A stretch of DNA of 64,000 nucleotides from an uncultured bacterium. Lineage in GTDB: Bacteria; Joyebacterota; Joyebacteria; Joyebacterales; Joyebacteraceae. The stretch's first letter is position 1. The number at the start of each line of letters is the position of its first letter. The notes under the pieces were generated by a model, which searched no databases, was not told the origin of the DNA, and saw only the letters and a program-made list of their open reading frames with translations. The translations under genes and the position numbers were made by a program. This document shows, one piece after another, positions 1 to 64,000 of the stretch. The stretch spans positions 1,030 to 65,029 of the forward strand of contig CAZEXP010000005.1 of assembly GCA_964516845.1 (NCBI GenBank). The letters run 5' to 3'.

Positions 1-2
1 TC

Positions 3-323
3 TACGCCGATGCAATGGAGCGGCTGGTCTCGCTCGACAGGGTATACGTCCGGTCGTGTGCGACGGGAGAGGTCTGGGAGTCCTCGGGGATGCCTGATGT
101 GGAGGCGATCGACGGGGCGGTCTGCTTTGTATTCGCCCGCGTCACGCTCGATGCGGACGCCTGGGAGCGCAATCTCTCAGAGACGCTGCGCGAGATGCGG
201 CGCAGCTTCCAGTCATCGGGGCGTGAGAACCTGGTCGGTCTCGCTGACTGGACCGATGCCCATCTTGCCGAGCTGCTCGCCGGCGACGACGCCCCCGCTG
301 AAGGGGCAGATGCAAGGAACTGA
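3..323 (+). CDS. C-terminal fragment of an unidentified protein (5' end outside the window)
   Basis: Frame is open from nt 3 (YADAMERLV...). Its TGA (321-323) overlaps the dnaE ATG (TGATG), which suggests translational coupling. Confidence 0.6.
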   Translation, partial: YADAMERLVSLDRVYVRSCATGEVWESSGMPDVEAIDGAVCFVFARVTLDADAWERNLSETLREMRRSFQSSGRENLVGLADWTDAHLAELLAGDDAPAEGADARN

Positions 324-3300
324 TGAAGCACGCTGACTTCGTACACATCCACAACCACACGGAATACAGCCTGCTCGACGGCGCGCTCAAGATCAAGGAG
401 CTCGTCGGCAGGGCGCACGAGCTCCGGATGCCCGCGGTGGCGATCACCGATCACGGGGGGATGTTCGGTGCCATCGAGTTCTATGCCGAGGCCATGAAGA
501 AGGGCGTCAAACCGATCATCGGCATGGAGGCATACGTCGATCGGCGCGGGCACACGCACCGGCCGGAGGGGCGGGTCCGCGAGAAGTACAACCACCTCGT
601 CCTGCTGGCGCGGAACGAGACCGGATATCACAACCTCATGCAACTGTCGACAGCCGGCTATGTCGACGGGTTCTACTACAAGCCCCGTCTCGACCTGGAG
701 CTTCTCCGGGAGCACAGCGACGGCCTGCTGGCGACGACCGCGTGTCTCGCCTCGGCGCCGGCGCAGCGCGTGCTCGCCGGCGACATGGACGGCGCACGTG
801 AGGCCGTCATCGAGCTGCTGGAGGTCTTCGGTAGTGAGTACCTCTACCTCGAGGTCCACCGGCACGGCATGGACGAGGAGGAGCGCGTGATCGCCGGCTT
901 CCGCGAGTTATCGCGGGAACTCGGCGTCCCGCTCGTCGCCGCGAACGACTGTCACTACCTCAATCGCGAGGACGCGGCCGCTCACGACGTGCTGCTCTGC
1001 ATCCAGACCGGGAAGGTCATTGACGAACCGAACCGGATGAGGATGCCGAACGACCAGTTCTACTTCAAGACACCCGACGAGATGCGCGAGCTGTTCGCGG
1101 ACATTCCCGAGGCCTATGCGAACACGGTCGCCGTCGCCGAGAAGTGCAATCTGTCGCTCGACTTCGGCCGCGTCCACATGCCGAGATTCCCCATTCCGGA
1201 GGGTCACACGGACGCTGCGTCATACCTGGCGTCGCTGACGTGGGAGGGGATCAACGAGCGCTACGATGAGATCACGCCCGAGGTCCGTGAGCGCGTCGAC
1301 AAAGAACTCTCGATGATTGATGAGATGGGATTCTCCGGGTACTTCCTGATCGTTCACGACTTCATCCGTGAGGCGCGAGAGCGCGGGATCCCCGTGGGCC
1401 CCGGCCGTGGGTCGGCGGCGGCGAGCATCGTCAGCTACGGGCTGGGTATCACGGAACTCGAGCCCCTGGGGTTCGGGCTCATCTTCGAGCGGTTCCTCAA
1501 TCCGGCGCGCAAGAGCATGCCGGACTTCGACATCGACTTCTGCTACGTACGGCGTGATGAGATCATCGACTACGTCACCGAGAAGTACGGTCGCGACTCG
1601 GTCGCGCAGGTCATCACGTTCGGGACGATGCAGGCCCGGGCGGTGGTCCGTGATGTGGGACGCGTGCTCCAGTTCCCCTACGGAGACATCGATCGCATCG
1701 CCAAGATGATCCCGCGCGAACTCAACATCACGCTCGATGAAGCGCTGGAGCGCGTTCCCGAACTCAAGGCGCTCGCCGCCTCCGATGAGCTCCACTCGAA
1801 ACTCATCAAGTACTCAAAAACGCTCGAGGGTCTGACCCGGCACGCGTCGACGCATGCGGCGGGCGTGATTATCGCACCCGGGAAGATCACGGACTGGGCT
1901 CCGCTGTTCAAGACCAACAAGGACGACATCACGACCCAGTACGCGATGAAGGCGCTCGCGAAGATCGGACTGCTCAAGTTCGATTTCCTCGGTCTTCGCA
2001 CGCTGACGGTCATCCACGACGCGATCGAGATGATCCGGGAGAATCACGGGGTGGAGCTGGTGCCTCAGGATATCCCGCTCGACGACGAGGGGACCTTCGA
2101 ACTCCTCGGGACCGGGCATACGGTCGGCGTCTTCCAGCTTGAGTCGTCGGGGATGCGCGATCTCGTCAGGAAGATCCGGCCCGAGCGACTCGAGGACATC
2201 ATTGCGACGAATGCCCTCTTCCGTCCGGGGCCGCTCCGCTCGGGGATGGTCGACGACTACGTCAAGCGGAAGCACGGCAAACAGAAGGTGCGATACCTGC
2301 ACGACAAACTCAGGCCTGTGCTCGAGGAGACGCACGGCGTCATTGCGTACCAGGAGCAGGTCATGCAGGTCTCGAGCGCCCTCGCCGGGTTCACGATGGC
2401 GCAGGCGGACGTTCTCCTCAATGCGATGAGGAAGAAGGTCGTCGATGTCATGGCGCGGCAGCGTGAGGACTTCGTAGCGGGGGCATCCGGGCGCGGGGTC
2501 GAGAAGCGGACGGCCGAGGCCGTCTTCGACCAGATGGCGAACTTCGCCGAGTACGGGTTCAACAAGCCGCACTCGGCCGCATACGCCGTCCTCGCCGTGC
2601 GGACCGCGTATCTGAAGGCGCACTACCCGGCCGAGTTCATGGCGGCGAACCTCACCAGCGAGATGGACAACACCGACCGCGTCGTCATTCTCATCAATGA
2701 GTGCAAGCGGATGGGGATCACCGTGCTCCCACCGAACGTCAACGAGGGGCATGTCGATTTCCGCGCGACGCCGAGGAATGACATCCAGTTTGGGCTCGGC
2801 GCGATCAAGAACGTCGGTCGCTCGGCCATCCAGTCGATCGTCGACGCGCGGCGCGAGCACGGTGACTTCGACGACGTTTTCGACCTCGCCGCTCGCGTGG
2901 ACCTGCGGCTCGTCAACAAGCGCGTGCTCGAGAGTCTCGCTTTCGCCGGCGCCCTCGACGGCCTCCACGGCCATCGTGCGCAGCTGGCCGCGGCCGCGCC
3001 GGCGGCCGTCGAGCTCGGGCAGAGGATGCAGCGCGAGCGTGACTCGGGGCAGACGTCTCTATTCGGCGGCGGGGGAGACGACGCTGTGGCTCAGCCGCGC
3101 AAGCTCCCGGAGGCGGAGCCGTGGCCGGACAGTGTGGCGCTCGCCAGAGAGAAGGACGTTCTCGGGTTCTACGTGACCGGACACCCGCTTGCGACGTACG
3201 GGCGCGAACTCAATGCGTTCGCCACGGCGTCCATCGACGGCATCGGTGAGATGGAGCACAAGGAGCTGGTCCGGATGGGCGGGATCATCACCGAGATCAA

Positions 3301-3799
3301 GACGACCGAAGACCGCAAGGGCAAGCGGATGGCATTCGTGACGCTCGAGGATTTCACCGGAACGATCGAGGCCGTCGTCTTCTCGACGTGCTACGCGCAG
3401 TACCAGGGGGCGCTGCGGCGGGAGGCGGCCGTCATCGTGGACGGGCACATCTCCATGCGGCGCGAAGAGATGCCCAAGATCATCGTGGATGCGGTCGTCC
3501 CGCTCTCGCAGGCGATGCAGAGGTTCGTCGAGCTCGTCCGGATCGAGCTCTCGACGGCCGGTCTTGACGATGACCTGCTCGAAAGCCTCAAGTCCACGCT
3601 TCTCCGGCATCCCGGACGCTGTCCGGTCGAACTCATGCTCCGCTCGCGCGACGGCGAGGAGCGCACGGTCCGCGTCGGCTCGATCCGCGTCGAGCCCTCG
3701 CCGGTTCTCATCGATGAGTTGGAACCCCTGGTCGGCGAGGCCGCCATCCACCTCGTTGGGGCCGTCCAGCGCGAGAGAGTTCCTGAGCCGGCTTTCTGA
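323..3799 (+). CDS. dnaE: DNA polymerase III alpha subunit
   Basis: PHP domain (HNHTEYSLLDG), GRGSAAAS, FERFLNPARKSMPDFDIDF, YGFNKPHS and a C-terminal OB fold; 1158 aa with no intein. Confidence 0.98.
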   Translation: MKHADFVHIHNHTEYSLLDGALKIKELVGRAHELRMPAVAITDHGGMFGAIEFYAEAMKKGVKPIIGMEAYVDRRGHTHRPEGRVREKYNHLVLLARNETGYHNLMQLSTAGYVDGFYYKPRLDLELLREHSDGLLATTACLASAPAQRVLAGDMDGAREAVIELLEVFGSEYLYLEVHRHGMDEEERVIAGFRELSRELGVPLVAANDCHYLNREDAAAHDVLLCIQTGKVIDEPNRMRMPNDQFYFKTPDEMRELFADIPEAYANTVAVAEKCNLSLDFGRVHMPRFPIPEGHTDAASYLASLTWEGINERYDEITPEVRERVDKELSMIDEMGFSGYFLIVHDFIREARERGIPVGPGRGSAAASIVSYGLGITELEPLGFGLIFERFLNPARKSMPDFDIDFCYVRRDEIIDYVTEKYGRDSVAQVITFGTMQARAVVRDVGRVLQFPYGDIDRIAKMIPRELNITLDEALERVPELKALAASDELHSKLIKYSKTLEGLTRHASTHAAGVIIAPGKITDWAPLFKTNKDDITTQYAMKALAKIGLLKFDFLGLRTLTVIHDAIEMIRENHGVELVPQDIPLDDEGTFELLGTGHTVGVFQLESSGMRDLVRKIRPERLEDIIATNALFRPGPLRSGMVDDYVKRKHGKQKVRYLHDKLRPVLEETHGVIAYQEQVMQVSSALAGFTMAQADVLLNAMRKKVVDVMARQREDFVAGASGRGVEKRTAEAVFDQMANFAEYGFNKPHSAAYAVLAVRTAYLKAHYPAEFMAANLTSEMDNTDRVVILINECKRMGITVLPPNVNEGHVDFRATPRNDIQFGLGAIKNVGRSAIQSIVDARREHGDFDDVFDLAARVDLRLVNKRVLESLAFAGALDGLHGHRAQLAAAAPAAVELGQRMQRERDSGQTSLFGGGGDDAVAQPRKLPEAEPWPDSVALAREKDVLGFYVTGHPLATYGRELNAFATASIDGIGEMEHKELVRMGGIITEIKTTEDRKGKRMAFVTLEDFTGTIEAVVFSTCYAQYQGALRREAAVIVDGHISMRREEMPKIIVDAVVPLSQAMQRFVELVRIELSTAGLDDDLLESLKSTLLRHPGRCPVELMLRSRDGEERTVRVGSIRVEPSPVLIDELEPLVGEAAIHLVGAVQRERVPEPAF

Positions 3800-3828
3800 T
3801 TGACACCCCTCTGGGCCATTGCTATATT
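3800..3828 (+). promoter_or_regulatory. sigma70-type promoter
   Basis: TTGACA (3800-3805), 17-nt spacer, TATATT (3823-3828), with an extended -10 TG at 3820-3821. Confidence 0.8.
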
Positions 3829-3870
3829 CGCCCCAAATGACGATGTTTCGCGCAGTTGGAGGGCCGTTTG

Positions 3871-4614
3871 ATGCTGAGGATCTGGGCTGCCACGGCTCTC
3901 TCAGTCCTATTGTTGGCCGCTCCGTCGACGGGTTGGGCGCAGTCGGACTACCCGGTCCGGCTGGTTGATTTTCCGACCGCCTACGGAATGCCGCGTGGCG
4001 TGTATTCGCTGGGCATTCGGGTCGTGCCCGCGGGCGGCGTCGTCGTCGGGCTGGGAGTGGGCATCAACGATTATCTCCTCGTGGGGATCTCCTACGGCGC
4101 CGGCAATGTTGTGGGGAGCGGCGAACCCGTCTGGGATGACCGCGTCGAGTTCGACGTGAAGCTGCGCTTCGCCGAAGAAGCGACCGCGATCCCGGAGATG
4201 GCCGTAGGCTTCGATTCTCGAGGGTACGGGCGCCAGCTCGAGAACGGGGAGTACGAGAAGTCCTCTCCCGGGTTCTACATCACGGCGGCCAAGACCGCGC
4301 CCTTTTCTGAGTACTACACGCTTCACGCCGGGCTTTCCAGGACGCTCGACCGGGACCGGGCCAAGCCCGACATCATCGTCGGTGCGACCGCCCGGTTGTC
4401 TCAGGAATTCACGACCATTCTCGAATACGCGTGGGGGCTCCAGAGGGATTCAGATGAACCGGAGGGCTCAAGCGGATATCTGAACCTCGGGCTCCGGTGG
4501 GTATTTGCGGATCAGATCGAGATCGATCTCTACTTCCGGAACCTCGTCGGGCCGAGCGGGTCTCCGGAACTGAACAGCAGGGCCATCGGCTTCGTCTTCT
4601 ATGACAGCTTCTAG
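3871..4614 (+). CDS. Outer-membrane beta-barrel protein (YjbH-like)
   Basis: GGAGGG RBS before ATG 3871, a signal peptide ending WA-Q, amphipathic strands and a C-terminal Phe (FYDSF). Confidence 0.6.
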   Translation: MLRIWAATALSVLLLAAPSTGWAQSDYPVRLVDFPTAYGMPRGVYSLGIRVVPAGGVVVGLGVGINDYLLVGISYGAGNVVGSGEPVWDDRVEFDVKLRFAEEATAIPEMAVGFDSRGYGRQLENGEYEKSSPGFYITAAKTAPFSEYYTLHAGLSRTLDRDRAKPDIIVGATARLSQEFTTILEYAWGLQRDSDEPEGSSGYLNLGLRWVFADQIEIDLYFRNLVGPSGSPELNSRAIGFVFYDSF

Positions 4615-4659
4615 CGCGCGCGGCGGGCGAGGCTTCGAGGACGCTTGAGGGGGTGCACC

Positions 4660-5616
4660 ATGGTGGGTTGGCTGGAATTCGAGAAGCCGCTCGTCCAGTT
4701 GGAGCAGAGAATCGATGAGCTGCGCAGTTTCGCCGACAGTCAGAACATCGATGTCGCGCGCGAACTCGGTCGGCTCGAGAGCAAGGCCGAGGGCCTCCGT
4801 CAGGAGATCTACGGCAAGCTCTCGCGGTGGCAGATCACGCAGATCGCCAGACATCCGAAGCGCCCGTATACGCTCGACTACATCAAGCACCTGGGCATCG
4901 ATTTCATGGAGCTTCACGGAGACCGTCGATACGGTGACGACGCGGCGATCGTTGGCGGCGTCGGGTCCTGGGCCGGGCGCAAGGTCGTCGTCATCGGCCA
5001 CCAGAAGGGGCGCGACACCAAGGAGAACATCCAGCGGAACTTCGGCATGGCACAGCCGGAGGGGTATCGCAAGGCGCTTCGACTCATGCACCTCGCCGCG
5101 AGGTTCAACCGTCCGATCATTACGTTCATCGATACGCCCGGCGCGTACCCAGGCATTGGTGCCGAGGAGCGTGGACAGGCGGAAGCGATCGCGCTCAATC
5201 TGCTCGAGATGGCGCGTCTGCCGGTGCCGATCGTTGTCGCCGTCATCGGTGAGGGTGGGAGCGGTGGGGCTCTCGGCATCGCCGTTGGTGACCGCATTCT
5301 TATGATGCAGTACTCGATCTACTCGGTCATCTCCCCGGAAGGCTGCGCCTCGATCCTCTACCGCGACGCGGCCAAGGCTCCGCAGGCAGCGGAGGCGATG
5401 AAGGTCACGGCGCCCGATCTGATGGAACTCGGTGTGATCGACGAGATCGTGACCGAGCCGATCGGCGGAGCGCACCGTGACGCCGCTCGGGCGGCGAAGA
5501 CGCTCGAGGAGGCGATCTCTCGTCACCTCTCGGAGCTCGAGGCGATCCCGGCCTCCGAACTCGTGGAGCGTCGTCTCGAGAAGTTCATGGCGATGGGCAA
5601 GTACCGGGAAATCTAG
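4660..5616 (+). CDS. accA: Acetyl-CoA carboxylase carboxyltransferase alpha subunit
   Basis: [36 protein letters not shown] and [10 protein letters not shown] motifs; ATG 4660 follows GAGGGGG. Confidence 0.97.
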
Positions 5617-5627
5617 GAGCACCTGAC

Positions 5628-6086
5628 ATGAAGCTGAGTTCGTTCACCGACAAGCGCTACGTCGACCTCGATCTGGAGGCCGGGAGCAAGCAGGAAGTCC
5701 TCGCGTCGATGTCGAGACTCCTCGCCGCGTCGCCGAAGGTCACGAGCGGAGAGACCCTGTTGCGCGACGTGCTCGACCGCGAGGAACTCGTGACGACGGG
5801 CGTCGGATACGGCGTGGCGTTCCCGCACGCCAAGAGCAAGGCCGTGAAGGACGTGACGTTCGCGTTTGCCAGGACCCGCGGCGATGTCGACTTCGGCGCT
5901 CTCGACGGGGCTCCCGTCAGGCTCGTCTTTCTCATCGGCGCGCCGAAGGAACAGGAGCCATCGAGAGTCTATCTGAATCTCATGGCGCGGCTGTCGTTTC
6001 TGATGAAGGACGAGGCGAACCGGACCGCGCTGCTCGAGGCTTCCTCGGTGGCGGACGTGCTGCGGATCTTCGATTCGATCAAGTAG
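5628..6086 (+). CDS. PTS IIA-domain protein (EIIA Ntr/Fru type)
   Basis: REELVTTGVGYGVAFPHAK contains the phospho-His motif; also DFGALDGAPVRLVFLI. Confidence 0.9.
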   Translation: MKLSSFTDKRYVDLDLEAGSKQEVLASMSRLLAASPKVTSGETLLRDVLDREELVTTGVGYGVAFPHAKSKAVKDVTFAFARTRGDVDFGALDGAPVRLVFLIGAPKEQEPSRVYLNLMARLSFLMKDEANRTALLEASSVADVLRIFDSIK

Positions 6087-6115
6087 GGGCGGTTCAGGCG
6101 GAGGGCATCCCCAGA

Positions 6116-6583
6116 GTGAAGGCGCGCAACTACATGACCCGCGACGTTGTGACGGTCGGTCGTTCGACGAACATCGCCGAGATCGCGCGGCTCCTGCGGA
6201 CGCACAACATCACAGGCGTGCCCGTCGTGGACGATGACGGACACCTTCTCGGCGTGGTGACGCATGAGGAACTCATCAACATATTTCTGCCGCACTACCT
6301 GTCGATGTTCGATGATCTGGCGTTCCTCGACGACCTCAGCGCCATCGAGGCGCAGACGATGTCGGAGATCGAGCCGTCGCTCTTTCTCGCCGAGGATATC
6401 ATGCATGTCGATCCGCATACCGTGGGCCCCGACACTTCGATGATGAAGGTGGCAGCCGTTATGTTGAACAACAAGCACGTGCTCCTGCCCGTGGTCGATG
6501 ATGACAACCGTGTTGTGGGCGTCATCAACAGGAGCGCAGTGAGTTCCGCCTTCACGGGCGCCGCATCAGAGGAGGGGCGATGA
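6116..6583 (+). CDS. CBS-domain pair protein
   Basis: Two CBS motifs: ARNYMTRDVVTV...GVPVVDDDGHLLGVVT and LPVVDDDNRVVGVI. Confidence 0.9.
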   Translation: MKARNYMTRDVVTVGRSTNIAEIARLLRTHNITGVPVVDDDGHLLGVVTHEELINIFLPHYLSMFDDLAFLDDLSAIEAQTMSEIEPSLFLAEDIMHVDPHTVGPDTSMMKVAAVMLNNKHVLLPVVDDDNRVVGVINRSAVSSAFTGAASEEGR

Positions 6584-9500
6584 CCGACGCGCTGAGACGT
6601 ATTCTTCTGTCTGCCCGCCGCGTCGTTGCGCCTGCGGCCTTGATCCCGCTGGCGTTCCTTGTCTCCGCGCCCGCGTCTGCTCCCGCATCTGCGGCCGCGT
6701 CAGCGCTCTCGCCTGAACTCCTGTCGTCCGATGAGGGCGGCATCTATCTTCGGCTTGCCGTCGGTGACCCGACCATATCGACATTCATCGTCGATGGTGT
6801 CGAGTACTCGATCGTCACGCTTCCCGGGGCGAGTTCGACAGGCGAGCCCGGGATGCCTGAACTTCCTTGCGTGCGCGCCGTCCTGGGCGTGCCTGAGTGC
6901 GACGCTGTCGATCTCGAGGTCACACCCGGAGTCACGCGCCGGACGGGCGGCATCCGCGTGCTTCCCGCTCCCGGCATCTTCGACGCCGGCGAGGGGGAGC
7001 TCTCCCGCTACCCGCGGGTCGAATCAGACTCGTACGCGTCATCCGGGATCTGGCCCGAGCGGCCCGCGCGTGTGACCGCTCCGCGGTGGCTGGGGCCGCA
7101 GCGCACGGTCACCGTCGAGCTGTACCCGTGCCGCTTCGAGCCTTCGACCGGCGAACTCCTTGTTCACGAGACGCTCGATGTTGTGCTGCGATTCCGTGGG
7201 CTCAGGTCCACGCGTGGCGAGGACGGCTCGCCCGCTCGCCTGCGCCCGAGCCAGAAGCGCCTGCTCGACACAACGCTCCTCAATGCGGAGGGCGCACGAT
7301 CGTGGCTGCGCACCGGGCCGCTGAGCAACCGGCGGCGTCCGGACGACTACTACTCGACGTCGGAGAACTGGATTCGCCTGCGCGTCACCGACCGCGGTTT
7401 CCACCGCGTCGGGTACAGCGACATCGATGGCGTGGGTGTCACCGCTTCGATCATCGACCCGGCGACCTTCCGTGTCTTCACGGGTGGCGGCCTGCTTCTT
7501 CCCGAGGCGTTCGATGCTCCGCGCCCCGACTGGATGCAGGAGTGCACCATCATCGTCGATGATGGCGGCGACGGGAGCTTCGACGCCGGTGACGGCGTCG
7601 TGTTCTACGCTCTCGCGGAGGACGGCTGGGCGGACGAGTACGGCATCGTCGATCCCGACGAGCCTCACACCGAGCATCACTTCGCGAGTGAGAACATCTA
7701 CTGGTTGACCTGGGAGGATGAAGGTACATCGTCCGGATTCTCCTCGGCGCCGCTGAGGATGGCCCAGGACGATCTTCAGAATTCTCCGACGCCCATCTCC
7801 GTGGACGACCACTTCGCGCGCGCCCATTTTGAGCGGAACATCGTGATCAAGGAGGGGCGCGCCGATAACTGGTACTGGCACGACATGGGGCAGAGCGAGG
7901 ACTGGCGGTACTTCCATGAGCAGCTCGAGGGGGTCGTGACGGACTCACTGGGCGCGCTCCGCGCGCACATCGACGGGAACTCATCGACAGGCGGCGTCTA
8001 CCCCGATCATCATGTCCGCTTCCTGCTTAACGACGCGCTTGCCTACGACGCCGAGTGGGACGCGTACCAGCCGCTGTACTTCGAATCGAGCGGCCTGTCG
8101 ATCAACGAGGGCTACAACACGTTCGCGGTCAACATCCCGCACGACGTTCCCGGAGTCGATGACGAGGCGATCCTCATCGACTGGTTCGAGATTCTGTACT
8201 GGCAAACGCTTGCGCCCGCGGACGATCAGATCGTCTTCGGGAGTTCGGGCAGGACGGGCGTGCTGGAGTTCTCGGTCGACGGGTTCTCCACGTCCGACGT
8301 CACGGCCTTCAAGGTCGTTGACCAGTACACGGTTCTGACCGTCCCCGGCGTGTCGTCACGGCAGGGAGGGGACCGTGCGGTCACCGTGACGTTTCAGGAC
8401 GATGTGGCGGACACCGCTTCATACGGGGTCGTCAGCGGAGACGGCTATCTGACGCCGGTCATCGAACTCGACACATTCGTCGACCTGAGGACTCCGACGG
8501 ACGACGACTACATCATCATCGCCCATGACGATCTCTACGATCAGGCGCTGCGGTTGAAGGCGCACCGGGAGAGCAACGCGGGCGGCGGCTTCGACGTGCG
8601 CCTCGTGCGCGTCTCGGATGTGTATGACGAGTTCTCGTGGGGTCTCGTCGACGCGACGGCCATCCGCGACTACCTCAAGTTCACGTGGGAGACCGCGGCG
8701 AATCCGCCGACCCACGTCGTGCTCGTCGGAGACGGTACGGTGGATCCGCGGCAGTACTCGGCATCGAGTCTGAGGACGTACATCCCCGTGCACTATACGC
8801 ACATCGGCGGGAATTCGGCTTCGCCGTCCTACTGGCCGACCGAGTTCTGGTACACGGGATTCGACGCGATCTACGAATACATTCCCGGCATGGCGCTCGG
8901 TCGTCTGACGGCCAACTCCGTCAACGAACTCTCCACGATGCTCGACAAGATCATTGACTATGACACGGACCACGGGGCCGCGCTCTGGCGGAACACCGCG
9001 ATCCTCGCGGGTGACGACGAGTACACCTACGACAACGATACCGAGTACTTCCACGCGGAACAGACCGAGAGGCTCTCGGATGAGATCCTGCCGTTCGCGA
9101 TCGACCGTGAGAAGCTCTTCCTCATGGAGTACGAGAAGGTCGGGCAGTTCAAGCCGGCCGCGCGCGCGGCGTTCCTCGATCTCTGGAACAAGGGTGCCGT
9201 CCTCGTGAACTACACCGGGCATGGCAGCGAGATCGTCATGGCACATGAGTCGCTCTTCTACTTCGATGATGTCACCCTCCTTACGAACAGGCCGGGGCTG
9301 CCGCTGTTCTTCGCCGCGTCGTGCCGACTGAATAAGTTCGATAGAATGACCGTCGATTCACTGGGTGAGGCGCTCGCCAAGTCGGCCAACGGCGGGTCGA
9401 TCGTTTCCATCGGAAGCACGAGGGATTCGGGGGCGTCCCAGAACGCTGCATTCAACAGGGACATCCTCGGCGCCATGTTCGGCAATCAGCAGGCTGATCC

Positions 9501-10650
9501 GGCTGCGGTACTCGATGTCGGGCTGGCCGTTCAGGCGGGCGTTGCGCTGTCCGGCAGCTATTCCGCGTGGCTCAACGACACGAGGTTCATGATCGTCGGG
9601 GATCCGGCGATCGTTCTGGCGACACCCACGGGGAGCGGGAGCCTCTCTTCGGATGAGGTGGACCCGATGATGCGGCGCGACGAGGTCGAACTCGATGGAA
9701 CGTGTTCCGGATCGACCGCGGACCTCGATGGCATAGCCGTCGTACGCGTGAGCGAGTCCGCCGACACCACCGGGTACACGCTGCCGTCCAACGGTCATCA
9801 CGTCGACTACGCGTTGCCCGGGGACACCGTGTTCAATGGTCCCGTGACCGTCTCGAATGGTGCGTTCGACGCTCGGTTCATAGTCTCCTATGCCACGGCC
9901 GAGGGGCCCTACGGCAGGATTCGGGCATACTGCTACGACGATGGCACGGATGGCGCGATCTCAATGGAGAACGTTGCGATCGCGGACAGCGTAGAGACGA
10001 CGGACGCTGTCGGTCCCACGATCACGATCGAGTTCGCGGGCGGCGCCACCTCGGTGCTGCCGGGCGCGGAACTGATGATGGCGATCTCGGACGAGAGCGG
10101 CATCAACACCGTGACCGGCGGCTACGGCGCCCCGATTTCGCTTGTTCTCGACGGAGGCGATTCGACAGATGTTACGGGGGCCTTCGTGTACGATGTGGGA
10201 AGCCACCAGTCGGGCACGGTCGATTTCGATCTGCCGAGCCTGTCGTTCGGGGCGCACACGATCGAACTCGCCGCGAGCGACAACATGGGCAATCGGTCGA
10301 GCGGTCAGCTCTGGTTCGAGATCGTGTCTGCTGCGGACTTCGAGGTCCGGAACGTGGCCAACTACCCGAATCCGTTCCCGGATGGGGGAGAGACCGGGAC
10401 GTGGCTGATGTTCCAGCTTCCGGGACCGGCCGACGTGCGTATCGATATCTTCACGGTCGGCGGTCGGAGGATTCTCACACTGGATGACATTCCGGCGAGC
10501 GCCGGCGCGAATCAGGTCTACTGGGACGGGCGAGACGTCGTGGGTGACGAGCTGGCGAACGGCGTGTACCTTTTCAGGATTCACGCGGTCTCCGAGAGCT
10601 ATCGCGGCGACAAGGCGGAGGCCATAGGGCGGGCTGTCATCATGCGGTAG
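6580..10650 (+). CDS. porU: PorU-like C25 (gingipain-family) sortase with propeptide and a C-terminal Ig-like secretion-signal domain
   Basis: Signal peptide; C25 propeptide (PGMPELP); NYTGHG (His881) and FFAASC (Cys915) dyad; PorU-type D-x-x-GP-x-I region; CTD with NYPNPF...LANGVYLFRI...GRAVIMR. Confidence 0.85.
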   Translation: MTDALRRILLSARRVVAPAALIPLAFLVSAPASAPASAAASALSPELLSSDEGGIYLRLAVGDPTISTFIVDGVEYSIVTLPGASSTGEPGMPELPCVRAVLGVPECDAVDLEVTPGVTRRTGGIRVLPAPGIFDAGEGELSRYPRVESDSYASSGIWPERPARVTAPRWLGPQRTVTVELYPCRFEPSTGELLVHETLDVVLRFRGLRSTRGEDGSPARLRPSQKRLLDTTLLNAEGARSWLRTGPLSNRRRPDDYYSTSENWIRLRVTDRGFHRVGYSDIDGVGVTASIIDPATFRVFTGGGLLLPEAFDAPRPDWMQECTIIVDDGGDGSFDAGDGVVFYALAEDGWADEYGIVDPDEPHTEHHFASENIYWLTWEDEGTSSGFSSAPLRMAQDDLQNSPTPISVDDHFARAHFERNIVIKEGRADNWYWHDMGQSEDWRYFHEQLEGVVTDSLGALRAHIDGNSSTGGVYPDHHVRFLLNDALAYDAEWDAYQPLYFESSGLSINEGYNTFAVNIPHDVPGVDDEAILIDWFEILYWQTLAPADDQIVFGSSGRTGVLEFSVDGFSTSDVTAFKVVDQYTVLTVPGVSSRQGGDRAVTVTFQDDVADTASYGVVSGDGYLTPVIELDTFVDLRTPTDDDYIIIAHDDLYDQALRLKAHRESNAGGGFDVRLVRVSDVYDEFSWGLVDATAIRDYLKFTWETAANPPTHVVLVGDGTVDPRQYSASSLRTYIPVHYTHIGGNSASPSYWPTEFWYTGFDAIYEYIPGMALGRLTANSVNELSTMLDKIIDYDTDHGAALWRNTAILAGDDEYTYDNDTEYFHAEQTERLSDEILPFAIDREKLFLMEYEKVGQFKPAARAAFLDLWNKGAVLVNYTGHGSEIVMAHESLFYFDDVTLLTNRPGLPLFFAASCRLNKFDRMTVDSLGEALAKSANGGSIVSIGSTRDSGASQNAAFNRDILGAMFGNQQADPAAVLDVGLAVQAGVALSGSYSAWLNDTRFMIVGDPAIVLATPTGSGSLSSDEVDPMMRRDEVELDGTCSGSTADLDGIAVVRVSESADTTGYTLPSNGHHVDYALPGDTVFNGPVTVSNGAFDARFIVSYATAEGPYGRIRAYCYDDGTDGAISMENVAIADSVETTDAVGPTITIEFAGGATSVLPGAELMMAISDESGINTVTGGYGAPISLVLDGGDSTDVTGAFVYDVGSHQSGTVDFDLPSLSFGAHTIELAASDNMGNRSSGQLWFEIVSAADFEVRNVANYPNPFPDGGETGTWLMFQLPGPADVRIDIFTVGGRRILTLDDIPASAGANQVYWDGRDVVGDELANGVYLFRIHAVSESYRGDKAEAIGRAVIMR

Positions 10651-10761
10651 CCGGGCGGGCGCGGATCGACCAGGTGCGACCACGGCCGCGCGGATGCGTC
10701 AAAACGAGATAGTATACTCACGGATACCATGCGAGACACCGATTGAAGGGAGAAACCGGGA

Positions 10762-11748
10762 ATGAGAAGTACGAAGCTACTCATGGCGGTCATGGTTCTC
10801 GCGGCGATTGCGAGCGCCGCATCCGCTCAGGTCTCCATCGGCGGAGCGCAGTCTCTCTACATCCAGCCCGGGGCGCGGCCGGCCGGCATGGGGGACTGCT
10901 TCGTCGCAATCGCCGATGACGCCAGTGCCGTGTCGTGGAATCCCGCGGGTCTTGCGTGGGTCGACGGACGTGTCAATTTCACGCTCATGCACACGCAGCT
11001 TGTTCCCGACTGGGACGACGTCTACTACGAGTACGCGGCCTACGCGCAGCGCGTGGAGGGCCTCGGCACGATCGGAGCGTCGCTCATCTATCTGACGTAC
11101 GGTGAGCAGGCCGCCACCGATCCCGACAGTCCCGATGTGGTCGGTTACTTCGACAGCTACGAGATCATTCCGTCCGTCTCGTACGGGACGGAGATCAGCG
11201 AGAACCTCGCCGTCGGTCTCAATCTGAAATTCGTCTACGTCAACCTCGCGCCGGCGCAGTACACGCAGGACCAGCAGAAGGGTTCCGGCTCGACGTTCGC
11301 GGCGGACCTTGGCGTTCTCTATCGGATGTGGGAGGATCGCCTGCGACTGGGCGCCGCCGTTCAGCACGTGGGTCCGCGGATCGCCTACATCGATGAAGAG
11401 CAGTCCGACCCGCTCCCGCGCAATCTCAAGATGGGCGTGGCGTACAAGGTCCTGTCGGATGAAATGAACGTGCTTCTCGTCACGGCCGAGTACAACAAGT
11501 CGCTCGTCATCATCGAGGACATCGCGGACCAGTCGGTCGGCGTGATCATGAATTTCGGAGCCGAGTACCGGTACTACGACCTCTTCGGTCTGAGGGGTGG
11601 ATACGTCCACGATGAGGACGGAGAGGTGAAGGGTTTTGCCTTCGGGATGGGCCTGAAGTACCACAATTGGGCGTTCGACGTGGCGAACGTGCCGCAGGCC
11701 GAGGGCCTCAAGCGGCCGTTCCGATTCTCTCTGAGCGCTACGTTCTAG
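10762..11748 (+). CDS. porV: PorV/PorQ-family outer-membrane protein
   Basis: L-x-I-x-PGARPAGMGD, DDASAVSWNPAGLA, DPLPRNLKMG and a C-terminal Phe; lies directly after porU. Confidence 0.85.
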   Translation: MRSTKLLMAVMVLAAIASAASAQVSIGGAQSLYIQPGARPAGMGDCFVAIADDASAVSWNPAGLAWVDGRVNFTLMHTQLVPDWDDVYYEYAAYAQRVEGLGTIGASLIYLTYGEQAATDPDSPDVVGYFDSYEIIPSVSYGTEISENLAVGLNLKFVYVNLAPAQYTQDQQKGSGSTFAADLGVLYRMWEDRLRLGAAVQHVGPRIAYIDEEQSDPLPRNLKMGVAYKVLSDEMNVLLVTAEYNKSLVIIEDIADQSVGVIMNFGAEYRYYDLFGLRGGYVHDEDGEVKGFAFGMGLKYHNWAFDVANVPQAEGLKRPFRFSLSATF

Positions 11749-11765
11749 ATCGCCATCGAGACTTC

Positions 11766-11812
11766 GCGCTGGTGGAGGCGGACCGTCCGGCGGGCGGGCC
11801 GTTCGCCAGCGC
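11766..11812 (+). terminator. Long imperfect GC hairpin (terminator or transcript-stabilising stem)
   Basis: GCGCTGGTGGA pairs with TTCGCCAGCGC, plus an inner stem (about 21 bp in total, with G-U pairs); only a weak U-tract follows. Confidence 0.45.
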
Positions 11813-11872
11813 TTCTCACAGGCGGATGACCGCAGGTGGCCGAGCGTGGCTGTGGCCGGGCACAACGGGGGG

Positions 11873-14800
11873 ATGGTGACGAGGTTGAACACGCGAGCGA
11901 AAGCGCTGAGGACCCTGCTGGTGATCGTAGCCGTCGCGCTCATGCTTCCGGTGGTCGCTTCCGCGGCGTCGACACTTCTTTGCACCAAGGACACCGAGCG
12001 GCCGCTCGAGGAGCTGCAGGCGGTCAACGCGAAGTACTTCCCGAGTCAGCCCGCGCGTGTGAGCGCCATCGAACTGGCGCGGCAGCGGGGGCGCGGGGAC
12101 GGCGAGCGGACGACGCTTCGGTTCCTGGCGCTCCGTGTCGAGTTCCAGCCTGACGACGATCCCCTGAGCACGGGCGACGGGACGTTCAACTACTCGCCAT
12201 GGGATGGCTCGACGTTCGATGGACCGCCGCACGACCGCGAGTACTTTGAGCTTCACATGACAGCGGCCAAGAGCTACTTCGAGTCGGTCTCGCACGGCGA
12301 GGTCGAGATCGAGTTCACGGTGGCTCCCGCCGACTCGCACGCGGCGTACGTGCTCCCGTATGAGATGGGCTACTATCACGATTACTCGGACGCGCAGGTC
12401 TGGTACGTCTCACAGGTCGAAGCGTTCACGCGGGACGCCTTCGCGGCGGCCGACACGACCGACTCGATCGACTTCTCGGAATACGACGGCTACGTCATCT
12501 TCTTCGCGGGCTCGGACTGGCAGAGCGACATCTACTACGATACGCCGTACGACCTGCCGGCGGCTCACATCACACTTGGGGAGCCGATCGTGGTCAACGA
12601 CGGCGCGCACGAGATCTGGAACGCGTCGCTGATGCCCGAGACCTCGAGCCAGGACGGTCTCACGGCGGTTCTCAACGGGACGCTGGTCCACGAGATGGGT
12701 CACGGCATCGGTCTTCCCGACCTCTACAACACATCGAATTTCTTTCCATCGATCGGCTACTGGGGCATCATGGACTCCGGCGGCCGCATCGGCATGAACA
12801 CGCCCTGGGGGTACGCGTACGGTCTGATCCCGGTGCCGCCGTGCGCCTGGTCGCTCGAGTACCTCGGGTGGACGGACCCCGTGGTCATCATTGAGGACTC
12901 CGAGAACCTCGAGGTCAAGGCCTCTGTCCTGAGGGGCGGCGGATACCGGACGTTCAAGATCCCGATCACGAGCACCGAGTACTACCTCGTTGAGAACCGG
13001 ATGGACGACATCGGCAAGGACGGGCTCGTCGCCATCGAACAGGAACGGGGCGTCGTGCTCGGTCCGGTCGACCCCGACTGTCAGCAGCAGATATGTCCCG
13101 TCAACAACGAGTACGACTTTCTGCTCCCGGGCCCCGGGATGCTCATCTATCACATTGACGACACTCGCGTGATTCCCGGACTGATGCCGTACGACGCGGT
13201 GAACTACGACCGCAACCGGAGGGGCGTCGCGGTCGAGGAGGCCGACGGCATTGAGGACCTCGGCGATGTCGGCAGTTTCTACTGGACGGGCAGCAGGTTT
13301 GATCCGTTCTTCGCGTCGAACAACGATTCGTTCTCGTACGACACGTTTCCATCGACCGACGACAATCTCGGCGCCAGGAGCTACATCTCGATCACGGGCA
13401 TCTCGGAACCGGACTCCATCATGACGATGGACGTCCGATTCAACCGCTGGAAGGACGGCTGGCCGATCCAGTTCGAGGGGGAGACGGCGGGGATCGCTCC
13501 GCGCGTTGCAGACCTCGATGGCGACGGCGACATGGAGGTCGTGCTCGCCACGACCGACGGCCTTGTCTATGCGTTCCATCACGACGGCTCGGCGGTGCTT
13601 CCAGACTGCGCCGGCCCGTCCGGCTTCATCGCGATCGCAGGCGGTGACATATCGCAGACTCCGGCGCTCGCGGACCTTGACGGAGACGGCCAGCTCGAGG
13701 TCGTGGTCGTTTCGGACGACGGCATGCTGCACGCGTGGCACGCGGTCGACAATGACGGGAACGGTCACGCCGACCCGGTCTCGGACCACTTCCCGGTCGA
13801 GATCGGCGGACCGGCGAGCGCCCCCCCGGTCGTGGCGGATCTTGACGAGGGCTTCGGTCTTGAGATCGCGGCGACCTCCCGGGGCGGCGATCTCGTCGTC
13901 GTGGATCAGGTCGGGCGCCCGGTCGGGACTTCGCCGTATTCGTTCGGCGCGCTCGTGCTCGACGACGTGACGATGGCGGCCGGAGACCTGGACGCCGACG
14001 CCGAACTGGAACTCGTGTTGTCGACGACGAACAGGGGATGGGTCATCGCGCTCAATGCGGACGGAACACCGCTTCCGGGCTGGCCCGTCGAGGTCGAAGG
14101 TTGGGAGCGCGAGGCTGTTGGCGTGCTCCTCGGCGATCTGGACCGCGGACGTGACGGACGACTCGACGTGATCGCCGTCGGTTCGGACGGACGCGCGTTT
14201 GCGTGGGATCGTCGCGGCGAGGAACTCGCGGGGTGGCCTGTCGATCTCGGTGAAGAGGTCGTGGGGCGGTCCTCTCTGGGTGATCTCGACGGCGATGGTT
14301 TCCTCGAGCTTGTCGTTCCGGTCGGCTCGACGCAGGTTCGCGGCATCCGGGCGAACGGCACGGCGGTCGAGAACTGGCCATTGAGTTTCTCATCGGGTGA
14401 CAGCACCCGCAGCTCCTCAGCCTCGCCCCTGGTCGGGGATATCGATGGTGACGGTGGGATCGACGTGGTCATGAGCGGCCCCGGAGGCGGCGTCTACGCG
14501 TGGGACGGTCTCACCGGCGACGTACTGCCGGGATGGCCGCTCTCGTCGGATGTCGCGCTCGGCACGCCGTGGATCGGGGACGCGGAGGGCGACGGAGAGA
14601 TTGACCTCCTGATTGCGGGTCGCAGCGGTCGCGCGCTCTTCTACCGCCTGCCGTACGATGCGTCTCCGGGCGCAATCGTCTGGCCGACGGAGGCAGGGAA
14701 TCCGGCGGGGACCGGTTGTTTCGCGGACTCGCTCCTCGGCGAGGAGTTCGAGGAGACGCCTACGCTCATGGTGCAGGATCGCACGTACTGCTATCCGAAC

Positions 14801-15073
14801 CCGGCGCGCGAGGAGGACATCACGATCAGGGTCTATCTCGAGGAGTCGATGGACATCCTCGTGGAGATCATGGACGTCACGGGTCAGATCGTTGAGACGC
14901 TCCGTGCCGACGGTGTTCCAACGGCCAACGAGCTGGTCTGGGAGACCGACGGCGTGGCGAGCGGTCTCTATCTGGTCCGAGTCGAGGTCGGGTTCGAGAT
15001 GATCGATGTGTTCGGCGGCGGCATGGCCGGGCGCATTGAGGAGAAGCTGATGAAGGTCGCCCTGATTCGATAG
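11873..15073 (+). CDS. Secreted M6 (immune inhibitor A-like) metalloprotease with FG-GAP repeats and a T9SS-type CTD
   Basis: HEMGHGIGLPDLY, WGIMDSG and EYYLVENR motifs; about 8 DLDGDG-type repeats; CTD CYPNPA...VASGLYLVRV...KVALIR. Confidence 0.88.
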   Translation: MVTRLNTRAKALRTLLVIVAVALMLPVVASAASTLLCTKDTERPLEELQAVNAKYFPSQPARVSAIELARQRGRGDGERTTLRFLALRVEFQPDDDPLSTGDGTFNYSPWDGSTFDGPPHDREYFELHMTAAKSYFESVSHGEVEIEFTVAPADSHAAYVLPYEMGYYHDYSDAQVWYVSQVEAFTRDAFAAADTTDSIDFSEYDGYVIFFAGSDWQSDIYYDTPYDLPAAHITLGEPIVVNDGAHEIWNASLMPETSSQDGLTAVLNGTLVHEMGHGIGLPDLYNTSNFFPSIGYWGIMDSGGRIGMNTPWGYAYGLIPVPPCAWSLEYLGWTDPVVIIEDSENLEVKASVLRGGGYRTFKIPITSTEYYLVENRMDDIGKDGLVAIEQERGVVLGPVDPDCQQQICPVNNEYDFLLPGPGMLIYHIDDTRVIPGLMPYDAVNYDRNRRGVAVEEADGIEDLGDVGSFYWTGSRFDPFFASNNDSFSYDTFPSTDDNLGARSYISITGISEPDSIMTMDVRFNRWKDGWPIQFEGETAGIAPRVADLDGDGDMEVVLATTDGLVYAFHHDGSAVLPDCAGPSGFIAIAGGDISQTPALADLDGDGQLEVVVVSDDGMLHAWHAVDNDGNGHADPVSDHFPVEIGGPASAPPVVADLDEGFGLEIAATSRGGDLVVVDQVGRPVGTSPYSFGALVLDDVTMAAGDLDADAELELVLSTTNRGWVIALNADGTPLPGWPVEVEGWEREAVGVLLGDLDRGRDGRLDVIAVGSDGRAFAWDRRGEELAGWPVDLGEEVVGRSSLGDLDGDGFLELVVPVGSTQVRGIRANGTAVENWPLSFSSGDSTRSSSASPLVGDIDGDGGIDVVMSGPGGGVYAWDGLTGDVLPGWPLSSDVALGTPWIGDAEGDGEIDLLIAGRSGRALFYRLPYDASPGAIVWPTEAGNPAGTGCFADSLLGEEFEETPTLMVQDRTYCYPNPAREEDITIRVYLEESMDILVEIMDVTGQIVETLRADGVPTANELVWETDGVASGLYLVRVEVGFEMIDVFGGGMAGRIEEKLMKVALIR

Positions 15074-15133
15074 GTCCAAGCCGACGGAACGTCGGCCGTG
15101 ATCCGGTCGCCGTGCGGCTTTGCGGGAGACGTG

Positions 15134-15922
15134 ATGAGACTTCTGGCAGCGTTCATGATCACACTGATAGCGGTGCCCGCGCTCTGCGCGGGGCCGACTG
15201 CTGTGACCGCACGCGTGATGCCCGAGGATCTCGTGCTCATCTCGTCGCTCGGCTTCGCTGAGGAGCTTCTCGAGACGGACGCGGAGAACGGGGGAGCCTC
15301 CGGCGGCACGAGGACGTCGCACGACCCGCCGAAGATGATGCTCCTGTCTCTGGCCGTGCCCGGCGCCGGCCAGATCGTGCAAGGGGAGAAGCGCGGCTAC
15401 ATCTACCTCCTGCTCGAGGCGGCCATGTGGGGCGGCTTCTACTACCTGGACAAGCAGGGTCTCGACGAGCGGGGTGATTACGAGGACTTCGTCATCGACA
15501 ACTGGAATCTGGCCGCGTACCAGGATTTCTTCAATGAGAACTGCCTGGAAGACCCGCAGGACTACGCCAACGGCTGCCGGCCGCTGGCGCCGGAGGGCTC
15601 GCAGGAGTTCTACGAGGACGTCGGCAAATACGATGTCTACTGGCCGTGGTGGAGCGGGGACGGCTCGCCGAACGACGTCACCGCCGAGGACATGGCGCTC
15701 AGGGACGAATACTGGGGGATGCGCAAGGACAGCAACTCGCATCTGAGGGAGGCGCGCTACTTCATGATGGCCGCGCTGCTCAACCACGTTGTGAGCGCTC
15801 TTGATTCGTTCTTCATCGCCAGGGCGCCCGCGGAAGCGGAGCCGCCGGCCGACCTGGGTCTTGAGTTCGGCGTGCCCGATGGACCGATCGGGCTGACCTG
15901 TGCACTCGTTGCGAGGTACTGA
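15134..15922 (+). CDS. Hypothetical exported/membrane protein (DUF5683/TM2-like SxxxPGxGQ motif), paralog A
   Basis: Signal peptide; LLSLAVPGAGQ, LLLEAAMW and LLNHVVSALD motifs shared with the next gene. Confidence 0.65.
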   Translation: MRLLAAFMITLIAVPALCAGPTAVTARVMPEDLVLISSLGFAEELLETDAENGGASGGTRTSHDPPKMMLLSLAVPGAGQIVQGEKRGYIYLLLEAAMWGGFYYLDKQGLDERGDYEDFVIDNWNLAAYQDFFNENCLEDPQDYANGCRPLAPEGSQEFYEDVGKYDVYWPWWSGDGSPNDVTAEDMALRDEYWGMRKDSNSHLREARYFMMAALLNHVVSALDSFFIARAPAEAEPPADLGLEFGVPDGPIGLTCALVARY

Positions 15923-15932
15923 GGAGCTGCAG

Positions 15933-16760
15933 ATGAGTCGATGCTTCGTGCCCCTTTGTGTGATCCTGATACTGGTCTCGACGCAGGCCGCTCTCGCCGA
16001 ATCGTATTTTCCGTCCGGCGCGTCCGGTGGCCTCGCCAGGCAGGGGCTCTCGCTCCGAGCCGACGACCCGATCTCCGATCTGGCTCCGGAACAGCAGCCG
16101 AAGGAGCCCGTTCACGCAGCCGGCGGGCGTGAGGAGAAGAACCCGCTCGTCGCAATGCTCATGTCATTCGCCGTTCCCGGGTGGGGGGAGTTCTACACGG
16201 GGCACGACGGCCGCGGACGCGCGTTCATGGCGGCCGAGGGTGCGATCTGGATCGGGTACGCCTCGTACAGCGTGCAGGAGCGGATGCGGGTCGACGACTA
16301 TGAGGAGTACGTCTCGGTCTACCTGGACGTGGAGCAGGGCGCGGACCACACGTACTATGAGGATATTGCGGACTACATGCGCAGCGAGGGGTCCGACAGC
16401 TACAACGAAGACATCCGGAGCGAGGCGAGGAGCCTGTTTCCGGACGACCTCGACGCGCAGGAGCGCTACTTCGCGGAGCACGGTTACTTCGGCGGCGACG
16501 GATGGGACTGGGGAGATCGTGACCGGCTCGAGGAGTACCGCGAGCTTCGGCACGGGGCGTCGGTGTCATCACGCAACGCCTTCTACATGACCGGGCTTGC
16601 CGTGCTCAACAGGGCGCTCTCGGGTATCGACGCCGCGTGGATGGCGAGACGCCACAACGCCGGTCAGAGCGGGACCCCGGCGGTGAGGCTCTCGGTCGCA
16701 CCGGTGCCGGATGAGAACGGGCTGTGCGGCAGCCGCACGACGCTCGAGTTCTCCTTCTGA
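15933..16760 (+). CDS. Hypothetical exported/membrane protein, paralog B
   Basis: GAGGAG RBS before ATG 15933; signal peptide; LMSFAVPGWGE, AAEGAIW and VLNRALSGID motifs; ends LEFSF. Confidence 0.65.
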   Translation: MSRCFVPLCVILILVSTQAALAESYFPSGASGGLARQGLSLRADDPISDLAPEQQPKEPVHAAGGREEKNPLVAMLMSFAVPGWGEFYTGHDGRGRAFMAAEGAIWIGYASYSVQERMRVDDYEEYVSVYLDVEQGADHTYYEDIADYMRSEGSDSYNEDIRSEARSLFPDDLDAQERYFAEHGYFGGDGWDWGDRDRLEEYRELRHGASVSSRNAFYMTGLAVLNRALSGIDAAWMARRHNAGQSGTPAVRLSVAPVPDENGLCGSRTTLEFSF

Positions 16761-16763
16761 CAA

Positions 16764-16787
16764 CGCGGCGGGGTTTCTCCCGCCGCG
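16764..16787 (+). terminator. GC hairpin
   Basis: CGCGGCGGG-gtttct-CCCGCCGCG just after the stop at 16760; no clear U-tract. Confidence 0.4.
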
Positions 16788-16859
16788 CAGCATCCCCCTT
16801 TCGCGGAGCACGCCATGATGCTCGCACTGTTCCCGCCGCAGGCGACGCGACGGACGTCC

Positions 16860-17768
16860 ATGAGGCGTTGTCTCGATCTCGTGTTCATCGCGGTCATCAC
16901 TTCACTTGTTCTTCCACTTGCCGCGGCCGGCTCGGTGATCGCACTCGATCTCGTTGGGGAGATCGGTGGCGACGCATGGGACGTGGATGGTCCGACGGCG
17001 CTGGCCGTTGACCACCGGGGACGTCTGTACGTCGTCGACAGCGGTCACCATCGCGTGCTCGTGGTCGAGCCGGATGGCTCGATCGTCCGGGAGCTCGGCG
17101 GGTACGGGTGGGAAGAGGACAGCCTCGATCGTCCGCTCGACGTGGTCGTCGACCGCGGCCTGGCGACGTATGTCCTCGACGCGGGGAACCGGCGCGTCGT
17201 CGAGTACGATGCCGAGGGGAACTACCTCGGGGTTGTGCTCGACGAGGAACAGGTTGGGAACCCGGTCGGTCTGGAACTCGGTTCGGCCGGCGAACTCTAT
17301 GTCACTGACGCCGACGCGCAGATCGTCCGGGTCCACTCGCAGTTCGGGGAGCCGCTTGACCCGATAGGCAGCTTCGGCGGGGAGGGTGGCGGTCTCGTCG
17401 GTCCGACGCGCGTCGCCATGGGGCCGTCGCGCGTGCTGGCGATTGCCGACCCCGCGGCCGCCGTCGTCCTGCTCTACGACGAGTTCGGTTCGCCTCTTGC
17501 CCGGCTCTCGGGCACCGGGGAATTCACGCCATACGACATCATCTTCGATCCGCGCGGCAATCTCATCGTCGCGGACCCGCGCAACGGCACGGTCCTGGCG
17601 TTCGATTGCGCCGACGGCTCGGTCACCGCGGTCGCCGGTCGGGACCAGATGGGGTCTTCGGCTCTGCCTTCCGGGCTGGCGATCGATCGGACGGGGAGGC
17701 TTCTTGTCCTGGACGGAACCTCGGGTTGCGTGTTCATCTTCGCGCTCGAGTACGACACAAAGCACTAG
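16860..17768 (+). CDS. Secreted NHL-repeat beta-propeller protein
   Basis: Repeats such as PTALAVDHRGRLYVVDSGHHRV, PLDVVVDRG and PVGLELGSAGELYVTD; signal peptide from ATG 16860. Confidence 0.85.
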   Translation: MRRCLDLVFIAVITSLVLPLAAAGSVIALDLVGEIGGDAWDVDGPTALAVDHRGRLYVVDSGHHRVLVVEPDGSIVRELGGYGWEEDSLDRPLDVVVDRGLATYVLDAGNRRVVEYDAEGNYLGVVLDEEQVGNPVGLELGSAGELYVTDADAQIVRVHSQFGEPLDPIGSFGGEGGGLVGPTRVAMGPSRVLAIADPAAAVVLLYDEFGSPLARLSGTGEFTPYDIIFDPRGNLIVADPRNGTVLAFDCADGSVTAVAGRDQMGSSALPSGLAIDRTGRLLVLDGTSGCVFIFALEYDTKH

Positions 17769-20700
17769 ACCGCTTATCGGAGCGATCCTTGCCATCGCCC
17801 TTCTCGCCGCGTTCGTGACGACCGCGGGCGCCGGCACCCTGGCGAGGACGAGCGGGCGCCGCGTGGTCGATCTGACGGGGGTGGACCTCGCCGACGGGCG
17901 TGTCGCGCTTCCGGACTCGTTGATCGTCGCCGGCAGCGACACGGTGCTCGTCAGCGATCGTCCCGCCGAGCGGGGCGTCGACTACGTCCTGGACGTCTCC
18001 GCTTCCAGCCTTCGCTTCCTCCGCGACCTTCCGGATACCGCGCGCATATCTCTCAGCTACCTCTATATTCCCGGGGCTCTCGCCCGCGAGCAGCGATACG
18101 CGATGCTCGATGCCACGGGGGAACTCCCGAATGTGTTCGCCGCGCCGGAGAGCCTCGTGAGTCTGCGCATCGCGGAGCCCGATCGCGCACCCGTCGGGTC
18201 GGGTCTGAGGATAGGGGGCGCCAAGACGTTCGGTGTCAGCGTGGGCTCCGATCGGGACCTCAAGCTCGAGCAATCGCTCCGCCTGAACGTCGAGGGCCGG
18301 GTCGCCCGGGATGTGTCCGTCCGCGCGTATCTCTCAGACCAGAACACGCCATTGCTGCCCGAAGGGGACACGGAGGAGCTGCGCTCACTTGACAAGGTTC
18401 TCGTCGAGATCGAGGGCAAGGATGTCTCCGCAACGATGGGGGACATCGTGCTCGACATGACGTCGGGGAGTCTCCTGTCGATGCGTCGTGAACTGGCGGG
18501 TGTTATGGTGACGGGCAAGCGGGGTCCGCTCAGTGTCCTGCTCGCCGGCGCGCAGGCCTCGGGTGAGCAGACGACCGCGGCCTTCATTGGCGTTGAGGGG
18601 AAGCAGGGGCCGTATCTGCTCCCGAACGCGTCGGGCGCAGTCGGCGTCACGATCGTTGCGGGAAGCGAGCGCGTCTGGCTTGACGGCGCTCGGCTCAAAC
18701 GGGGGAGCGACAACGACTACGTCATCGACTACGCGTCCGGCGAGCTTCAGTTCTCGGAGACGCGGCCGATCACGGCCGAGAGCCGGATCGACGTGGACTA
18801 CGAATGCGCCACCTCCGATTTCGACCGCGACGTCTACGGGGGCACCGCCGGTCTCCGCTCCGCCGATGGGCGGATGGAGTTCGGCGCCGCATACTTCCGG
18901 GAGTCCGATGATGATTCGTCCCCGACGAGCGTGGACCTGTCCGACGACGATCTCGCACTGCTGGCCGCGGCCGGCGACGACATCGAACTGGCCCACGACG
19001 ACGGCGTCGATTCGGTCGGGTACGGGAACGGCGACTACGAGAGGCTGCCCGACGGGACGTTCGAGCACGCGGGCGCGGATTCCGGATCGTTCGAGCTCGA
19101 TTTCGAACGCTCTGACGGCGGCGACTACGCCTACGACTATGTCGCCGGGCATTACTACTATGCGGGTGAGGGGGTGGGGACACACCGGCTCGGGCGACAG
19201 CTGCCGCTTCCAACGGACGCGTCGCTGCTGGCGGTCAACGGGGCGGTGCGCCTCGAAGGCGGAGGGTTCGTCGAGGCCGAGGCCGCGCTGTCGACCTATG
19301 ACCGGAACACACTCTCCGACCTCGATGATGATGACAACCTCGGGAACGCCGGGGTCGTACGGCTCGAGGCGCCGTCGCTGACGGGCGGTGTCCTCGGGGA
19401 CTCGCGTCTGACGGCGTCCGCGGCAGGACGGCGCGTGGCGGGGAACTTCCGGGGGAACGGGCGGTTTCGCGAGACGGGCTATGAGGATCACTGGGAACTT
19501 CGCGGTCTCGAGGTTCCGACAGCCGAGCTCACGGGTGAGGGCACGCTGCGGTTCGACATGCCGGGCGGCGGGTCGGCCGAGGTCCGGCACGGGCGACTGG
19601 AGCGCGGTGACGCGCTGACCTCGATGCGGACGCGGTTCTCGGTCGAGGCATCACCGGCGGAGCGCGCTCGCGTCTGGCTGAGCGGCCGGATCGTTGACCT
19701 CGACTACACGGCGGCCGCGGACACGGCACTCACGCGGGAGCGGAGGCTCTACCGCGCGGGCGGCGACGTCACGCTGGGTCACGTGCGGCCGGGAGCGACC
19801 TGGACGAGCGATGAGGCGACCGAGGACGGCGTCGGGGAGCGCTACGACGAGTACGGCGTGACGCTGGCGAGCGCCGGTCTGAGGGGCGCCGGCCTGCGGG
19901 CAGGGTACGCGTATCGGATGACCGACCGGCGCGGGGAGTCGGACGACTGGTCGCGCGCGGCCGTGACGGCGACACAGACCTACGGCCTGGAGCTGACCCG
20001 CTGGGAGCCGCTCACGGTGGACGCGAGTGTCGTTCGTAGGAGGACCGACTTCGAGGACGGGCTCGCGGAGTCCGACACGCGTTCGGATCTGGCCCGCGTT
20101 CGGCTCGGTCACTCGTCGCTCGGCGGGGCCGTCCAGGGCGAGGTCCGATACGTCGTCACCACGACCGAGGTCGAGGAGAAGGAACGCTACGTCACCGAGG
20201 AGGACGGTGTCGAGGTGACGCGCATTATCTCCACCGGACGGTACCTGCCGGTGACCGATCTGAGCGCCGGGACGCGGTGGAGTTTCCGTCCCGGCTCGGG
20301 CGGTACGACGCCGTCGGGGCTTCCCGACCCGAGCGCGCTGCGGCGCTGGCTTGCGCGTTTCTCGTTCGAGACCGACCTCAAGCTGCGCGAGGCGACGACC
20401 ACCGATGAGAAGGAGCGGCTCTATCTGCTGGACCCGTCGGTCCTCCGCGGGGACGACACCGTCAGTGGGGAGCTCACCGGTCGCCACACGCTGAGATACG
20501 CCTCCGCCGGGGGGACGTTCGTGAGCCGTCTTGCGCTGCGGACGGCTGACGAGCTGGAGCGCGTCTATTCGAACTCGCCCGAGGAGCGGCGCGATCGGGA
20601 GGTCACGCTCGAGTTCAAGCTCGCCGCATCCCGAGGCCTGACCTATCGCGTCCAGGGCGAGGCAGGCGAGCGTCGCCGTGACTCCGAAGGCACGGTCGAC

Positions 20701-21099
20701 AGCTACGATCTTGATGTCAGGTCGCTTCTCGCCGAGGTCGCTCATCGCGGCTCCGGCGCGGTCGAGGTGCGGTTGACCGGCGTGTACGGGACCGAGGACG
20801 ACGCGGTGACCGGGGTCGCGGCCGATGTCTGGAAGCTCACGCCGGCCGTTACGTACCGGCTGAAGGGGCGCGGGTCGATCTCGGCCAGTCTCACCCGGTC
20901 GAGCGTGGCGGCCTCCGGCGGCGAGTTGCCGCGCTACATGGCCGAGGGACGGGTGGAGGGAGGGGCGGCCGATTGGCGGCTGTCGGCCGACTATCGCTTC
21001 AATCGATTCGTCACGGGCAATCTGAACTACACCGGGGAGCGGCGGCCCGGTTCCGACGATCGCCATACGGTCGATCTCAGAGTGAATGCGTTCTTCTAG
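17704..21099 (+). CDS. Large (~1130 aa) hypothetical outer-membrane barrel protein of FCB type
   Basis: In-frame TTG 17704 after GGGAGG; hydrophobic signal segment; GAKTFGVSVG...SLRLNVEG...LSDQNTPLLPEG and GKQGPY...GSERVWLDG...DYVIDY motifs; ends VNAFF. The start is uncertain. Confidence 0.75.
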   Translation: MSWTEPRVACSSSRSSTTQSTRPLIGAILAIALLAAFVTTAGAGTLARTSGRRVVDLTGVDLADGRVALPDSLIVAGSDTVLVSDRPAERGVDYVLDVSASSLRFLRDLPDTARISLSYLYIPGALAREQRYAMLDATGELPNVFAAPESLVSLRIAEPDRAPVGSGLRIGGAKTFGVSVGSDRDLKLEQSLRLNVEGRVARDVSVRAYLSDQNTPLLPEGDTEELRSLDKVLVEIEGKDVSATMGDIVLDMTSGSLLSMRRELAGVMVTGKRGPLSVLLAGAQASGEQTTAAFIGVEGKQGPYLLPNASGAVGVTIVAGSERVWLDGARLKRGSDNDYVIDYASGELQFSETRPITAESRIDVDYECATSDFDRDVYGGTAGLRSADGRMEFGAAYFRESDDDSSPTSVDLSDDDLALLAAAGDDIELAHDDGVDSVGYGNGDYERLPDGTFEHAGADSGSFELDFERSDGGDYAYDYVAGHYYYAGEGVGTHRLGRQLPLPTDASLLAVNGAVRLEGGGFVEAEAALSTYDRNTLSDLDDDDNLGNAGVVRLEAPSLTGGVLGDSRLTASAAGRRVAGNFRGNGRFRETGYEDHWELRGLEVPTAELTGEGTLRFDMPGGGSAEVRHGRLERGDALTSMRTRFSVEASPAERARVWLSGRIVDLDYTAAADTALTRERRLYRAGGDVTLGHVRPGATWTSDEATEDGVGERYDEYGVTLASAGLRGAGLRAGYAYRMTDRRGESDDWSRAAVTATQTYGLELTRWEPLTVDASVVRRRTDFEDGLAESDTRSDLARVRLGHSSLGGAVQGEVRYVVTTTEVEEKERYVTEEDGVEVTRIISTGRYLPVTDLSAGTRWSFRPGSGGTTPSGLPDPSALRRWLARFSFETDLKLREATTTDEKERLYLLDPSVLRGDDTVSGELTGRHTLRYASAGGTFVSRLALRTADELERVYSNSPEERRDREVTLEFKLAASRGLTYRVQGEAGERRRDSEGTVDSYDLDVRSLLAEVAHRGSGAVEVRLTGVYGTEDDAVTGVAADVWKLTPAVTYRLKGRGSISASLTRSSVAASGGELPRYMAEGRVEGGAADWRLSADYRFNRFVTGNLNYTGERRPGSDDRHTVDLRVNAFF

Positions 21100-21111
21100 C
21101 CGTTCGCGCAG

Positions 21112-22845
21112 ATGGGAGCCCCTGTGCTGAAGTCCAACCGGCTCACGGTCCTCGCAGCGCTCGTCGTCACGACGTGCGCGTTCGTCGCGGTCGCGACGGC
21201 GTCGGAGATGTTCCCGACGGTCGTCGGGAACGTGCGAGCGGAGGGGCATCAGAGTGTGAGCACGCGCGAACTCCTCGACGCGTTCGGCGTGGCGCGTGGC
21301 GATCCGCTCGACCCGGAGGCGCTGGCATCCGGGGCCGACTCGGTGCTCGCGCTCCTCGCCGCGAGCGGCAGTCCGTTCGCGTCCGTCCGCGTCGACTGGG
21401 ATGACGAGGATCCGGCCGGCGTTGTCGTTCGCGTGGAGGAGGCTCGAGGCGGGCGCATCGCCTCGGTCGCATTCGCCGGGAACACGGCGGTCGGGACGGG
21501 TGAACTCGAGCTGCTTGTCGCGGCTCAGTCGGGAAGACCAACGACGGCGGCCATGCTCGAGGGAGACGCGGCGTCGATCGCCGCCCGGTATGCGGAGCGG
21601 GGATACCCGCTTGCGGCCGTTCGCCCGACCGTATCGCTCGCCACGGATGAACCGGGCGGACTCCTGCTCGTCTACGAGATCAACGAGGGACTGGCGGTCA
21701 CGTTCGCGGACGTCCTTGTGGTCGGGAACAAACAGACCCGGGCCGAAGTCATCACACGGGAGACGGGCATCGTCCGCGGCGAGCCCTTCCGTCTCTCGGT
21801 GCTGGAGGACGTTCGACCGACGCTCGAGCGTCTGCCGTTCCTGGCATTCGTTGGGGAACCGGCCGTCGCCATCAATCGCGAGACCGGCACGGCCGATGTG
21901 GGGATCGAGGTCGGGGAGGCCCGCGCGAACCGGATCAGCGGCGTGCTGGGGTATGTCCCCACCACCGAGGGTGAGGGCGAATTCACGGGGCGGGCCGACA
22001 TCAGCCTGGGAAACATCGCGGGGACCGGCCGGAGGGCGCGGGCGACCTGGGAGAGGGTGCGCGACGGGCACGACCGGATCGCCTTCGACTACACCGAACC
22101 GTGGTTGTTCGGAGCCCCCATCGACGCGGGTGTCCGCGCCGAGCAGGTCAACCGCGACACGCTCTACTCGACGACGGAGGGCGACCTCTTCGTCACGGCT
22201 CGTTTCGGGACGCGGCTCGCCGTGACGTGGTCGGCCGGCGCGGAGCGGTACGTACCCGGCACGGGCGATGAGCCCTCAACCGACGGCTACCGCACGGCGC
22301 TCGAATTCACATACGACAGGACCGACAGTCCGCTCAATCCGACCCGAGGCGTCGAGTCGAGCGGTCGTCTCTTGTACGCCAGTGTCGAGGCCATCGAGGG
22401 GGATGCGTCGTATCGAACGGGCACGCTGAACGCGTCCGCGGCGGTGTACGTGCCCGTGCGGCGAGCTCAGGTCCTGGCGCTCGCGGCACGCGGCGCGGCG
22501 CTCACGTCGAGCGACGACGACGTTCCGCTCCATAAGCAGCTCGTCCTCGGAGGAGCGGGAAGCCTGCGCGGATACCGCGAAGAGCAGTTCCACGGGACGG
22601 TCACGGCCCTCGGCAGTCTGGAGTATCGGTTCATCTTCGGACGGTACGCACGTATCGCGGCCTTCCTCGACATCGGCCACTACTCCAGGGAGGGTTCCAA
22701 CCCCGTGTCGGAGACCAAGTTAGGCTACGGGGTCGGGTTGCGGGGGGAGACCCGATTGGGTATAATCGCCGTCGACTACGGCCTCGGTGAGGGAGACGGA
22801 TTCCTCGACGGCAAGCTCCACGTCGGCCTCATTCGCGAGTTCTGA
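21112..22845 (+). CDS. Omp85 (BamA/TamA-family) outer-membrane protein with POTRA domains
   Basis: POTRA segments (VAFAGN, LVVGNKQTRAEVITRE), LGGAGSLRGYREEQF lid loop and a terminal HVGLIREF. Confidence 0.88.
   Translation: MGAPVLKSNRLTVLAALVVTTCAFVAVATASEMFPTVVGNVRAEGHQSVSTRELLDAFGVARGDPLDPEALASGADSVLALLAASGSPFASVRVDWDDEDPAGVVVRVEEARGGRIASVAFAGNTAVGTGELELLVAAQSGRPTTAAMLEGDAASIAARYAERGYPLAAVRPTVSLATDEPGGLLLVYEINEGLAVTFADVLVVGNKQTRAEVITRETGIVRGEPFRLSVLEDVRPTLERLPFLAFVGEPAVAINRETGTADVGIEVGEARANRISGVLGYVPTTEGEGEFTGRADISLGNIAGTGRRARATWERVRDGHDRIAFDYTEPWLFGAPIDAGVRAEQVNRDTLYSTTEGDLFVTARFGTRLAVTWSAGAERYVPGTGDEPSTDGYRTALEFTYDRTDSPLNPTRGVESSGRLLYASVEAIEGDASYRTGTLNASAAVYVPVRRAQVLALAARGAALTSSDDDVPLHKQLVLGGAGSLRGYREEQFHGTVTALGSLEYRFIFGRYARIAAFLDIGHYSREGSNPVSETKLGYGVGLRGETRLGIIAVDYGLGEGDGFLDGKLHVGLIREF
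22738..22766 (+). promoter_or_regulatory. Candidate sigma70 promoter embedded in the Omp85 gene, upstream of ligA
   Basis: TTGCGG, 17-nt spacer, perfect TATAAT (22761-22766), built from codons rare for this GC level (CGA TTG GGT ATA). Confidence 0.55.
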
Positions 22846-22886
22846 CGCTTCCCGGCGAACCGCGCCAGCGTGCCCGCGCCCCATGA

Positions 22887-24935
<2,049 letters not shown>

Positions 24936-25022
24936 TCCTCCGGACGTTCAGCTGGACCGCCCGGAGTGAGGATCATGCCCCCTCCGCACCATCATCACAG
25001 CAGCCAGAGGAATGGGGTTCCC

Positions 25023-26312
25023 ATGCTGGTCATGAAGGAGACGCGCGACGGGCGGACGACGCCCGATCTCGAGGCCGTCGCGTGTGAAGAGGGCATCGAC
25101 GTCGCGCTGCTGGCCGAACAGGTGGCCAACGGCCGTGTCGCAATCATGAAGAACTCGAACAATTCGCATCGTCCCGTTGGCGTGGGTGAGGGGCTTCGGA
25201 CGAAGGTCAACGCCAATCTGGGGACATCATCGGACGCCTCGGACATCGAGGAGGAACTTCTCAAGGTCGACGCCGCGATCGAAGCCGGCGCGGACGCCGT
25301 CATGGACCTTTCCACGGGCGGCGATATCGACATGATCCGCCGCGCGGTCGTCGAGCGCTCCACCGTTCCGGTCGGAAGCGTTCCCCTCTATCAGGCGGCC
25401 ATCAAGGCGCGTCGCGAAGGTCGTGGGATGGTCAACATGACGCCCGATGAGATCCTCGACGGCGTGCGGGCTCATCTGGACGACGGTATCGACTTCGTCA
25501 CCGTCCACTGCGGTGTGACGCGCGAGGTCGCCGGCCACTGCAGGCGCACTCCGCGGCTCGCGGACGTCGTCAGCCGGGGCGGCTCGTTCCTGATGGAATG
25601 GATGTCCTACAACGACGCGGAGAACCCGCTCTACGAGCGCTACGACGACCTTCTGGATATCGTGGCCGAGTACGACGCGACGATCAGTCTTGGCGACGGA
25701 CTCAGGCCCGGCGCGTTGGCGGACGCCAACGACGCGGCCCAGATCGCCGAGCTCACCGTGATCAGCGAACTGGTGTTGCGCGCGCGCGAGCGCGGTGTGC
25801 AGACCATCGTCGAGGGCCCGGGACACGTGCCGCTCGATCTGGTGGCGTCCTCCGTGGAGCTCGAGAAATCGCTCTGCCACGGCGCGCCGTTCTACGTGCT
25901 CGGACCGCTCGTGACCGACGTTGCGCCGGGATACGACCACATCGTCGGCGCCATCGGCGGCGCGGTCATCGCCATGGCAGGCGCGGACTTCCTCTGCTAC
26001 GTCACACCCGCCGAGCACCTGCGTCTTCCGACCATCGAGGACGTGAAGGAGGGCGTCTACACGTTCCGCGTGGCCGCCCATGCCGCGGACATCGCCAAGG
26101 GTATCCCGGGTGCGCGGGATTGGGACGACCGCTTCTCGGCGGCCCGCAGGGCGCTCGACTGGGACACGATGATGAAGCTCTGCCTCAACCCCGAGAAGGC
26201 GAAGAGCTTCCGCGACGCGGCCCCGCCCTCGGACGACCGCCTCTGCTCGATGTGCGGCGAGTACTGCGCCGTGCACAAGATGAGCGGTGTCCGCGAGAGG
26301 GAGGGCGAATGA
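25023..26312 (+). CDS. thiC: Phosphomethylpyrimidine synthase ThiC (short type); a ThiC-family Bza paralog is not excluded
   Basis: KVNANLGTS, DAVMDLSTGG, VSRGGS, EGPGHVP, CYVTPAEHL and C-terminal CSMCGEYC. Confidence 0.85.
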   Translation: MLVMKETRDGRTTPDLEAVACEEGIDVALLAEQVANGRVAIMKNSNNSHRPVGVGEGLRTKVNANLGTSSDASDIEEELLKVDAAIEAGADAVMDLSTGGDIDMIRRAVVERSTVPVGSVPLYQAAIKARREGRGMVNMTPDEILDGVRAHLDDGIDFVTVHCGVTREVAGHCRRTPRLADVVSRGGSFLMEWMSYNDAENPLYERYDDLLDIVAEYDATISLGDGLRPGALADANDAAQIAELTVISELVLRARERGVQTIVEGPGHVPLDLVASSVELEKSLCHGAPFYVLGPLVTDVAPGYDHIVGAIGGAVIAMAGADFLCYVTPAEHLRLPTIEDVKEGVYTFRVAAHAADIAKGIPGARDWDDRFSAARRALDWDTMMKLCLNPEKAKSFRDAAPPSDDRLCSMCGEYCAVHKMSGVREREGE

Positions 26313-29245
26313 CCCAGCGGCACCGCGAGGCGGTGGCGCCGCGTCATGGCGACGCGACGACGCCGTCGGACCGGCAGCAGAGCGGCGGTAAGGGCACCAG
26401 CTCACGCGGTTATCCGTCGACCTTCGTTTCGATCGATCTTGAGACCACGGGGCTTGAGGCCGGCACCGACCGCATCGTTGAGGTCGGCGCGGTCCGCGTC
26501 ACCGAGGGCGTGGTGGAGGCGAGGTACGAGTCGCTGGTGAACCCGGGCATGTCGATGCCATCGGACATCAGCTATCTCACCGGGATCACCGACGACGATC
26601 TGGTCGACGCCCCAGATATCGACACGGTGCTTCGCGAGGCGCTCGAGTTCTGCGGCGACTCACCGCTCGTGGCGCAGAACGCTACGTTCGATCTCGCGTT
26701 TCTCGCCGCGGCCGCCGACAACCGTCCTGAATTCCTCATCGGACGGTACGGCGTGTTCGACACCCTGCCGCTCGCCCGGGCGCTCATGCCGCGCATGAGA
26801 AGCCACCGACTGGCCGCTCTGACCGGTTTCTTCGGGATCGAGACCGGGCGGGCGCATCGCGCGCTTGATGACGCCGACGTGACGGCGACCGTATTCCTCC
26901 GACTCCTCGACGTGCTGGACCAGGTGGGTCCGGCCATCCTCTCCAGAATGGCCGCCATGGCCGACCCGCAGATCCGGCTCCTCGTCGAGGCCGCCCGGGA
27001 GCGCTCGGGCGACACGCTCGAACCGTTCGCCGTGCCCGACCACGGAGCCGCGGGCGAGGAGCTTCTCAGATACGACGTGGTTCGCGGCGAGCAGTACGTG
27101 CGTGTTCCGCGTGAGGAGCGGCTCGAGGTCGATCTCGACACGGCCGAGCAGCAGTTCGGCGCGCAGGGCGCCATCGCGGCGGAGCTGCCGGAGTACGAGG
27201 AGCGGCGCGAGCAGCTCGAGATGATGCGCGCGGTCGGCGACGCGCTCAACAACGGCATCGACCTCGTCGTGGAGGCGGGGACGGGCGTTGGCAAGTCGCT
27301 GGCGTACCTCGTGCCGGCGGTCCAGTTCGCCGTGCTCAACGGTGAGCGCGTCGTCATCTCGACGAACACACGCAACCTGCAGGAGCAGCTGTTCAACAAG
27401 GATGTTCCGTTCCTCGAGCGGGCGCTTGACGTCGGGTTCAGCGTGGCGCTTCTGAAGGGGAGGAGCAACTACCTCTGTCGCGAGCGGTGGGCCAGGGTCC
27501 TGGAGCGGGGGCTCTCTCCCGAGGAGCGGGCCGGGCTGCTGCCCGTGGCGCTCTGGGAGGCCGAGACGACCTCGGGTGATGTCAGCGAACTCGCCGCCGT
27601 GCAGCGGAGGAACTACCTGTGGAGCCGCATCTCCGCGGACGGAGGACCGTGTCTCGGGCAGAAGTGCCCGCACAATGATACCTGCTATCTGCAGCGGGCG
27701 AGACGCGCGTCGCAGTCGTCGCACATCGTGGTCGTGAACCACTCGCTTCTGTTCAGCGACAGCGAGACCGACGGCCGTGTCCTCGGTGAGTACTCGTTCC
27801 TCATCTGCGATGAGGCGCACAACCTCGAGCGCGTGGCGACCGAGCACATCGGACGGCGCGCGAACGTCTGGCGCGCCAGGACGACGCTCGACTCGGTCTA
27901 CCGCCGCGACGGCGGGGACGACGGCGTCCTCCCGGACATACTCTCGAAGCTGAGGAAGGGAGCCGACGGCGGTGTGATCTCGACGGCCGCCGAGGCCGCC
28001 GAGCGTGGCATCGGTGAGGCCGAGACCGCTCGGAAGGACCTCGAGATGTTCTTCAAGGTCCTCAACGCCAGACATCAGGACCTCAATAACGGCAGGCCTG
28101 TCGAGTACGGGAAGCTCAGGTACCGTCCGGAGGACCCGGTGTCGTCGCTCGTCGGTCCGGAGCTTGACGCCGTCTCGACGAGCCTGACCCATCTGGTCGA
28201 GACGATGACGACGCTCGCAGACCTCGTCACGGACTCCGGGCTCGAGTCGACCGATTCGATCACTCAGGCGCTCCAGTACGAGAACGAGCGCGTGGCGAGA
28301 CTCCGCGAGGACGTGGTGTTCCTCGCCGAGGGAGCCGACCGCGAGAGCGTGTTCTGGCTCGAAGTGAGAAGCTACGGCGACGTCAGGGAGTGCGAACTGA
28401 GGAGCGCCCCGGTCAGCGTGGCGGAGAGGATGCACGAGTTTCTCTACACGAAGCTTGATTCGCTGATCCTCACGTCGGCGACGCTGACGGTCGACGGATC
28501 ATTCGAGTTCTTCTGCGAGCGGCTGGGGCTGGACGCGCTGGCGGACTGGCAGCTCGTGACGATGGATGTCGGCAGTCCCTATGACTACAGCCGGCAGGCC
28601 ATCTCCATCGTGGCCCAGTACATGGACGAACCATCCTCGCGCGGCTTCAATCAGGCCGTGGCGGACCTCGTCGTCAAGCTGGCGATGCCCGCGACCGGCG
28701 GAACGCTGGTACTCTTCACGTCACGATCCTCGCTCGACACGGTGTTCAAGCTCGTCCGCGACCGGTTCACCGCGTCCGGCAAGCTCCTGCTCGCGCAGGG
28801 ACACGGCGCGCCAAGGACGGCGCTGCTGGAGGAGTTCGCGCGGGAGACCGAGAGCGTGCTCCTTGCGACCAGCAGCTTCTGGGAGGGTGTCGATGTTCCG
28901 GGACGCTCGCTCGAGCAGCTCGTGATCGTGAAGCTGCCGTTCCCCGTGCCGTCGGACCCCGTCGTCGAGGCGCACTGCGAGCGATACGATCAGGCCGGAG
29001 AGCACTCGTTCAGCCGCTACATGGTCCCGCGGACGGCCATAGGTCTCCGGCAGGGATTCGGGCGGCTGATCCGTTCCTCGACCGACATGGGAGGCGTGAT
29101 CTTCCTGGACAGCCGCCTGGCGAGCCGCCGATACGGCTCCAGACTGCTCGATCAGCTTCCGACGAGCACCGCGTTCGCACGGAACGAGGGCGAACTCCTC
29201 GCGGCCCTGCGGGGGCTGCACGGGGATCCCGCCGCGCGAGACTGA
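26309..29245 (+). CDS. dinG: DEDDh 3'-5' exonuclease fused to a DinG-family Fe-S helicase
   Basis: True start is ATG 26309 (ATGA overlap with thiC); IDLETTG, HRALDDA, EAGTGVGKS, Fe-S cysteines, DEAH and QGFGRLIRS motifs. Confidence 0.93.
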   Translation: MTQRHREAVAPRHGDATTPSDRQQSGGKGTSSRGYPSTFVSIDLETTGLEAGTDRIVEVGAVRVTEGVVEARYESLVNPGMSMPSDISYLTGITDDDLVDAPDIDTVLREALEFCGDSPLVAQNATFDLAFLAAAADNRPEFLIGRYGVFDTLPLARALMPRMRSHRLAALTGFFGIETGRAHRALDDADVTATVFLRLLDVLDQVGPAILSRMAAMADPQIRLLVEAARERSGDTLEPFAVPDHGAAGEELLRYDVVRGEQYVRVPREERLEVDLDTAEQQFGAQGAIAAELPEYEERREQLEMMRAVGDALNNGIDLVVEAGTGVGKSLAYLVPAVQFAVLNGERVVISTNTRNLQEQLFNKDVPFLERALDVGFSVALLKGRSNYLCRERWARVLERGLSPEERAGLLPVALWEAETTSGDVSELAAVQRRNYLWSRISADGGPCLGQKCPHNDTCYLQRARRASQSSHIVVVNHSLLFSDSETDGRVLGEYSFLICDEAHNLERVATEHIGRRANVWRARTTLDSVYRRDGGDDGVLPDILSKLRKGADGGVISTAAEAAERGIGEAETARKDLEMFFKVLNARHQDLNNGRPVEYGKLRYRPEDPVSSLVGPELDAVSTSLTHLVETMTTLADLVTDSGLESTDSITQALQYENERVARLREDVVFLAEGADRESVFWLEVRSYGDVRECELRSAPVSVAERMHEFLYTKLDSLILTSATLTVDGSFEFFCERLGLDALADWQLVTMDVGSPYDYSRQAISIVAQYMDEPSSRGFNQAVADLVVKLAMPATGGTLVLFTSRSSLDTVFKLVRDRFTASGKLLLAQGHGAPRTALLEEFARETESVLLATSSFWEGVDVPGRSLEQLVIVKLPFPVPSDPVVEAHCERYDQAGEHSFSRYMVPRTAIGLRQGFGRLIRSSTDMGGVIFLDSRLASRRYGSRLLDQLPTSTAFARNEGELLAALRGLHGDPAARD

Positions 29246-29280
29246 TACGATTGACGCGGTGTTGCGGTCCCACGGGGGAT

Positions 29281-29368
29281 CGAGAGACGTCAGAGAATCC
29301 ATGGGCATCAGGTAGTCGAGATATCAGAGATTCGAGAGACATCAGAGAACCGAGAGACATCAGAGGAC
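29281..29368 (+). repeat. Four imperfect 16-18 nt AG-rich repeats in the hut leader
   Basis: CGAGAGACGTCAGAGAAT (29281), CGAGATATCAGAGATT (29317), CGAGAGACATCAGAGAAC (29333), CGAGAGACATCAGAGGAC (29351). Confidence 0.85.
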
Positions 29369-29395
29369 CGAAGGACAGCGTGGAGGTGTGAGGAG

Positions 29396-31060
29396 ATGGG
29401 CAGCGCACAGAAGAGGACCGTGCGGGCGCCTCGCGGCACCGAGATCACCTGTAAGGGGTGGCTCCAGGAGGCCGCGATGCGGATGATCATGAACAACCTC
29501 GACCCGGAGGTCGCCGAGAATCCGGACGAACTCGTCGTCTACGGGGGCACCGGCCGCGCGGCCCGGAGCTGGGATGCGTTCGAGGCCATCGTCAGGACGC
29601 TCAAGACGCTCGAGAACGACGAGACGATGCTCGTCCAGTCCGGGAAGCCCGTCGGCGTGCTGAAGACACATCCGGATGCGCCGAGGGTCCTCCTGGCGAA
29701 CTCGAACCTCGTCGGCGACTGGGCCACATGGGACAAGTTCCGGGAACTCGAGCGGCAGGGCCTCATCATGTACGGACAGATGACGGCCGGCAGCTGGATC
29801 TACATCGGGACCCAGGGTATCCTCCAGGGAACGTACGAAACGCTGGCCGAGCTCGCCCGTCAGCACTTCGGCGGGAGTCTTGCGGGAAGACTCGTTCTGA
29901 CCGGCGGCATGGGCGGCATGGGCGGCGCGCAGCCGCTCGCCGTGACGATGAACGGCGGCGTCTGTCTCTGCGTGGAGGTCGACGCGGCCCGGATCCGGAT
30001 GCGGCTCGACACGGGGTACTGCGACCGGATGGTCCATGACCTCGACAAGGCGCTCGCGATGGCCGATGAAGCCGTCAAGGCCGGCAGGCCGCTCTCGATC
30101 GGCCTGGTGGGCAACTGCGCCGAGGTCATCCCCGAGATGGTCAAGAGGCGTGTGACCCCCGACGTCGTGACCGACCAGACGTCGGCGCATGACGCGCTGA
30201 GCGGGTACGTGCCGGGCGGAATGCCGCTCGCCGACGCGCTCAGGCTCCGCGACGACGACCCGGAGGCGTACATCGAGCGCTCGATGCGCTCGATGGCCGA
30301 CCACTGCCGCGCGATCCTCGATCTTCAGAGGGCCGGTTCGATCGCCTTCGACTACGGCAACAACCTCAGGGGGCAGGCCAAGGACGCGGGTGTCGCGAAC
30401 GCGTTTGATTACCCCGGGTTCGTTCCCGCGTACATCAGGCCGCTCTTCTGCAGTGGCAAGGGGCCGTTCCGCTGGGTGGCGCTCTCGGGAGATCCTGAGG
30501 ACATCTACAAGACCGACGAGGTCATCGTGCGTGAGTTCCCGAGAGACGAGGCGCTGGTCCGCTGGATCAAGCTCGCGCGCGAGCAGGTGCACTTCCAGGG
30601 ACTTCCATCGAGGATCTGCTGGCTCGGCTACGGCGAGCGGGCCCGGTTCGGGAGGATCATCAACGACATGGTCGGCTCGGGCGAGATCTCGGCGCCCATC
30701 GTCATCGGCCGCGACCACCTCGACAGCGGCTCCGTGGCATCGCCGTACCGGGAGACCGAGGGAATGAAGGACGGCAGCGACGCGATCGCCGACTGGCCCG
30801 TTCTCAACGCACTCATCAACGCCGTCGGAGGCGCCACGTGGATCTCATTCCACCACGGCGGCGGCGTCGGTATCGGCAAGTCGCTCCACGCGGGCATGGT
30901 GATCGTGGCGGATGGAACGCCCGAGGCAGCGGTCCGGCTCGAGCGCGTGCTCACGACCGACCCGGCCACGGGCGTGATTCGGCACGCCGACGCGGGGTAC
31001 GATGAGGCCATCGCCTTCGCGGCCGACCACGGTATCCGGATTCCGATGCGGGAGAGATAA
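29396..31060 (+). CDS. hutU: Urocanate hydratase
   Basis: [49 protein letters not shown] and HHGGGVG motifs. Confidence 0.98.
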
Positions 31061-31065
31061 CCGAT

Positions 31066-32358
31066 ATGCAGACAGTCGACCTTCTGGTGCGCAACATTGG
31101 ACAGCTCGTGACCGTCGCGGGGCGGGGTCCCCGTGTGGGTCCGGCCGCGCGTGAACTCGGCATCATCGAGGACGGGGCGGTCGCCGTCATTGACGGCCGC
31201 ATCGTGGCGGCTGGGCCGGAGTTCGGCGTGCTCGCCGCGTACGCGCCGGCTGCTGACGCCGTCGTGATCGACGCCGCCGGCGCCGTTGTGACGCCGGGGT
31301 TCGTCGACCCACACACGCACGCGGTCTTCGCGAGAACACGCGAGGACGAGTTCGCGATGCGCGTTGAGGGGAGGAGTTACGAGGAGATCGCGGCGGCCGG
31401 TGGCGGGATCCGTTCGAGCGTCCGACAGGTTCGCGCGGCGACCGAAGAGCTTCTCTTCGAGCACGGCGCCGCGACACTCGATCGCATGCTCGAGTACGGC
31501 ACCACGACGGCCGAGGTCAAGAGCGGCTACGGGCTCTCGCTCGAGGCGGAGATCAAGATGCTGCGCGTGATCGCTCGGCTGGCCGAGCATCACGCGGTCG
31601 ACGTCGTGCCGACCTTCCTCGGCGCGCACGAGTTTCCGGATGAGTGGCGGGACGACCGCGACGGGTACGTGACGTACCTCGTCGACGAGGTCATCCCGCT
31701 CGTTGCGGGCAACGGTCTCGCGGAGTTCTGCGACGTCTTCTGTGAGGAAGACGTCTTTACGGTGGAGCAGTCACGCCGGCTGCTGCTCGCCGCCGCGTCG
31801 CACGGTCTGCGGCCGAAGCTCCACGCGGACGAACTCCATGCGTCCGGGGGCGGAGAGCTGGCGGCGGAGGTCGGCGCGATCTCGGCCGACCACCTCGTCT
31901 TCGTCTCGGACGCGGGCATTCGCGCGATGGCGGACGCGGGAGTTGTTGCGGTCCTGCTCCCGGGCACGACGCTTTCGCTCGGCAAGCGCGAGTTCGCGCC
32001 GGCGAGGAAGTTCGTCGATGCGGGTGTTCCCGTGGCGCTCGCGACGGACTGCAACCCCGGCAGCTCGATGACCGAGTCGATGCAGATCATCGTCTCGCTC
32101 GCGAGCATGGTCATGCGCCTGACGCCCGCCGAGGCGCTCGTCGCCGCGACCGCGAACTCGGCGGCCGCGCTCGGTCGGTCGGGCAACGTGGGGAGTATCG
32201 AGCCGGGCAAGCTGGCGGATCTGGTCGTCTGGGAGGTCGACGATTACCGGGCGATCCCGTATCACTACGGTGTGAATCTTACGAGCACGATCATCAAGCG
32301 CGGCGCGGTCGTGAGGGGAGAGACCCCGGGTGCGCCCACGGACGGAGGCGGACGATGA
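31066..32358 (+). CDS. hutI: Imidazolonepropionase
   Basis: PGFVDPHTH, GGGIRSSV, EVKSGYGL, KLHADE, SADHL and ATDCNPGSS motifs. Confidence 0.97.
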   Translation: MQTVDLLVRNIGQLVTVAGRGPRVGPAARELGIIEDGAVAVIDGRIVAAGPEFGVLAAYAPAADAVVIDAAGAVVTPGFVDPHTHAVFARTREDEFAMRVEGRSYEEIAAAGGGIRSSVRQVRAATEELLFEHGAATLDRMLEYGTTTAEVKSGYGLSLEAEIKMLRVIARLAEHHAVDVVPTFLGAHEFPDEWRDDRDGYVTYLVDEVIPLVAGNGLAEFCDVFCEEDVFTVEQSRRLLLAAASHGLRPKLHADELHASGGGELAAEVGAISADHLVFVSDAGIRAMADAGVVAVLLPGTTLSLGKREFAPARKFVDAGVPVALATDCNPGSSMTESMQIIVSLASMVMRLTPAEALVAATANSAAALGRSGNVGSIEPGKLADLVVWEVDDYRAIPYHYGVNLTSTIIKRGAVVRGETPGAPTDGGGR

Positions 32359-33254
32359 AGATCGTTGAGTGTGTTCCGAACTTCAGCGAGGGCAGAAGGC
32401 CGGAGGTACTCGACGAGATCGTCGGGACCATGACGGCCGTCGAGGGGGCGCGACTTCTCGACAAGGAGATGGATGCGGATCACAACCGGGCGGTCGTGAC
32501 GATCATCGGGGAGCCGGAGGCCGTGCTTGAGGCCGCTTTCAGAGGCATTGAGAAGGCGCGCGAGCTCATCGACCTGACGAAGCACGAGGGCGAGCACCCG
32601 CGCATGGGTGCGACCGACGTCTGTCCGTTCGTCCCCGTCACCGAAGTTACGATGGCCGAGTGCATCGAGCTGGCGCAGCGGCTCGGCGAGCGGGTCGGCA
32701 CGGAACTCGATATCCCGGTCTATCTCTACGAGGCGGCCGCGACCACACCGGCGCGCGAGAATCTTGCGAAGGTCCGGAAGGGGCAGTTCGAGGGGCTCCG
32801 GGACGAGATCGGAACGAACCCGAAGAAGGTGCCGGACTTCGGACCGAACCGCATCCACCCGACCGCGGGCGCCGTCGCAATCGGTGCGCGCGAGTTCCTC
32901 GTCGCGTACAACATCAATCTGGGGACCGACGATATCTCGATCGCCAAGACGATCGCGAAATCGATCCGATTCGCCGGCGGGGGCCTGAGATACGTCAAGG
33001 CGATGGGGTTCGAGATCAAGGATCGCAACATCGTCCAGGTCTCGATGAACATGGTCAACTACAAGGGAACACCGCTGTTTCGCGTCTACGAGATGGTGAA
33101 GACGGAGGCGGAGCGGTACGGCGTTCCCGTGATCGGCTGCGAGATCGTCGGGTTGATCCCGCTGGACGCACTCGTCGACTGCGCCGATTTCTACCTGAGG
33201 CTTGAGAGTTTCAGCCGCGACCAGATCCTCGAGAACCGCCTCGCCGAGCTGTAG
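32355..33254 (+). CDS. ftcD: Glutamate formimidoyltransferase
   Basis: VECVPNFSEGR, DADHNRAV, HEGEHPRMGATDVCPFVP and VQVSMN motifs. Confidence 0.96.
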   Translation: MKIVECVPNFSEGRRPEVLDEIVGTMTAVEGARLLDKEMDADHNRAVVTIIGEPEAVLEAAFRGIEKARELIDLTKHEGEHPRMGATDVCPFVPVTEVTMAECIELAQRLGERVGTELDIPVYLYEAAATTPARENLAKVRKGQFEGLRDEIGTNPKKVPDFGPNRIHPTAGAVAIGAREFLVAYNINLGTDDISIAKTIAKSIRFAGGGLRYVKAMGFEIKDRNIVQVSMNMVNYKGTPLFRVYEMVKTEAERYGVPVIGCEIVGLIPLDALVDCADFYLRLESFSRDQILENRLAEL

Positions 33255-33274
33255 GGCGGGGGGAAGGAGACACC

Positions 33275-33901
33275 ATGGGTGGGATGAACGACTTTCTGGC
33301 CGAGCTGGCCTCCAGCGAACCGACCCCGGGTGGCGGCAGCGTCGCCGCGCTCTGCGGCGCGCTTGGCGCGAGTCTTGGTTCGATGGTCTGCAGCCTCACG
33401 ATCGGGAAGAAGAAGTACGTCGACGTCGAGGAGGACATGAAGCGCGTGCTGGCGCAGACCGAGAGGCTGCGCGTGGAACTCGAGCAGCTCATCGACGAGG
33501 ACGCCGCGGCCTTCGACAAGGTGATGGTCGCGATGAAGCTGCCGAAGGAGACCGACGAGGAGAAGGCCGTCCGTCGCGACGCCATCCAGGACACGCTGGT
33601 CGACGCGGCGATGGTGCCGCTCGCCGTTATGCAGAAGTGCGTTGAGGTCGTCGAACTCTCCGAGACGATCGCGGCGAAGGGGAACACGAACGCGGTCTCG
33701 GACGCCGGCGTGGCGGCGCTCGTCGGTAGGGCCGGCGCGCACGCGGCCAGGCTCAATGTCATGATCAATCTCGGCGGAATCCGGGCCGAGCGGCACGCAG
33801 GGTTCGTCGAGAAGGCGAACGCCGCGCTCAACCAGCTCACCGAGCGCGTCGACAGGATCGCGGATGACGTGATGGAGGCCGTACTCGAGTCCGTCACGTA
33901 G
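33275..33901 (+). CDS. Formiminotetrahydrofolate cyclodeaminase / methenyl-THF cyclohydrolase family
   Basis: LASSEPTPGGGSVAAL, LIDEDAAAF, GNTNAVSDAGVAA and ARLNVMINL motifs. Confidence 0.92.
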   Translation: MGGMNDFLAELASSEPTPGGGSVAALCGALGASLGSMVCSLTIGKKKYVDVEEDMKRVLAQTERLRVELEQLIDEDAAAFDKVMVAMKLPKETDEEKAVRRDAIQDTLVDAAMVPLAVMQKCVEVVELSETIAAKGNTNAVSDAGVAALVGRAGAHAARLNVMINLGGIRAERHAGFVEKANAALNQLTERVDRIADDVMEAVLESVT

Positions 33902-33992
33902 GGAACAACTCATGCGTCGGATGACTTGCACCAGGCGCCCGGGCGTCGGATGTGATCCTCTCGACGCCCCGAACGCAGCCAGGAGGTCATTC

Positions 33993-34400
33993 ATGACCAG
34001 GTGGCTCGTAATAGCTATCGCGGCTCTCTTCCTCGCGGTCGGGTGCGCGCCCGTACCGGAAGGCGGGGACCCCGCCACCGACGGGGAATTCGGCACCTTC
34101 TCTCTGATCGACCACGCCGTGGCGCAGGGGAGGATCGACTACTCGACGGGCATGCTCTACAAGATCTACGCGCAGTACGATCCGATGAGTCTTCCTGAGG
34201 AGTACCAGAGCGACGCCATCGGGATGGTAGGGGCCCCTCTCGTCACCGAGATCGAGCGGAACTGGCACCGGATCCTGCCGGAACACCGGGCTGAGATCTC
34301 CCAGTACATCGAGCATCTGCTCGACATCGACGACAGTGAGACACAGCTTGACGACGTGACGCCCGACCGCCTCGACCAGGAACGGAATCGGATTGACTGA
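33993..34400 (+). CDS. Hypothetical lipoprotein
   Basis: AGGAGG RBS before ATG 33993; lipobox LAVG-C. Confidence 0.7.
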   Translation: MTRWLVIAIAALFLAVGCAPVPEGGDPATDGEFGTFSLIDHAVAQGRIDYSTGMLYKIYAQYDPMSLPEEYQSDAIGMVGAPLVTEIERNWHRILPEHRAEISQYIEHLLDIDDSETQLDDVTPDRLDQERNRID

Positions 34401-36867
34401 CCCCGTGCGTGAGAACGCCGCGGGCGGACCCGTCCCGGTCCGCTGGACGGCTCCTGTCGCGGTCCTCGCCGCGCTCGCGGCCGCGCTCGGCTATGCGCTG
34501 GCTGCGGTTCCCAACATCGAGCTGATCACGCTGGTCGTGTTCATCTCGGGGGCTGCGCTCGGGCGGCTTCGCGGGGCGCTTGTCGGATTCATCGCGATGG
34601 GGATCTACTCGGGGCTCGGTCCGTATGGTTCGGGTCTTGCCATTCCCACGCTCTTTGCGGGGCAGATCGGCGCGATGGCGCTCGTCGGGTTCGCGGGCGG
34701 GCTCCTCCGACAGCTTTGGAGCGGGAAGGCCAACGCAACCCGCATCGCGGCGGCCGCCGCGGCCGGCCTCGTGCTCACGGCCATCTATCAGGCCGCCGTC
34801 ATCGTCGGCTACGCCGCGATGAGTCCCGAGTTCGCCGACGGGTTTCTCGCGGCTCTCACCGCGAATCTGTTCTTCCCATACGTTCACATCATATGGAACA
34901 CGATCCTCTTCGCCGTGCTCGTCCCGCTGCTCGTCCCGCGGGTCCGCCGTCTCGCCATGGTCGCAGTGTCGGGCGTCATCCCGTTGCTTCTGGCGACGGC
35001 GCTCCTGGTCGCACCGACCGGTGCGGTGGCCCAGGACATCGTGCCGCCGGGGCTCGAACCCGAGCCTGAACCTGAGCCCGCGACCCCCGTCGTGGCTCTT
35101 CCCGACTCGCTGTACCCCGGACCAGGGATCGACCTGCTCGGCGTGCGTCGCGTTGTCGGACTGGAGTTCGGGGGAGATCACGACGCTTCGTCCGCGGCCG
35201 GGGCGCTTCCGGCTCTCCGTGTCGTCTCGTCCCGATGGCCGGGACAGCGCGCGTCCGTTACCCGGGGCGGCATTCCGGCGGGACTCTCGGTGGTCACCGA
35301 GGTCGGCCGGTCGGGCAGCGACTGGCTCCTTGACGGGCTGGGTCTCCTGGACGCGGTCGCGACGCGCGGACCGGTCCTCGTGCCGTCGGGTCCCGATCTG
35401 TCGACACGTTCTCTCTTCGCCTCCGGTGTTGTCGTCTTCGACCGGGGCGGCCCCGCGCAGGGGATCGCGGCCGGGACGGGTTCGGCCTCGGTCCGGTACT
35501 ACGCGGGCCGCCGCTTCGCCGGGACCCCCTTTTCGCGGGTCGGCATGGCCAGCGGTGACGCCGGGCTCCGGTGGCGGATCGTCGAGTTCGGGAGTGGTCT
35601 CCGCGAGCGCGGAGCCGTCACCGGGTTCTTTGAAGGGCGGAGCGGGCGTGGCCCGAATCCGGGCGGCGAGTACGAGCGCGAGAGCTTCGGCGCGTCGGCG
35701 ACCCTCGATCTGTCCGGCGACTGGAGGGCGGAGCTCCTGGGGTCGAGCGTGACGGCGTCGCGCAGCATCCCCGACGCGGCCGGTGTCTCGGGCGCGGTCC
35801 TGGATGTATCGTCCGGAGCGGTCGATGTGGCCGTCACGAACGGGAGTGCGCGGCTCGGGATCTTCCACGCGGCGACGCGGATCGGGGACTCTCGCGGCGG
35901 CAGCGCGGGAACCTGCGAGAGCGGCCGGACGGGCGCGGTCCTCGACCTGCCCGTCGAACTCGGCGTCCTGCGGTCGGTGCACGCGCGCGCGTCCGGGCTT
36001 GTGGCGGAGGGGAGTCTTCTGACGAGCGGCGTTCACGCGCTGTCCGCCGGCGCCTCCGCGAGCGGGGGCGTGCGGGTCGGCGACTGGGAGGCTCTGGTCA
36101 GCGCCGGGGCGTCCCGCCAGCGGGGAGAGACGGTTCCAGAGCTCTCCTGTCTTGTGGCGCATGAGGACGGCAACGCCGGTCCGTGGTTCACTCTCGACAT
36201 CGGCGGCCGCTTCCCGACGGCGACGGAGCTTGCCGGTGTGGATCGTCCCGTCGTCGGCGACGACGACCGGTTGATCGGGGGTGCGGGAGACATCGGGGCC
36301 GAGCGGGCGGCGACGGCGGGTCTCGGCTGGGCGATGGGTTCGGGTCGTCTGGACGCCGGTGTCACCGGCGAGATCACGCGCGTGCTTTCGCCGATCGTTC
36401 TCGAGGATGATGCGGCGGGTGTTCTCAGGCCCGTGCCGGGGGACGATGCGACGGCGTCAATGCTGGCGTTCTGGGCCGCAGTCGTCGATACCGCACTCGG
36501 TGGAGTCAGGGTCTCCGCCGAGGCTATCGGCATTGATGCGGAGGGGCCGCTCAACGCGCTCGCGCCGGTGCCCGAACTCGCCGGTCACGCGTCGGTCTGG
36601 GTCGATCGACGGTTCTTCAAGCAGACCCTCGACGTTCGTTTCGAGGTCTCGGTGGCGTACGAGACCGGACTCGCCCGGGGCGTCTGGAACGGTGTCGTCG
36701 ACGACGCGCTCTGGCGCACACGATTCGCCGCCTCCGGCGCGGTCGGACCGGCGCGGCTGCAGGTCACGGTCGACGACCCGTTCGACACGGACTCCGGCGG
36801 CTGGCCGGGGTATGCCTTCTCCGAGCCCCGCGTGACCTACGCTTTCATATGGGACTTCTGGAACTAG
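34393..36867 (+). CDS. ECF-type S component (CbrT-like) fused to an OM beta-barrel-like domain
   Basis: Residues ~15-185 are about six TM helices with PNIELIT, GQIGA and H-x-x-x-N. They are followed by a signal-like RVRRLAM...AVA-Q, a PEPEPEP linker and ~610 aa ending YAFIWDFWN, all in one uninterrupted frame. Confidence 0.8.
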   Translation: MTDPVRENAAGGPVPVRWTAPVAVLAALAAALGYALAAVPNIELITLVVFISGAALGRLRGALVGFIAMGIYSGLGPYGSGLAIPTLFAGQIGAMALVGFAGGLLRQLWSGKANATRIAAAAAAGLVLTAIYQAAVIVGYAAMSPEFADGFLAALTANLFFPYVHIIWNTILFAVLVPLLVPRVRRLAMVAVSGVIPLLLATALLVAPTGAVAQDIVPPGLEPEPEPEPATPVVALPDSLYPGPGIDLLGVRRVVGLEFGGDHDASSAAGALPALRVVSSRWPGQRASVTRGGIPAGLSVVTEVGRSGSDWLLDGLGLLDAVATRGPVLVPSGPDLSTRSLFASGVVVFDRGGPAQGIAAGTGSASVRYYAGRRFAGTPFSRVGMASGDAGLRWRIVEFGSGLRERGAVTGFFEGRSGRGPNPGGEYERESFGASATLDLSGDWRAELLGSSVTASRSIPDAAGVSGAVLDVSSGAVDVAVTNGSARLGIFHAATRIGDSRGGSAGTCESGRTGAVLDLPVELGVLRSVHARASGLVAEGSLLTSGVHALSAGASASGGVRVGDWEALVSAGASRQRGETVPELSCLVAHEDGNAGPWFTLDIGGRFPTATELAGVDRPVVGDDDRLIGGAGDIGAERAATAGLGWAMGSGRLDAGVTGEITRVLSPIVLEDDAAGVLRPVPGDDATASMLAFWAAVVDTALGGVRVSAEAIGIDAEGPLNALAPVPELAGHASVWVDRRFFKQTLDVRFEVSVAYETGLARGVWNGVVDDALWRTRFAASGAVGPARLQVTVDDPFDTDSGGWPGYAFSEPRVTYAFIWDFWN

Positions 36868-36924
36868 CCATCACCCCACGGACTACTCTCCCCTTGCCGT
36901 TTCTCAGGAACACTGAGGATTCGT

Positions 36925-36953
36925 TTGCATTGCGTTTTGCAATACACTACATT
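36925..36953 (+). promoter_or_regulatory. sigma70-type promoter overlapped by a TTGCA-N8-TGCAA palindrome
   Basis: TTGCAT, 17-nt spacer, TACATT (36948-36953); the palindrome spans 36925-36942 in an AT-rich patch. Confidence 0.55.
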
Positions 36954-36976
36954 GAGTTCGCAGGGTGGGAGGGGAC

Positions 36977-37417
36977 GTGAGAGGGTTCCTTACGCGCGAT
37001 GAGCGCGCGGTCATCGCCTTTCTGGCGACGGCCACGGCAGTCGGGGCGATCGTGCTCGGTCTTCGGGGCGTCGACCCGGCACTTGTGCCGGATCTCGTTT
37101 CATCGGCCGGGACCGGGGTGGTGATCTCGGACGAACTCATTGACCGGACCGGACGCACGGAGCGGGCCGAGCAGGTCACGGGTCCCATCGACGTGAACGA
37201 GGCCACCGAGGAAGAACTGACGGGGCTGCCGGGGATCGGTCCCGCGAAGGCTGCGGCGATAGTGAGATACCGCGAGCGGCACGGTCGCTTCGCCTCGCTC
37301 GACGCTCTGCTCGATGTCAGCGGTGTCGGCCCCGCGACGCTCGATCGGCTTCGCCCGGTGGCGACTCTCGGGAGTGTGGAACCGCCCACCGAAGGACAGG
37401 TCAGGGAGGGACGATGA
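36977..37417 (+). CDS. comEA: ComEA-family helix-hairpin-helix DNA-binding protein
   Basis: N-terminal TM helix; IDVNEATEEELTGLPGIGPAKAAAIVRYR...VSGVGPATL. Confidence 0.9.
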   Translation: MRGFLTRDERAVIAFLATATAVGAIVLGLRGVDPALVPDLVSSAGTGVVISDELIDRTGRTERAEQVTGPIDVNEATEEELTGLPGIGPAKAAAIVRYRERHGRFASLDALLDVSGVGPATLDRLRPVATLGSVEPPTEGQVREGR

Positions 37418-39027
37418 GTATGGGGCTGGCGGCGGCACGCGGCATCATCGTTGGACGCCTGCTCGTCTCGGCCGCCGTGATCGCGGCGGCGCTGATGAGC
37501 GACGATATCTCGGTCACGCCCGTTGTCCTGCTGGGTATCGGCGTCGCGGCCCTGAGCGTCCCGCACGCCATCTGGTCACGCAAGCGTGGACGTGAGAGTC
37601 TGTGGCTTCTCGTGACGCTGTTCGTTGCCGATGTCGTGCTCGTGACCCTGATCGTGCTCTCGTCCGGCGGTCTGGCCAGTCCGTTCAAGCTTCTCTACTT
37701 CCTTCCGTTGATTGTCTCGTCGACGGCGCTTGGACCGAAGCCCGGCGCCATCGTGACGGTCTCGTCGCTTGCCGCGTTCGCCGCACTCTTCATCGCCGAG
37801 AGTCCCATGACCATGCGTTCGCACGGGGCCGGCATCCTGGCGGAGACGGCCGTTCTCGCGATCTCGCTCACGGTGGTCTCGATCCTCGTCGGCATCCTCT
37901 CGGCGCGCGTTCGCGAGGGAGAGAAGAAGCTGGGGGAGGTGGAGACCGCTCTCGAGGCGGCGCACGTCCACATCGACAATCTCATAGAGAGCATCCAGAG
38001 CGGTCTGGCGCTCTTCGACATGTCGGGCGGTCTTCTCTCACTGAACGAACGTGGTAGAGCCATTCTCGGCATGCCGGCGCCCGGAGCGCCGCGCGCGCAC
38101 TTCTCGGAGGTCTTCGCGGCGCAACCGGCTCTCGCCGAGCAGGTATCAGCCGCCGTGGAGCACGGGAAGACGGCGGAGCGCGTTGAACTCAGCGTCGAGC
38201 GAGCCGGCGGGACCGTTCCCGTCGGGCTCTCGACCTCGCTGCTCCGCGACGATGACGGAGTCGCCGCGGGTGTCATCATGATATTCCAGGACATCACCGA
38301 GGCGCGCCGTCAGGAGCTGGACAGGCTCCACGCGGACCGACTCGCGTCGCTCGGCCAGTTCGCGGCGGGCATGGCTCACGAGATCAGGAATCCACTGAAC
38401 GCCATCAAGGGGTCGGCCGAGATGCTTCGGGACGGTGTCGCAGCAGGGAGCGACGATGCGCGGCTGGTCGATCTGGTGATTCGGGAGAGCGACCGCCTCG
38501 CAACGCTCACCAACGACGTGCTCACCTACGGACGCGTCATGGGGCCGCCGACGGGAACCGTGTTCCTCGAAGCGCTGTTCAGGGAGGTTGAGGCTATCGC
38601 CCGGTCGCACCGGGCATTCGGGGACGGAATCGAGCTGGCGATGGATGACGGCGGGATCCGCTCGCGGGGGAACTCCGAGCAGCTCAAGCAGGTTCTTCTG
38701 AACCTCGTGGTCAACGGGATCGAGGCGATCGAGGAGACGGGTTCCGTCCGCGTCACCGCGGGTGTCGGGGGCGCCGTCTTTGCGAACGGGCGGAGCGGAA
38801 CGGACGACGAGATCGCCATCAGTGTCGTCGACACGGGCGTTGGGATGGAACGCGAGAGCCTCGAGCAGATGTTCGCGCCGTTCTGGACGACGAAGCAGAC
38901 CGGAACGGGCCTCGGACTCGCCATCGCCGACAGGCTTGTCGAGGCGCACGGCGGACGTATCGAGATCGAAACCGGGCCGGGGCAGGGCAGCCGGTTCGTC
39001 ATCTATCTTCCGAAGGCAAGAGACTAG
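37414..39027 (+). CDS. PAS-domain sensor histidine kinase (PilS-like)
   Basis: Multi-TM N-terminus, PAS domain, AHEIRNPL, LKQVLLNLVVN, DTGVGM and GTGLGL motifs. Confidence 0.92.
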   Translation: MSMGLAAARGIIVGRLLVSAAVIAAALMSDDISVTPVVLLGIGVAALSVPHAIWSRKRGRESLWLLVTLFVADVVLVTLIVLSSGGLASPFKLLYFLPLIVSSTALGPKPGAIVTVSSLAAFAALFIAESPMTMRSHGAGILAETAVLAISLTVVSILVGILSARVREGEKKLGEVETALEAAHVHIDNLIESIQSGLALFDMSGGLLSLNERGRAILGMPAPGAPRAHFSEVFAAQPALAEQVSAAVEHGKTAERVELSVERAGGTVPVGLSTSLLRDDDGVAAGVIMIFQDITEARRQELDRLHADRLASLGQFAAGMAHEIRNPLNAIKGSAEMLRDGVAAGSDDARLVDLVIRESDRLATLTNDVLTYGRVMGPPTGTVFLEALFREVEAIARSHRAFGDGIELAMDDGGIRSRGNSEQLKQVLLNLVVNGIEAIEETGSVRVTAGVGGAVFANGRSGTDDEIAISVVDTGVGMERESLEQMFAPFWTTKQTGTGLGLAIADRLVEAHGGRIEIETGPGQGSRFVIYLPKARD

Positions 39028-39053
39028 ACAGAGAGATTCCAGGGGAGGACGCC

Positions 39054-40427
39054 ATGCCACACGGGAGGATACTCGTCATCGATGACGAGGACAGCATCAG
39101 GGAGTATTTGTCCATGATGCTCGAGCGAGAGGGGTACGAGGTTCTGGCCGCGTCCGACGGGAAGAAGGCGGTGAAGCTGAGCAAACGCGAGAGCTTCGAC
39201 GCGGTTATCACCGACATCCAGCTTCCCGGCATGACGGGCATCGAGATCCTCGGCTCGTTCAAGGAGTCGGACCCGACGGTTCCCATTATCATCGTTACCG
39301 GGCATGCGTCGCAGGAATCGGCCATCGAGGCGCTCAATCTCGGGGCATTCTACTACCTCCTGAAGCCCGTCTCGAACGAAGAGCTCAAGCAGGTCGTCCG
39401 GAATGCTCTCGAGGTCAAGCAACTGCGGACCGAGAAGAACGATCTGGAACGCGCGCTCCACCCGAGCGCCGACCGTGACATGGTCGGTGACAGCGAGGGG
39501 CTCCACTCCGTATTCGATCTGATCGACCGCGTCGCGAGGACGGCGAGCACCGTCATGCTCAGGGGAGAGAGCGGCACGGGGAAGGAACTCGTGGCTCGCG
39601 CCATTCACGCGGGGAGCGTCCGGGCGGACCAGCGGTTCGTGTCGATCAACTGCGGGGCTCTGCCGGAGACGCTGCTCGAGAGCGAGCTCTTCGGGCATGT
39701 GAAGGGATCGTTCACGGGAGCCGTGCGCGACAAGCGCGGGCTGTTCGTCGTCGCGGACGGCGGGACGTTCTTTCTCGACGAGGTCGGGGAGACGTCGCTT
39801 GCCATCCAGGTGAAACTCCTCCGCGTGCTCCAGGAGCGCGAGGTCGTCCCGGTCGGCGGAACCAAGCCGACGAAGGTTGACGTCCGGGTCATCGCCGCGA
39901 CGAACGCCGATCTCGAGCTGGATGTGCAGGAAGGGAACTTCCGTGCGGACCTGTACTACCGTCTGAACGTCATCCCTATCACCATTCCGCCGCTTCGCGA
40001 CCGTCGCGACGACATCCCGCTGCTGGTAGAACACTTCCTGCAGAAGCTTGCTTCAGGGGAGAAGACGATCGCCGAGGGAGCGATGGACATTCTCACATCG
40101 TACGAGTGGCCGGGAAACGTGCGCGAGCTCGAGAATATCATCGAACGCGCGGTGATCCTCGCTGACGGCAGTGAGATCACCGCGGAGAGTCTCAACGTTT
40201 CGATCTTCCCCGAGCGTCTCCGGAAGCGGTCGCGGTCGACCGGAACGGGCGATCTGGGCGTCAGCGGGATCACGCTCGACGAACTCGAGCAGCGGTACCT
40301 GCTTCAGACGCTTGAGGAGACGAGCTGGAAGAAGAAGCAGGCGGCGGAGATCCTGGGGATCAACCCGTCGACGCTCTACAGGAAGCTCCAGCGCTACGGG
40401 ATGGAGGGCGATGTCGAGGATGACTAG
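39054..40427 (+). CDS. sigma54-dependent response regulator (NtrC/PilR family)
   Basis: Receiver domain, [33 protein letters not shown] and a Fis-type HTH. Confidence 0.95.
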
Positions 40428-40538
40428 TCGTGCGCGTGGAGGCGGCGTGATGGGAGAGCGGTGGGTGCGAAGGGCGTCGTGCGCGCGAAGAGAGTCTGCT
40501 GTGAGCGCGCAGTCGTGCGCGAGGAACGGGGTGCGCTC

Positions 40539-41108
40539 GTGAGGATCATCGCCGGCGAGCTGGGCGGCAGGCGGATCGGTGTGCCGCGGGGGGTCGAGCT
40601 GAGGCCGACCTACGACCGCGTGCGCGAATCGCTGTTCGCGACGATCGAGGACAGGCTCGCCGGGGCGCGCGTGCTCGATCTCTTCGCCGGGACCGGAAGC
40701 CTCGGACTCGAGAGCGTCTCCCGCGGCGCGGCTCTGGCGGTCTTCGTCGAGCGCGACGCACGCACTGTCGGCCATCTGAAACGGACGATTACGGAGTTCG
40801 CGGTCGGCGACCGCTGTCGGGTCGTGCGGTCGGACGCCGTACGCTTCGTCTCACCGCCGCACCGCGGTCGGGAACCGTTCGACATCGTGTTCGCGGATCC
40901 CCCGTACGATACGGACCAGGCCCGGCGTGTCCACGAGGTCCTGGACCGCTGGAACGGGATCGCCGCCGGCGGGCTCGTCGTGATCGAGCACAGGGCGGAT
41001 GATCGTCTTCCGGAGCGCGGCGCGCGGCTGAGGCTCAGAACGGTAAAACGCTACGGGACCATCGAGGTCGAGCTGCACGACGTCATCGACCCCGGCGAAA
41101 CCCAGTGA
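40539..41108 (+). CDS. rsmD: 16S rRNA (guanine966-N2)-methyltransferase
   Basis: RIIAG, RPTYDRVRESLF, LDLFAGTGSLG and FADPPY motifs; the start is approximate. Confidence 0.93.
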   Translation: MRIIAGELGGRRIGVPRGVELRPTYDRVRESLFATIEDRLAGARVLDLFAGTGSLGLESVSRGAALAVFVERDARTVGHLKRTITEFAVGDRCRVVRSDAVRFVSPPHRGREPFDIVFADPPYDTDQARRVHEVLDRWNGIAAGGLVVIEHRADDRLPERGARLRLRTVKRYGTIEVELHDVIDPGETQ

Positions 41109-41125
41109 ACTTCCAAGGAGGGCTC

Positions 41126-41617
41126 GTGACCAAGGCGCTCTACCCGGGGACGTTCGATCCGATCACCAACGGTCATCTCGACCTCGTGCATCGGGCGCTG
41201 CGTCTCTTCGACGAGGTTGTCGTCGCCGTCGGTACGGCGAGAGACAAGGACCCGATGTTCACCGTGGATGAGCGCGTCGTGATGATCCGCGAGGCGACGG
41301 CCGACCTCGAAGGGATCTCCGTCGAGGCGTTCAGCGGTCTTCTCGTTGATGAGGTGCGGCGGTGCGGCGCGACCTCGATCATCCGAGGACTCCGGGCCGT
41401 CTCCGACTTCGAGTACGAGTTCCAGATGGCGCTGATGAACCGTCATCTTGCCCCGGAGGTCGAGACCGTCTTCCTCATGCCGAACAAGAACTACAGTTAT
41501 CTCGACTCGACGGTCGTGAAGGAGGTCGCGCTGCTCGGCGGTGATGCCAGCGGATTCGTTCCTCCGGTCGTGCTTGCGAGACTGCTCGAGCGACGGAAGA
41601 CACTGGGGCGTTCCTGA
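41126..41617 (+). CDS. coaD: Pantetheine-phosphate adenylyltransferase
   Basis: YPGTFDPITNGHLD and RGLRAVSDFEYEFQMA motifs; the start may instead be 41105. Confidence 0.97.
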   Translation: MTKALYPGTFDPITNGHLDLVHRALRLFDEVVVAVGTARDKDPMFTVDERVVMIREATADLEGISVEAFSGLLVDEVRRCGATSIIRGLRAVSDFEYEFQMALMNRHLAPEVETVFLMPNKNYSYLDSTVVKEVALLGGDASGFVPPVVLARLLERRKTLGRS

Positions 41618-41651
41618 CAGACCCCGCGGGCGCCCGTATTGGAGAGGCTGC

Positions 41652-43130
41652 ATGTCGCCACACGCGAGGGCCACGGCCCCCGTTCTGAAGCGGATCGCGC
41701 GCGCGGTGAGAGGACCCTCCTCGACACTGCGCGAGGATCTTGTCTGCTACGCGTTCGACGCGACCGACATCCACGCGCTCCCCGACATCGTCGTCTGGCC
41801 CGACTCGACCGAGGATGTTTCGGCCGTGGTCCGCATCGCGTGCGACGCCGGCCTTCCCGTCGTCGCACGAGGCGCGGGTACCGGCTACACGGGCGGCAGC
41901 GTGCCCGTGAGCGGCGGCGTCGTGCTTTCCTTCGAGCGGATGAACCGTGTCATGGCCATCGACACGACCGCGGCCGTCGCCGTGGTCGAACCGGGCGTCG
42001 TCAACGAGGATCTCAGGGCGCGCGCGATGGAAGACGGGCTGACCTATCCTCCCGACCCGGCCAGCCTCAAGATGTCGACGCTCGGCGGCAACATCGCCGA
42101 GTGCGCTGCAGGACCGAGGACCGTGCTGTATGGCAGGACCGGCGACTACGTCGTGGGGCTCGAGTTCGTCCTCGCGGATGGACACATCGTCCGGACCGGC
42201 TATCTTGCGGGCGGCCCCGCGGGCGATCTCGCGGGCGATCGCGCCGATACCTCCGGTTGGGATCCTGCGCCGCTCGTCGTCGGTTCGGAGGGGACGCTGG
42301 CCGTCGTCACCAGAGCGGCCTTGCGCCTGACCGACATCCCCGAACTGACGCTGACGTGCTGGGCCGAGTTCCCATCGCTGGTCGCGGCGGCGAGGGCTGT
42401 CGCTGACATCACCGCCGCTGGTGTGCCGGTGAGCGTGCTCGAGATCATCGACCGCGACACGCTCGCCTGCGCGATCGAGTACGTGCGTGGCGAGAGACCG
42501 GAGAACCCTCCCGCCGGGGCGCTTCTCATCGAACTCGAGGGGGCCGAGGAGGATGTCCGGCGCGGAGTCGACGAGGTTCGTCGGGTGCTGGAGGGCGGCG
42601 AGGCGACCGTACTCCGATGGGCCGAGGATGAGGCCGAGCGCGACGAGCTCTGGGAAGTCAGGCGTTCGATATCGGCATCGCTCGCGCGACTCTCCACGGG
42701 CAAGATCAACGAGGACATCGCCGTGCCGCGGAGCCGGATCCCGGACTTCGTCGACCGGATGCGGGACATCGCGGAGACCGCAGACCTTCCGATCCTGGCC
42801 TTCGGCCACGCCGGAGACGGCAACCTCCATGTGAACATCATGGTTGACCGGGCGGACCGGGGCCAGATGACGCGGGCGAGGAGCGCGGTGGCCGAACTCT
42901 TCGACGCTGCGATCTCGATGGACGGCACGCTCAGCGGCGAGCATGGCATCGGCATTACGAAGGCTGAACACCTCTCCCGGGAACTGGACGCGGTGGCGTT
43001 GGGGATGACCCGGGCTGTCAAACGGGCGCTCGATCCCGAAGGCACCATGAATCCCGAGAAGATCTTGAGCGATCGTCCCAATCCGTGGTGGACGGGTCTC
43101 GACGACGAGTCATCCACGGGTGAGGAGTAG
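41652..43130 (+). CDS. FAD-linked oxidase, GlcD/D-lactate dehydrogenase family
   Basis: RGAGTGYTGG, YPPDPAS, STLGGNIAE, GSEGTLAV, GHAGDGNLH and GEHGIG motifs. Confidence 0.9.
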   Translation: MSPHARATAPVLKRIARAVRGPSSTLREDLVCYAFDATDIHALPDIVVWPDSTEDVSAVVRIACDAGLPVVARGAGTGYTGGSVPVSGGVVLSFERMNRVMAIDTTAAVAVVEPGVVNEDLRARAMEDGLTYPPDPASLKMSTLGGNIAECAAGPRTVLYGRTGDYVVGLEFVLADGHIVRTGYLAGGPAGDLAGDRADTSGWDPAPLVVGSEGTLAVVTRAALRLTDIPELTLTCWAEFPSLVAAARAVADITAAGVPVSVLEIIDRDTLACAIEYVRGERPENPPAGALLIELEGAEEDVRRGVDEVRRVLEGGEATVLRWAEDEAERDELWEVRRSISASLARLSTGKINEDIAVPRSRIPDFVDRMRDIAETADLPILAFGHAGDGNLHVNIMVDRADRGQMTRARSAVAELFDAAISMDGTLSGEHGIGITKAEHLSRELDAVALGMTRAVKRALDPEGTMNPEKILSDRPNPWWTGLDDESSTGEE

Positions 43131-43133
43131 CGG

Positions 43134-44114
43134 ATGCTGATCGACAGTGCGACCGTTGAACTGAAGGCCGGCGACGGCGGCGACGGATGCAGGAGCTTCC
43201 GACGCGAGAAGTTCGTCCCCCGGGGCGGGCCCAACGGCGGCGATGGGGGCAGGGGCGGCGACATCATCTTCGAGGCCGATGGCGGACGTTCGACGCTTCT
43301 CGATTTCCGTTATCAGAGAAACTACAAGGCCGAGCGCGGCCGACACGGCGGCAGCTCCCGGAAGACAGGGCACGACGGCGCGGACATCACGCTGCGCGTT
43401 CCGGTCGGCACGGTCATCAGGAATCAGGAGACGGGCGAGATCATCGCGGACCTCGACGAGGCAGGCAAGAGGGTCGTCGTGGCAGCGGGCGGGCGCGGAG
43501 GCCGTGGGAACGCAAGGTTCGCAACCTCCACGGTCCAGGCGCCGATGCGCAGCGATCCCGGGAGACCGGGGGCTGAGGTCATCGTCGACCTCGAGCTCAA
43601 GCTGATCGCCGATGTGGGGCTCGTCGGACTCCCGAACGCCGGGAAGTCGACCATGCTCTCGGCTATCTCGGCGGCGCGGCCGAAGATCGGGGACTATCCG
43701 TTCACAACCCTGAGTCCCGTGCTCGGACTCGTGGAGTACGGGATCGACCGGGGCTTCGTCGTTGCGGACCTGCCGGGCATCATCGAGGGGGCGCATGAGG
43801 GCAAGGGGCTCGGCGACCGGTTCCTCAAGCACATCGAGCGAACGAAGGTTATCGTGCTGCTGGTCGATTCCTCGGACGAGGATCCCGGGGCCTCATACGA
43901 CGTCGTTCTCGGTGAACTCGAGCAGTACGGTGAGGGGCTGGCCGAGAAGCCGCGCATTGTCGTATTCACGAAGGCGGACGTCGGAGGGGACATCGACCCG
44001 GCCGGGACGAGGTTCGGAGGTGAGCGGACCCTGGTCGTGTCCTCCGTGAGCGGGCAGGGTATCGAAGAGATGAAGCGCGCCATCCGGGAGCTTCTGGACA
44101 GCGCGGAATCATAG
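43134..44114 (+). CDS. obgE: Obg GTPase
   Basis: Gly-rich Obg domain, GLPNAGKST, YPFTTL and ADLPGIIEGAHEG motifs. Confidence 0.97.
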   Translation: MLIDSATVELKAGDGGDGCRSFRREKFVPRGGPNGGDGGRGGDIIFEADGGRSTLLDFRYQRNYKAERGRHGGSSRKTGHDGADITLRVPVGTVIRNQETGEIIADLDEAGKRVVVAAGGRGGRGNARFATSTVQAPMRSDPGRPGAEVIVDLELKLIADVGLVGLPNAGKSTMLSAISAARPKIGDYPFTTLSPVLGLVEYGIDRGFVVADLPGIIEGAHEGKGLGDRFLKHIERTKVIVLLVDSSDEDPGASYDVVLGELEQYGEGLAEKPRIVVFTKADVGGDIDPAGTRFGGERTLVVSSVSGQGIEEMKRAIRELLDSAES

Positions 44115-44216
44115 AGACGCATGCGTGCGGCAGTGCCGCACCCGAGGGTACGCGAGGGCAGGGGCCGACCAGGGGTCGGCTGGCAATGGGATGGGGTTTC
44201 ACGGGGAGGTGGTGGG

Positions 44217-45314
44217 GTGGAGGAGCACAAGGCGGCACTGATTTTTCTCATGGCTGATGGTGTCGGAGCTGCGACCGCGGCACGACTTCGCGAACGGTAC
44301 GGCTCATTCGACAACGCACTGACCGCGGCGCTGCGTGGTCGGGCACAGGTCGCTCGGTTGAAACGCCGCGCTCTCGGGACCGCCGTACGCGACCATGTAT
44401 GGGACCTTCAGCTCGACGCGGCTGCCGGACTTGGCGCGCGCTTCGTGACATTCGGGAGTGCGGGCTATCCGGATCCACTGACGCGGATAGCGAGACCGCC
44501 GGTGGGTCTGTTCGTCCGTGGGCGCGGATTTCCGGACGGGCGCCCGATGCTCGCTATCGTCGGTTCGCGCGCGGCGACGCCGCGGGGACGACTCTTCGCC
44601 CGCGAGCTCGCGGCATCGCTCGCCGCGGCGGGGCTGACGATCGTCAGCGGTCTCGCCCGTGGGATCGATACCGCGGCCCACGAGGGAGCGCTTGACGCGG
44701 GTGGCGCGACCATCGCCGTTCTCGGGTCGGGGCTCGACCGCATCTATCCGCGGGAGAACACGGGTCTCGCACGGCGCATTGCGACGTCGGGAGCCGTCGT
44801 CACCGAGTTTCCCTTCGGCGCGAGTCCCCTCGCCGAGCACTTCCCGATGCGGAACCGCATCGTCGCCGGGTGCTCCGCGGGCGTGCTCGTCGTCGAGGCG
44901 GGGGAGAGAAGTGGCGCTCTGATCACGGCGTCGATGGCTCTCGAGGAGGGTCGAGAGGTGTTCGCCGTTCCCGGCGCGCCGGATGACCCCGGCGCGCGCG
45001 GACCGAACGGACTCCTCAGATGCGGCGCCAAGCTCGTCGAGCGCGCCGCGGACGTCCTCGACGAACTCGAAGGGGCGTGGGGACCGTTCGGGGACGTGGC
45101 ATCCCCCGGGGAGCCCTCCGCGGACGACGCGGGCGGCGGCCACACGCCGACCGGAGACGGTGTGCGCGACCTTCTCGGCACCAGGCCACTGAGTGCCGGT
45201 GAGATCGCGACGAAGCTCGGCGTCCCGGTACGGGAGATCCTCGAGAGGCTGGTTGAACTGGAGCTTGCGGGACTCGCGCGTGCCTGGCCCGGCGGCCGGT
45301 ACACTCGAAGGTGA
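44217..45314 (+). CDS. dprA: DNA processing protein DprA
   Basis: AIVGSR, VSGLARGIDTAAH, FPMRNRIVAG, VVEAGERSGALIT and a C-terminal winged helix; the start is inferred at GTG 44217. Confidence 0.95.
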   Translation: MEEHKAALIFLMADGVGAATAARLRERYGSFDNALTAALRGRAQVARLKRRALGTAVRDHVWDLQLDAAAGLGARFVTFGSAGYPDPLTRIARPPVGLFVRGRGFPDGRPMLAIVGSRAATPRGRLFARELAASLAAAGLTIVSGLARGIDTAAHEGALDAGGATIAVLGSGLDRIYPRENTGLARRIATSGAVVTEFPFGASPLAEHFPMRNRIVAGCSAGVLVVEAGERSGALITASMALEEGREVFAVPGAPDDPGARGPNGLLRCGAKLVERAADVLDELEGAWGPFGDVASPGEPSADDAGGGHTPTGDGVRDLLGTRPLSAGEIATKLGVPVREILERLVELELAGLARAWPGGRYTRR

Positions 45315-45380
45315 CGGATCGGTGCGCAGCCGACTGCGACCGGGTCGATGAGCGGGACGCGTTGCATGGGAGACACAGTG

Positions 45381-46520
45381 ATGCCGAAGCAGAGGGCCGT
45401 CGTTGCGATCGCGCGGAGCGCCGACTACGAACTTGCCGGGATACGCGCGGCGGTGACGATGGCCGTCGACGCGGTGGGCGGGATGTCGAAGTACGTCCGG
45501 CCCGGTCAGAGGGTCCTCATCAAACCGAACCTTCTCTCCGCGAAGAGCCCCGAGCGAGCCATCACGACCCATCCGTCCGTTCTCGAGGCCATCATCGAAC
45601 TCGTGCGGGGCGCGGGCGGTGAGCCGACGATCGGAGACAGCCCCGGGGGCGCGATCCGGGGTGTCGAGCGTGTCTGGATCAACACGGGCATGCAGGAACT
45701 CTGTGAGCGGATGGACGTTCCGCTCGTGAGCTTCGAGGCCGCGGGCTCCGTGAGCCTCGCGGGAGCGGAGCGGGAGTACATGATCGCGCGTACCGTCATC
45801 GAGGCGGACGTCGTCATCAACGTCCCCAAGCTCAAGACCCACATGCTCACGCTCTACACGGGCGCCATCAAGAACACGTTCGGGGCCGTCCCTGGATTCG
45901 GGAAGGCCCGTCTGCACAACCTCGCCGGACGCCCCGCCCCGTTCAGCCGGTTCCTCGTCGATGTCCATGCGCTGGTTCATCCGGCTCTCAATATCATGGA
46001 CGGGGTCGTGGCGATGGAGGGGGACGGTCCGTCGGGCGGGAAGGCGAGATATGTGGGCGCCGTGATGGCGAGTTCCGACGCGGTCGCGATGGACACGGTG
46101 GCGGCCGGAATGCTCGGCATGGACGTGAAGCGCGTGCACATGATCCGCCTCGCGGCCGAACGGGGTCTGGGGACCGACGACTCCGAGGGGATCGATGTCG
46201 TGGGGGAGTCTCCGGACTCGTTCGACACGACCGGCTTCAAGCTTCCGGGCACGGGCATCCTCAACTACATTCCGGACCCGCTCGTGCGCGCGCTCAAGCC
46301 GCTCATCTGGATCCTTCCTGAGATGTCGAAGGAGTGGGGATGTGTGGGGGAACGTTGCGGACTCTGCGTGAGAAGCTGTCCGGTGAACGCCATCACGATG
46401 ACCGACGACGGTCCCGTCGTCGATCGGAAGACGTGCGTCGAGTGTCTCTGCTGTCACGAGGTCTGTCCGCACCAGGCGGTACGGATCAAGCTCTCGTGGC
46501 TGGCTGGCAAATTCGCCTGA
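45381..46520 (+). CDS. DUF362 protein with a C-terminal 2x[4Fe-4S] ferredoxin domain
   Basis: VLIKPNLL, TTHPSV, INVPKLKTH, DGVVAMEGDGP, CGLCVRSCP and CVECLCCHEVCP motifs. Confidence 0.88.
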   Translation: MPKQRAVVAIARSADYELAGIRAAVTMAVDAVGGMSKYVRPGQRVLIKPNLLSAKSPERAITTHPSVLEAIIELVRGAGGEPTIGDSPGGAIRGVERVWINTGMQELCERMDVPLVSFEAAGSVSLAGAEREYMIARTVIEADVVINVPKLKTHMLTLYTGAIKNTFGAVPGFGKARLHNLAGRPAPFSRFLVDVHALVHPALNIMDGVVAMEGDGPSGGKARYVGAVMASSDAVAMDTVAAGMLGMDVKRVHMIRLAAERGLGTDDSEGIDVVGESPDSFDTTGFKLPGTGILNYIPDPLVRALKPLIWILPEMSKEWGCVGERCGLCVRSCPVNAITMTDDGPVVDRKTCVECLCCHEVCPHQAVRIKLSWLAGKFA

Positions 46521-46539
46521 GCGAACAGGGGAGTCGGCA

Positions 46540-47451
46540 GTGGCGCGAGAGCGGAAGACCACCATGTCGCACCGGCTTGAGTACGCCGCCGTCCGTGCGT
46601 TCCAGGGCTTGATCTGCGCCCTGCCCGCGGATGCGGCGCGCGAACTTGGAGCGGCATTCGGTGGGTTCGCATGGTCGCCGCTTGGCATCCGTCGGCGTGT
46701 CGTGCTCGAGCAGATCGAACGCGCGCTGGGTCCCGGTATCGCCCCGGAGGAACTGAACCGGATCGCCCGCGAGTCCTTTCGCAATTTCGGTCGGATGACC
46801 TTCGAATACGCGCGGTTCTCGCGATTGACGCCCGCGGACATCGAGCGCACCGTCTCGGTAACGGGGCGGGAGCATCTCGACGCTGCGCTCGAGGCCGGCA
46901 AGGGCGCCATCATCCCCTCGGGCCATTTCGGGAACTGGGAGTACTACGCCACGATCGCGGTGATGGGCTACCCCATCACGTTCCTCGTCGGTGAGCAGCA
47001 CAACCTCCTCGTCGACGGGGTCATGAACCGGCTGAGGGCGCGGTTCGGGGGCGAGATCGTGCCGATGACGGGCAGCCTTCGGGGGATCTTCCGAGCCCTG
47101 CAGTCGAACCGGCTCGTGTTGTGGCTCTCGGATCAGGACGCCGGCAAGCGGGGTGTGTTCGTCGATTTCCTCGGCCGGCCCGCCTCGACGCCGTATGGCG
47201 CCGGCCGGTTCGCCGAGTCGACCGGCGCGCCGCTCCTTCCGGCGATGATCGTGCGTCACGACGGGGGAAGGCACGAGATCGTCGTCAGCCCGCCGGTGTC
47301 GGTCCCGGACCCGGGTCTTGAGTCGGACGAGCGTGTCCGGCTACTGACACAGGGCTACACGGACGTATTCGAGCAGTTCATCAGACGACATCCCGAGCAG
47401 TACTTCTGGATGCACAGGCGCTGGAAGACGCGCCCTTCCGCGGAGGTATAG
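46540..47451 (+). CDS. Lipid A (LpxL/HtrB-type) acyltransferase
   Basis: GHFGNWE, DQDAGKRGVFVDFLG and PEQYFWMHRRWK motifs. Confidence 0.9.
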   Translation: MARERKTTMSHRLEYAAVRAFQGLICALPADAARELGAAFGGFAWSPLGIRRRVVLEQIERALGPGIAPEELNRIARESFRNFGRMTFEYARFSRLTPADIERTVSVTGREHLDAALEAGKGAIIPSGHFGNWEYYATIAVMGYPITFLVGEQHNLLVDGVMNRLRARFGGEIVPMTGSLRGIFRALQSNRLVLWLSDQDAGKRGVFVDFLGRPASTPYGAGRFAESTGAPLLPAMIVRHDGGRHEIVVSPPVSVPDPGLESDERVRLLTQGYTDVFEQFIRRHPEQYFWMHRRWKTRPSAEV

Positions 47452-47529
47452 ACAGTCGTTGCCGACGCCCAGGCGCCCGCAGGCACCGTGCGGCGGGCGA
47501 GGGTCGAAACCGCGCGCACGCGAACAGAA

Positions 47530-47560
47530 AACGGGGGAACCGCCTGGCGGTTCCCCCGTT
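47530..47560 (-). terminator. Rho-independent terminator between convergent genes
   Basis: 15-bp perfect inverted repeat AACGGGGGAACCGCC / GGCGGTTCCCCCGTT, followed by TTTCTGTT on the - strand. Confidence 0.85.
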
Positions 47561-47599
47561 CAGTCTGTCTGCTGCGGTCGGGCCGAAGCCCGATGAGTG

Positions 47600-48481
47600 C
47601 TACATGTTGCTCCAACCGAGCCAGAGGCCAACGCCCCACTCGGAGGTCACGTTCTGACCCATGAGGACGTAGTGGATGTCGAAACCGACGTCCATGCCGT
47701 TGTCCATCAGGTAGACGACGCCCGGGTTCAGCGAGACCATGTTCATCGCGCTGTCCTCGATCGTCTCGCCATCGAACTCGTCTTCGCTGCCGAAGAAGCC
47801 GTCCACTGCGACCTTGAGGTCAAGCATGTCGCTCATCGGGTAGCGGTAGCAGGCGAGGAAGTGGATCTCGGAACCGCACTTGTACTCGGCCGTCTCACGC
47901 ACGTACACGTCGACGTCCTGCGCGCCGAACATCCGGTAGCCGGCCTGAACGCCGAACATACCAGGACCGGCCGGCATGCCGAGCATGACAGCGGCGTCAA
48001 AGTCGGTCGTGCCACTGCCGGTCGGGCCGTTGTCCTCGTCGCCCTCATCGTCGCCGGTCGGGAGCTTGACGCCCAGGCGGGCGCTCATCATGGGCTCGGG
48101 CAGGAACATGTACTTGGCCGTGATCCACGTGTCGCCGAGACCCGAGGCGTCGTAGTCGCCCTCAACATAGATATCGGTAGTGCTGTTCATCCAGAAGACC
48201 GGCTGGACGCCGACCTCGAGCTGGTCCATGACGCTGTAGTACAGGTTGATCGGGATGCCCATGGTCGTCATGGCCATGTCACCCTCGAAGTCCTGCTTCT
48301 CGCCCTCTTCGTCGTACCAGCCATTGGCCGAGAGGTAGATGATGCCGCCGGTGACACCGAAGGTACCGGCATCATGCGTCATCACCGAGTCGTTCGTGTA
48401 CAGCCTGTCCCACGCGCCGGCGTTGACAGCCATAGCCAGCACCAATGTCACGAGCATGATCGAAAGTACGCTGCGTCTCAT
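47600..48481 (-). CDS. Acidic outer-membrane barrel protein (transporter / MetA-pathway-like family)
   Basis: Signal peptide ending AGA-W; SGLGDTWITAKY, LGVKLPTGD and GSGTTDF motifs; terminal aromatic strand. Confidence 0.7.
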   Translation of the reverse strand: MRRSVLSIMLVTLVLAMAVNAGAWDRLYTNDSVMTHDAGTFGVTGGIIYLSANGWYDEEGEKQDFEGDMAMTTMGIPINLYYSVMDQLEVGVQPVFWMNSTTDIYVEGDYDASGLGDTWITAKYMFLPEPMMSARLGVKLPTGDDEGDEDNGPTGSGTTDFDAAVMLGMPAGPGMFGVQAGYRMFGAQDVDVYVRETAEYKCGSEIHFLACYRYPMSDMLDLKVAVDGFFGSEDEFDGETIEDSAMNMVSLNPGVVYLMDNGMDVGFDIHYVLMGQNVTSEWGVGLWLGWSNM

Positions 48482-48758
48482 TACTTAACCCCCTGATTGA
48501 ACCCTGCGCTTTGACTCCGCCAACATTACCAACACTCTCGAACTTCCCTGGTTTCCCAGCTGGTTCTCCGTGCCTTTGTACCTCCCTCCGGATTCATGGG
48601 TGCCCCTTCGGGACATCCAGTGGACCGTAGAAAGCCTTTCATGTTCAGTCCGACCGCCCGTCCAGCCTCCGGGTTTCGGCCAGGTCGGAATCCGACCGAG
48701 CCTCGGAGAGGCCGCGCGTATCCTTCTCTCCAGTCCTCCCTGCCTAACGGGGCAGAGT

Positions 48759-49049
48759 CTACTGGAAGCCTATCTGCTTGTCCGTCTGCTCCTTGCCGAC
48801 AGCCTGGATCTCGCCGTGTTTGGCCTCGTACTTCTGGATGTTGCCCGCGAGGGCCTGTGCGAAGGCCTTCACGTTCTGCGGGGCCATCACGATCCTCGCG
48901 TGGACCCGGCTCTTCTTGGTCCCCGGGAGTACCCGGATGAAGTCGACCACGAACTCCGCAGGGGAGTGGGTGATCACGGCGAAGTTGGCGTATACGCCCT
49001 CCGCCTCCTCATCACGGAGCTCGATGTTGATCTTCTTCTGCTCGGCCAC
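48759..49049 (-). CDS. DUF3467-family protein
   Basis: AEGVYANFAVITHSPAEFVVDF...ARIVMAPQNVKAF...YEAKHGEI...IGF; GTG 49049 follows a GGAGAGG RBS. Confidence 0.9.
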   Translation of the reverse strand: MAEQKKINIELRDEEAEGVYANFAVITHSPAEFVVDFIRVLPGTKKSRVHARIVMAPQNVKAFAQALAGNIQKYEAKHGEIQAVGKEQTDKQIGFQ

Positions 49050-49107
49050 TGGCTGCGCCTCTCCGTCTGCCGCCAGCCGGGCGGCCGTTGAACCATCGGT
49101 TTGCGCT

Positions 49108-49136
49108 AAGATAGGAGTGGCGTGGAGGGGTGTCAA
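49108..49136 (-). promoter_or_regulatory. sigma70-type promoter for the DUF3467 gene
   Basis: On the - strand: TTGACA, 17-nt spacer, TATCTT. Confidence 0.75.
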
Positions 49137-49352
49137 GCCCTTTTTGGGTGGGCCGTTAGCAAGCTCCGTGCCACCGGAATGAGAGACGATTCGGAATGCG
49201 GCGTGCCGCGCGACCGTTCCGCGAGGGTTTCGCTGCCGGCCGCGGGAAGACGACGCGCGCCGAGTCACCCGATGGCGGGCGGGCGAGTACACCGTCTGCC
49301 ACGATGAGCAAGCGCGGAAAGTGACGGCTGTGACCTTTAGCGAACATTCCTC

Positions 49353-49421
49353 TTGACACATTTTGGAGGAAGTGATATCTTGACCATGGTGATTGACACG
49401 TGTAATAATCTGTGCTAATGG
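49353..49421 (+). promoter_or_regulatory. Cluster of tandem sigma70-like promoter elements
   Basis: TTGACA (49353), 17-nt spacer, TGa-TATCTT (49376-49381); further TTGACC (49380) and TTGACA (49393) hexamers with weaker -10 matches. Confidence 0.7.
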
Positions 49422-49486
49422 ACAACGAGCTACACCCTGCGATCCAACAGCTTTGTCAGTTGTCCGGACTGTAGACTGGAGGGGCT

Positions 49487-50344
49487 ATGGTTGCGGAACT
49501 GAACAGGCTGGACGCGAGAACCGTCGCGCCCGACCTCGAACGCGAAGAGATAGTCCAGACGTATGAGGACGTCTCAACGAAGCGGCGTAGGCGGTTTCCG
49601 AACAACTTCTTCGAAGGGGCCACGGGCAAACAGCGCGCCGGCACCATCACGCGCTACCTTCTCGAGGACAAGCTTGAGATCGCGGTCGAGGACATTCCTC
49701 GCGCCATCCACAAGAAGCTCTTCTATGACAACGGGCTGACCTGGATGCTGGGCAGCTGCTTCGACTGGTCGCCGTACAAGGCGATCGACAATGCGTATCC
49801 AGGTCGATTCCACAAGTGGCAGTTCAATGTCAAGGGCATGTGGCAGGGACCGGACCGGTTCAAGCTCGCGGCCGAGGCGACGCGCTGGATGATCGAGGAG
49901 AAGGAAGGCTGCTCGGTCGAAGAGATCCCGCAGCGTATCTCGGCAACGACCTTCGGGAAGTACAACCTGCGAGGGATGCTCTCGGTGTGCTTCCGCGGTT
50001 CGTTCTTCCGGGCCATCGAGAATGCCTACCCCGGTCGGTTCTACCCGTGGGAATTCAGGAACGTTCCGAAGAATTTCTGGCAGGGTGCGAAAGGGCTGGA
50101 GAACGCTCGCAGGGCCACGCGCTGGCTCGTCGAGGACAGGCTGGGCGTGCCGCGGGATCGCGTCTTCCAGGACGTGACGTACCATCTGTTCAGGGAGTAC
50201 GGGCTCGGCGGGATGCTGACGGGCTGCTTCAAGGGGTCATCCATCCAGGCGCTCCACAATGGCTACCCGGACCTCATCGTGCCGGAGCATCCGAAGCGCA
50301 AACCGCGCCGCAGACGCAAGATCGAACCTGTCAAACTGACTTGA
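49487..50344 (+). CDS. DUF4046-like protein with three internal ~75-aa repeats
   Basis: Repeated TR(Y/W)(L/M)xE...GML..CF..S...A..NAYPG.F..W.F units; basic tail KRKPRRRRK; GGAGGGG RBS. Confidence 0.8.
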   Translation: MVAELNRLDARTVAPDLEREEIVQTYEDVSTKRRRRFPNNFFEGATGKQRAGTITRYLLEDKLEIAVEDIPRAIHKKLFYDNGLTWMLGSCFDWSPYKAIDNAYPGRFHKWQFNVKGMWQGPDRFKLAAEATRWMIEEKEGCSVEEIPQRISATTFGKYNLRGMLSVCFRGSFFRAIENAYPGRFYPWEFRNVPKNFWQGAKGLENARRATRWLVEDRLGVPRDRVFQDVTYHLFREYGLGGMLTGCFKGSSIQALHNGYPDLIVPEHPKRKPRRRRKIEPVKLT

Positions 50345-50354
50345 TCCGGCAGCC

Positions 50355-50539
50355 GCCGATTCGAGCTGGCTCGAATCGGCCAAGCTGACGCGCTTGCGCG
50401 TCAGCCAGCCGCTGACGTAGAACCAAGCATGCTGAACCGGCTCCGCCGGTTCAGCCCTCGCCGGACGGGAGTGATGGCGAGACAGACCAATCCGAATACG
50501 GCAAGCAACGGACGGCCGTCCCGAATGGGGCGGCCGTCC
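50355..50539. repeat. Four GC inverted repeats in one intergenic region
   Basis: Stems at 50355-50380 (12 bp), 50384-50405 (10 bp), 50431-50455 (10 bp) and 50510-50539 (13 bp with one G-U). Confidence 0.8.
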
Positions 50540-50568
50540 TTGACTTGCGGGGGACACTGCAATAGCAT
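50540..50568 (+). promoter_or_regulatory. sigma70-type promoter for rfaE1/rfaE2
   Basis: TTGACT, 17-nt spacer, TAGCAT. Confidence 0.6.
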
Positions 50569-50646
50569 CGCCGTGCCGTGTGGTTGCCGGAGACGTGCGT
50601 CCGGGGCGGCATCTGACATGGTGGACGCCATCGGAAAGGAGACCCC

Positions 50647-51660
50647 GTGGGTTCGAGCAGGATCGAGATGGGCAGACTGAACGAGCTTCTCGGTGGTTTC
50701 GGCGACCGACGCGTTGCGATCCTGGGCGACGCGATGCTGGATCGCTACATATGGGGTGAGGTCAACAGGATCTCGCCCGAGGCTCCGGTCCCGGTCGTCG
50801 AGGTGCGCGACGAGACCATCCGGTTCGGCGGCGCGGCGAATGTGGCGGAGAACGTCGCAGCGCTGGGCGCGACAGCGGATGTCATCGGTGTGGTCGGGGA
50901 CGATGATCACGGCAGAGACCTCATGGGCCGTCTGGGGGCGCGCGGGGTCGGCGTCGGGCACCTTCTGACGGTCGACGGTCGACCGACGACCACTAAGACC
51001 CGGATCATCGCGCATAACCAGCAGATCGTGCGCGCCGACCGGGAGCATGCTCACGCGCTGGCCGAGGCGGCGGAGGACTCGCTCATCAAGTCGCTTCGCG
51101 AGGTCGTGCCGGTGTCGGACGTGCTCATCATCTCGGATTACGGGAAGGGAGTCGTCAGCGAGCGGACGCTCGAGGCGGCGCTCGGTGCTGCGCGAGACGG
51201 GGAGACGAAGGTCTGCGTCGACCCGAAGGAATCACACTTCTCCCGATACCTTGGAGTGACCGCGATCACGCCGAACCTCAAGGAGGCGGCGGGCGCCGTG
51301 GGATACGCGATGAGCAGCGATGACGATCTGCTCCGCGGGGGCTGGGAACTGCGCGAGCGACTGGACGCGGAGTGTGTCATCGTCACGCGCGGTGAACATG
51401 GCATGTCGCTGTTCATGCGGGGCGGCGAGTACGCGTACCTGCCGACGGTGGCTCGAGAGGTCTTCGATGTCACCGGCGCCGGCGATACGGTCGTCAGCGT
51501 TCTCGGCGTGGCGCTCGCGGCCGGTGCCTCGATGGTTGAGGCCGCGATGATCGCGAACCACGCTGCCGGTATCGTCATCCGGGAGATCGGCACGGCGTCG
51601 ATCACCGTTGACGAGATCCGTTGTTCATTCGAAGAACTCGAGGAGGTCGCCGGTGGGTAG
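50647..51660 (+). CDS. rfaE1: D-glycero-beta-D-manno-heptose-7-phosphate kinase
   Basis: RISPEAPVPV, GGAANVA, SDYGKG, VDPK and DVTGAGDTV motifs. Confidence 0.95.
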   Translation: MGSSRIEMGRLNELLGGFGDRRVAILGDAMLDRYIWGEVNRISPEAPVPVVEVRDETIRFGGAANVAENVAALGATADVIGVVGDDDHGRDLMGRLGARGVGVGHLLTVDGRPTTTKTRIIAHNQQIVRADREHAHALAEAAEDSLIKSLREVVPVSDVLIISDYGKGVVSERTLEAALGAARDGETKVCVDPKESHFSRYLGVTAITPNLKEAAGAVGYAMSSDDDLLRGGWELRERLDAECVIVTRGEHGMSLFMRGGEYAYLPTVAREVFDVTGAGDTVVSVLGVALAAGASMVEAAMIANHAAGIVIREIGTASITVDEIRCSFEELEEVAGG

Positions 51661-52144
51661 AGTGGTGTCGCGGGAAGAACTGTCGGCGGCGTGCGAGTCG
51701 GCGCGGCAGGCCGGCCGAACGGTCGTCTTCTCGAACGGGTGCTTCGACATCCTCCACCATGGGCACGTTGACTACCTCGCCAGGGCGAAGGCGCTTGGAG
51801 ATATTCTCGTCGTCGGTGTCAACACGGACGACTCGGTCCGCCGCCTCAAGGGACCAAGGCGCCCTATCGTCCCTGAGGACGACAGGGCGGCCGTCGTAGC
51901 CGCGCTCGGGGTCGTCGACTACGTGTGTCTTTTTCCTGAAGATACTCCCTACGAACTCATCGTAAGCATCACCCCTCACGTTCTCGTCAAGGGTGCCGGT
52001 TACTCCCGGGACACCATCGTTGGCGCGGACGTGGTCGAGGAAGCAGGTGGGCGGGTCGTGGCGATGGAGGCGCTTGAGGGCCACTCAACCCGCGGGATCG
52101 TCGCCCGTATTCACTCGCTCGGGGAGGATCGTCCGGAGGACTGA
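51653..52144 (+). CDS. rfaE2: D-glycero-beta-D-manno-heptose-1-phosphate adenylyltransferase
   Basis: FSNGCFDILHHGHVDYL, VGVNTDDSVRRLKG and VLVKG motifs. Confidence 0.95.
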   Translation: MGRVVSREELSAACESARQAGRTVVFSNGCFDILHHGHVDYLARAKALGDILVVGVNTDDSVRRLKGPRRPIVPEDDRAAVVAALGVVDYVCLFPEDTPYELIVSITPHVLVKGAGYSRDTIVGADVVEEAGGRVVAMEALEGHSTRGIVARIHSLGEDRPED

Positions 52145-52206
52145 CCGACTGCCCGCCGTTCGGGCGCGTTCAGGCGCCCTGAGGGTACGGAATGTTCCTT
52201 TGAGGG

Positions 52207-52235
52207 TGGACTCAGTTGAGGCGTTGGCGTATACT
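52207..52235 (+). promoter_or_regulatory. Candidate sigma70 promoter for the arcE-suc-kor-ndk-bfu operon
   Basis: TGGACT, 17-nt spacer, TATACT; would leave a ~220-nt leader. Confidence 0.55.
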
Positions 52236-52463
52236 CGCAGTCTTGTTTGCTTCGGGCCATCGGTCCGTGGCATGCGGTCGGCGGACCGGCCTGCCGGATG
52301 AACGACGGGCGTGCTCGCTGGCCTCTTTGATGACCTGGATCCCCCAGACAAGTGCGCTCCCCCGGGAGCGAGGCTGATGGGGGATTCGTGTGCGATGGCC
52401 GGGTGCGTCGCGGCCTTGTGGTGACGCAACGAAGCAACCTCGGCAACACCTGAGGGAGGATGA

Positions 52464-53774
52464 ATGGAGAGGCGACGAGTCATCATCATGGGCGCCGCTG
52501 GAAGAGACTTTCACAATTTCAATCTGGTCTATCGCGGTCACAAGGAATTCGAGGTCGTCGCGTTCACGGCCACGCAGATCCCGGACATCGACGGTCGAGC
52601 GTATCCGACCGTGCTAGCCGGTGAGCTCTACCCGAACGGGATCCCTATCCTCGCCGAAGAGGACCTTCCGAAGCTCATCAAGGAGCACAACGTCGACGAC
52701 GTCGTGTTCGCCTACAGCGACGTGTCTCACGAGTACGTGATGCACAAGGCATCGCTCGTCAACGCGTGCGGCGCGAACTTCCTGCTCCTGGGCGCGCACG
52801 AGACGATGATCAAGTCGAAGAAGCCCGTCATATCGATCTGCGCAACGCGCACGGGGTGCGGCAAGAGCCAGACGACGCGCCGCATTGCCGAGATCCTGCT
52901 CGAGGCGGGCAAGAAGGTCGTGGCCATCCGGCATCCGATGCCGTACGGCGACCTCAGCAAGCAGATCTGGCAGCGTTTCGCCAAGTACGACGACATGCTC
53001 AAGCACAAGTGCACGATCGAGGAGATGGAGGAGTACGAGCCGCACATCGACCGCGGCAACGTCGTCTACGCCGGTGTGGACTACGGCAGGATCCTCGAGG
53101 AGGCCGAGAAGGAGGCCGACGTCATTCTTTGGGACGGCGGCAACAACGACGCATCGTTCTACGCGTCGGACCTCTACATCGTCGTCGCCGACCCGCACCG
53201 TGCTGCGCACGGCCTGACGTACTACCCCGGCGAGCAGAACCTCCGGATGGCCGACGTGGTCATCATCAACAAGGAGGACTCTGCGACGCAGGCTCAGATC
53301 GATGAGATGGTCGACGTGATCAAGAGTCTCAACGACTCCGCCGTCATCATTCATGCCGATTCGCCCGTCACCTTCGAGGAGAACGTCGACCTCAAGGGCA
53401 AGCGCGTCCTCGTCGTCGAGGACGGGCCGACGCTCACGCACGGCGGCATGAAGATCGGCGCGGGCACTGTGGCCGCGGAGCGCGCCGGAGCCATTCTGGT
53501 CGACGCGCGCGAGCACGCCACCGGCAAGATCCGCGAGATGTACGAGAAGTACCCGCACATCGGCACGCTGCTGCCGGCCGCCGGGTACTCGGATGAGCAG
53601 ATCGCCGATCTGGAGAAGACGATCAACGCCGTGGACTGCGACTACGTCGTCGTCGGCACGCCGATCGATCTCCGCAAGGTCGTCAACATCAAGAGGCCGA
53701 GCGTTCGTGTCCGTTACGAACTCGGGGTGAAGGGCAGCCCGACGCTCGTGGATGTGCTCAAGGACTTCGTGTAG
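52464..53774 (+). CDS. COG2403 P-loop protein, likely arginine synthetase (ArcE-type); often annotated cyclic-2,3-diphosphoglycerate synthase
   Basis: VIIMGAAGRDFHNFN, VVAFTATQIP, RTGCGKSQTTR, RHPMPYG, CTIEEMEEYEPH, WDGGNND and EDGPTLTHG motifs. Confidence 0.75.
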   Translation: MERRRVIIMGAAGRDFHNFNLVYRGHKEFEVVAFTATQIPDIDGRAYPTVLAGELYPNGIPILAEEDLPKLIKEHNVDDVVFAYSDVSHEYVMHKASLVNACGANFLLLGAHETMIKSKKPVISICATRTGCGKSQTTRRIAEILLEAGKKVVAIRHPMPYGDLSKQIWQRFAKYDDMLKHKCTIEEMEEYEPHIDRGNVVYAGVDYGRILEEAEKEADVILWDGGNNDASFYASDLYIVVADPHRAAHGLTYYPGEQNLRMADVVIINKEDSATQAQIDEMVDVIKSLNDSAVIIHADSPVTFEENVDLKGKRVLVVEDGPTLTHGGMKIGAGTVAAERAGAILVDAREHATGKIREMYEKYPHIGTLLPAAGYSDEQIADLEKTINAVDCDYVVVGTPIDLRKVVNIKRPSVRVRYELGVKGSPTLVDVLKDFV

Positions 53775-53801
53775 ATCCCGCTTCGGGGTCAGGAGGATCA
53801 C

Positions 53802-54937
<1,136 letters not shown>

Positions 54938-54941
<4 letters not shown>

Positions 54942-55810
54942 GCATCTTCATCGATGAGAGAACGCGCGTCTGCGTCCAGGGGATGACCGGTCGGGACGGC
55001 TCGTTCCACACGGGAGCGATGATCGAGTACGGTACGCATGTCGTGGCGGGCGTCACGCCCGGGAAGGGCGGACAGAACCTCGGCGGCGTTCCGGTATTCA
55101 ATACGGTCCGCGAGGCGGTCGTCGAGACCGGCGCCAACGCCACGATCATCTTCGTCCCCGCGAGATTCGCGGCCGACGCGGCGCTCGAGGCCGCGGAGTC
55201 GGGTGTCGAACTCATCGTATTCATCACGGAGGGCGTTCCTACGCTCGACGCGATGCGGCTCTACCAGCGGACGAAGGAACTCGGGGTGAGGATGATCGGT
55301 CCCAACTGCCCCGGTCTCATCAGTCCGGGGAAGGCGAAGCTCGGGATCATGCCGGGCGCGATCCATACGCGCGGGCAGATAGGCGTTGTCTCCCGGAGCG
55401 GAACGCTGACGTATGAGGTCGTCGACAGCCTCAGGCGCGGTGGCGTCGGGCAGTCGACCGTCATCGGTATCGGGGGAGACCCGATCATCGGGACGACGTT
55501 CATCGACACGCTCGAGGCATTCGAGAAGGACGAGGGAACTACGGCCGTCGTCCTCATCGGTGAGATAGGCGGAACCGATGAGGAGCAGGCGGCGGAGTTC
55601 ATCAGGGAACACATGACGAAGCCGGTCGTCGGTTTCATCGCCGGGCGGACGGCGCCCCCGGGACGCAGGATGGGTCACGCGGGAGCCATCATCGCGGGCG
55701 GCAGAGGGACGGCCGAGGAGAAGATCAAGGCGCTATCGGACGCCGGCGTACCGGTCGCGGACCGGCCGAGCGAGATCCCCGGACTCCTCCGGGCGACGCT
55801 TGGGAGGTAG
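54938..55810 (+). CDS. sucD: Succinyl-CoA synthetase alpha subunit
   Basis: [30 protein letters not shown] and RMGHAGAII (phospho-His) motifs. Confidence 0.97.
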
Positions 55811-55811
55811 C

Positions 55812-56123
55812 ATGGAGAAGAATGCGGCGAAGGCCGCACCGCGGAGAGCCTGGAACTACCCCGCTCGGGATGAGCACCCCGAGAGAGAGGTCTTCGTATA
55901 CGACGCGTGGTGTAAGGGCTGCGGGCTCTGCTACGAGTTCTGTCCGACGGGCGTGTTCACGTCGGACCGCACCGGTCGCCCCGTCGTGTCGAATCCCGAC
56001 AAGTGCATCTCGTGCTATCTCTGCGAGAAGCTCTGTCCCGACATGGCGATCACTGTCTACAAGGAACGCAAGAAGAAGAGCGTCGAGGCACCGAACGGCG
56101 CCGCCGGCGGGGAGGGGTCCTGA
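55812..56123 (+). CDS. 2x[4Fe-4S] ferredoxin-like delta subunit of 2-oxoacid:ferredoxin oxidoreductase
   Basis: WCKGCGLCYEFCP and CISCYLCEKLCPDMAI motifs. Confidence 0.9.
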   Translation: MEKNAAKAAPRRAWNYPARDEHPEREVFVYDAWCKGCGLCYEFCPTGVFTSDRTGRPVVSNPDKCISCYLCEKLCPDMAITVYKERKKKSVEAPNGAAGGEGS

Positions 56124-56124
56124 C

Positions 56125-57276
56125 ATGTCCGCAAACCGGAGCAAGGACGTCAAGGTCCTCCAGGGGAACGAGGCCTGTGCCATTGGAGCGGTCGCGGCCG
56201 GCGTGAACTTCTTCGCGGGCTATCCGATCACACCGTCCTCCGAGGTCGCCGAGTTCATGGCGCGGCATCTCCCGCTGATCGGTGGCAGGTTCATCCAGAT
56301 GGAGGACGAGATCGCCTCGATCGCCGCGATCATCGGCGCGTCGATCGCGGGTTCGCGGTCGATGACGGCGACGAGCGGTCCGGGTTTCTCGCTCATGCAG
56401 GAGAACATCGGTCTCGCCTGTCTCGCGGAGATCCCGTGCGTCATCGTCAACGTGATGCGCGCGGGGCCCTCGACCGGTCTGCCGACGCAGCCGGCGCAGG
56501 CGGACGTCATGCAGGCGCGCTGGGGAACGCACGGCGATCACTCGATCATCGCGCTGGCCCCTTCGACCGTGCTCGAGTGTATCGAGCTGACGGTCCAGTG
56601 CGTCAGTCTCTCGGAGAAGTACCGGACGCCCACTCTGCTGCTGCTCGATGAGGTCATCGGGCACATGCGCGAGAGCGTCACGCTGCCGGCTCCCGGGTCG
56701 TACCACTGCGAGAGCCGCAGAACGCCGGACCCGGACCTGGCCGACTACTGCCCGGCCGCGTGCGAGGGGGACGAGGTAGCGCCGCTGGGGCGCTTCGGCG
56801 GCCCGCACCGCTTCCACGTCACGGGTCTGACGCACGACCCGCACGGGTTCCCGACGATGGTGCCCTCCGAGGTCGATCGGAAGATCCACTGGATCGTCGA
56901 CAAGATCGAGTCGCGCGCCGACGAACTCGCCATGAACGATGAGTTCATGACGGACGACTGCGACGTCCTCCTTTTCGCATACGGATCGACCGCGCGCGTC
57001 GCGAAAGCGTCCGTGCGGGAGCTCCGGGAGCAGGGTGTGAAGGCGGGGCTTCTCAGGGTGAAGACCATCTGGCCGTTCTCGAGCAAGCGACTGGGCGAGC
57101 TCGCCCCGCAGCTTCGGGGCATCGTCGTTCCCGAAATGAACATGGGACAGCTCGTGCTCGAGGTCGAGCGGGCCATCTGTGGCAGGACGCCGGTCAGGCA
57201 TCTCGGTCGCGTCGACGGCAGGCTGTTCACGCCCGATCAGATAACCGACTTTGTCACGGAGGAACTGAGCGCATGA
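56125..57276 (+). CDS. 2-oxoacid:ferredoxin oxidoreductase alpha subunit (KorA-like)
   Basis: GNEA, FAGYPITPSSE, QMEDEIAS, TATSGPGFSLMQE and RAGPSTGLPT motifs; true start is ATG 56125. Confidence 0.95.
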   Translation: MSANRSKDVKVLQGNEACAIGAVAAGVNFFAGYPITPSSEVAEFMARHLPLIGGRFIQMEDEIASIAAIIGASIAGSRSMTATSGPGFSLMQENIGLACLAEIPCVIVNVMRAGPSTGLPTQPAQADVMQARWGTHGDHSIIALAPSTVLECIELTVQCVSLSEKYRTPTLLLLDEVIGHMRESVTLPAPGSYHCESRRTPDPDLADYCPAACEGDEVAPLGRFGGPHRFHVTGLTHDPHGFPTMVPSEVDRKIHWIVDKIESRADELAMNDEFMTDDCDVLLFAYGSTARVAKASVRELREQGVKAGLLRVKTIWPFSSKRLGELAPQLRGIVVPEMNMGQLVLEVERAICGRTPVRHLGRVDGRLFTPDQITDFVTEELSA

Positions 57277-58178
57277 GCCAGGCGATAGAGACAGCGCGGA
57301 CGTATCTCAAGCCGCACAAGAAGCTGCCGACGGTCTGGTGCGGGGGCTGCGGCCTCGGCGTCATCATGAGCAGTTTTCTACGGGTGATCTCGAAGATGGA
57401 GATCCCGAAGAACGACATCGCGACCGTGTCCGGCATCGGGTGCACCGGTCGCATGCCGACCTATGTTGATTCGAACACACTGCACACGACACACGGGCGG
57501 GCGCTCGCGTTCGCGACGGGCGTGAAGCTTGCCAACCCGAAGCTCACCGTTATCACGGTGATGGGAGACGGCGACGCGCTGGCGATCGGCGGCAACCATT
57601 TCATTCATGCGTGCCGTCGCAATATCGATATCACCGCGATCGTCGCGAACAACTGCATCTACGGCATGACCGGGGGGCAGTACTCCCCGACGACGCCGCA
57701 CGGCAAGCGCGGCACGACAGCGCCGTACGGCAACGTGGAGCATGAGTTCGACGCATCAAGGCTGGCTGCCGGCGCGGGCGCATCGTTCGTGGCCCGGACA
57801 TCCGTCTATCACGTCCGTGAGCTTGACAAGCTCATCGAGCAGGCGATCAGGCATCGCGGGTTCTCGGTCGTCGAGGTAATGAGCAACTGCTATACGAGCT
57901 ACGGAAGGCTGAACAACTACAAGTCGCCGGTGGACATGTTCCGGTGGATGAAGAACAGCTCGGTGACGCTCAGGCAGGCCGAGGGGATGTCGCCGGAGGA
58001 ACTCGAGGGCAAGTTCACACGCGGTGTGTTCGTGGAGAATTACATGCCCGAGTTCATCCAGGTGTACGATGAACTCGCGGAGCGGTTGACGAGCGACTCG
58101 GCGAGCGCAGCGGCACATCTGCGGGAGACCGTCGAGCGGTACGAGCGACTGGGAGACCGACTGAAGGCAGTCGGCTAG
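57273..58178 (+). CDS. 2-oxoacid:ferredoxin oxidoreductase beta subunit (TPP-binding)
   Basis: WCGGCG, SGIGC, HGRA and GDGD...NN..YGMTGGQ motifs. Confidence 0.95.
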   Translation: MSQAIETARTYLKPHKKLPTVWCGGCGLGVIMSSFLRVISKMEIPKNDIATVSGIGCTGRMPTYVDSNTLHTTHGRALAFATGVKLANPKLTVITVMGDGDALAIGGNHFIHACRRNIDITAIVANNCIYGMTGGQYSPTTPHGKRGTTAPYGNVEHEFDASRLAAGAGASFVARTSVYHVRELDKLIEQAIRHRGFSVVEVMSNCYTSYGRLNNYKSPVDMFRWMKNSSVTLRQAEGMSPEELEGKFTRGVFVENYMPEFIQVYDELAERLTSDSASAAAHLRETVERYERLGDRLKAVG

Positions 58179-58245
58179 CGTCTGTCGGCGAAGCGGCCGC
58201 CTCAGGGCCCGTGGGCCGGGGCGGCTCAGCAGCGAGGGTGCACAC

Positions 58246-58806
58246 GTGACGAAGAGTGGGGGAAGGTTCGAGGTTCGCCTCTCGGGGTCCGGTGGTCAGG
58301 GGCTGATGTTGGCCGGGAAGCTCCTGGCGGAGGCGTCGTCCGTCTACGATGGCAAGAACACGGTGCAGACGCAGAGCTACGGACCGGAGGCTCGCGGCGG
58401 CAAGAGCAAGACCGATGTTGTGATCTCGACCGAGGAGATCGACTACCCGAAAGCGACGAAGGTCGACGTTCTCCTGGCGATGACGCAGGTGGCGGCCGAC
58501 GAGTATGCCGACTCTCTCAAGGACGGCGGACTGATGATCGTCGACTCCTATCTCGTTGAGACGGTCAGTCGCGACGGAGCCATCCATATCCCGTTCACGA
58601 TGCTTGCGGTCGAGCACTGCGGCAGGATGCTGTTCGCGAACGTTGTCGCGCTGGGAGCGATTGTCGAACTGACGGGCGTCGTCGAGTGGGAGAGCCTGTC
58701 GAAGGCGGTCATGGCCCGCGTGCCGGAGGGCACCGAGGAACTCAACCAGAAGGCGCTGGACGTCGGGCGCGAGGCAGCAGTGAAGGCAAGGGAGAAAGCC
58801 AATTGA
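58246..58806 (+). CDS. 2-oxoacid:ferredoxin oxidoreductase gamma subunit
   Basis: SGSGGQG, QSYGPEARGG and NVVALGA motifs. Confidence 0.93.
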   Translation: MTKSGGRFEVRLSGSGGQGLMLAGKLLAEASSVYDGKNTVQTQSYGPEARGGKSKTDVVISTEEIDYPKATKVDVLLAMTQVAADEYADSLKDGGLMIVDSYLVETVSRDGAIHIPFTMLAVEHCGRMLFANVVALGAIVELTGVVEWESLSKAVMARVPEGTEELNQKALDVGREAAVKAREKAN

Positions 58807-59228
58807 CGGACAGAACGTTCCTGATGGTCAAGCCGCGCGCCGTGCGTGAAGGGCTGACAGGTCCGATCCTCGCAGAACTCGAGAAGGGTGGATTTCGCAT
58901 CATCGGACTTGCGTCCCGCGGGCTCACCAGCGACGAGGCGCACATCTTCTATGATGTCCACGTGGGCAAGCCGTTCTTCGACACGCTCCTCGAGTTCGTG
59001 ACCTCCGGCATGACGGTCGGCGTGCTGCTCGAGGCGCCGGATGCGGTGCCGGCGCTCCGCGCGTTCGTCGGCGCGACCGATCCGGAGAAGGCGGAGCCCG
59101 GGACGATCAGAGCGACATACGGCAGGAGCCTTACGCAGAACGCGGTGCACGCTTCGGACTCGCCCGAGCGTGTCACACACGAGTCTGCGATCCACTTCGG
59201 CGATTGCCCGAGGACGATAGTAGCGTAG
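58803..59228 (+). CDS. ndk: Nucleoside diphosphate kinase
   Basis: TTG start overlaps the previous TGA; HVGKPFF, GAT...PGTIRA and NAVHASDS motifs. Confidence 0.92.
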   Translation: MTDRTFLMVKPRAVREGLTGPILAELEKGGFRIIGLASRGLTSDEAHIFYDVHVGKPFFDTLLEFVTSGMTVGVLLEAPDAVPALRAFVGATDPEKAEPGTIRATYGRSLTQNAVHASDSPERVTHESAIHFGDCPRTIVA

Positions 59229-59257
59229 CTCCCCCCGGGGGAGAGCGCGGAGGGACA

Positions 59258-59749
59258 ATGGAGAACACGGTGGTTCAGGACGGGGCGATGGCCGGATTCC
59301 TCGAGGCGGCGGACGAGGTCGCCGCGGAGTATGTGGGCCGACGCGGGAGCGTCATCCCCGTACTTCAGAAGGTTCAGGAGCGCATCGGATACCTGCCGCC
59401 CGAGGTCATGAAGCGCATCGGTGAGCGGCTCGGTGTCCCGCCGGCTCAGATCTTCGGTGTCGCCAGCTTCTACGCGCAGTTTCGGATGGAACCCGTCGGC
59501 CGGTACATCGTCAAGGTCTGCCACGGGACCGCGTGCCACGTACAGGGAGCGGGCACCATCACGGACGCGATCTGTGATGAACTCGGTGTGGCCGATGGCG
59601 CGACGACCGAGGACGGGAAGTTCACGGTGGAATCGGTCGCCTGCCTCGGATGCTGCAGTCTCGCGCCTGTTATCATGGTCGAGGGCAAGACCTACGGCCG
59701 GCTGACGCCGGACGAGGCGCGCAAGATCGTCAGGGAGTACGGCGACTGA
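59258..59749 (+). CDS. NuoE/HydC-like [2Fe-2S] subunit (Bfu-family C subunit)
   Basis: IPVLQKVQERIGYLP, VASFYAQF, VCHGTACH and VACLGCCSLAPV motifs. Confidence 0.93.
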   Translation: MENTVVQDGAMAGFLEAADEVAAEYVGRRGSVIPVLQKVQERIGYLPPEVMKRIGERLGVPPAQIFGVASFYAQFRMEPVGRYIVKVCHGTACHVQGAGTITDAICDELGVADGATTEDGKFTVESVACLGCCSLAPVIMVEGKTYGRLTPDEARKIVREYGD

Positions 59750-59789
59750 GAAGCGTTGCACGCCCCGGGAGTGCTCCCGGGGGCGCGGC

Positions 59790-61613
59790 GTGAAGCGACA
59801 CATACGATTCACCCGGAGAGAGATGATGGCGAAGACAGGCGCGACCGTTGAGGTCACCGTCGGGCTCTCGAGCTGCGGCATTGCCGCGGGGGCGGCCGAC
59901 GTCTTCAGCGCGTTCCAGCGGGAGTTCGAGGAGAAGGGTGTGGACGCCCGCCTCCGGCGCACCGGATGTGTCGGCATGTGCTACCGGGAGCCGATCGTCG
60001 ACATCGTGACCCGTGGGGGCGCGAAGTACACGTACGGAGGGATCACCGCGGACCAGGTGGGACGGGTCGTGGAGGAGCACGTCGTCGGCGGGAAGCCGAT
60101 CGACGAGTGGCTGGTGCGCGCGGATGACAGAGAGCTTCCCGACGAGTCGTACTACTCGCAGCAGGTCCGCCTCGTTCTTCGCAACGCCGGCGTCATCGAT
60201 CCGGAGTCGATCGACGAGTACATCGAGGTCGGCGGCTACGCGGCGCTCACGAAGGTCATCAAGGAGATGTCACCGGACGGCGTCATTGAGGAGATCAAGG
60301 CTTCCGGCCTCCGCGGCCGCGGAGGCGCGGGCTTCCCGACCGGGATCAAGTGGGGTCTCGCCAAGAAGGCGCAGGGCGACGAGAAGTACGTCATCGTCAA
60401 CGCCGACGAAGGCGATCCGGGCGCTTTCATGGACCGGAGCATACTCGAGGGTGATCCGCACGCGGTCCTCGAGGGACTCGTGATCGCGGCGTACACCATC
60501 GGCGCGCAGGAAGGCTACTTCTACGTCCGCGCCGAGTACCCGCTCGCGATCAAGCGTCTGAGGATCGCCATCGAGGACGCGACCGAACGCGGCTATGTCG
60601 GCGAGAACATCCTCGACTCCGGCTTCTCCTTCAACGTGCACATCAAGGAGGGCGCCGGGGCATTCGTCTGCGGCGAGGAGACGGCGCTCATCGCGTCCAT
60701 CGAGGGGCAGCGCGGCATGCCGCGGCTCCGTCCCCCGTATCCGGCGGTCAAGGGTCTCTGGGGCAAGCCGACGAACAACAACAACGTCGAGACCTACGCG
60801 AACATCCCGTGGATCATCGCCAACGGTGCGGCCGCCTACGCCGCGTACGGCACCGAGACGAGCAAGGGAACCAAGGTCTTCGCGCTCGCGGGGAAGATCA
60901 CGCGCGGCGGACTCGTCGAGGTCCCGATGGGGCTGACGATCCGGCAGGTCATCGAAGAGGTCGGCGGGGGCGTCCCCGAGGGGCGTTCGTTCAAGGCCGT
61001 TCAGCTCGGCGGTCCGTCGGGCGGATGCGTGCCGACCGAGTTCATGGACATTCCTATCGACTACGAGTCGATCACGAAGACGGGCGCCATCATGGGGTCG
61101 GGCGGCATGGTCGTCATGGACGACTCGACGTGCATGGTCGATATCGCCCGGTTCTTCCTGAACTTCACGCAGGACGAGAGCTGCGGGAAGTGCACATTCT
61201 GTCGCGTCGGGACGAAGCGGATGCTCGAGATCCTCGAACGCATCACATCGGGCGAGGGGCGCGAGGGCGACATCGAGCTCCTCGTCGAACTCGGAGAGAA
61301 GATCATCAGCTCGTCGCTCTGCGGTCTCGGACAGTCGGCCCCGAATCCGGTCCTGACGACCATCAAGTACTTCCGGGATGAGTACGAGGCACACATCAAC
61401 GAGAAGCGATGCCCCGCGCTGTCGTGCAAGGCGCTGATCACCTACGAGATCGATCCCGACAAATGCATCGGGTGCACCGTTTGCGCGAAGAAGTGTCCGG
61501 TCGGCGCGATCACCGGCGAGCGCAAGAAGACACACACGATCGACCACGACCTCTGCACCAAGTGCGACGCCTGCAGACAGGCATGCAAGTTCGACGCCGT
61601 GACGGTCCGCTAG
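59790..61613 (+). CDS. NuoF/HydB-like FMN/NADH subunit (Bfu-family B subunit)
   Basis: N-terminal thioredoxin-like Fe-S domain, GLRGRGGAGFP, ADEGDPGAFMDR, GAFVCGEET, SCGKCTFCR and a C-terminal 2x[4Fe-4S] domain; the start may be 59823. Confidence 0.94.
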   Translation: MKRHIRFTRREMMAKTGATVEVTVGLSSCGIAAGAADVFSAFQREFEEKGVDARLRRTGCVGMCYREPIVDIVTRGGAKYTYGGITADQVGRVVEEHVVGGKPIDEWLVRADDRELPDESYYSQQVRLVLRNAGVIDPESIDEYIEVGGYAALTKVIKEMSPDGVIEEIKASGLRGRGGAGFPTGIKWGLAKKAQGDEKYVIVNADEGDPGAFMDRSILEGDPHAVLEGLVIAAYTIGAQEGYFYVRAEYPLAIKRLRIAIEDATERGYVGENILDSGFSFNVHIKEGAGAFVCGEETALIASIEGQRGMPRLRPPYPAVKGLWGKPTNNNNVETYANIPWIIANGAAAYAAYGTETSKGTKVFALAGKITRGGLVEVPMGLTIRQVIEEVGGGVPEGRSFKAVQLGGPSGGCVPTEFMDIPIDYESITKTGAIMGSGGMVVMDDSTCMVDIARFFLNFTQDESCGKCTFCRVGTKRMLEILERITSGEGREGDIELLVELGEKIISSSLCGLGQSAPNPVLTTIKYFRDEYEAHINEKRCPALSCKALITYEIDPDKCIGCTVCAKKCPVGAITGERKKTHTIDHDLCTKCDACRQACKFDAVTVR

Positions 61614-61622
61614 CTTCGTCGA

Positions 61623-61645
61623 CGGGGTCCGTGCCACGGACCCCG
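61623..61645 (+). other. Intra-operon GC hairpin
   Basis: CGGGGTCCGT-gcc-ACGGACCCCG. Confidence 0.6.
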
Positions 61646-61674
61646 CGGGAACCGGCTTCCAGGAGAGTTCAAAC

Positions 61675-64000
61675 GTGGCACTCGTAAACATGACACTGAA
61701 CGGCACCGATGTGCAGGTCGAGTCGGGGATGACCATCCTCGAGGCGGCGAGCGCGAACGGCATCCGGATCCCGACGCTCTGCCACGACGAGCAACTCGAG
61801 CCGTTTGCATCCTGCTGGATCTGCGCCGTCAAGCTCGAGGGCATGAAACGGTACGTCCCGTCCTGCGGCACGAAGGTTGCCGAGGGGATGAAGGTCTGGA
61901 CGGACACCGAGGACGTTCGCGCCGTCAGACGGATGGCGCTCGAGCTCCTGCTCTCGAATCACCGCGGCGATTGCGTTGCCCCGTGCAAGGAGGCGTGCCC
62001 AGCGAGCGTTGACGTCCAGGGGTACATCGCTCTCATCGCTCAGGGGAGATACCGCGACGCGACGAAGCTGGTCAAGCAGGTCAATCCGTTCCCGCTCTCC
62101 ATCGGCCGCGTCTGCACGCGCCCGTGCGAGGGGGAGTGCCGGCGGAACGCGGTCGACGGACCGGTCTGCATTGATTACCTGAAGCGGTTCGCCGCCGACT
62201 GGGACATCTCACACCCGGATCCCTACTCGCCGCCGGTCGCACCTCCCAGCGGTCACAAGGTCGCCGCCGTAGGCGCCGGTCCAGCGAGCCTGACCGCCGC
62301 GTACTACCTGGCGCAGGCCGGACACGCCGTGACGATCTTCGAGGCGCTTCCCGATCCGGGCGGCATGCTCCGCTACGGCATTCCAGAGTACCGGCTGCCG
62401 AAGCGCACGCTCGACGACGAGATCGGTCTGATCACGGGGCTCGGTGTCGACGTGAAGTACGGGCAAAGGCTGGGATGCGATTTCACGCTCAGTGACCTGT
62501 TCGATCAGGGCTACGAGGCGGTCTTCCTGGGGCTCGGCGCGATGGCGAGCCGCAAGATGCGCTGTCCGGGCGAGGAGCTTGACGGCGTCTGGGCGGGCAC
62601 GGACTTCCTCGGGAAGATGGGCCTCAACGATCCGCCCGCGGTCGGCAGGCACGTCGCCATCATCGGCGGCGGCAACACCGCGGTCGATGCCGCACGGACG
62701 AGCCTGAGGCTCGGCGCCGAGAAGGTGACCATCGTCTACCGGCGCTCCCGCAAGGAGATGCCGGCGTGGGATGTCGAGGTCGACGCGGCGGAGGAGGAGG
62801 GGGTCGAGATGCACTTCCTCGCCGCGCCGACGAAGATCGAAGGCGACGGCAGGTGTGAGCGTCTCGAATTCATCCGCATGGAGCTCGGTGAGCCCGACGA
62901 GAGCGGCCGTCGTCGTCCGGTCCCCGTCGAGGGTTCCGAGTCGGTCATAGATGTCGACAACGTCATCGCGGCCATCGGCCAGCTTCCGAATCTCGACTGC
63001 ATCCAGAAGACGGCGGAGAAGGATCCCGACTCGCTCGAGGCGAAGCTCGGATTGACGCACTGGGGCACGATCATCGCCGACGAGAGGTCCGGGCTGACCG
63101 CGGTTCCCGGCGTCTTCGCCGGAGGCGATGTGGTCAACGGCGCCGCCACGGCCATCGAGGCCATCGCGGCCGGTGGACGCGCGGCCGCGGCCATCATTCG
63201 CATGTTCCGCGGCGAGGCGGTCGACGCCGTCCCGCCGTACTTCAACATTCAGGAGGAACGCTGGGACAGTTTCCCCGCGGAGGAACTCGCGGATGTCGTC
63301 CGCCAGGAGCGCCAGGAGATGCCGGAGCTTCCGGTCGCCGAGCGCATCAAGACCCTGGATGAGGTCGAACTGGGGCTCACCGAGGAGCAGGCGCTCGAAG
63401 AGACGAAGCGCTGTCTCGAGTGCGGTTGTGCCGAGGGGTTCAGCTGTCAGCTTCGGGATTACGCGGCCGAGTACGGTGTCACACTTGGGCGTTTCAGCGG
63501 CGAGGTCGTTTCGGACCCGCCGGACGAGCGCCATCCGTTCATCCGCATCGAGCCGGAGAAGTGCATCATGTGCGGCCGGTGTATCCGCATCTGTCAGGAT
63601 GTTCAGGGCGCATCGGCGCTCGGGTTCTACCGGCGCGGTTTCGTCGCTCAGATGAAGCCCGCGCTGTGCGAGCCGCTGGCGCAGACCGACTGTGAGTCCT
63701 GCGGCCAGTGTGTCGAGTCGTGCCCGACCGGCGCGCTCACTGCGAAGCCCGTGGCCGTCAAGCCGGGTCCGTGGGATCTCGTGTCGACGGTGTCAACATG
63801 CGGCTTCTGCGGCACGGGGTGCTCTGTCGATCTCTGCACGGTGGCGGGAGACCTTGTTTCCATCGCTCCCGCTTCGGGAGTCGGTGTGAACGAGGGCAAC
63901 CTCTGTGTCCGCGGACGGTTCGGATTCCGTGGGGCGCTCGGCGAGAGGATCACGGCGCCGCGCGTCAAGGGGAGCGAGTCATCGTGGGATCGTGCGCTCG
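61675..64000 (+). CDS. Partial NfnA/SfrB-like subunit: NuoG-type [2Fe-2S] + GltD-type FAD/NADPH domain + ferredoxin + start of a molybdopterin-oxidoreductase-like domain
   Basis: Absent from the ORF track because it has no stop in the window. I translated it from GTG 61675 after AGGAGA: IPTLCH...CWIC, APCKEACP, GRVCTRPCEGECRR, VGAGPAS, IGGGNTAVDAAR, CIMCGRCIRIC, CESCGQCVESCP, CGFCGTGC, LCVRGRFG. Confidence 0.93.
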   Translation, partial: MALVNMTLNGTDVQVESGMTILEAASANGIRIPTLCHDEQLEPFASCWICAVKLEGMKRYVPSCGTKVAEGMKVWTDTEDVRAVRRMALELLLSNHRGDCVAPCKEACPASVDVQGYIALIAQGRYRDATKLVKQVNPFPLSIGRVCTRPCEGECRRNAVDGPVCIDYLKRFAADWDISHPDPYSPPVAPPSGHKVAAVGAGPASLTAAYYLAQAGHAVTIFEALPDPGGMLRYGIPEYRLPKRTLDDEIGLITGLGVDVKYGQRLGCDFTLSDLFDQGYEAVFLGLGAMASRKMRCPGEELDGVWAGTDFLGKMGLNDPPAVGRHVAIIGGGNTAVDAARTSLRLGAEKVTIVYRRSRKEMPAWDVEVDAAEEEGVEMHFLAAPTKIEGDGRCERLEFIRMELGEPDESGRRRPVPVEGSESVIDVDNVIAAIGQLPNLDCIQKTAEKDPDSLEAKLGLTHWGTIIADERSGLTAVPGVFAGGDVVNGAATAIEAIAAGGRAAAAIIRMFRGEAVDAVPPYFNIQEERWDSFPAEELADVVRQERQEMPELPVAERIKTLDEVELGLTEEQALEETKRCLECGCAEGFSCQLRDYAAEYGVTLGRFSGEVVSDPPDERHPFIRIEPEKCIMCGRCIRICQDVQGASALGFYRRGFVAQMKPALCEPLAQTDCESCGQCVESCPTGALTAKPVAVKPGPWDLVSTVSTCGFCGTGCSVDLCTVAGDLVSIAPASGVGVNEGNLCVRGRFGFRGALGERITAPRVKGSESSWDRAL

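Follow-up and report, generated by a model that had tools for sequence, protein, structure and literature searches.

The operon described here, in which PorU and PorV are encoded beside a giant outer-membrane beta-barrel, suggests a simpler relative of Bacteroidota's type IX secretion system (T9SS). T9SS has been described almost wholly from Bacteroidota, where its components lie dispersed over the genome; here, the sorting enzymes are found in a single compact operon that is conserved across phyla and includes four gene families unnamed in databases. As originally noted, the locus consists of eight co-directional genes (Table 1), packed closely at 6580-22845 of the window, i.e. the whole 64-kb stretch of DNA analysed, with intergenic gaps of 12-111 nt, an overlap between g6 and g7 at the SD-TTG start of the latter, and housekeeping genes as flanks. 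The host belongs to FCB and is Eisenbacteria-like, its nearest named relatives being Candidatus Eisenbacteria at ~50% identity, and is thus of non-Bacteroidota origin, as had been proposed. The locus is built from two modules, PorU-PorV-(M6)-DUF5683x2 (module A) and NHL-barrel-Omp85 (module B), and we infer that both may work jointly, with the barrel as a possible conduit.

Table 1. Genes of the locus, given as ORF coordinates in the window.
Gene	Product	Coordinates	Strand	Support
g1	PorU, T9SS C-terminal signal peptidase/sortase, 1356 aa	6580..10650	+	NF033707, PF01364
g2	PorV-family outer-membrane barrel, 328 aa	10762..11748	+	NF033709, PF19572, PDB match
g3	M6-like metalloprotease, FG-GAP repeats, type A CTD	11846..15073	+	NF052323, PF05547, TIGR04183
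g4	DUF5683-like protein, g5 paralog	15098..15922	+	BLASTP vs g5
g5	DUF5683-like protein	15900..16760	+	AF2 model, homologs with PF18935
g6	Exported NHL-repeat beta-propeller, 317 aa	16815..17768	+	PF01436 (1.7e-18)
g7	Giant outer-membrane beta-barrel, 1131 aa	17704..21099	+	AF2 model; C-terminus ...NAFF
g8	Omp85-family protein, three POTRA domains, 577 aa	21112..22845	+	PF07244 x3, PF01103

The sorting enzymes themselves are readily recognisable. PorU scores 505 bits against its NCBIfam model NF033707 (cut-off 420) and 1e-82 against Peptidase_C25 (PF01364), with the C25 domain at aa 644-1013 and an Ig-like CTD of its own at aa ~1276-1356. It aligns with P. gingivalis PorU (PDB 6za2) at E 1e-40, where H881 (YTGHG) falls on the AGHG histidine and C915 (ASC) on the ATC cysteine, so that the predicted catalytic dyad is borne out and g1 combines the C25 fold and the His/Cys pair of a canonical PorU. 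The next gene, already suspected to be PorV, encodes a PorV-family protein by NF033709 (238 bits, cut-off 90) and PF19572 (84 bits), and its closest PDB match is F. johnsoniae PorV (6h3i_F, 2.9e-24). It is shorter than the latter (402 aa) and reaches only 175 bits against the strict PorV equivalog NF033710 (cut-off 250), i.e. g2 qualifies as a PorV of the canonical system at the family level and below the equivalog level.

The third gene combines an M6-like protease with a type A CTD and may be either a cargo or a PorZ-like partner. It probably starts at the ATG at 11873, and its zinc site HEMGHGIGLPD is intact at aa 282, with the HExxHxxGxxD motif also retained in the orthologs at the same position of the block. 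Matches to the catalytic domain range from PF05547 (23.8 bits, cut-off 22) to TIGR03296 (84.5 bits, below 110.8) and NF052323 (391 bits, cut-off 600), and motif and domain match together place g3 in Peptidase M6. The C-terminus matches the type A CTD model TIGR04183 (27.2, cut-off 23), as expected of cargo in the canonical T9SS. The YPNP...G.Y...K/R...R tails noted earlier on PorU and the M6 protease are present on both, and a CTD profile matched g3 (6e-39) and PorU (1e-23) as the sole ORFs in the whole window.

The two following genes are new candidate partners of PorU and PorV, whether or not the barrel is a conduit. The suggested paralogy of g4 and g5 holds at 27% identity (BLASTP, E 7e-12). 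Their probable starts are the ATGs at 15134 (262 aa, the length also called on the source contigs) and 15933 (275 aa), respectively. In g5, a signal peptide is accompanied by a helical bundle and, at the C-terminus, a beta-hairpin that ends in TLEFSF; the AF2 model of g5 (pLDDT 73) had no fold match in the PDB. Both score below the gathering cut-off of DUF5683 (PF18935; g4 14.0 and g5 12.6 bits, cut-off 26.7). Their positional orthologs in two Krumholzibacteria loci lie above the threshold (29.2 and 32.4 bits), and PF18935 is present in several homologs of g5.

Apart from PorU, PorV and the CTD, no T9SS family was matched among the large ORFs scanned in the 64-kb window. This includes the PorK/L/M/N (GldK-N) motor and ring, and the absence of these genes and of full-length SprA, as noted earlier, therefore stands for the window, which likewise has no PorQ or PorZ homologs. 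The lack of a PorLM energy source in these 64 kb weighs against reading the two modules as an export system.

Module B begins with the NHL propeller, encoded immediately upstream of the barrel gene in 43 of the 69 loci informative on this point, and ends with an Omp85 gene, which comes after that of the barrel in 36 of 68 such loci. g8 matches PF01103 (5.7e-24, 86 bits) and PF07244 in three stretches, and thus has the POTRA repeats and C-terminal barrel of the Omp85 superfamily. No TamB/DUF490 gene is present at the locus.

The giant barrel encoded between them would be among the largest known. Its AF2 model (pLDDT 85, pTM 0.74) shows ~38-40 long strands, with a small beta-sandwich at the N-terminus and, inserted at aa 300-350, a beta-sandwich module. 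The start originally placed at 17704 is a TTG, with GGAGG four bases upstream; read from there, g7 has a proper signal peptide and shares 65 nt with the 3' end of g6. No Pfam family matched g7, and domain searches returned neither a TonB-receptor plug nor an SLH domain. With 5967 representative protein clusters, the family is very large, and its members are of uniform length. SprA/Sov, the T9SS translocon, is a 36-strand barrel of ~2400 aa (PDB 6h3i, 6h3j, 8gl6, 8gl8), so that g7, at less than half this length, is without most of the extra-barrel mass of SprA. The best four Foldseek matches of g7 are all SprA, at low scores (TMq 0.23-0.27), with TonB-dependent receptors close behind, and TIGR04189 (SprA) was the sole NCBIfam family that matched all 12 barrel relatives tested. 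In g7 itself, this match covers the inserted module alone (24 bits over 55 aa, cut-off 200), which leaves the window without any ORF at TIGR04189 level and g7 outside a family of at least 200 bits and ~2300-2500 aa. Likewise, hhalign of g7 with 53 SprA sequences gave a non-significant 30% probability confined to the module, and tblastn found no Flavobacterium-type SprA in 87 related loci. The module also resembles phage tail proteins and is therefore not specific to SprA. Since similarity is restricted to this generic 50-aa element, homology of g7 to SprA is not demonstrable at the sequence level.

There is clear conservation of the locus beyond this genome. The full block occurs in the same order in three loci each of Eisenbacteria and Krumholzibacteriia, in one of Zixibacteria and in three of a clade so divergent that barrel identity is 22-28%, while two loci of Latescibacterota have the block without the M6 gene. 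Synteny of the downstream genes with porU/porV thus extends to several deep lineages, and the proposal of a T9SS-related module in a non-Bacteroidota lineage is supported in part, by the lineage and by this synteny. That the module is an ancestral T9SS is neither established nor contradicted by these data. The further suggestion that the downstream genes are dedicated components applies to one module and not to the other. Module A stays together in 13 of 13 loci, and g4/g5 were never found apart from PorU/PorV. On the other hand, NHL-barrel-Omp85 is far commoner across FCB phyla (~6000 protein clusters) and mostly without PorU/PorV nearby: of 55 species loci that were informative, 42 have neither gene within 10 kb of the barrel. 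Its neighbours are conserved housekeeping genes (IF-2B, PfkB, UbiA, ligA), and in Ignavibacteriales the barrel follows an ABC/MacB-FtsX cluster instead of lying beside secretion genes, all of which speaks against joint export by both modules. NHL-barrel-Omp85 is therefore a broad FCB envelope module and not a private accessory of PorU/PorV. CTD-bearing ORFs are nevertheless found in barrel-carrying loci of many lineages.

Given the gene identities, the close packing, the conserved gene order, the constant company of g4/g5, the barrel model with its SprA matches and the CTD-bearing ORFs of other barrel loci, it is quite conceivable, at not much less than an even chance, that modules A and B form one conserved outer-membrane operon in which the giant barrel is the conduit for CTD cargo handled by PorV and PorU. 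Cargo would cross the inner membrane by Sec, its CTD would be bound by PorV at the giant barrel, which would serve, much as SprA does, as the conduit through the outer membrane, and PorU would cut off the CTD and fix the cargo to the surface, while Omp85 and the propeller might insert or stabilise the barrel as BamA and BamB do. We consider a bolder form of this proposal unlikely, namely that g7 is a half-size, cap-poor SprA counterpart that forms, with PorV, PorU, the DUF5683-like pair and a private Omp85/propeller insertase, a compact, possibly motorless and possibly ancestral type IX-like export and attachment system in Eisenbacteria, Krumholzibacteria, Latescibacteria, Zixibacteria and other FCB candidate phyla. 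Against the barrel as conduit stand the low TM-scores, the non-significant profile comparison with SprA and the unspecific shared module. Moreover, true SprA, PorV and Plug have been reported from Melioribacter and Ignavibacterium (PMC11705866), and the barrel is also carried by Melioribacter roseus and other Ignavibacteriales (three loci), so that it is not a plain substitute for SprA.

The reported SprA of Ignavibacteria also lends weight to another explanation, a serious contender if somewhat doubtful, in which NHL-barrel-Omp85 is a general FCB machine for envelope biogenesis or housekeeping (e.g. traffic of outer-membrane proteins, lipoproteins or lipids) with no direct role in CTD export, porU-porV-M6-DUF5683 merely lies upstream in some phyla through envelope co-regulation, and cargo exits by a canonical SprA encoded elsewhere. 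This would fit the trio, or the barrel by itself, being without PorU/PorV in most lineages, the housekeeping neighbours shared across phyla, the genes for an ABC ATPase and for four MacB/FtsX permeases adjoining the barrel in Ignavibacteriales, a family size and uniform length as expected of a core gene, and the lack of demonstrable SprA homology beyond the generic module. However, an order of eight or seven overlapping or near-abutting genes is kept in a clade at ~25% barrel identity as well as in four or more named candidate phyla, a persistence that neutral adjacency explains poorly, and by domain content the barrel is unlike LptD, TamB and TonB receptors. It is improbable that the giant barrel is instead a channel for large solutes or polymers, a very wide porin or uptake pore, or a surface-layer anchor, unrelated to secretion or membrane biogenesis. 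Such a role could account for SprA being followed in the Foldseek matches by transport barrels and by SlpA, an S-layer protein, and for the lack of a recognisable partner-specific domain, but g7 has no plug or SLH domain, and for a porin one would not expect a conserved pairing with Omp85 and with a periplasmic propeller and, in several phyla, with PorU/PorV.

If the barrel is the conduit, the operon would represent type IX export in minimal and genetically self-contained form and give a handle on the evolution of SprA and the attachment complex. The 2400-aa SprA pore of Bacteroidota needs a proton-driven motor. If the barrel is not the conduit, NHL-barrel-Omp85 is still a widespread and uncharacterised envelope machine of FCB.

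Among known systems, the PorU-PorV-PorQ-PorZ attachment complex of P. gingivalis shares with the window a PorU that bears a catalytic dyad and a CTD of its own, next to it a PorV-family barrel, and a neighbouring protein with a type A CTD. In contrast, the window has an HExxH-bearing M6-like protease with FG-GAP repeats and CTD, two DUF5683-like helical proteins, a short PorV below the equivalog cut-off and an Eisenbacteria-like host. A similar trio is formed by the NCBIfam families PorU2 (NF052324), PorV2 (NF052325) and the T9SS-dependent M6-like inactivated metalloprotease (M6i, NF052323), which, judging by their names and consecutive numbers, may be genome neighbours. All three of our proteins remain under these cut-offs: g1 passes the true PorU model instead, and g3 matches NF052323 with its N-terminal half and, having kept HExxH, is not inactivated, unlike that family. 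For module B, the POTRA domains and Omp85 barrel of g8 and the exported beta-propeller g6 recall BamA-BamB and TamA, but g8 has three POTRA domains and lies under both cut-offs (BamA equivalog TIGR03303, 135 bits, cut-off 297; TamA 24, cut-off 625), and g6 is an NHL propeller without a lipobox. The reduced set of Melioribacter and Ignavibacterium (PMC11705866) likewise combines a non-Bacteroidia FCB host with T9SS outer-membrane parts and no known motor genes; that set comprises true SprA, PorV and Plug only, with no PorU, whereas the window has PorU and PorV and no SprA. With SprA/Sov, finally, g7 would share the architecture of a single-chain giant barrel, as predicted by the AF2 model with its similar or larger strand count, and it shares a small module of the form GSxxVxxxGxxLxxGxDYxxDYxxG, and a place in the same operon as PorV.

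The block makes most sense as a pair of modules that share a single operon in several deep FCB lineages. Its genes lie 12-111 nt apart where they do not overlap and encode, in order, PorU, a PorV-family protein, an M6-like metalloprotease, two DUF5683-like paralogs, an NHL propeller, a giant barrel of 1131 aa, and an Omp85 protein. Both flanks carry housekeeping genes, as does the other 40 kb of the window (G+C ~65%). The original prediction of eight same-direction genes, with the NHL, large barrel, and Omp85 genes in the same run as PorU and PorV, proved a real and well-described observation. Its statement that PorK/L/M/N, GldK-N, and full-length SprA are absent from the window also holds in a scan of the window ORFs, because those without a family match likewise show no similarity to T9SS families. 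A promoter and terminator scan returned fewer sites than expected by chance and gave no information. Further downstream, an 824-aa ORF without a Pfam or NCBIfam match encodes several N-terminal hydrophobic helices followed by a long Gly/Ala/Ser-rich region and a ...FIWDFWN end. AT skew is unusually negative at 34-38 kb (about -0.17 to -0.19), the stretch holding this ORF, and either strand may be the coding one there, since this ORF overlaps with an antisense ORF of 639 aa.

Coordinates of features in the window, in the giant barrel, and at loci of barrel relatives (L-numbers; positions within the locus)
Feature	Position	Strand	Details
Eight-gene block	6580-22845	+	eight ORFs, one direction, between CBS-domain gene (end 6583) and ligA (start 22923)
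Upstream flank			dnaE, accA, PTS-IIA gene, CBS gene
Downstream flank			ligA, thiC, DinG-like helicase, hut genes
Order shared with Krumholzibacteria L006, L007, L069, L170	22923-33901		ligA, DinG-like helicase, histidine-utilisation genes
ORF without family	34393-36867	+	824 aa
Barrel start	17704	+	TTG, 4 bases past GGAGG; yields signal peptide; overlaps end of NHL gene
Barrel, N-terminal small beta-sandwich	aa 52-121		model
Barrel, long strands	aa 167 to C-terminal ...NAFF		~38-40 strands, model
Barrel, conserved loop	18313-18390		aa ~204-229
Barrel, second small sandwich	aa 300-350		model
Barrel, insert	aa 408-504		model
M6-like ortholog (Zixibacteria)	L011:751-3834		no HExxH
Long PorV genes	L015:695-3268; L019:3-2354; L171:1233-3821		~860 aa
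Lone barrel locus (Rosettibacter primus)	L057:3787-9589		Ignavibacteriales
CTD-bearing genes near trio	L026:1-1491; L036:2186-5671; L005:18462-22258		no PorU/PorV at locus

The PorU and PorV genes are ordinary members of known families, here in a phylum without earlier discussion of them. PorU carries a complete C25 domain and, at 505 bits, clears the cut-off of the NCBI PorU model (420). The AGHG His and the ATC Cys are the catalytic pair of Porphyromonas gingivalis PorU. In the alignment to the solved structure (6za2, E 1e-40), YTGHG His881 falls on the former and ASC Cys915 on the latter, so that the predicted dyad is indeed kept. The predicted PorV next to PorU was likewise confirmed as a PorV/PorQ-family barrel with Flavobacterium johnsoniae PorV as top PDB match; it is short (328 aa) and does not reach the strict PorV cut-off. 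The zinc site of the M6-like protease is intact (HEMGHGIGLPD), and the protein further carries FG-GAP repeats and a C-terminal sorting domain (CTD) of type A. It is related to the NCBIfam “T9SS-dependent M6-like inactivated protease” but differs in not being inactivated, and an identity as PorZ was dropped because the CTD alone matches. The Ig-like YPNP...G.Y...(K/R)...R tails noted on PorU and this protease were recovered by a CTD profile search, which found these two only in the window. NCBIfam also holds models named PorU2 and PorV2, on which a literature search returned nothing relevant.

The two DUF5683-like genes are paralogs, as predicted. Both fall below the DUF5683 threshold in the window, while their positional orthologs in Krumholzibacteria lie above it and several homologs in Eisenbacteria carry the domain; a literature search on DUF5683 yielded no relevant paper. 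The predicted model of the second paralog (pLDDT 73) contains a signal peptide, a linker modelled as disordered, and a bundle of helices of which two are very long; it has no fold match in the PDB (best E 0.28). Its C-terminal beta-hairpin with TLEFSF looks like an outer-membrane beta-signal in this model.

No Pfam family matches the giant barrel, even with the E-value limit relaxed to 10, and AlphaFold2 with 53 relatives gave a confident model (pLDDT 85, pTM 0.74). Its strand count in the model at least equals the 36 of SprA, the largest solved single-chain barrel (PMC10994853). SprA structures occupied the first four Foldseek ranks (E 1e-10 to 2e-9), with low TM-scores (0.23-0.27) and TonB-dependent receptors close behind. 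By sequence, the barrel and its family profile found marginal PDB matches only (E 0.2-0.8), a SprA module included, and all 12 relatives tested matched the SprA model solely through a module of ~55 aa that also resembles phage tail proteins. Aligning the barrel profile by hhalign with 53 full-length Flavobacterium-type SprA sequences from a metagenome scan, a set of low diversity, gave a non-significant 30% probability for this module alone. Thus, with low TM-scores and a sequence match confined to ~55 aa, the barrel is SprA-like in kind and homology to SprA is unproven. Other identities were rejected: LptD (no N-terminal OstA-like domain; LptDE structure at Foldseek rank 48), TonB-dependent receptor (no plug domain match), and TamB (no DUF490/AsmA match, and a beta-barrel that ends in a Phe signal). 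Conservation within the family peaks at LSDQNTPLxPEGxTEEL, which lies in a loop that is disordered in the model (pLDDT below 50), a candidate partner-binding or plug loop. A preprint (10.1101/2021.02.17.431615) refers to a barrel superfamily of 40 or more strands, which could be this one, though not necessarily.

The barrel family comprises 5967 representative clusters (E<=1e-3), nearly all uniformly 1050-1200 aa long, and a locus scan with a 12-sequence alignment located it in more than 584 species genomes. Carriers include Zixibacteria, Gemmatimonadota, Calditrichota, KSB1, LCP-89, Latescibacterota, Krumholzibacteriia, and Ignavibacteriales, with Rosettibacter primus as a cultured member of the last. 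The closest named relatives (~50% identity) are Candidatus Eisenbacteria, in agreement with the suspected non-Bacteroidota lineage.

Synteny was surveyed at 87 loci by tblastn and iterated profiles. PorV lies upstream of the barrel gene at 13 of the 55 loci with at least 8 kb of upstream sequence, and the DUF5683-like pair tracks PorU/PorV, being present at all 13 PorV loci and without PorV at none of the 55. An M6-like gene occurs at 10/13 PorV loci. The NHL gene directly precedes the barrel gene at 43/69 informative loci, and Omp85 follows it at 36/68. The full block is found in Eisenbacteria, Krumholzibacteriia, and Zixibacteria, and in a clade whose barrel shares 22-28% identity with ours (L015, L019, L171), while Latescibacterota and one Eiseniibacteriota chromosome (L047, L048, L083) lack M6 and keep the other seven genes. 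M6-like orthologs retain HExxHxxGxxD except at the Zixibacteria locus, where ~3 kb are also inserted between the two DUF5683-like genes. In the 22-28% clade, PorV seems fused or extended by a large region, given its length compared to the usual ~330 aa. In Ignavibacteriales (R. primus and ~12 other loci) a lone barrel gene comes immediately after a Lol- or MacB-like set, an ABC ATPase gene plus four MacB_PCD/FtsX permease genes in tandem, and precedes NUDIX, PfkB, IF-2B, RecO, and HtrA genes.

The joined order, with overlapping genes, persists across such divergent lineages that we argue for a functional link between the two modules. The giant barrel would be a plausible conduit from its size and fold class, and the Omp85 protein, which has three POTRA domains and is neither BamA nor TamA by NCBI cut-offs, may act with the exported NHL propeller as its insertase. 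This coupling, with the barrel as conduit, is our tentative preference, at a little under an even chance. The trio of propeller, barrel, and Omp85 might instead be a general envelope machine, a possibility we place only slightly lower, which the conserved joined arrangement speaks against. In its favour, the barrel mostly occurs without PorU/PorV nearby, its SprA homology is unproven, and it is surrounded by core genes: housekeeping neighbours (e.g. IF-2B, PfkB, UbiA, ArgRS, ligA) recur across phyla, so that the barrel gene resembles an ancient core gene passed on vertically. The 3' housekeeping order is kept in Krumholzibacteria with a barrel of about 27% identity, and part of the synteny between both groups may hence be plain inherited order. 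At the locus level, CTD-bearing genes are often found near the trio where PorU/PorV are missing; they encode, for example, NIDO/beta-helix proteins, an S8 protease, and an Ig-domain protein whose gene immediately precedes NHL.

The suggestion of a T9SS-related or ancestral module therefore stands in part: the joined operon and the synteny of porU/porV with the downstream genes extend over several deep FCB lineages, while most barrels lack PorU/PorV neighbours and homology to SprA is unproven. The conserved operon merits follow-up as a new variant, with its unannotated giant barrel family, private Omp85, NHL propeller, and PorU/PorV-tracking DUF5683-like pair. A review-style introduction considers T9SS possibly present in other FCB phyla (PMC11285876), and the literature searched yielded no paper on T9SS in Eisenbacteria, Krumholzibacteriota, or Latescibacteria. 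According to one study, the T9SS proteins of Melioribacter and Ignavibacterium are limited to SprA, PorV, and Plug (PMC11705866). As the giant barrel is also present in Ignavibacteriales, Melioribacter roseus among them, it is no plain replacement of SprA.

Follow-up and report, generated by a model that had tools for sequence, protein, structure and literature searches.

Across the Bacteroidota and their relatives, the T9SS underlies virulence-factor secretion, polysaccharide degradation and gliding, and SprA/Sov (TIGR04189, PF14349; PDB 6H3I, 6H3J, 8GL6, 8GL8) is its only known outer-membrane conduit. SprA is a barrel formed by a single chain, with 36 strands (PMC10994853). In the window, by which we mean the whole 64,000-nucleotide stretch of DNA analysed here, we found a gene whose product is very probably a second SprA-related giant barrel, of similar predicted width. 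If this barrel acts in secretion or cargo sorting, then the T9SS parts list is incomplete. We found no description of the barrel family in the T9SS/SprA literature that we searched. Nor did we find it in the published T9SS genetics and pull-downs searched, which suggests that the usual readouts do not depend on it. The paper on the P. gingivalis "Aim" operon deals with the BamA locus and not with the barrel gene.

The barrel gene and its array

The barrel gene lies in an array that runs in the order porU, porV, M6-like cargo, two paralogs, NHL propeller, barrel, Omp85 and ligA (Table 1). The PorV encoded here is the best of at least five PorV/PorQ paralogs in the genome. The M6-like cargo protein carries a Por_Secre_tail domain and scores 391 bits against NF052323, which is below the 600-bit cut-off of that model. 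The two paralogs, which invariably separate the cargo gene from the NHL gene, had no Pfam or NCBIfam match in the window, and their counterpart in a distant locus matched DUF5683. From porU to the Omp85 gene, the array is fixed in Eisenbacteria, Krumholzibacteriota, Gemmatimonadota and Fibrobacterota, and its order holds in at least four phyla and down to 28% identity. Of the genes upstream of the barrel gene, the NHL gene is the neighbour that persists most often; it adjoins the barrel gene in Eisenbacteria, Krumholzibacteriota, Gemmatimonadales, Fibrobacteraceae and Salinibacter/Salinivenus. When we examined Bacteroidia and Rhodothermia, we found the barrel gene alone among varied neighbours (DsbD, ExbB, Dus, peptidases, kinases), with no conserved T9SS neighbourhood bar the NHL gene in Salinibacter/Salinivenus and a PorP/SprF gene after the barrel gene in one Bacteroidales MAG.

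Table 1. Features of the array and domain layout of the predicted barrel (positions in the window; residues are those of the barrel protein)
Feature	Position	Strand	Evidence
PorU (T9SS sortase), first array gene	6580..10650	+	NF033707, 505 bits, cut-off 420
PorV-family carrier	10762..11748	+	NF033709, 237.6 bits, above cut-off
M6-like metalloprotease-fold / FG-GAP protein, T9SS type A C-terminal sorting domain	11846..15073	+	
Two paralogous ~280-aa signal-bearing proteins	15098-15922 and 15900-16760	+	
NHL-repeat beta-propeller, Sec signal, no lipobox	16815..17768	+	Pfam NHL match, sequence
Barrel gene, 1131 aa, predicted half-length SprA-like outer-membrane barrel	17704..21099 (including stop codon)	+	ORF, translation
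Predicted Sec signal peptide of the barrel, residues 1-44	17704..17835	+	Sequence and homolog N-terminus alignment
N-terminal small beta domain, SprA-type module copy 1, residues 50-125	17851..18078	+	
Predicted barrel strands 1-7, residues 167-295	18202..18588	+	hhalign, DSSP on model, invariant columns
Inserted domain, SprA-type module copy 2, residues 300-370	18601..18813	+	TIGR04189 local match, hhalign 97%
Remaining ~32 predicted barrel strands, residues 361-1131	18784..21096	+	DSSP on AF2 model
Dedicated Omp85-family protein, 577 aa, POTRA and 16-strand-type barrel domain	21112..22845	+	Pfam POTRA, Omp85

The frame containing the barrel gene is open from 17386 to 21099 on the forward strand, with no canonical in-frame start 5' of the hydrophobic segment other than TTG 17704. 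With this start, the predicted N-terminus reads MSWTEPRVACSSSRSSTTQSTRPLIGAILAIALLAAFVTTAGAG followed, past the putative cleavage site, by TL. Cleavage would occur after AGAG, a site that we placed by aligning the homologs P0007, P0008 and P0010, all of which retain the same signal. The publicly annotated protein, P0003 (1094 aa), begins at GTG V38, and the signal is thereby lost. The signal-encoding part of the gene shares 65 nt with the 3' end of the NHL gene. A first-pass annotation of this DNA had pointed to a signal segment and a terminal Phe, to two copies of an RG-DY-(I/L)D motif, and to a position directly before an Omp85 gene. All of these were borne out: the Sec signal is present, the protein ends in ...VDLRVNAFF, the motifs are ERGVDYVLD at residues 89-97 and KRGSDNDYVIDYASGEL at residues 332-348, and the next gene encodes a protein with POTRA domains.

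This Omp85 is one of five Omp85 paralogs in the genome, which has BamA-like and TamB-TamA loci apart from it. The barrel-adjacent Omp85s of five phyla form their own clade (SH-aLRT 99), apart from BamA and TamA-like proteins, and unlinked members of this clade are found in Salinibacter, Rhodocaloribacter, Balneola and Changchengzhania. The separate clade is in line with the first-pass suggestion that the barrel might have the adjacent Omp85 as a partner in its assembly. The conservation of this pair, a giant barrel and its private Omp85, is relevant to the insertion of very large barrels.

Sequence relationship to SprA

Common ancestry of the barrel with SprA is detectable by profile-profile comparison. 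When alignments of the barrel family and of SprA were compared with hhalign, barrel residues 163-371 matched SprA 271-540 over 197 columns (95-97% probability), residues 315-403 matched SprA 719-806 (97%), and residues 50-126 matched SprA 698-775 (96%). These three matches, which span 84-197 columns, are confined to the N-terminal ~400 residues of the barrel. A fourth match, between residues 918-1101 and SprA 1850-2048, is weak (29% probability, E 6e-4) and collinear; the barrel probably retains the last strands of SprA as well. We found no counterpart in the barrel for SprA residues ~810-1850 with hhalign.

The two motifs are beyond chance, because each of the ~70-residue modules in which they lie matches the same SprA module at 96-97%. 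The first (nt 17968-17994) falls within module copy 1, which forms short strands at residues 45-121 in the AF2 model and whose region matches residues 687-735 of F. johnsoniae SprA (6H3I) in hmmsearch. Module copy 2 has the sequence IVAGSERVWLDG...KRGSDNDYVIDYASGEL, with KRGSDNDYVIDYASGEL at nt 18697-18747, and this inserted domain holds most of the family-invariant residues of the barrel; a further family-invariant loop, LSDQNTPLLPEGDTEEL, falls in the region of strands 1-7. The sole significant NCBIfam match of the barrel is TIGR04189, the SprA model, at module copy 2 (E 4e-6, profile positions 602-654), and the same match was seen again in six of eight distant family members. It is local only, and at 24.1 bits against a cut-off of 200 the barrel is below the SprA family threshold. 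Neither PF14349, which is present in all true SprA proteins, nor any other Pfam model matched the barrel, even at E <= 1. The genome's own SprA (2148 aa) gave collinear local matches to the barrel in BLASTP and phmmer. Against PDB chains, the barrel-family profile reached SprA only at E 0.13, and a direct search with the barrel sequence returned nothing useful (troponin, E 0.8). The resemblance to SprA motifs that the first-pass annotation had noted very probably reflects shared ancestry on the hhalign evidence, with the modules and the first seven strands matching at 95-97%.

Predicted structure

AF2 models of the window barrel and of a Bacteroidales homolog that is 20% identical to it (pLDDT 80.9; pTM 0.71 and 0.70) both contain about 39-40 long strands in ~1130-1150 aa. 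As modelled, the window protein would form one giant beta-barrel of ~38-40 strands, as wide as that of SprA. Residues 361-1131 have short loops and a few inserts (408-504, 581-607, 862-918, 1072-1085), and this plan recurs in the model of the homolog. In Foldseek searches, SprA chains ranked first among the PDB matches to each model, at a TM-score of only 0.23-0.27, and TonB-dependent receptors and LptD scored close behind. Given these low TM-scores, the case for homology of the barrel to SprA is carried by the profile comparisons, whose significance is limited to the N-terminal ~400 residues.

With ~38-40 predicted strands at half the length of SprA, the barrel looks like SprA minus its central ~1000 residues, a stretch that would hold the extracellular cap inserts of SprA. 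A naturally cap-less form of SprA could make it easier to tell the role of the barrel from that of the cap. The proposal of a very wide, SprA-related barrel at about half the length of SprA is supported by the ~39-40 strands predicted in 1131 aa and by SprA as the top Foldseek match. The accompanying term "mini-translocon" misleads in one way, as the predicted barrel is as wide as SprA's and always accompanies rather than replaces SprA.

Distribution of the barrel family

The barrel family comprises 5127 cluster representatives, with lengths of 1000-1250 aa compared to ~2000-2800 aa for SprA. No Pfam or NCBIfam model for it exists among those searched, and ~60 close homologs of the window barrel are all named "hypothetical protein". 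Members are encoded in close relatives of F. johnsoniae, among them F. crocinum, F. luteolum and F. nitrogenifigens.

Full-length SprA was found in 49 of 49 barrel-carrying genomes checked, which rules out the barrel as a replacement for SprA in phyla other than Bacteroidota. Across 251 Bacteroidota genomes, 168 encoded both proteins, 31 SprA only, none the barrel only, and 52 neither (raw counts, in which shared ancestry is ignored). The barrel is present in ~84% (168/199) of the SprA-bearing Bacteroidota and in none of the 52 that are SprA-negative; its phyletic pattern is strictly nested in the SprA-bearing genomes sampled. This nesting, together with the conserved array of porU, porV and CTD-bearing cargo, agrees with the link to porU/porV and CTD-bearing proteins that the first-pass annotation had proposed to check. 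Because 31 of the 199 SprA-bearing Bacteroidota lack it, the barrel is not a core T9SS part. Of 25 genomes from the phylum to which the window belongs, 24 carry it, and it was found in 373 of the 401 (93%) Flavobacterium species sampled. As Flavobacterium species carry the gene, its role is directly testable there.

Possible functions

We consider the barrel to be probably tied in function to the T9SS. The reading that we favour, with modest confidence, is that it is an ancient SprA/Sov paralog that is inserted by the Omp85 and serves as an accessory T9SS pore or dock beside SprA; of the roles considered, this one, in the outer membrane and with an insertase of its own, is the most likely. The barrel would be exported by Sec and then placed in the outer membrane by the Omp85 paralog encoded next to it. 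Its own N-terminal and inserted domains, the periplasmic NHL propeller encoded in the same array, or both, may gate or plug it. It would then act alongside SprA as an accessory pore or docking platform, most likely serving part of the cargo or the branch of sorting that runs through PorV/PorU. That the barrel is itself a protein-conducting pore is somewhat less likely than not. A bolder version seems doubtful to us: that most T9SS bacteria have a second giant pore, a cap-less SprA paralog with an Omp85 insertase and a propeller partner of its own, that provides a separate export or surface-sorting route for some of the CTD cargo or represents an ancestral minimal translocon.

Alternatively, the barrel could be a T9SS-linked outer-membrane scaffold or assembly factor with no channel, its lumen occupied by domains of the barrel protein or by the NHL propeller. 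Such a protein might anchor or organise PorV/PorQ-type carriers or the attachment complex, or help to build SprA. We regard this as unlikely. The phyletic and neighbourhood evidence cited for an accessory pore would apply to it equally. The family-invariant residues gather in loops and inserts at ~170-545 and not in strands, which suggests a conserved binding surface, and with SprA always co-present a second pore is not obviously needed. On the other hand, a ~40-strand barrel would be costly as a mere anchor, and SprA, its closest functionally characterised relative, conducts protein, though neither point is decisive.

It is quite improbable that the barrel is a transporter outside the T9SS (a large-solute porin, an uptake channel, or an exporter of lipid, LPS or lipoprotein) whose distribution reflects descent along the Fibrobacterota-Chlorobiota-Bacteroidota (FCB) lineages. 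A lone barrel gene with unrelated neighbours in Bacteroidia and Rhodothermia would fit this idea, as would the TonB-dependent receptors and LptD among the Foldseek matches and UniRef automatic names such as "TonB-dependent receptor" and "porin family". However, the linkage to porU and porV is kept across four phyla, and the barrel is absent from all 52 SprA-negative Bacteroidota. Nor did Plug, TonB-dependent receptor, LptD or TamB Pfam models match at E <= 1. A TonB-dependent receptor identity was rejected on the lack of any Plug/TonB_dep_Rec match at this threshold in six members, and the UniRef labels TonB-dependent receptor, porin and DUF2460 are likewise unsupported by Pfam at E <= 1. LptD (PF04453) and TamB (PF04357) were rejected for want of matches, and the genome has LptD-like and TamB genes on other contigs. 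Finally, the best matches to SprA fall on a ~70-residue module that faintly matches phage distal-tail and tail-tube families, and whole-chain TM-scores to SprA are low, but it is very improbable that the likeness is a shared mobile beta-sandwich module in a barrel of independent origin, as the 197 hhalign columns (95-97%) take in the first seven strands ahead of the module, the module follows strand 7 in both proteins, and the C-terminal strands are collinear with those of SprA (E 6e-4).

Comparison with known systems

The proposed accessory T9SS pore or dock with its own insertase can be set beside several described systems. As with TamA-TamB and BamA, a POTRA-bearing Omp85 is encoded beside an envelope protein of >1000 aa, and E. 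coli TamA is about the same size as the window Omp85. In contrast to TamB, the large partner here is a predicted barrel with a C-terminal Phe and no TamB/AsmA-type groove (no PF04357 match). TonB-dependent receptors differ in having a plug and a 22-strand barrel, compared to the ~39-40 strands predicted here. LptD-LptE resembles the barrel in that a large barrel is joined to an N-terminal beta domain and in that a separate protein may occupy the lumen (LptE there, and here, by analogy only, the NHL propeller); however, LptD has 26 strands, and the distribution of the barrel family tracks the T9SS, not LPS.

The closest system is SprA/Sov. The two proteins share homologous first strands and two copies of the "NIIEGSEVVxLNG..L.RG.DY.IDY..G" module, the 36 strands of SprA's one-chain barrel compare with ~38-40 predicted here, and the barrel family too occurs only in T9SS-bearing FCB bacteria. 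Unlike SprA, the window barrel does without the central ~1000 residues, presumably the cap, is found beside a true SprA in all genomes tested, and has Omp85 and NHL-propeller partners of its own.

The barrel gene and its product

The plus-strand frame encoding the predicted barrel is open from 17386 to 21099, and the TTG at 17704 is its only canonical in-frame start 5' of a hydrophobic segment, giving a product of 1131 aa. Its N-terminus carries a positively charged stretch followed by the segment PLIGAILAIALLAAFVTTAGAG, and the same signal and AGAG/TL junction are found in three close homologs (protein records P0007, P0008 and P0010). The product ends in VDLRVNAFF. Two motif copies are present: ERGVDYVLD at residues 89-97 (nt 17968-17994) and KRGSDNDYVIDYASGEL at residues 332-348 (nt 18697-18747). 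This translation bears out the first-pass annotation, which had read a signal segment, a terminal Phe and two copies of an RG..DY.(L/I)D motif in this gene, and had placed an Omp85 gene directly after it. The public gene call (P0003, 1094 aa) begins at an internal GTG (V38; window 17704-17818), inside the signal peptide, and so loses the signal. The start of close homologs P0004-P0006 is called the same way; because longer calls of homologs display the full signal, the N-termini of the P0003-P0006 records are probably truncated.

Relationship to SprA

A Pfam search of the barrel gave no match, even at E <= 1. The only significant NCBIfam match was a local one to TIGR04189 (SprA/Sov; E 4e-6), which scores 24 bits against a 200-bit cut-off and places residues 315-369 on profile positions 602-654. 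The same local match was found in six of eight very distant members of the barrel family. A true SprA (2148 aa) is encoded on another contig of the same genome, and BLASTP and phmmer each align the barrel to it in collinear local matches.

We used hhalign to compare 37 aligned members of the barrel family (A1) with 26 aligned SprA sequences (A2), and repeated the comparison with 119 and 51 sequences. Barrel residues 163-371, comprising the first seven strands and the next insert, aligned with SprA 271-540 at 95-97% over 197 columns. The second module (315-403) aligned with SprA 719-806 at 97%, and the first (50-126) with SprA 698-775 at 96%. A weaker, collinear match paired residues 918-1101 with SprA 1850-2048 (29%, E 6e-4), and the C-terminal ~45 residues of the two proteins aligned faintly. 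These matches indicate that the N-terminal ~400 residues of the barrel are homologous to SprA and that the C-terminal strands probably are as well, in agreement with the kinship first proposed from motifs. The central ~1000 residues of SprA (~810-1850) had no hhalign counterpart in the barrel, and we infer that they hold the extracellular cap inserts of SprA.

The repeated module also gives faint matches to phage distal-tail and tail-tube families (TIGR02217 / DUF2460-type, NF052337 and a PDB 6TBA chain). These probably explain why UniRef labels some members "DUF2460 domain-containing protein", and may stem from a common beta-sandwich fold, not from a link in function.

Predicted architecture

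An AlphaFold2 model of the barrel built with alignment A1 (pLDDT 80.9, pTM 0.71) has a small beta domain (residues 45-121), then a disordered linker and 39 long strands over residues 167-1130, with a small domain inserted after strand 7 and a few further inserts. A further protein, 20% identical and encoded in a Bacteroidales MAG, was modelled with a separate alignment (A3); its model has equal confidence and the same plan, with ~39-40 long strands. The barrel is best described, as predicted, as full-width and half-length relative to SprA, much as the first-pass annotation had envisaged. When the models were searched against the PDB with Foldseek, SprA chains ranked first for both (E 7e-10 and 3e-10); the TM-scores were only 0.23-0.27, however, and TonB-dependent receptors and LptD followed closely. 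The structural search is therefore consistent with an SprA relationship but not decisive for it.

Distribution and co-occurrence with SprA

A profile search over 1.84 billion cluster representatives recovered 5127 members of the family at E <= 1e-3, of which 2310 reached E <= 1e-30, and nearly all of the 150 matches listed were 1000-1250 aa long. By named genome records, the family occurs in Eisenbacteria (the lineage of the window), Krumholzibacteriota, Gemmatimonadota, Fibrobacteraceae, Cloacimonadota, WOR-3, Marinimicrobia, Ignavibacteriales, Rhodothermales and Bacteroidales. Members from Flavobacterium, Chryseobacterium, Changchengzhania, Rhodocaloribacter, Balneola and Gracilimonas are named "hypothetical protein"; a few others carry the automatic labels porin, TonB-dependent receptor or DUF2460. 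No curated family covers these proteins, and our literature search turned up no account of a half-length SprA. The family deserves real interest: it is widespread, lacks annotation and can be tested in Flavobacterium, where 373 of 401 species genomes encode one full-length copy.

One barrel copy is present in 24 of 25 genomes of the window's own phylum. Among 251 evenly sampled Bacteroidota genomes, for which barrel and SprA result lists were compared by hand, 168 had both proteins, 31 SprA only, none the barrel only, and 52 neither. The barrel is thus nested within SprA-bearing genomes, and its association with T9SS is strict, in counts uncorrected for phylogeny. All 49 carrier genomes tested encode a full-length SprA: the barrel accompanies SprA and does not take its place.

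Gene neighbourhood and the adjacent Omp85

Features of the barrel locus (window coordinates; strand where noted)
Feature	Coordinates	Strand
PorU	6580-10650	
PorV	10762-11748	
M6-like / FG-GAP protein with T9SS type A sorting domain	11846-15073	
~280-aa protein, first paralog	15098-15922	
~280-aa protein, second paralog	15900-16760	
NHL propeller	16815-17768	
Barrel	17704-21099	+
Module, first copy	17851-18078	
Module, second copy	18601-18813	
Omp85 with POTRA domains	21112-22845	
LigA	22923-24935	

The nine-gene order from PorU to LigA is identical around a 28%-identical barrel homolog, and is kept in loci of Eisenbacteria, Krumholzibacteriota, Gemmatimonadales and Fibrobacteraceae. Salinibacter and Salinivenus retain just the NHL-barrel pair, and a Marinimicrobia locus the barrel and a short Omp85. 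In one Bacteroidales MAG the barrel gene is followed by a PorP/SprF gene; in the rest of Bacteroidia and Rhodothermia the barrel gene stands alone among unrelated neighbours.

The NHL propeller has a Sec signal and no lipobox. The two ~280-aa paralogs have signal peptides, a fixed position in the array and a common LS(L/F)AVPG(A/W)G segment; a counterpart in a distant locus matches DUF5683, the second paralog in the window ends in ...LEFSF, and both may be additional components of this gene module. The M6-like / FG-GAP protein scores 391 bits against NF052323 ("T9SS-dependent M6-like inactivated metalloprotease"), under the 600-bit cut-off, and its place after porV is constant across phyla; by analogy with PorZ, it could be cargo that doubles as a system component. 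In nearly all full-array loci (L007-L079) of the four groups that keep the order, ligA comes after the Omp85 gene; synteny this deep is unusual for a housekeeping gene beside an envelope module. Further downstream (24966-29245), an exonuclease-DinG fusion ORF listed from 25598 overlaps a thiC-family gene (24966-26312) by ~700 nt; its true start is probably near 26309, because the 960-aa counterpart in homologous locus L007 begins right where thiC ends.

The genome encodes five Omp85 paralogs. One, BamA-like and 825 aa long, lies beside a 1356-aa TamB-like ORF, and another (656 aa) lies directly 3' of a 1443-aa TamB in a TamB-TamA-like pair; the two TamB-family genes, each directly 5' of its Omp85, are on contigs C6 (10157-13763) and C14 (21678-24885). 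A separate LptD-like gene is present as well. With these genes elsewhere in the genome, identity of the barrel with LptD or TamB is rejected, and the Omp85 next to it is one more paralog. Quick maximum-likelihood trees placed every barrel-adjacent Omp85, across five phyla, in a single group (SH-aLRT 99), separate from the BamA clade (100) and the TamA-like clade; an unlinked member of this group occurs in each of Salinibacter, Rhodocaloribacter, Balneola and Changchengzhania. This grouping supports an old and specific partnership between barrel and Omp85. Of the PorV/PorQ family, the 2.6-Mb genome has ~9 genes in all, at least five of them scoring above the cut-off; for so small a genome this is a large set of candidate carrier barrels.

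Proposed role

Nearly all residues invariant across the family fall within loops and insert domains of the region ~170-545, in the segments LSDQNTPL-PEGDTEEL, GKQGPY, IVAGSERV...RG..DYVIDY..GE and LDDDDN-G. This pattern agrees better with a conserved surface for interaction or gating than with a passive porin. On sequence grounds we regard the barrel as a cap-less paralog of the T9SS translocon, most likely an accessory T9SS outer-membrane pore or dock. It would be inserted by its dedicated Omp85 and gated by its own domains or by the periplasmic NHL propeller, and the many PorV/PorQ paralogs would leave room for a separate carrier.

The barrel might instead, with lower probability, be a scaffold, for which a conserved interaction surface would also be suited; so wide a predicted barrel would be a costly anchor, a point that does not decide the matter. 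A transporter without connection to T9SS, less probable still, would sit well with the solitary barrel genes of Bacteroidia and Rhodothermia, and less well with the confinement of the family to SprA-bearing genomes. An SprA relationship confined to the shared module, the least probable reading, would account for the two module matches and leave aside the one across the first seven strands.

The barrel of SprA is built of 36 strands, and SprA also bears an extracellular cap (PMC10994853). By comparison, the putative accessory pore or dock is about half as long, is without a counterpart of ~1000 central SprA residues, and is predicted to form a barrel of ~39-40 strands.

What the first reader, a model, noticed from the sequence alone, without database searches (positions are those of the whole stretch)
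34393..36867. Cobalamin-type ECF S component fused through an internal signal peptide to an outer-membrane barrel: a one-gene, two-membrane importer?
Seen: one uninterrupted 824-aa frame. Residues ~15-185 form a compact multi-helix membrane domain (PNIELIT...GQIGA...YVHIIWNTILF...RVRR). Then come a basic-hydrophobic segment ending AVA-Q (Q214, nt 35032), a PEPEPEP linker and ~610 aa of strand-like sequence ending YAFIWDFWN. The internal Met189 (34957) has no RBS. Known: this motif layout resembles CbrT, the ECF cobalamin S component. S components are normally stand-alone ~20-kDa inner-membrane proteins, and the solitary S component BtuM is associated with B12 uptake in diderms. Inference: a polyprotein cut by signal peptidase I into an inner-membrane carrier and an OM receptor or porin, probably for corrinoids. 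No ECF A or T genes are in the window.
Basis: partly seen in the sequence, partly recalled or inferred. Interest (0 to 1): 0.88.

Follow-up and report, generated by a model that had tools for sequence, protein, structure and literature searches.

The report
Inner and outer B12-type transporters fused
One gene in an uncultured Gram-negative bacterium encodes a CbrT-like inner-membrane vitamin carrier, then a signal peptide in mid-protein, then a BtuB-like outer-membrane receptor; in relatives these are two adjacent genes, often under a vitamin B12 riboswitch, so a single polypeptide probably supplies both membranes of a B12-type uptake route.

Summary
Window 34393-36867 (+) is one 824-aa frame, and it is uninterrupted in at least six independent assemblies at 61-99% identity.

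- **N-terminal domain (residues 1-186):** a six-helix ECF S-component. A family profile matches the solved cobalamin S-component CbrT (6FNP) at E 1e-11.
- **Internal signal peptide (residues 183-213):** a classical n-h-c signal peptide ending AVA|Q214. It aligns with the N-terminal signal peptide of relatives in which the barrel is a separate gene.
- **C-terminal domain (residues 214-824):** folds with high confidence (pLDDT 85) as a plug plus beta-barrel TonB-dependent transporter. The best structural matches are BtuB.

The S-component gene followed by this kind of barrel gene is the norm for a large unannotated family. The two genes have fused repeatedly (roughly 12 inferred changes). A cobalamin riboswitch sits directly upstream in 13 of 41 related loci, including three loci that carry fused genes. 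No riboswitch was found in the window or in its own subfamily.

Cleavage by signal peptidase I and the corrinoid substrate are inferred, not shown. I found no published description of this fusion. I rate it a new variant of known kinds.

The parts
34393..36867 (+). Whole fused gene, 824 aa plus stop. The start is TTG at 34393, which overlaps the upstream gene by 8 nt; GTG at 34405 is an alternative start.
   Evidence: full-length homologues
34393..34950 (+). Residues 1-186: CbrT-like ECF S-component domain with six long helices. It keeps family-invariant P40, N41, E43, Q91, T129, H165 and N169.
   Evidence: Pfam, weak but full-length; family profile against CbrT 6fnp_A, E 1.2e-11; AF2 pLDDT 91 with S-components as the top fold matches; 21 of 22 conserved family residues kept
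34939..35031 (+). Residues 183-213: internal signal peptide. The n-region is RVRR, the h-region is 187-206 and the c-region is APTGAVA. The predicted signal peptidase I cut is between A213 and Q214 (nt 35031/35032).
   Evidence: small residues at -3 and -1 and an invariant Q at +1 in all close homologues; h-region variable in sequence and length; aligned with the N-terminal signal peptide of stand-alone P0006 (...AARA|QE); the same AxA|Q style is seen in this genome's own secreted proteins
35032..35148 (+). Residues 214-252: disordered N-terminal extension of the mature barrel protein. It holds an acidic EP repeat (222-229), the conserved motif VVALPDSL (233-240, nt 35089-35112) and a candidate TonB box GVRRVVG (250-256, nt 35140-35160).
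   Evidence: AF2 pLDDT below 50 for mature residues 1-39; motif conservation; the TonB-box assignment is inference only
35149..35511 (+). Residues about 253-373: plug domain of the TonB-dependent transporter.
   Evidence: AF2 secondary structure; Foldseek alignments to BtuB cover about 590-640 columns; hhalign against relatives that do score for Pfam Plug
35530..36864 (+). Residues about 380-824: beta-barrel of roughly 22 strands. The final strand is ...RVTYAFIWDFWN; the family C-terminal motif is GRxxxxGFxWxFW[D/N].
   Evidence: C-terminal motif shared by about 50 adjacent barrel genes
33993..34400 (+). Upstream 135-aa predicted lipoprotein (lipobox LAVGC), translationally coupled to the fusion. 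It is conserved at this position throughout the window's subfamily. Its function is unknown and its membership in the system is only suggested.
   Evidence: same position in L001-L006, L011, L138, L139; no Pfam or NCBIfam hit

Best explanation
The gene encodes a precursor that supplies both membranes of a small-molecule uptake route, most likely for corrinoids.

**Shown**
- Residues 1-186 are a CbrT-family ECF S-component, an inner-membrane substrate-binding carrier.
- Residues 183-213 have the anatomy of a Sec/signal peptidase I signal peptide.
- Residues 214-824 form a plug-plus-barrel TonB-dependent transporter of BtuB size and shape.
- In relatives the two parts are adjacent, overlapping genes, and the barrel gene carries this same signal peptide at its N-terminus.
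- The fusion has arisen repeatedly.

**Inferred mechanism**
1. The six S-component helices insert into the inner membrane with the C-terminus on the cytoplasmic side.
2. The seventh hydrophobic segment, with RVRR on the cytoplasmic side, starts Sec export of the rest of the chain.
3. Signal peptidase I cuts after AVA213.
4. The S-component keeps the signal peptide as an extra C-terminal helix.
5. The released receptor, starting at Q214, is chaperoned to an Omp85/BAM machine and inserted into the outer membrane.
6. The receptor, energised by TonB, brings the substrate into the periplasm, and the S-component carries it across the inner membrane. It does this either alone, as BtuM and solitary BioY do, or with an ECF module encoded elsewhere.

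Because cleavage separates the two products, fusing the overlapping genes costs nothing and fixes a 1:1 output. That would explain why the fusion recurs.
For: - **Real, conserved fusion:**
- **S-component identity:** (CbrT, E 1.2e-11; 46 of 65 family members hit ECF_trnsprt).
- **TonB-dependent transporter identity:** AF2 pLDDT 84.6 and pTM 0.87. Foldseek gives 339 PDB hits at E<=1e-3, topped by BtuB 1nqg at E 1.9e-23, TM 0.72/0.76, with B. theta BtuB1 8blw_A at TMq 0.75. The fused relative P0038 scores ECF_trnsprt + Plug + TonB_dep_Rec_b-barrel in Pfam.
- **Signal peptide:** the -3/-1 rule is conserved, with invariant A213 and Q214 amid a variable h-region and linker. The split relative L011 has an S-component gene ending in an ATGA overlap with a barrel gene that starts with a signal peptide ending ARA|QE. 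Nearly all other fused proteins show an AxA-type site after the extra hydrophobic segment. The genome's own signal peptides look the same.
- **Gene pair is the norm:** about 50 of 61 informative loci.
- **Recurrent fusion:** at least 12 changes on the N-domain tree.
- **Corrinoid link:** an RF00174 riboswitch lies directly upstream in 13 of 41 related loci, including the fusions P0070, P0157 and P0052. The window's barrel family is homologous to those riboswitch-controlled barrels (hhalign probability 99.1%, E 8e-19). The window's S-domain keeps the family's conserved polar residues.
- **Diderm host with an Omp85 protein and T9SS genes:**
- **Published precedents:** BtuM, a solitary S-component-like B12 transporter found through co-localisation with btuB (PMC6072759); CbrT as the ECF cobalamin S-component (PMC5997447); Q at +1 of signal peptidase I sites in Bacteroidetes (PMC5837995).
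Against: - No cleavage data exist, and no SignalP-type predictor was available. The site was judged by rule and by homology.
- The h-region is long for a signal peptide (about 20 residues), although it is as long in the stand-alone homologue.
- The window and all loci of its own subfamily lack a cobalamin riboswitch. There the gene sits after hutU-hutI-formiminotransferase-cyclodeaminase and a small lipoprotein.
- The window protein itself is below Pfam thresholds for every domain, so family assignment rests on profiles and predicted structure.
- The BtuB top rank in Foldseek may partly reflect BtuB being the smallest solved transporter of this class.
- In several riboswitch loci a second, canonical TonB-dependent receptor is also present, so the S-paired barrel need not be the main B12 receptor.
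- The protein ends in W-N rather than a terminal aromatic residue.
- TonB-ExbBD and an ECF module could not be looked for outside the 64-kb window.
Confidence: 0.6

Rival explanations
1. The architecture and processing are as above, but in the window's subfamily the substrate is not a corrinoid. It could be folate or a pterin, or a compound linked to histidine catabolism. In this subfamily the gene always follows hutU-hutI-formiminotransferase-cyclodeaminase, which are tetrahydrofolate-dependent enzymes, and it has no B12 riboswitch.
For: The synteny FTCD_C - small lipoprotein - S/barrel (fused or split) holds down to about 30% barrel identity. No RF00174 hit occurs in any locus of this subfamily. 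Folate does have an ECF S-component, FolT (general knowledge).
Against: The family profile hits CbrT and not FolT. The window's S-domain keeps 21 of 22 family-wide conserved residues that it shares with riboswitch-controlled members. A more distant fused relative (P0106) keeps the LigA...ComEA-PilSR neighbourhood without the FTCD genes, so the gene order looks like lineage inheritance rather than an operon built around function.
Confidence: 0.2
2. The signal-like segment is not cleaved. The protein stays as one chain, with the S-component in the inner membrane tethered through the EP-rich linker to the plug of its own outer-membrane barrel. That would make it a true two-membrane-spanning transporter.
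For: The linker is proline- and glutamate-rich, like the TonB spacer; the only hit to TonB_N was non-significant (E 2.6). The pairing of the two parts is unusually strict across the family. No cleavage data exist.
Against: Only about 36 residues separate A213 from the candidate TonB box in the window. By rough estimate from general knowledge, that is at most about 125 Å fully extended, short of a typical periplasm. Linker length varies from about 36 to 78 residues among fused relatives and overlaps the 28-68 range of split ones (with manual correction of the site picks). The AxA|Q site is conserved while the h-region is not. Split relatives work with the same segment as an ordinary N-terminal signal peptide. 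Repeated fusion and fission are easier to explain if the two states are equivalent.
Confidence: 0.1
3. The barrel part is made separately by internal translation initiation near Met189, so the fusion is only apparent at the level of the reading frame.
For: An in-frame ATG exists at 34957.
Against: There is no Shine-Dalgarno-like sequence upstream. Met189 is not conserved in the four other distinct homologues. A product starting at M189 would lack the positively charged n-region RVRR.
Confidence: 0.05
4. Artefact or decaying gene: a frameshift or assembly error has merged two overlapping genes.
For: Split relatives have 4-nt overlaps that a single indel could fuse.
Against: The fused frame is conserved in independent assemblies from four sources at 61-99% identity, with in-frame indels and strong conservation of both domains. 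Other fused subfamilies each contain several clusters that are under 50% identical to one another.
Confidence: 0.03

Closest known systems
CbrT, the cobalamin-specific S-component of the ECF-CbrT transporter (Lactobacillus delbrueckii, PDB 6FNP; PMC5997447)
   Same: Similar size (CbrT 182 aa against the 186-aa domain here) and a six-helix S-component fold. Motifs are shared: PNV(E/Q), a conserved Gln in helix 3/4 and F..H...N..F in helix 6. The family profile matches CbrT end to end at E 1.2e-11.
   Different: CbrT is a stand-alone protein of a Gram-positive bacterium and works with EcfAA'T. Here the domain is in a diderm, is fused or adjacent to an outer-membrane receptor, carries an extra C-terminal hydrophobic segment, and has no ECF ATPase nearby in the window or in any of 120 related loci. 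Overall identity is low, and the window sequence alone does not reach CbrT.
BtuB, the TonB-dependent cobalamin receptor (E. coli 1NQG/2GSK; Bacteroides BtuB1 8BLW)
   Same: Plug plus beta-barrel of nearly the same size. These are the top Foldseek matches (E 1.9e-23, TM about 0.72-0.76). Related family members are under cobalamin riboswitches, as btuB is.
   Different: Sequence identity is about 13%. There is no hit in a PDB sequence-profile search and no Pfam Plug or TonB_dep_Rec hit for the window protein. The TonB box is atypical (candidate GVRRVVG), there is an extra conserved PDS motif, and the C-terminus ends in W-N/D. It is made as the C-terminal part of a membrane-protein precursor.
BtuM, a solitary S-component-like B12 transporter of proteobacteria (PMC6072759)
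   Same: An S-component-fold inner-membrane protein in Gram-negative bacteria. It was predicted from co-localisation with btuB and is thought to work without an ECF module.
   Different: It is a different sequence family: the profile does not hit BtuM in the PDB. BtuM's cobalt-ligating cysteine is absent, since the window's S-domain has no cysteine at all. BtuM is not reported as fused to BtuB.
Polyproteins split at an internal signal peptide, e.g. the Bradyrhizobium cytochrome b/c1 precursor FbcH (recalled from memory; not retrieved)
   Same: One reading frame in which a polytopic inner-membrane part is followed by an internal signal sequence and an exported part that signal peptidase is thought to release.
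   Different: There both products stay at the inner membrane in one complex. Here the second product would be an outer-membrane beta-barrel, so one precursor would serve two membranes.

Membership tests
ECF transporter S-component (Pfam clan of ECF_trnsprt PF12822 / ECF-ribofla_trS PF07155) | Score above the curated Pfam threshold | tested here: not met
   The window domain scores 22.0 bits on PF07155 against a cut-off of 26.7, although it is aligned over profile positions 8-169 of 172. Of 65 family members at 30-52% identity, 46 hit PF12822 and 42 hit PF07155 at E<=1e-3.
ECF transporter S-component | Six-helix S-component fold | tested here: met
   AF2 pLDDT 91 and pTM 0.87. The top genuine Foldseek matches are all S-components (PanT, ThiT, RibU, BioY, FolT) at TM 0.53-0.66 and probability 0.96-1.00, although the E-values are only 7e-3 to 1.
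CbrT subfamily (cobalamin S-component) | Significant sequence relationship to CbrT, better than to other S-components | tested here: met
   The family profile A5 gives 6fnp_A at E 1.2e-11 over the full length, against PanT at 0.006 and 4hzu_S at 0.23. With only the five close homologues in the profile, CbrT is not reached.
CbrT subfamily | Works with an EcfA/A'/T module | not testable with these tools
   No ABC ATPase or EcfT family was found among the scanned window ORFs, and no ORF with Walker A plus SGGQ occurs in 120 related loci. ECF modules are often encoded elsewhere, and the rest of the genome is not available.
CbrT subfamily | Binds and transports cobalamin or cobinamide | not testable with these tools
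   Indirect evidence only: cobalamin riboswitches directly upstream of 13 related S genes or fusions, and none in the window.
BtuM | Conserved cysteine as cobalt ligand, and sequence similarity to BtuM | tested here: not met
   Residues 1-186 contain no cysteine, and the PDB profile search at E<=10 gives no BtuM hit.
TonB-dependent transporter (BtuB-like) | N-terminal plug inside a 22-strand beta-barrel | tested here: met
   The AF2 model (pLDDT 84.6) has a plug-like region at mature residues 40-160 followed by roughly 22 long strands; counting DSSP segments gives 22-24. Foldseek gives 339 PDB hits at E<=1e-3, and every one of the 50 listed matches is a TonB-dependent transporter.
TonB-dependent transporter | Pfam Plug (PF07715) and TonB_dep_Rec_b-barrel (PF00593) hits | tested here: not met
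   The window protein gives none. The fused relative P0038 does (Plug 33.5 bits, barrel 62.8 bits), and so does the S-paired barrel of L106 (Plug 37.1 bits). hhalign links the window's barrel family to these at 99.1% probability.
TonB-dependent transporter | TonB box before the plug | tested here: inconclusive
   The conserved segment GVRRVVG (250-256) aligns with GDV(R/W)xVR in relatives, just before the plug.
TonB-dependent transporter | TonB-ExbB-ExbD present in the genome | not testable with these tools
   Not found in the 64-kb window. The rest of the genome was not seen.
btuB-type regulation | Cobalamin riboswitch in the leader | tested here: not met
   There is no Rfam hit anywhere in the window and no room for one upstream (10-90 nt gaps). 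A riboswitch is present in 13 of 41 related loci, none of them from the window's subfamily.
Sec / signal peptidase I signal peptide (internal) | n-h-c organisation, small residues at -3 and -1, no proline at +1 | tested here: met
   RVRR / 20-residue h-region / APTGAVA|QD. The sites AVA, ATA, VMA, GVA and AAA, each followed by Q, occur in the homologues. The segment is homologous to the N-terminal signal peptide of P0006. This was judged by rule; no SignalP was available.
Sec / signal peptidase I signal peptide (internal) | Cleavage actually occurs | not testable with these tools
   Needs N-terminal proteomics or expression experiments.

The most novel reading that the evidence does not exclude
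The fusion is the visible tip of an undescribed, widespread two-part corrinoid uptake system of FCB-type diderm bacteria. The system is a CbrT-like S-component that works without an ECF module, obligatorily partnered with its own divergent TonB-dependent receptor. The two may contact each other across the periplasm through the receptor's conserved PDS/TonB-box-bearing N-terminal extension. In the strongest version the fused form stays uncleaved and is the first single polypeptide to span both membranes as an alpha-helical carrier plus a beta-barrel.
Probability: 0.12. Interest if true: 0.92.

Novelty: new variant of a known kind. Interest (0 to 1): 0.72.

Why it matters
**Membrane-protein biogenesis.** If cleavage is confirmed, this is a natural case of one bacterial precursor feeding an alpha-helical carrier to the inner membrane and a beta-barrel receptor to the outer membrane. 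I could find no description of such an arrangement. It would show that an internal signal peptide makes fusion of neighbouring envelope genes nearly free, which may explain why the fusion has arisen about a dozen times in this family.

**Vitamin B12 ecology.** Many B12-dependent Gram-negative bacteria lack BtuCDF, and the inner-membrane step of their uptake is unknown (PMC6072759). The family has 423 clusters at 50% identity and no names in the databases. It is a strong candidate for that missing step in poorly studied environmental phyla, and the riboswitch links make this directly testable.

Tried and rejected
- **Direct family searches fail for the window protein.** Pfam and NCBIfam give nothing for the C-terminal part and only a sub-threshold hit for the N-terminal part.
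- **PDB sequence-profile searches of the barrel find nothing.** This holds with 5 sequences and with 37. Only predicted structure revealed the fold.
- **The close-homologue profile is too narrow.** A PDB profile search with only the five close N-domain homologues gave a non-significant PanT hit. CbrT appeared only with the broad profile.
- The search for related loci on metagenomes with the broad alignments had no conserved stretch to search with. I replaced it with a hand-made degenerate DNA pattern for PN[VIL]E..F..G...G...G...G.
- **The automatic cleavage-site picker was unreliable.** My crude picker mis-placed several fused sites. The linker lengths quoted for fused proteins were corrected by hand, so the fused-versus-split comparison is only rough.
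- **Foldseek on the S-domain gave weak E-values.** This is typical for small helical membrane proteins, and CbrT itself was not among the 50 listed matches.
- **Literature searches found no report of the fusion.** I searched for an S-component::TonB-dependent receptor fusion. A search for the FbcH polyprotein precedent returned nothing usable, so that precedent rests on memory.
- **The organism's phylum could not be determined.** The records are titled 'uncultured bacterium'. T9SS genes point to the FCB group.
- **Rejected explanations:** assembly artefact, internal initiation at Met189, BtuM membership, and a soluble periplasmic C-terminal domain.


Full report
**1. The observation**

Window 34393-36867 (+) is a single open frame of 824 codons. 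It starts at TTG 34393, with GTG 34405 as an alternative, and it overlaps the stop of the upstream gene by 8 nt.
- a very hydrophobic, alanine-rich N-terminal 186 residues with several helix-length segments;
- RVRR followed by a 20-residue hydrophobic stretch and APTGAVA|QD;
- an EPEPEPEP run;
- about 610 residues rich in G, A, V, S and R that end in YAFIWDFWN.

Met189 has no Shine-Dalgarno-like sequence before it.

The frame is not an artefact. A search of 5.8 billion proteins found five homologues at 61-99% identity, all full length, from NCBI, JGI, ENA and Logan assemblies. Both domains are strongly conserved and the linker is variable but always in frame. Their contigs are collinear with the window, and four genome-collection loci repeat the pattern.

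**2. The N-terminal domain**

On its own, the window domain gives only a sub-threshold Pfam hit to ECF-ribofla_trS (22 bits against a cut-off of 26.7). The alignment nevertheless covers the whole profile.

An exhaustive profile search of 1.84 billion representative proteins found 423 relatives. Many of them are stand-alone proteins of 170-225 aa that match residues about 15-188.
- Of 65 such proteins, 46 hit Pfam ECF_trnsprt and 42 hit ECF-ribofla_trS.
- A profile of these 65 plus the window domain matches the S-component of the solved ECF-CbrT cobalamin transporter (6fnp_A, 182 aa) end to end at E 1.2e-11. The next S-components are PanT at 0.006 and 4hzu_S at 0.23. 6FNP is ECF-CbrT (PMC5997447).
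- The AlphaFold model (pLDDT 91, pTM 0.87) has six long helices. All its genuine Foldseek matches are S-components (PanT, ThiT, RibU, BioY, FolT; TM 0.53-0.66), though with weak E-values.
- The domain has no cysteine and does not match BtuM, so it is not a BtuM.
- It keeps 21 of the 22 residues that are at least 85% conserved across 216 family members, including the polar N41, E43, Q91, T129, H165 and N169.

**3. The C-terminal domain**

No sequence method recognised this part. Pfam, NCBIfam and PDB profiles with 5 or 37 sequences all failed.

An AlphaFold model built on a 37-sequence alignment is confident (pLDDT 84.6, pTM 0.87).
- Mature residues 1-39 are disordered.
- Residues 40-160 form a mixed alpha/beta plug.
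- The rest is a set of long antiparallel strands: about 22 by eye, 22-24 as DSSP segments.

Foldseek against the PDB gives 339 hits at E<=1e-3. All 50 listed matches are TonB-dependent transporters. E. coli BtuB is first (1nqg, E 1.9e-23, TM 0.72/0.76), and Bacteroides BtuB1 has the highest query TM-score (8blw_A, 0.75). BtuB is the smallest solved member of the class, so the ranking may partly reflect size.

More distant fused relatives are recognised directly. P0038 (824 aa) scores ECF_trnsprt + Plug + TonB_dep_Rec_b-barrel above the Pfam thresholds.

**4. The junction**

In all five close homologues the residues at -3 and -1 are small (AVA, ATA, VMA, GVA, AAA) and +1 is an invariant Q. The hydrophobic core and the acidic linker, by contrast, vary in sequence and length.

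The decisive comparison is a split relative. On contig L011, with the same neighbours, a 233-aa S-component gene ends in an ATGA overlap with a 624-aa gene (P0006). P0006 is 34% identical to the window's C-terminal domain, and its product starts with an ordinary signal peptide, MTLRAHLGSSCVLASAVIALLLISPPAARA|QEGE. The internal segment of the window protein is therefore the homologue of an N-terminal Sec signal peptide.

Further support:
- Other secreted proteins of this window have the same style of site (STGWA|QSD; PorV-like ASA|QVS).
- Q at +1 is a known feature of signal peptidase I substrates in Bacteroidetes (PMC5837995).
- The window carries type IX secretion genes, which mark the FCB group.
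- Almost all other fused proteins in the family also show an AxA-type site after the extra hydrophobic segment.

S-components have both termini in the cytoplasm (established knowledge). A seventh segment with RVRR on its cytoplasmic side therefore has the right orientation to export what follows.

**5. The wider family**

All of them encode true family members (E 1e-19 to 1e-65). Of these, 118 are stand-alone and 2 are fused.

Among the 61 loci with at least 1.5 kb downstream, about 50 have an overlapping or adjacent ORF of 520-680 aa. That ORF has an N-terminal signal peptide and the family's C-terminal motif GRxxxFGxxWxF(W)D/N. The S-component plus barrel gene pair is thus the rule.

Fused proteins occur in at least six sequence subfamilies, and each has split relatives. 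Parsimony on a neighbour-joining tree of 216 N-domains (32 of them fused) puts the split state at the root and needs at least 12 changes. This is a rough figure from a short domain. None of the fused proteins carries a name in the source databases.

**6. Substrate**

Rfam finds no RNA family in the window. In related loci, however, a cobalamin riboswitch (RF00174, 40-112 bits) lies directly upstream of the S-component gene or the fused gene in 13 of 41 loci scanned.
- Fused genes: P0070 (L013), P0157 (L141) and P0052 (L140).
- Split pairs: L020, L035, L043, L047, L053, L067, L080, L088, L096 and L106.

The window's barrel family is homologous over its full length to the barrels of these loci (hhalign probability 99.1%, E 8e-19, 538 columns).

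Some of these loci also hold a second, canonical CarboxypepD_reg-Plug-barrel receptor. It is either under its own riboswitch or just downstream, once followed by an NHL-type propeller. So the S-paired barrel is one of several B12-regulated receptors there.

The window's own subfamily never has the riboswitch (L004, L011, L021, L137-L139). In it the gene or gene pair always follows hutU, hutI, formiminotransferase, cyclodeaminase and a small lipoprotein, and it precedes a ComEA-like gene and a PilS/PilR-like pair. A more distant fused relative keeps the LigA...ComEA...PilSR frame without the FTCD genes. I therefore read this order as inherited gene order rather than proof of function. It still leaves room for a different substrate, such as folate.

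**7. Energy coupling**

No ECF A or T, TonB, ExbB/D or BtuCDF family appears among the window ORFs scanned. None of the 4259 ORFs in the 120 related loci has both a Walker A motif and an ABC signature. S-components are often unlinked from their ECF module, so this does not settle whether the carrier works alone as BtuM does (PMC6072759). An Omp85/POTRA protein is encoded in the window, consistent with a diderm that can assemble barrels.

**8. Mechanism and rivals**

The best-supported reading is a precursor cut by signal peptidase I into two products:
- an inner-membrane S-component that keeps the signal peptide as a seventh helix;
- a TonB-dependent receptor starting at Q214.

The substrate is probably a corrinoid.

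The main rival on processing is an uncleaved tether. I rate it low for three reasons. Only about 36 residues separate the anchor from the candidate TonB box in the window. Linker lengths of fused and split forms overlap (hand-corrected). And the cleavage motif, not the helix, is what is conserved.

The main rival on function is a non-corrinoid substrate in this subfamily. Internal initiation and artefact are unlikely.

**9. Novelty**

Both parts belong to known kinds, and pairing an S-component-like B12 carrier with btuB by gene context has a precedent in BtuM (PMC6072759). What I could not find described in four literature searches is:
- this CbrT-like family of diderm bacteria;
- its near-obligate pairing with a divergent TonB-dependent receptor;
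- the repeated fusion of the two through an internal signal peptide.

I class it as a new variant of known kinds. Cleavage, substrate and energy source remain to be shown.

Noticed in passing
window 33993-34400 (+): A 135-aa predicted lipoprotein (lipobox LAVGC) with an acidic C-terminus and no Pfam or NCBIfam hit. Its stop overlaps the start of the fused gene by 8 nt. It holds the same position in every locus of the window's subfamily, fused or split (135-162 aa as called).
   Followed up: partly
window 36965-37417, 37414-39027, 39054-40427 (+): A ComEA-like HHH_3 protein with an N-terminal anchor lies directly downstream of the fusion, followed by a PilS-like histidine kinase and a sigma-54 PilR-like regulator. 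This neighbourhood is kept even in a distant fused relative, where pilB/T/C are inserted (L014).
   Followed up: partly
window 29396-33901 (+): A histidine-utilisation cluster using the formiminotransferase route: urocanase, imidazolonepropionase-type amidohydrolase, then formiminotransferase (FTCD_N/FTCD) and cyclodeaminase (FTCD_C) as separate genes. It lies immediately upstream on the same strand.
   Followed up: partly
window 6580-15073 (+): Type IX secretion genes: a 1356-aa C25-peptidase-family protein, a PorV-like barrel, and a 1075-aa FG-GAP protein with a Por_Secre_tail sorting domain. They place the organism in the FCB group.
   Followed up: no
window 17386-22845 (+): An Omp85/POTRA protein (21112-22845) is preceded by a 1237-aa ORF with no Pfam hit whose called N-terminus looks like an out-of-frame translation. 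This may be a TamA/TamB-like pair. My simple gene caller is unreliable here and at 24995-26300, where synteny predicts thiC.
   Followed up: no
L106 2886-5317; L067 1744-1874; L088 323-452; L140 12313-15468; L141 7511-10665: In loci with a riboswitch-controlled S-component/barrel pair or fusion, a second cobalamin riboswitch and/or a canonical CarboxypepD_reg-Plug-TonB receptor follows. In L140 and L141 this receptor is followed by an NHL/SGL-type beta-propeller, reminiscent of BtuG-type accessory proteins.
   Followed up: partly
L033 3069-4664 and similar ORFs in L026, L030, L037, L046, L062, L063, L068, L128, L133: A low-GC subfamily of S-paired barrels is only about 525-560 aa long. It has a conserved (P)FDW(S/A)GQ(F/N)G motif just after the signal peptide, and the one tested gave no Pfam hit. 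These barrels may lack a normal plug.
   Followed up: no
window 35089-35112 (residues 233-240) and aligned positions in relatives: A short conserved (A/L)PDS(L/V) motif lies in the disordered N-terminal extension of the barrel, 10-35 residues before the candidate TonB box. It is sometimes repeated in relatives. Its function is unknown.
   Followed up: no
L027 5237-5445 (-); L122 5486-5680 (-): Cobalamin riboswitches on the opposite strand lie a few kb from a stand-alone family S-component gene, so B12-regulated genes cluster near the family even where the S gene has no leader of its own.
   Followed up: no

Follow-up and report, generated by a model that had tools for sequence, protein, structure and literature searches.

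What is the function of a gene that is conserved across an uncultured bacterial phylum and that databases carry under names as different as GTPase and cyclic 2,3-diphosphoglycerate synthase? The gene lies on the plus strand at 52464-53774 of the window, the 64,000-nucleotide stretch of DNA analysed here. Close relatives of its product, P0001, are called 'predicted GTPase' (JGI), 'GTPase [Candidatus Eisenbacteria bacterium]' and, in several NCBI entries, 'cyclic 2,3-diphosphoglycerate synthase' (cDPGS). A sequence-only reading of the locus had proposed instead an ArcE-type arginine synthetase, with a ligase acting on some other substrate as the fallback.

To our knowledge, the archaeal protein TK2200 is the sole characterised member of the ArcE family, and none has been characterised from bacteria. 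TK2200 is the arginine synthetase of Thermococcus kodakarensis and catalyzes the reversible reaction L-arginine + ADP + Pi <-> L-citrulline + NH3 + ATP; acting with ArcB and ArcC, it allows the formation of two ATP per arginine (Michimori, Yokooji and Atomi, 2024, PMC11032458). T. kodakarensis lacks carbamoyl phosphate synthetase (CPS), and it was shown genetically that ArcE and ArcB, but not carbamate kinase (CK), are needed for its pyrimidine synthesis (Michimori et al., 2026, PMC13260591).

The reading frame at 52464-53774 is a genuine gene. Its stop-free translation runs to 436 amino acids, and a ribosome-binding site, GGAGG, lies 5 nt upstream of the ATG. Both motifs reported earlier are in the translation, GAAGRDFHNFN at residues 10-20 and the P-loop RTGCGKS at residues 129-135. 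The phylum set consisted of 31 MAGs (Eisenbacteria-like) in eight genera, 20 of them of high quality; the genome that contains the window is itself a MAG of 2.62 Mb, 94.5% complete. The gene is conserved at 71-95% identity in 26 of the 31 genomes, including 19 of the 20 high-quality ones, in one copy per genome, and DNA of the locus has been recovered in aquatic and marine-sediment metagenomes. More than 8000 relatives of P0001 were found, with 3604 cluster representatives at E <= 0.001. A search of P0001 against NCBIfam returned no family model, and Pfam gave only a marginal cobW match. The assignment to COG2403 agrees with the JGI label on relatives, 'predicted GTPase', which is the COG2403 label. 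The predicted structure (mean pLDDT 93.3, pTM 0.91) has the P-loop NTPase fold, its ATP-Mg core resembles that of LpxK, and it is a remote relative of cDPGS.

The features of the locus are as follows, all on the plus strand.

50647-51660, plus: RfaE domain-I kinase (family match).
51608-52144, plus: cytidylyltransferase-like gene of the RfaE/HldE domain II type (family match).
52207-52235, plus: sigma-70-like promoter match TGGACT-17-TATACT within the 320-nt gap before arcE, as frequent as in shuffled sequence (1 match vs 1.0) and so a lead, not a finding.
52464-53774, plus: arcE-like gene, 436 aa, P-loop enzyme of the ArcE/COG2403 family.
53802-54941, plus: sucC, ADP-forming succinate-CoA ligase beta subunit (NF001913, 519 bits, over cut-off).
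54938-55810, plus: sucD, succinate-CoA ligase alpha subunit (NF004230, 440 bits); its start overlaps the sucC stop.
55800-56123, plus: korD-like 2x[4Fe-4S] ferredoxin subunit, 107 aa (Fer4, 49 bits, two stretches).
56125-57276, plus: korA, 2-oxoacid:ferredoxin oxidoreductase alpha subunit (NF006412, 532 bits, aligned from residue 108); the start is the likely one.
57273-58178, plus: korB, beta (TPP-binding) subunit (family match).
58246-58806, plus: korG, gamma subunit (family match).
58812-59228, plus: ndk, nucleoside diphosphate kinase (PF00334, 139 bits, residues 43-172 of the ORF 58686-59228); the start is probably near 58812.
59204-59749, plus: NuoE-like thioredoxin-like [2Fe-2S] protein (PF01257, 177 bits).
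59790-61613, plus: NuoF-like NADH-binding FMN/Fe-S subunit with a C-terminal 2x[4Fe-4S] domain.
61675-63999, plus: fusion protein of more than 775 aa, extending beyond the window, with [2Fe-2S], GltD-like NAD(P)H flavoprotein and NuoG/molybdopterin-oxidoreductase-type Fe-S parts.

The arcE-like gene had been described as leading an operon that includes sucCD and kor, and the gene order agrees with this. A gap of 320 nt separates it from the cytidylyltransferase-like gene on the same strand, whereas only 27 nt lie between its stop and the start of sucC. This junction contains no terminator-like site, sucC has its own AGGAGG site, and sucD, korD, korA, korB and korG follow. A search of the 5' leader of arcE against Rfam found no match. 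The arcE gene is probably co-transcribed with the genes for SucCD, KorDABG, Ndk and the NuoEF-type module. The presence of a korD-like ferredoxin gene makes the oxidoreductase one of the four-subunit KorDABG type. The NuoE/NuoF-like pair and the downstream fusion may form an electron-bifurcating, NADH/ferredoxin-linked complex.

Several reading frames in the region called for revision. The ORF 55822-57276 would encode a KorA of 484 aa, of which the first ~100-105 residues, rich in Arg, Ser and Pro and matching no family, were rejected; the sequence points to the Met at codon 102 as the likely start. The korD-like gene sits in another frame beneath this spurious extension (55822-56125) and is overlooked if the long ORF is accepted. 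A minus-strand ORF of 160 aa at 51602-52084 was also rejected, as it matches no family and the plus strand there carries the cytidylyltransferase-like gene; although it appears conserved in tblastn, this ORF is an antisense artefact of the G+C-rich DNA. The cytidylyltransferase-like gene, for its part, is split here from the domain-I kinase. Another feature of the region is the position of ndk between korG and the NuoE-like/NuoF-like pair, followed by the fusion gene; the whole stretch (58686-63999) is syntenic in the 8 genera.

Gene order from 49487 to the last gene of the window, at least 14 kb, is kept in 14 loci representing all eight genera, and the arcE-like gene ranks among the best conserved genes of this syntenic block. 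The association of arcE with sucCD and kor is thus found in every genus of the phylum, and it is specific to this lineage. Synteny is only weak evidence of a functional link between them, because unrelated upstream genes are equally syntenic, and the association may be plain synteny within one family.

Family membership was assessed with the best 80 species-representative homologs, bacterial and archaeal, of at least 600 matches listed. P0001 is 46-65% identical to these 80, among which there is no Thermococcus. As proxies for TK2200, the homologs of Hyperthermus butylicus (48% identity over 429 aa) and Pyrodictium occultum (45%) both align with P0001 free of gaps, and PMC11032458 names both genera among those with arcE. 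Among the same best 80 of at least 600 listed, 15 loci have genes for CK and/or ornithine transcarbamoylase (OTC) no more than 8 kb from the homolog, mostly adjacent to it, while sucCD is near none and kor genes are near two. Linkage of arcE to arcB/arcC is described as holding 'in some genomes' (PMC11032458), and is a supportive criterion for ArcE, not a required one.

Further evidence comes from gene fusions. There were 31 long proteins with an ArcE domain. Three of them also carry an OTC and are 59-63% identical to P0001. Carbamate kinase is the partner in about 12, among them P0126 with 337 bits on TIGR00746, and a class-III aminotransferase in about 10; one of the latter, P0424, reaches 480 bits on an ornithine aminotransferase (OAT) model, above cut-off. 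In these fusions (P0411-P0437), OTC, carbamate kinase or ornithine aminotransferase may precede or follow the ArcE domain. The partners all belong to the route from arginine to ornithine to glutamate, and they provide independent, family-wide support for the function that was assigned in 2024 on the basis of one archaeal enzyme. No mention of such fusions was seen in the available text of the ArcE literature (PMC11032458, PMC13260591). Two side observations concern the wider family. The metagenomic homolog P0233 (806 aa) contains an intein with a LAGLIDADG homing-endonuclease domain just after the region aligned with the P-loop. Two homologs are eukaryotic, P0151 and P0418, from Creolimax fragrantissima (456 aa) and Paratrimastix pyriformis (a 1007-aa fusion, 52% identical to P0001), in agreement with the statement in PMC11032458 that a few eukaryotes carry arcE.

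Quick maximum-likelihood trees (123 and 138 rows; midpoint root, no outgroup and no Thermococcus sequence) recover the phylum as a monophyletic clade (SH-aLRT 100) on a short stem. Its neighbours, in a weakly resolved group (82-83), include members from Brocadia (CK adjacent), Ignavibacteriaceae (CK and OTC) and Caldisericia (OTC adjacent), and an OTC fusion. The midpoint root does not separate off the members linked to CK or OTC, which are dispersed to either side of it. Outside the phylum, 123 sequences have 97 columns conserved at >= 90%; the clade retains 96 of these, P348A being the exception, so there is no sign of an altered active site.

The gene profile of the phylum bears directly on function. 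OTC, over cut-off, is present in 28 of the 31 genomes (contig C15 in the genome of the window), carbamate kinase in 29 (contig C17) and PyrB in 27 (contig C32). ArgG, over cut-off, and CarB, the large subunit of CPS, are absent from all 31. Weak partial matches to the arginine deiminase (ADI) family PF02274 occur in four genomes, none of them the genome of the window or a member of its genus. ArgH, and ArgJ and ArgC of the acetylated route to ornithine, were sought in the genome of the window alone, and none was found. Incompleteness of the MAGs does not explain this profile, because the pattern holds across the 20 high-quality genomes. The presence of CK in 29 of 31 genomes without a full ADI fits the pattern in which ArcE homologs stand in for ADI. 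A genome search for argF/arcB, arcC, arcA and argGH had been proposed as a check on the assignment; its outcome is the one expected for ArcE.

The OTC and carbamate kinase genes do not adjoin arcE, as had been pointed out earlier; both are encoded on other contigs. The neighbours of argF (OTC) are xerC, a Big_5 protein gene, dapF and dapA, which are uninformative on arginine. The carbamate kinase gene is found in a cluster resembling those of purine degradation (C17:13604-17900; L012 7602-11864), together with genes for adenine deaminase, an XdhB-like FAD subunit and two tandem carbamoyltransferase paralogs. The paralogs score below every NCBIfam cut-off, and their nearest models are N-acetylornithine carbamoyltransferase and YgeW. 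Given this setting, the kinase may serve another pathway.

The observations made here concern the protein's family, its fold, its conservation, the order of the genes and the gene profile across the phylum, whereas the reaction, its direction, the co-transcription and the role in carbamoyl phosphate supply are inferred. The gene at 52464-53774 probably encodes an ArcE-type arginine synthetase, most likely acting in arginine degradation, with the unlinked OTC leading to PyrB or CK. Arginine, imported or derived from peptides, would be converted by ArcE to citrulline and NH3 with formation of ATP, and the unlinked OTC (C15) would convert citrulline to ornithine and carbamoyl phosphate. The latter would serve PyrB in pyrimidine synthesis or yield a second ATP through carbamate kinase (C17). 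The two glutamate dehydrogenases of the genome could feed 2-oxoglutarate to KorDABG, after which SucCD would form nucleoside triphosphate, Ndk would keep the nucleotides in balance, and ferredoxin or NADH could be re-oxidised by the NuoEF-type module. The operon partners are consistent with a catabolic, ATP-yielding role of ArcE. With CPS, ArgG and a full ADI lacking in the phylum, and ArgH, ArgJ and ArgC in the genome of the window, imported arginine would therefore supply energy and most of the carbamoyl phosphate, as genetics has shown for T. kodakarensis. In this lineage it is hard to see a role for OTC unless ArcE ties it to arginine.

Searches for an arginine/ornithine antiporter of the ArcD type and for ornithine cyclodeaminase found neither, and the genome of the window has no ArgR. 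Ornithine aminotransferase was not found either, the sole class-III aminotransferase being of the L-lysine 6-transaminase family. Arginine uptake and the further use of ornithine are therefore gaps in the proposed scheme, and count against it. The lysine 6-transaminase-family enzyme is the only candidate for the conversion of ornithine to glutamate.

The same enzyme might work in the opposite direction, producing arginine from citrulline, NH3 and ATP in place of ArgG and ArgH, with citrulline supplied by OTC and carbamoyl phosphate by reversal of CK. The missing ArgG and ArgH agree with this, as does the reversibility of the reaction, and PMC11032458 proposes such a biosynthetic role for some organisms without ArgGH. 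Those organisms, however, possess CPS and ornithine synthesis, whereas here CarB is absent throughout and the genome of the window yielded neither ArgJ nor ArgC. The equilibrium lies on the side of citrulline and ATP (PMC11032458), and in T. kodakarensis CK is unable to supply enough carbamoyl phosphate (PMC13260591). The operon partners, moreover, are enzymes of catabolism and ATP formation. We regard a biosynthetic direction as unlikely.

Another possibility is a change of substrate. The protein could be a neofunctionalised ArcE paralog acting on another amide, amidine or guanidino compound tied to 2-oxoglutarate/succinyl-CoA metabolism, in a sucCD-kor context unique to this lineage. That OTC and CK are unlinked to the arcE-like gene is a point against the arginine-degrading role and in favour of this one. 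However, there is a single copy per genome, the clade is short-stemmed and nested among arc-linked members, and the conserved columns are kept with one exception. Furthermore, the OTC of the phylum would be left, without ArcE, with neither a source of citrulline nor a use for it. These data do not uphold the fallback offered by the sequence-only reading, namely a ligase variant that acts on some other substrate, and we consider it very improbable.

With respect to cDPGS, a phmmer search of P0001 against all PDB chains found only 9SXB (E 2e-5, 27 bits, ~110 residues). The best Foldseek matches of the model were the Methanothermus cDPGS structures 8ORU and 8ORK (E 2.7e-17, 16% identity, TM 0.41-0.46), followed by LpxK of Aquifex aeolicus (4EHY, 13% identity, TM 0.48/0.65). 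PMC11032458 describes ArcE homologs as only weakly similar to cDPGS, and the TK2200 model as likewise related to LpxK. That P0001 is a cyclic 2,3-diphosphoglycerate synthetase, as NCBI labels several close relatives, draws on these names and a common fold but has almost no likelihood, given a sequence match over a partial stretch only, a fold alignment at low identity, and a host that is a mesophilic sediment or aquatic bacterium and not a hyperthermophilic methanogen. The earlier preference for ArcE over cDPGS is sustained by this distance and by 45-65% identity to the family of arcE homologs. It is sustained as well by the family's adjacencies and fusions to CK, OTC and OAT, by the position of P0001 in the tree among such members, and by a genome profile with OTC, CK and PyrB and without a full ADI, ArgG or CPS.

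An arginine-degrading ArcE has wider implications. The annotation of a core gene of an uncultured phylum would be corrected, where databases still say 'GTPase' or 'cDPG synthase'. The operon setting suggests joint regulation of ArcE with fermentative ATP production. More speculatively, and with rather less than even confidence, the whole phylum (31 genomes, 8 genera) could depend on imported arginine, by way of ArcE and OTC, for the carbamoyl phosphate of pyrimidine synthesis, with arcE as the first gene of a conserved arcE-sucCD-korDABG-ndk and NuoEF-type operon. If true, the arrangement in Thermococcales would have its first counterpart in bacteria, and this would be the first ArcE co-regulated with ATP formation from 2-oxoglutarate to succinate and not with arcB/arcC. 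The finding of 2026, that carbamoyl phosphate is drawn from arginine through ArcE and OTC where CPS is lacking (PMC13260591), would be extended to bacteria. What sets this lineage apart is the position of arcE in its operon and the lack of CPS and ArgG across the phylum, the ArcE family itself being already known. Arginine auxotrophy and arginine-dependent pyrimidine synthesis are predicted for these sediment bacteria, which may be helpful in culturing them.

Among known systems, LpxK (tetraacyldisaccharide 4'-kinase, 4EHY) has in common with P0001 the P-loop core with its ATP-Mg pocket, but it acts on another substrate, is membrane-associated and is remote in sequence. The cDPGS of Methanothermus fervidus (8ORU, 8ORK, 9SXB) likewise has the P-loop architecture and is the source of the relatives' database name, yet sequence identity is low and its biology differs, the product being a thermoprotectant solute of hyperthermophilic methanogens. 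The ADI pathway (ArcA-ArcB-ArcC) is the common route from arginine through citrulline to ornithine and carbamoyl phosphate, and on to ATP, and it uses the same OTC and CK. Its first step is hydrolytic, whereas that of ArcE forms ATP and is catalyzed by an unrelated P-loop enzyme; against an ADI pathway in this phylum are the four weak partial matches, none in the genus of the window, and the missing ArcD antiporter. The closest likeness is to T. kodakarensis. Its ArcE probably belongs to the same family as P0001, as judged through the 45-48% identical, gap-free homologs of the listed genera, and TK2200 and P0001 have the same relation to the LpxK-like P-loop fold. The gene profiles also agree, with OTC, CK and PyrB present and ADI, ArgG, CPS and, for the genome of the window, ArgH missing. 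Unlike T. kodakarensis, the host phylum here is bacterial and outside Thermococcales, and CK lies within a cluster of purine-catabolism type. The arcE gene itself is away from arcB/arcC and heads a sucCD-korDABG-ndk-nuoEF-like operon.
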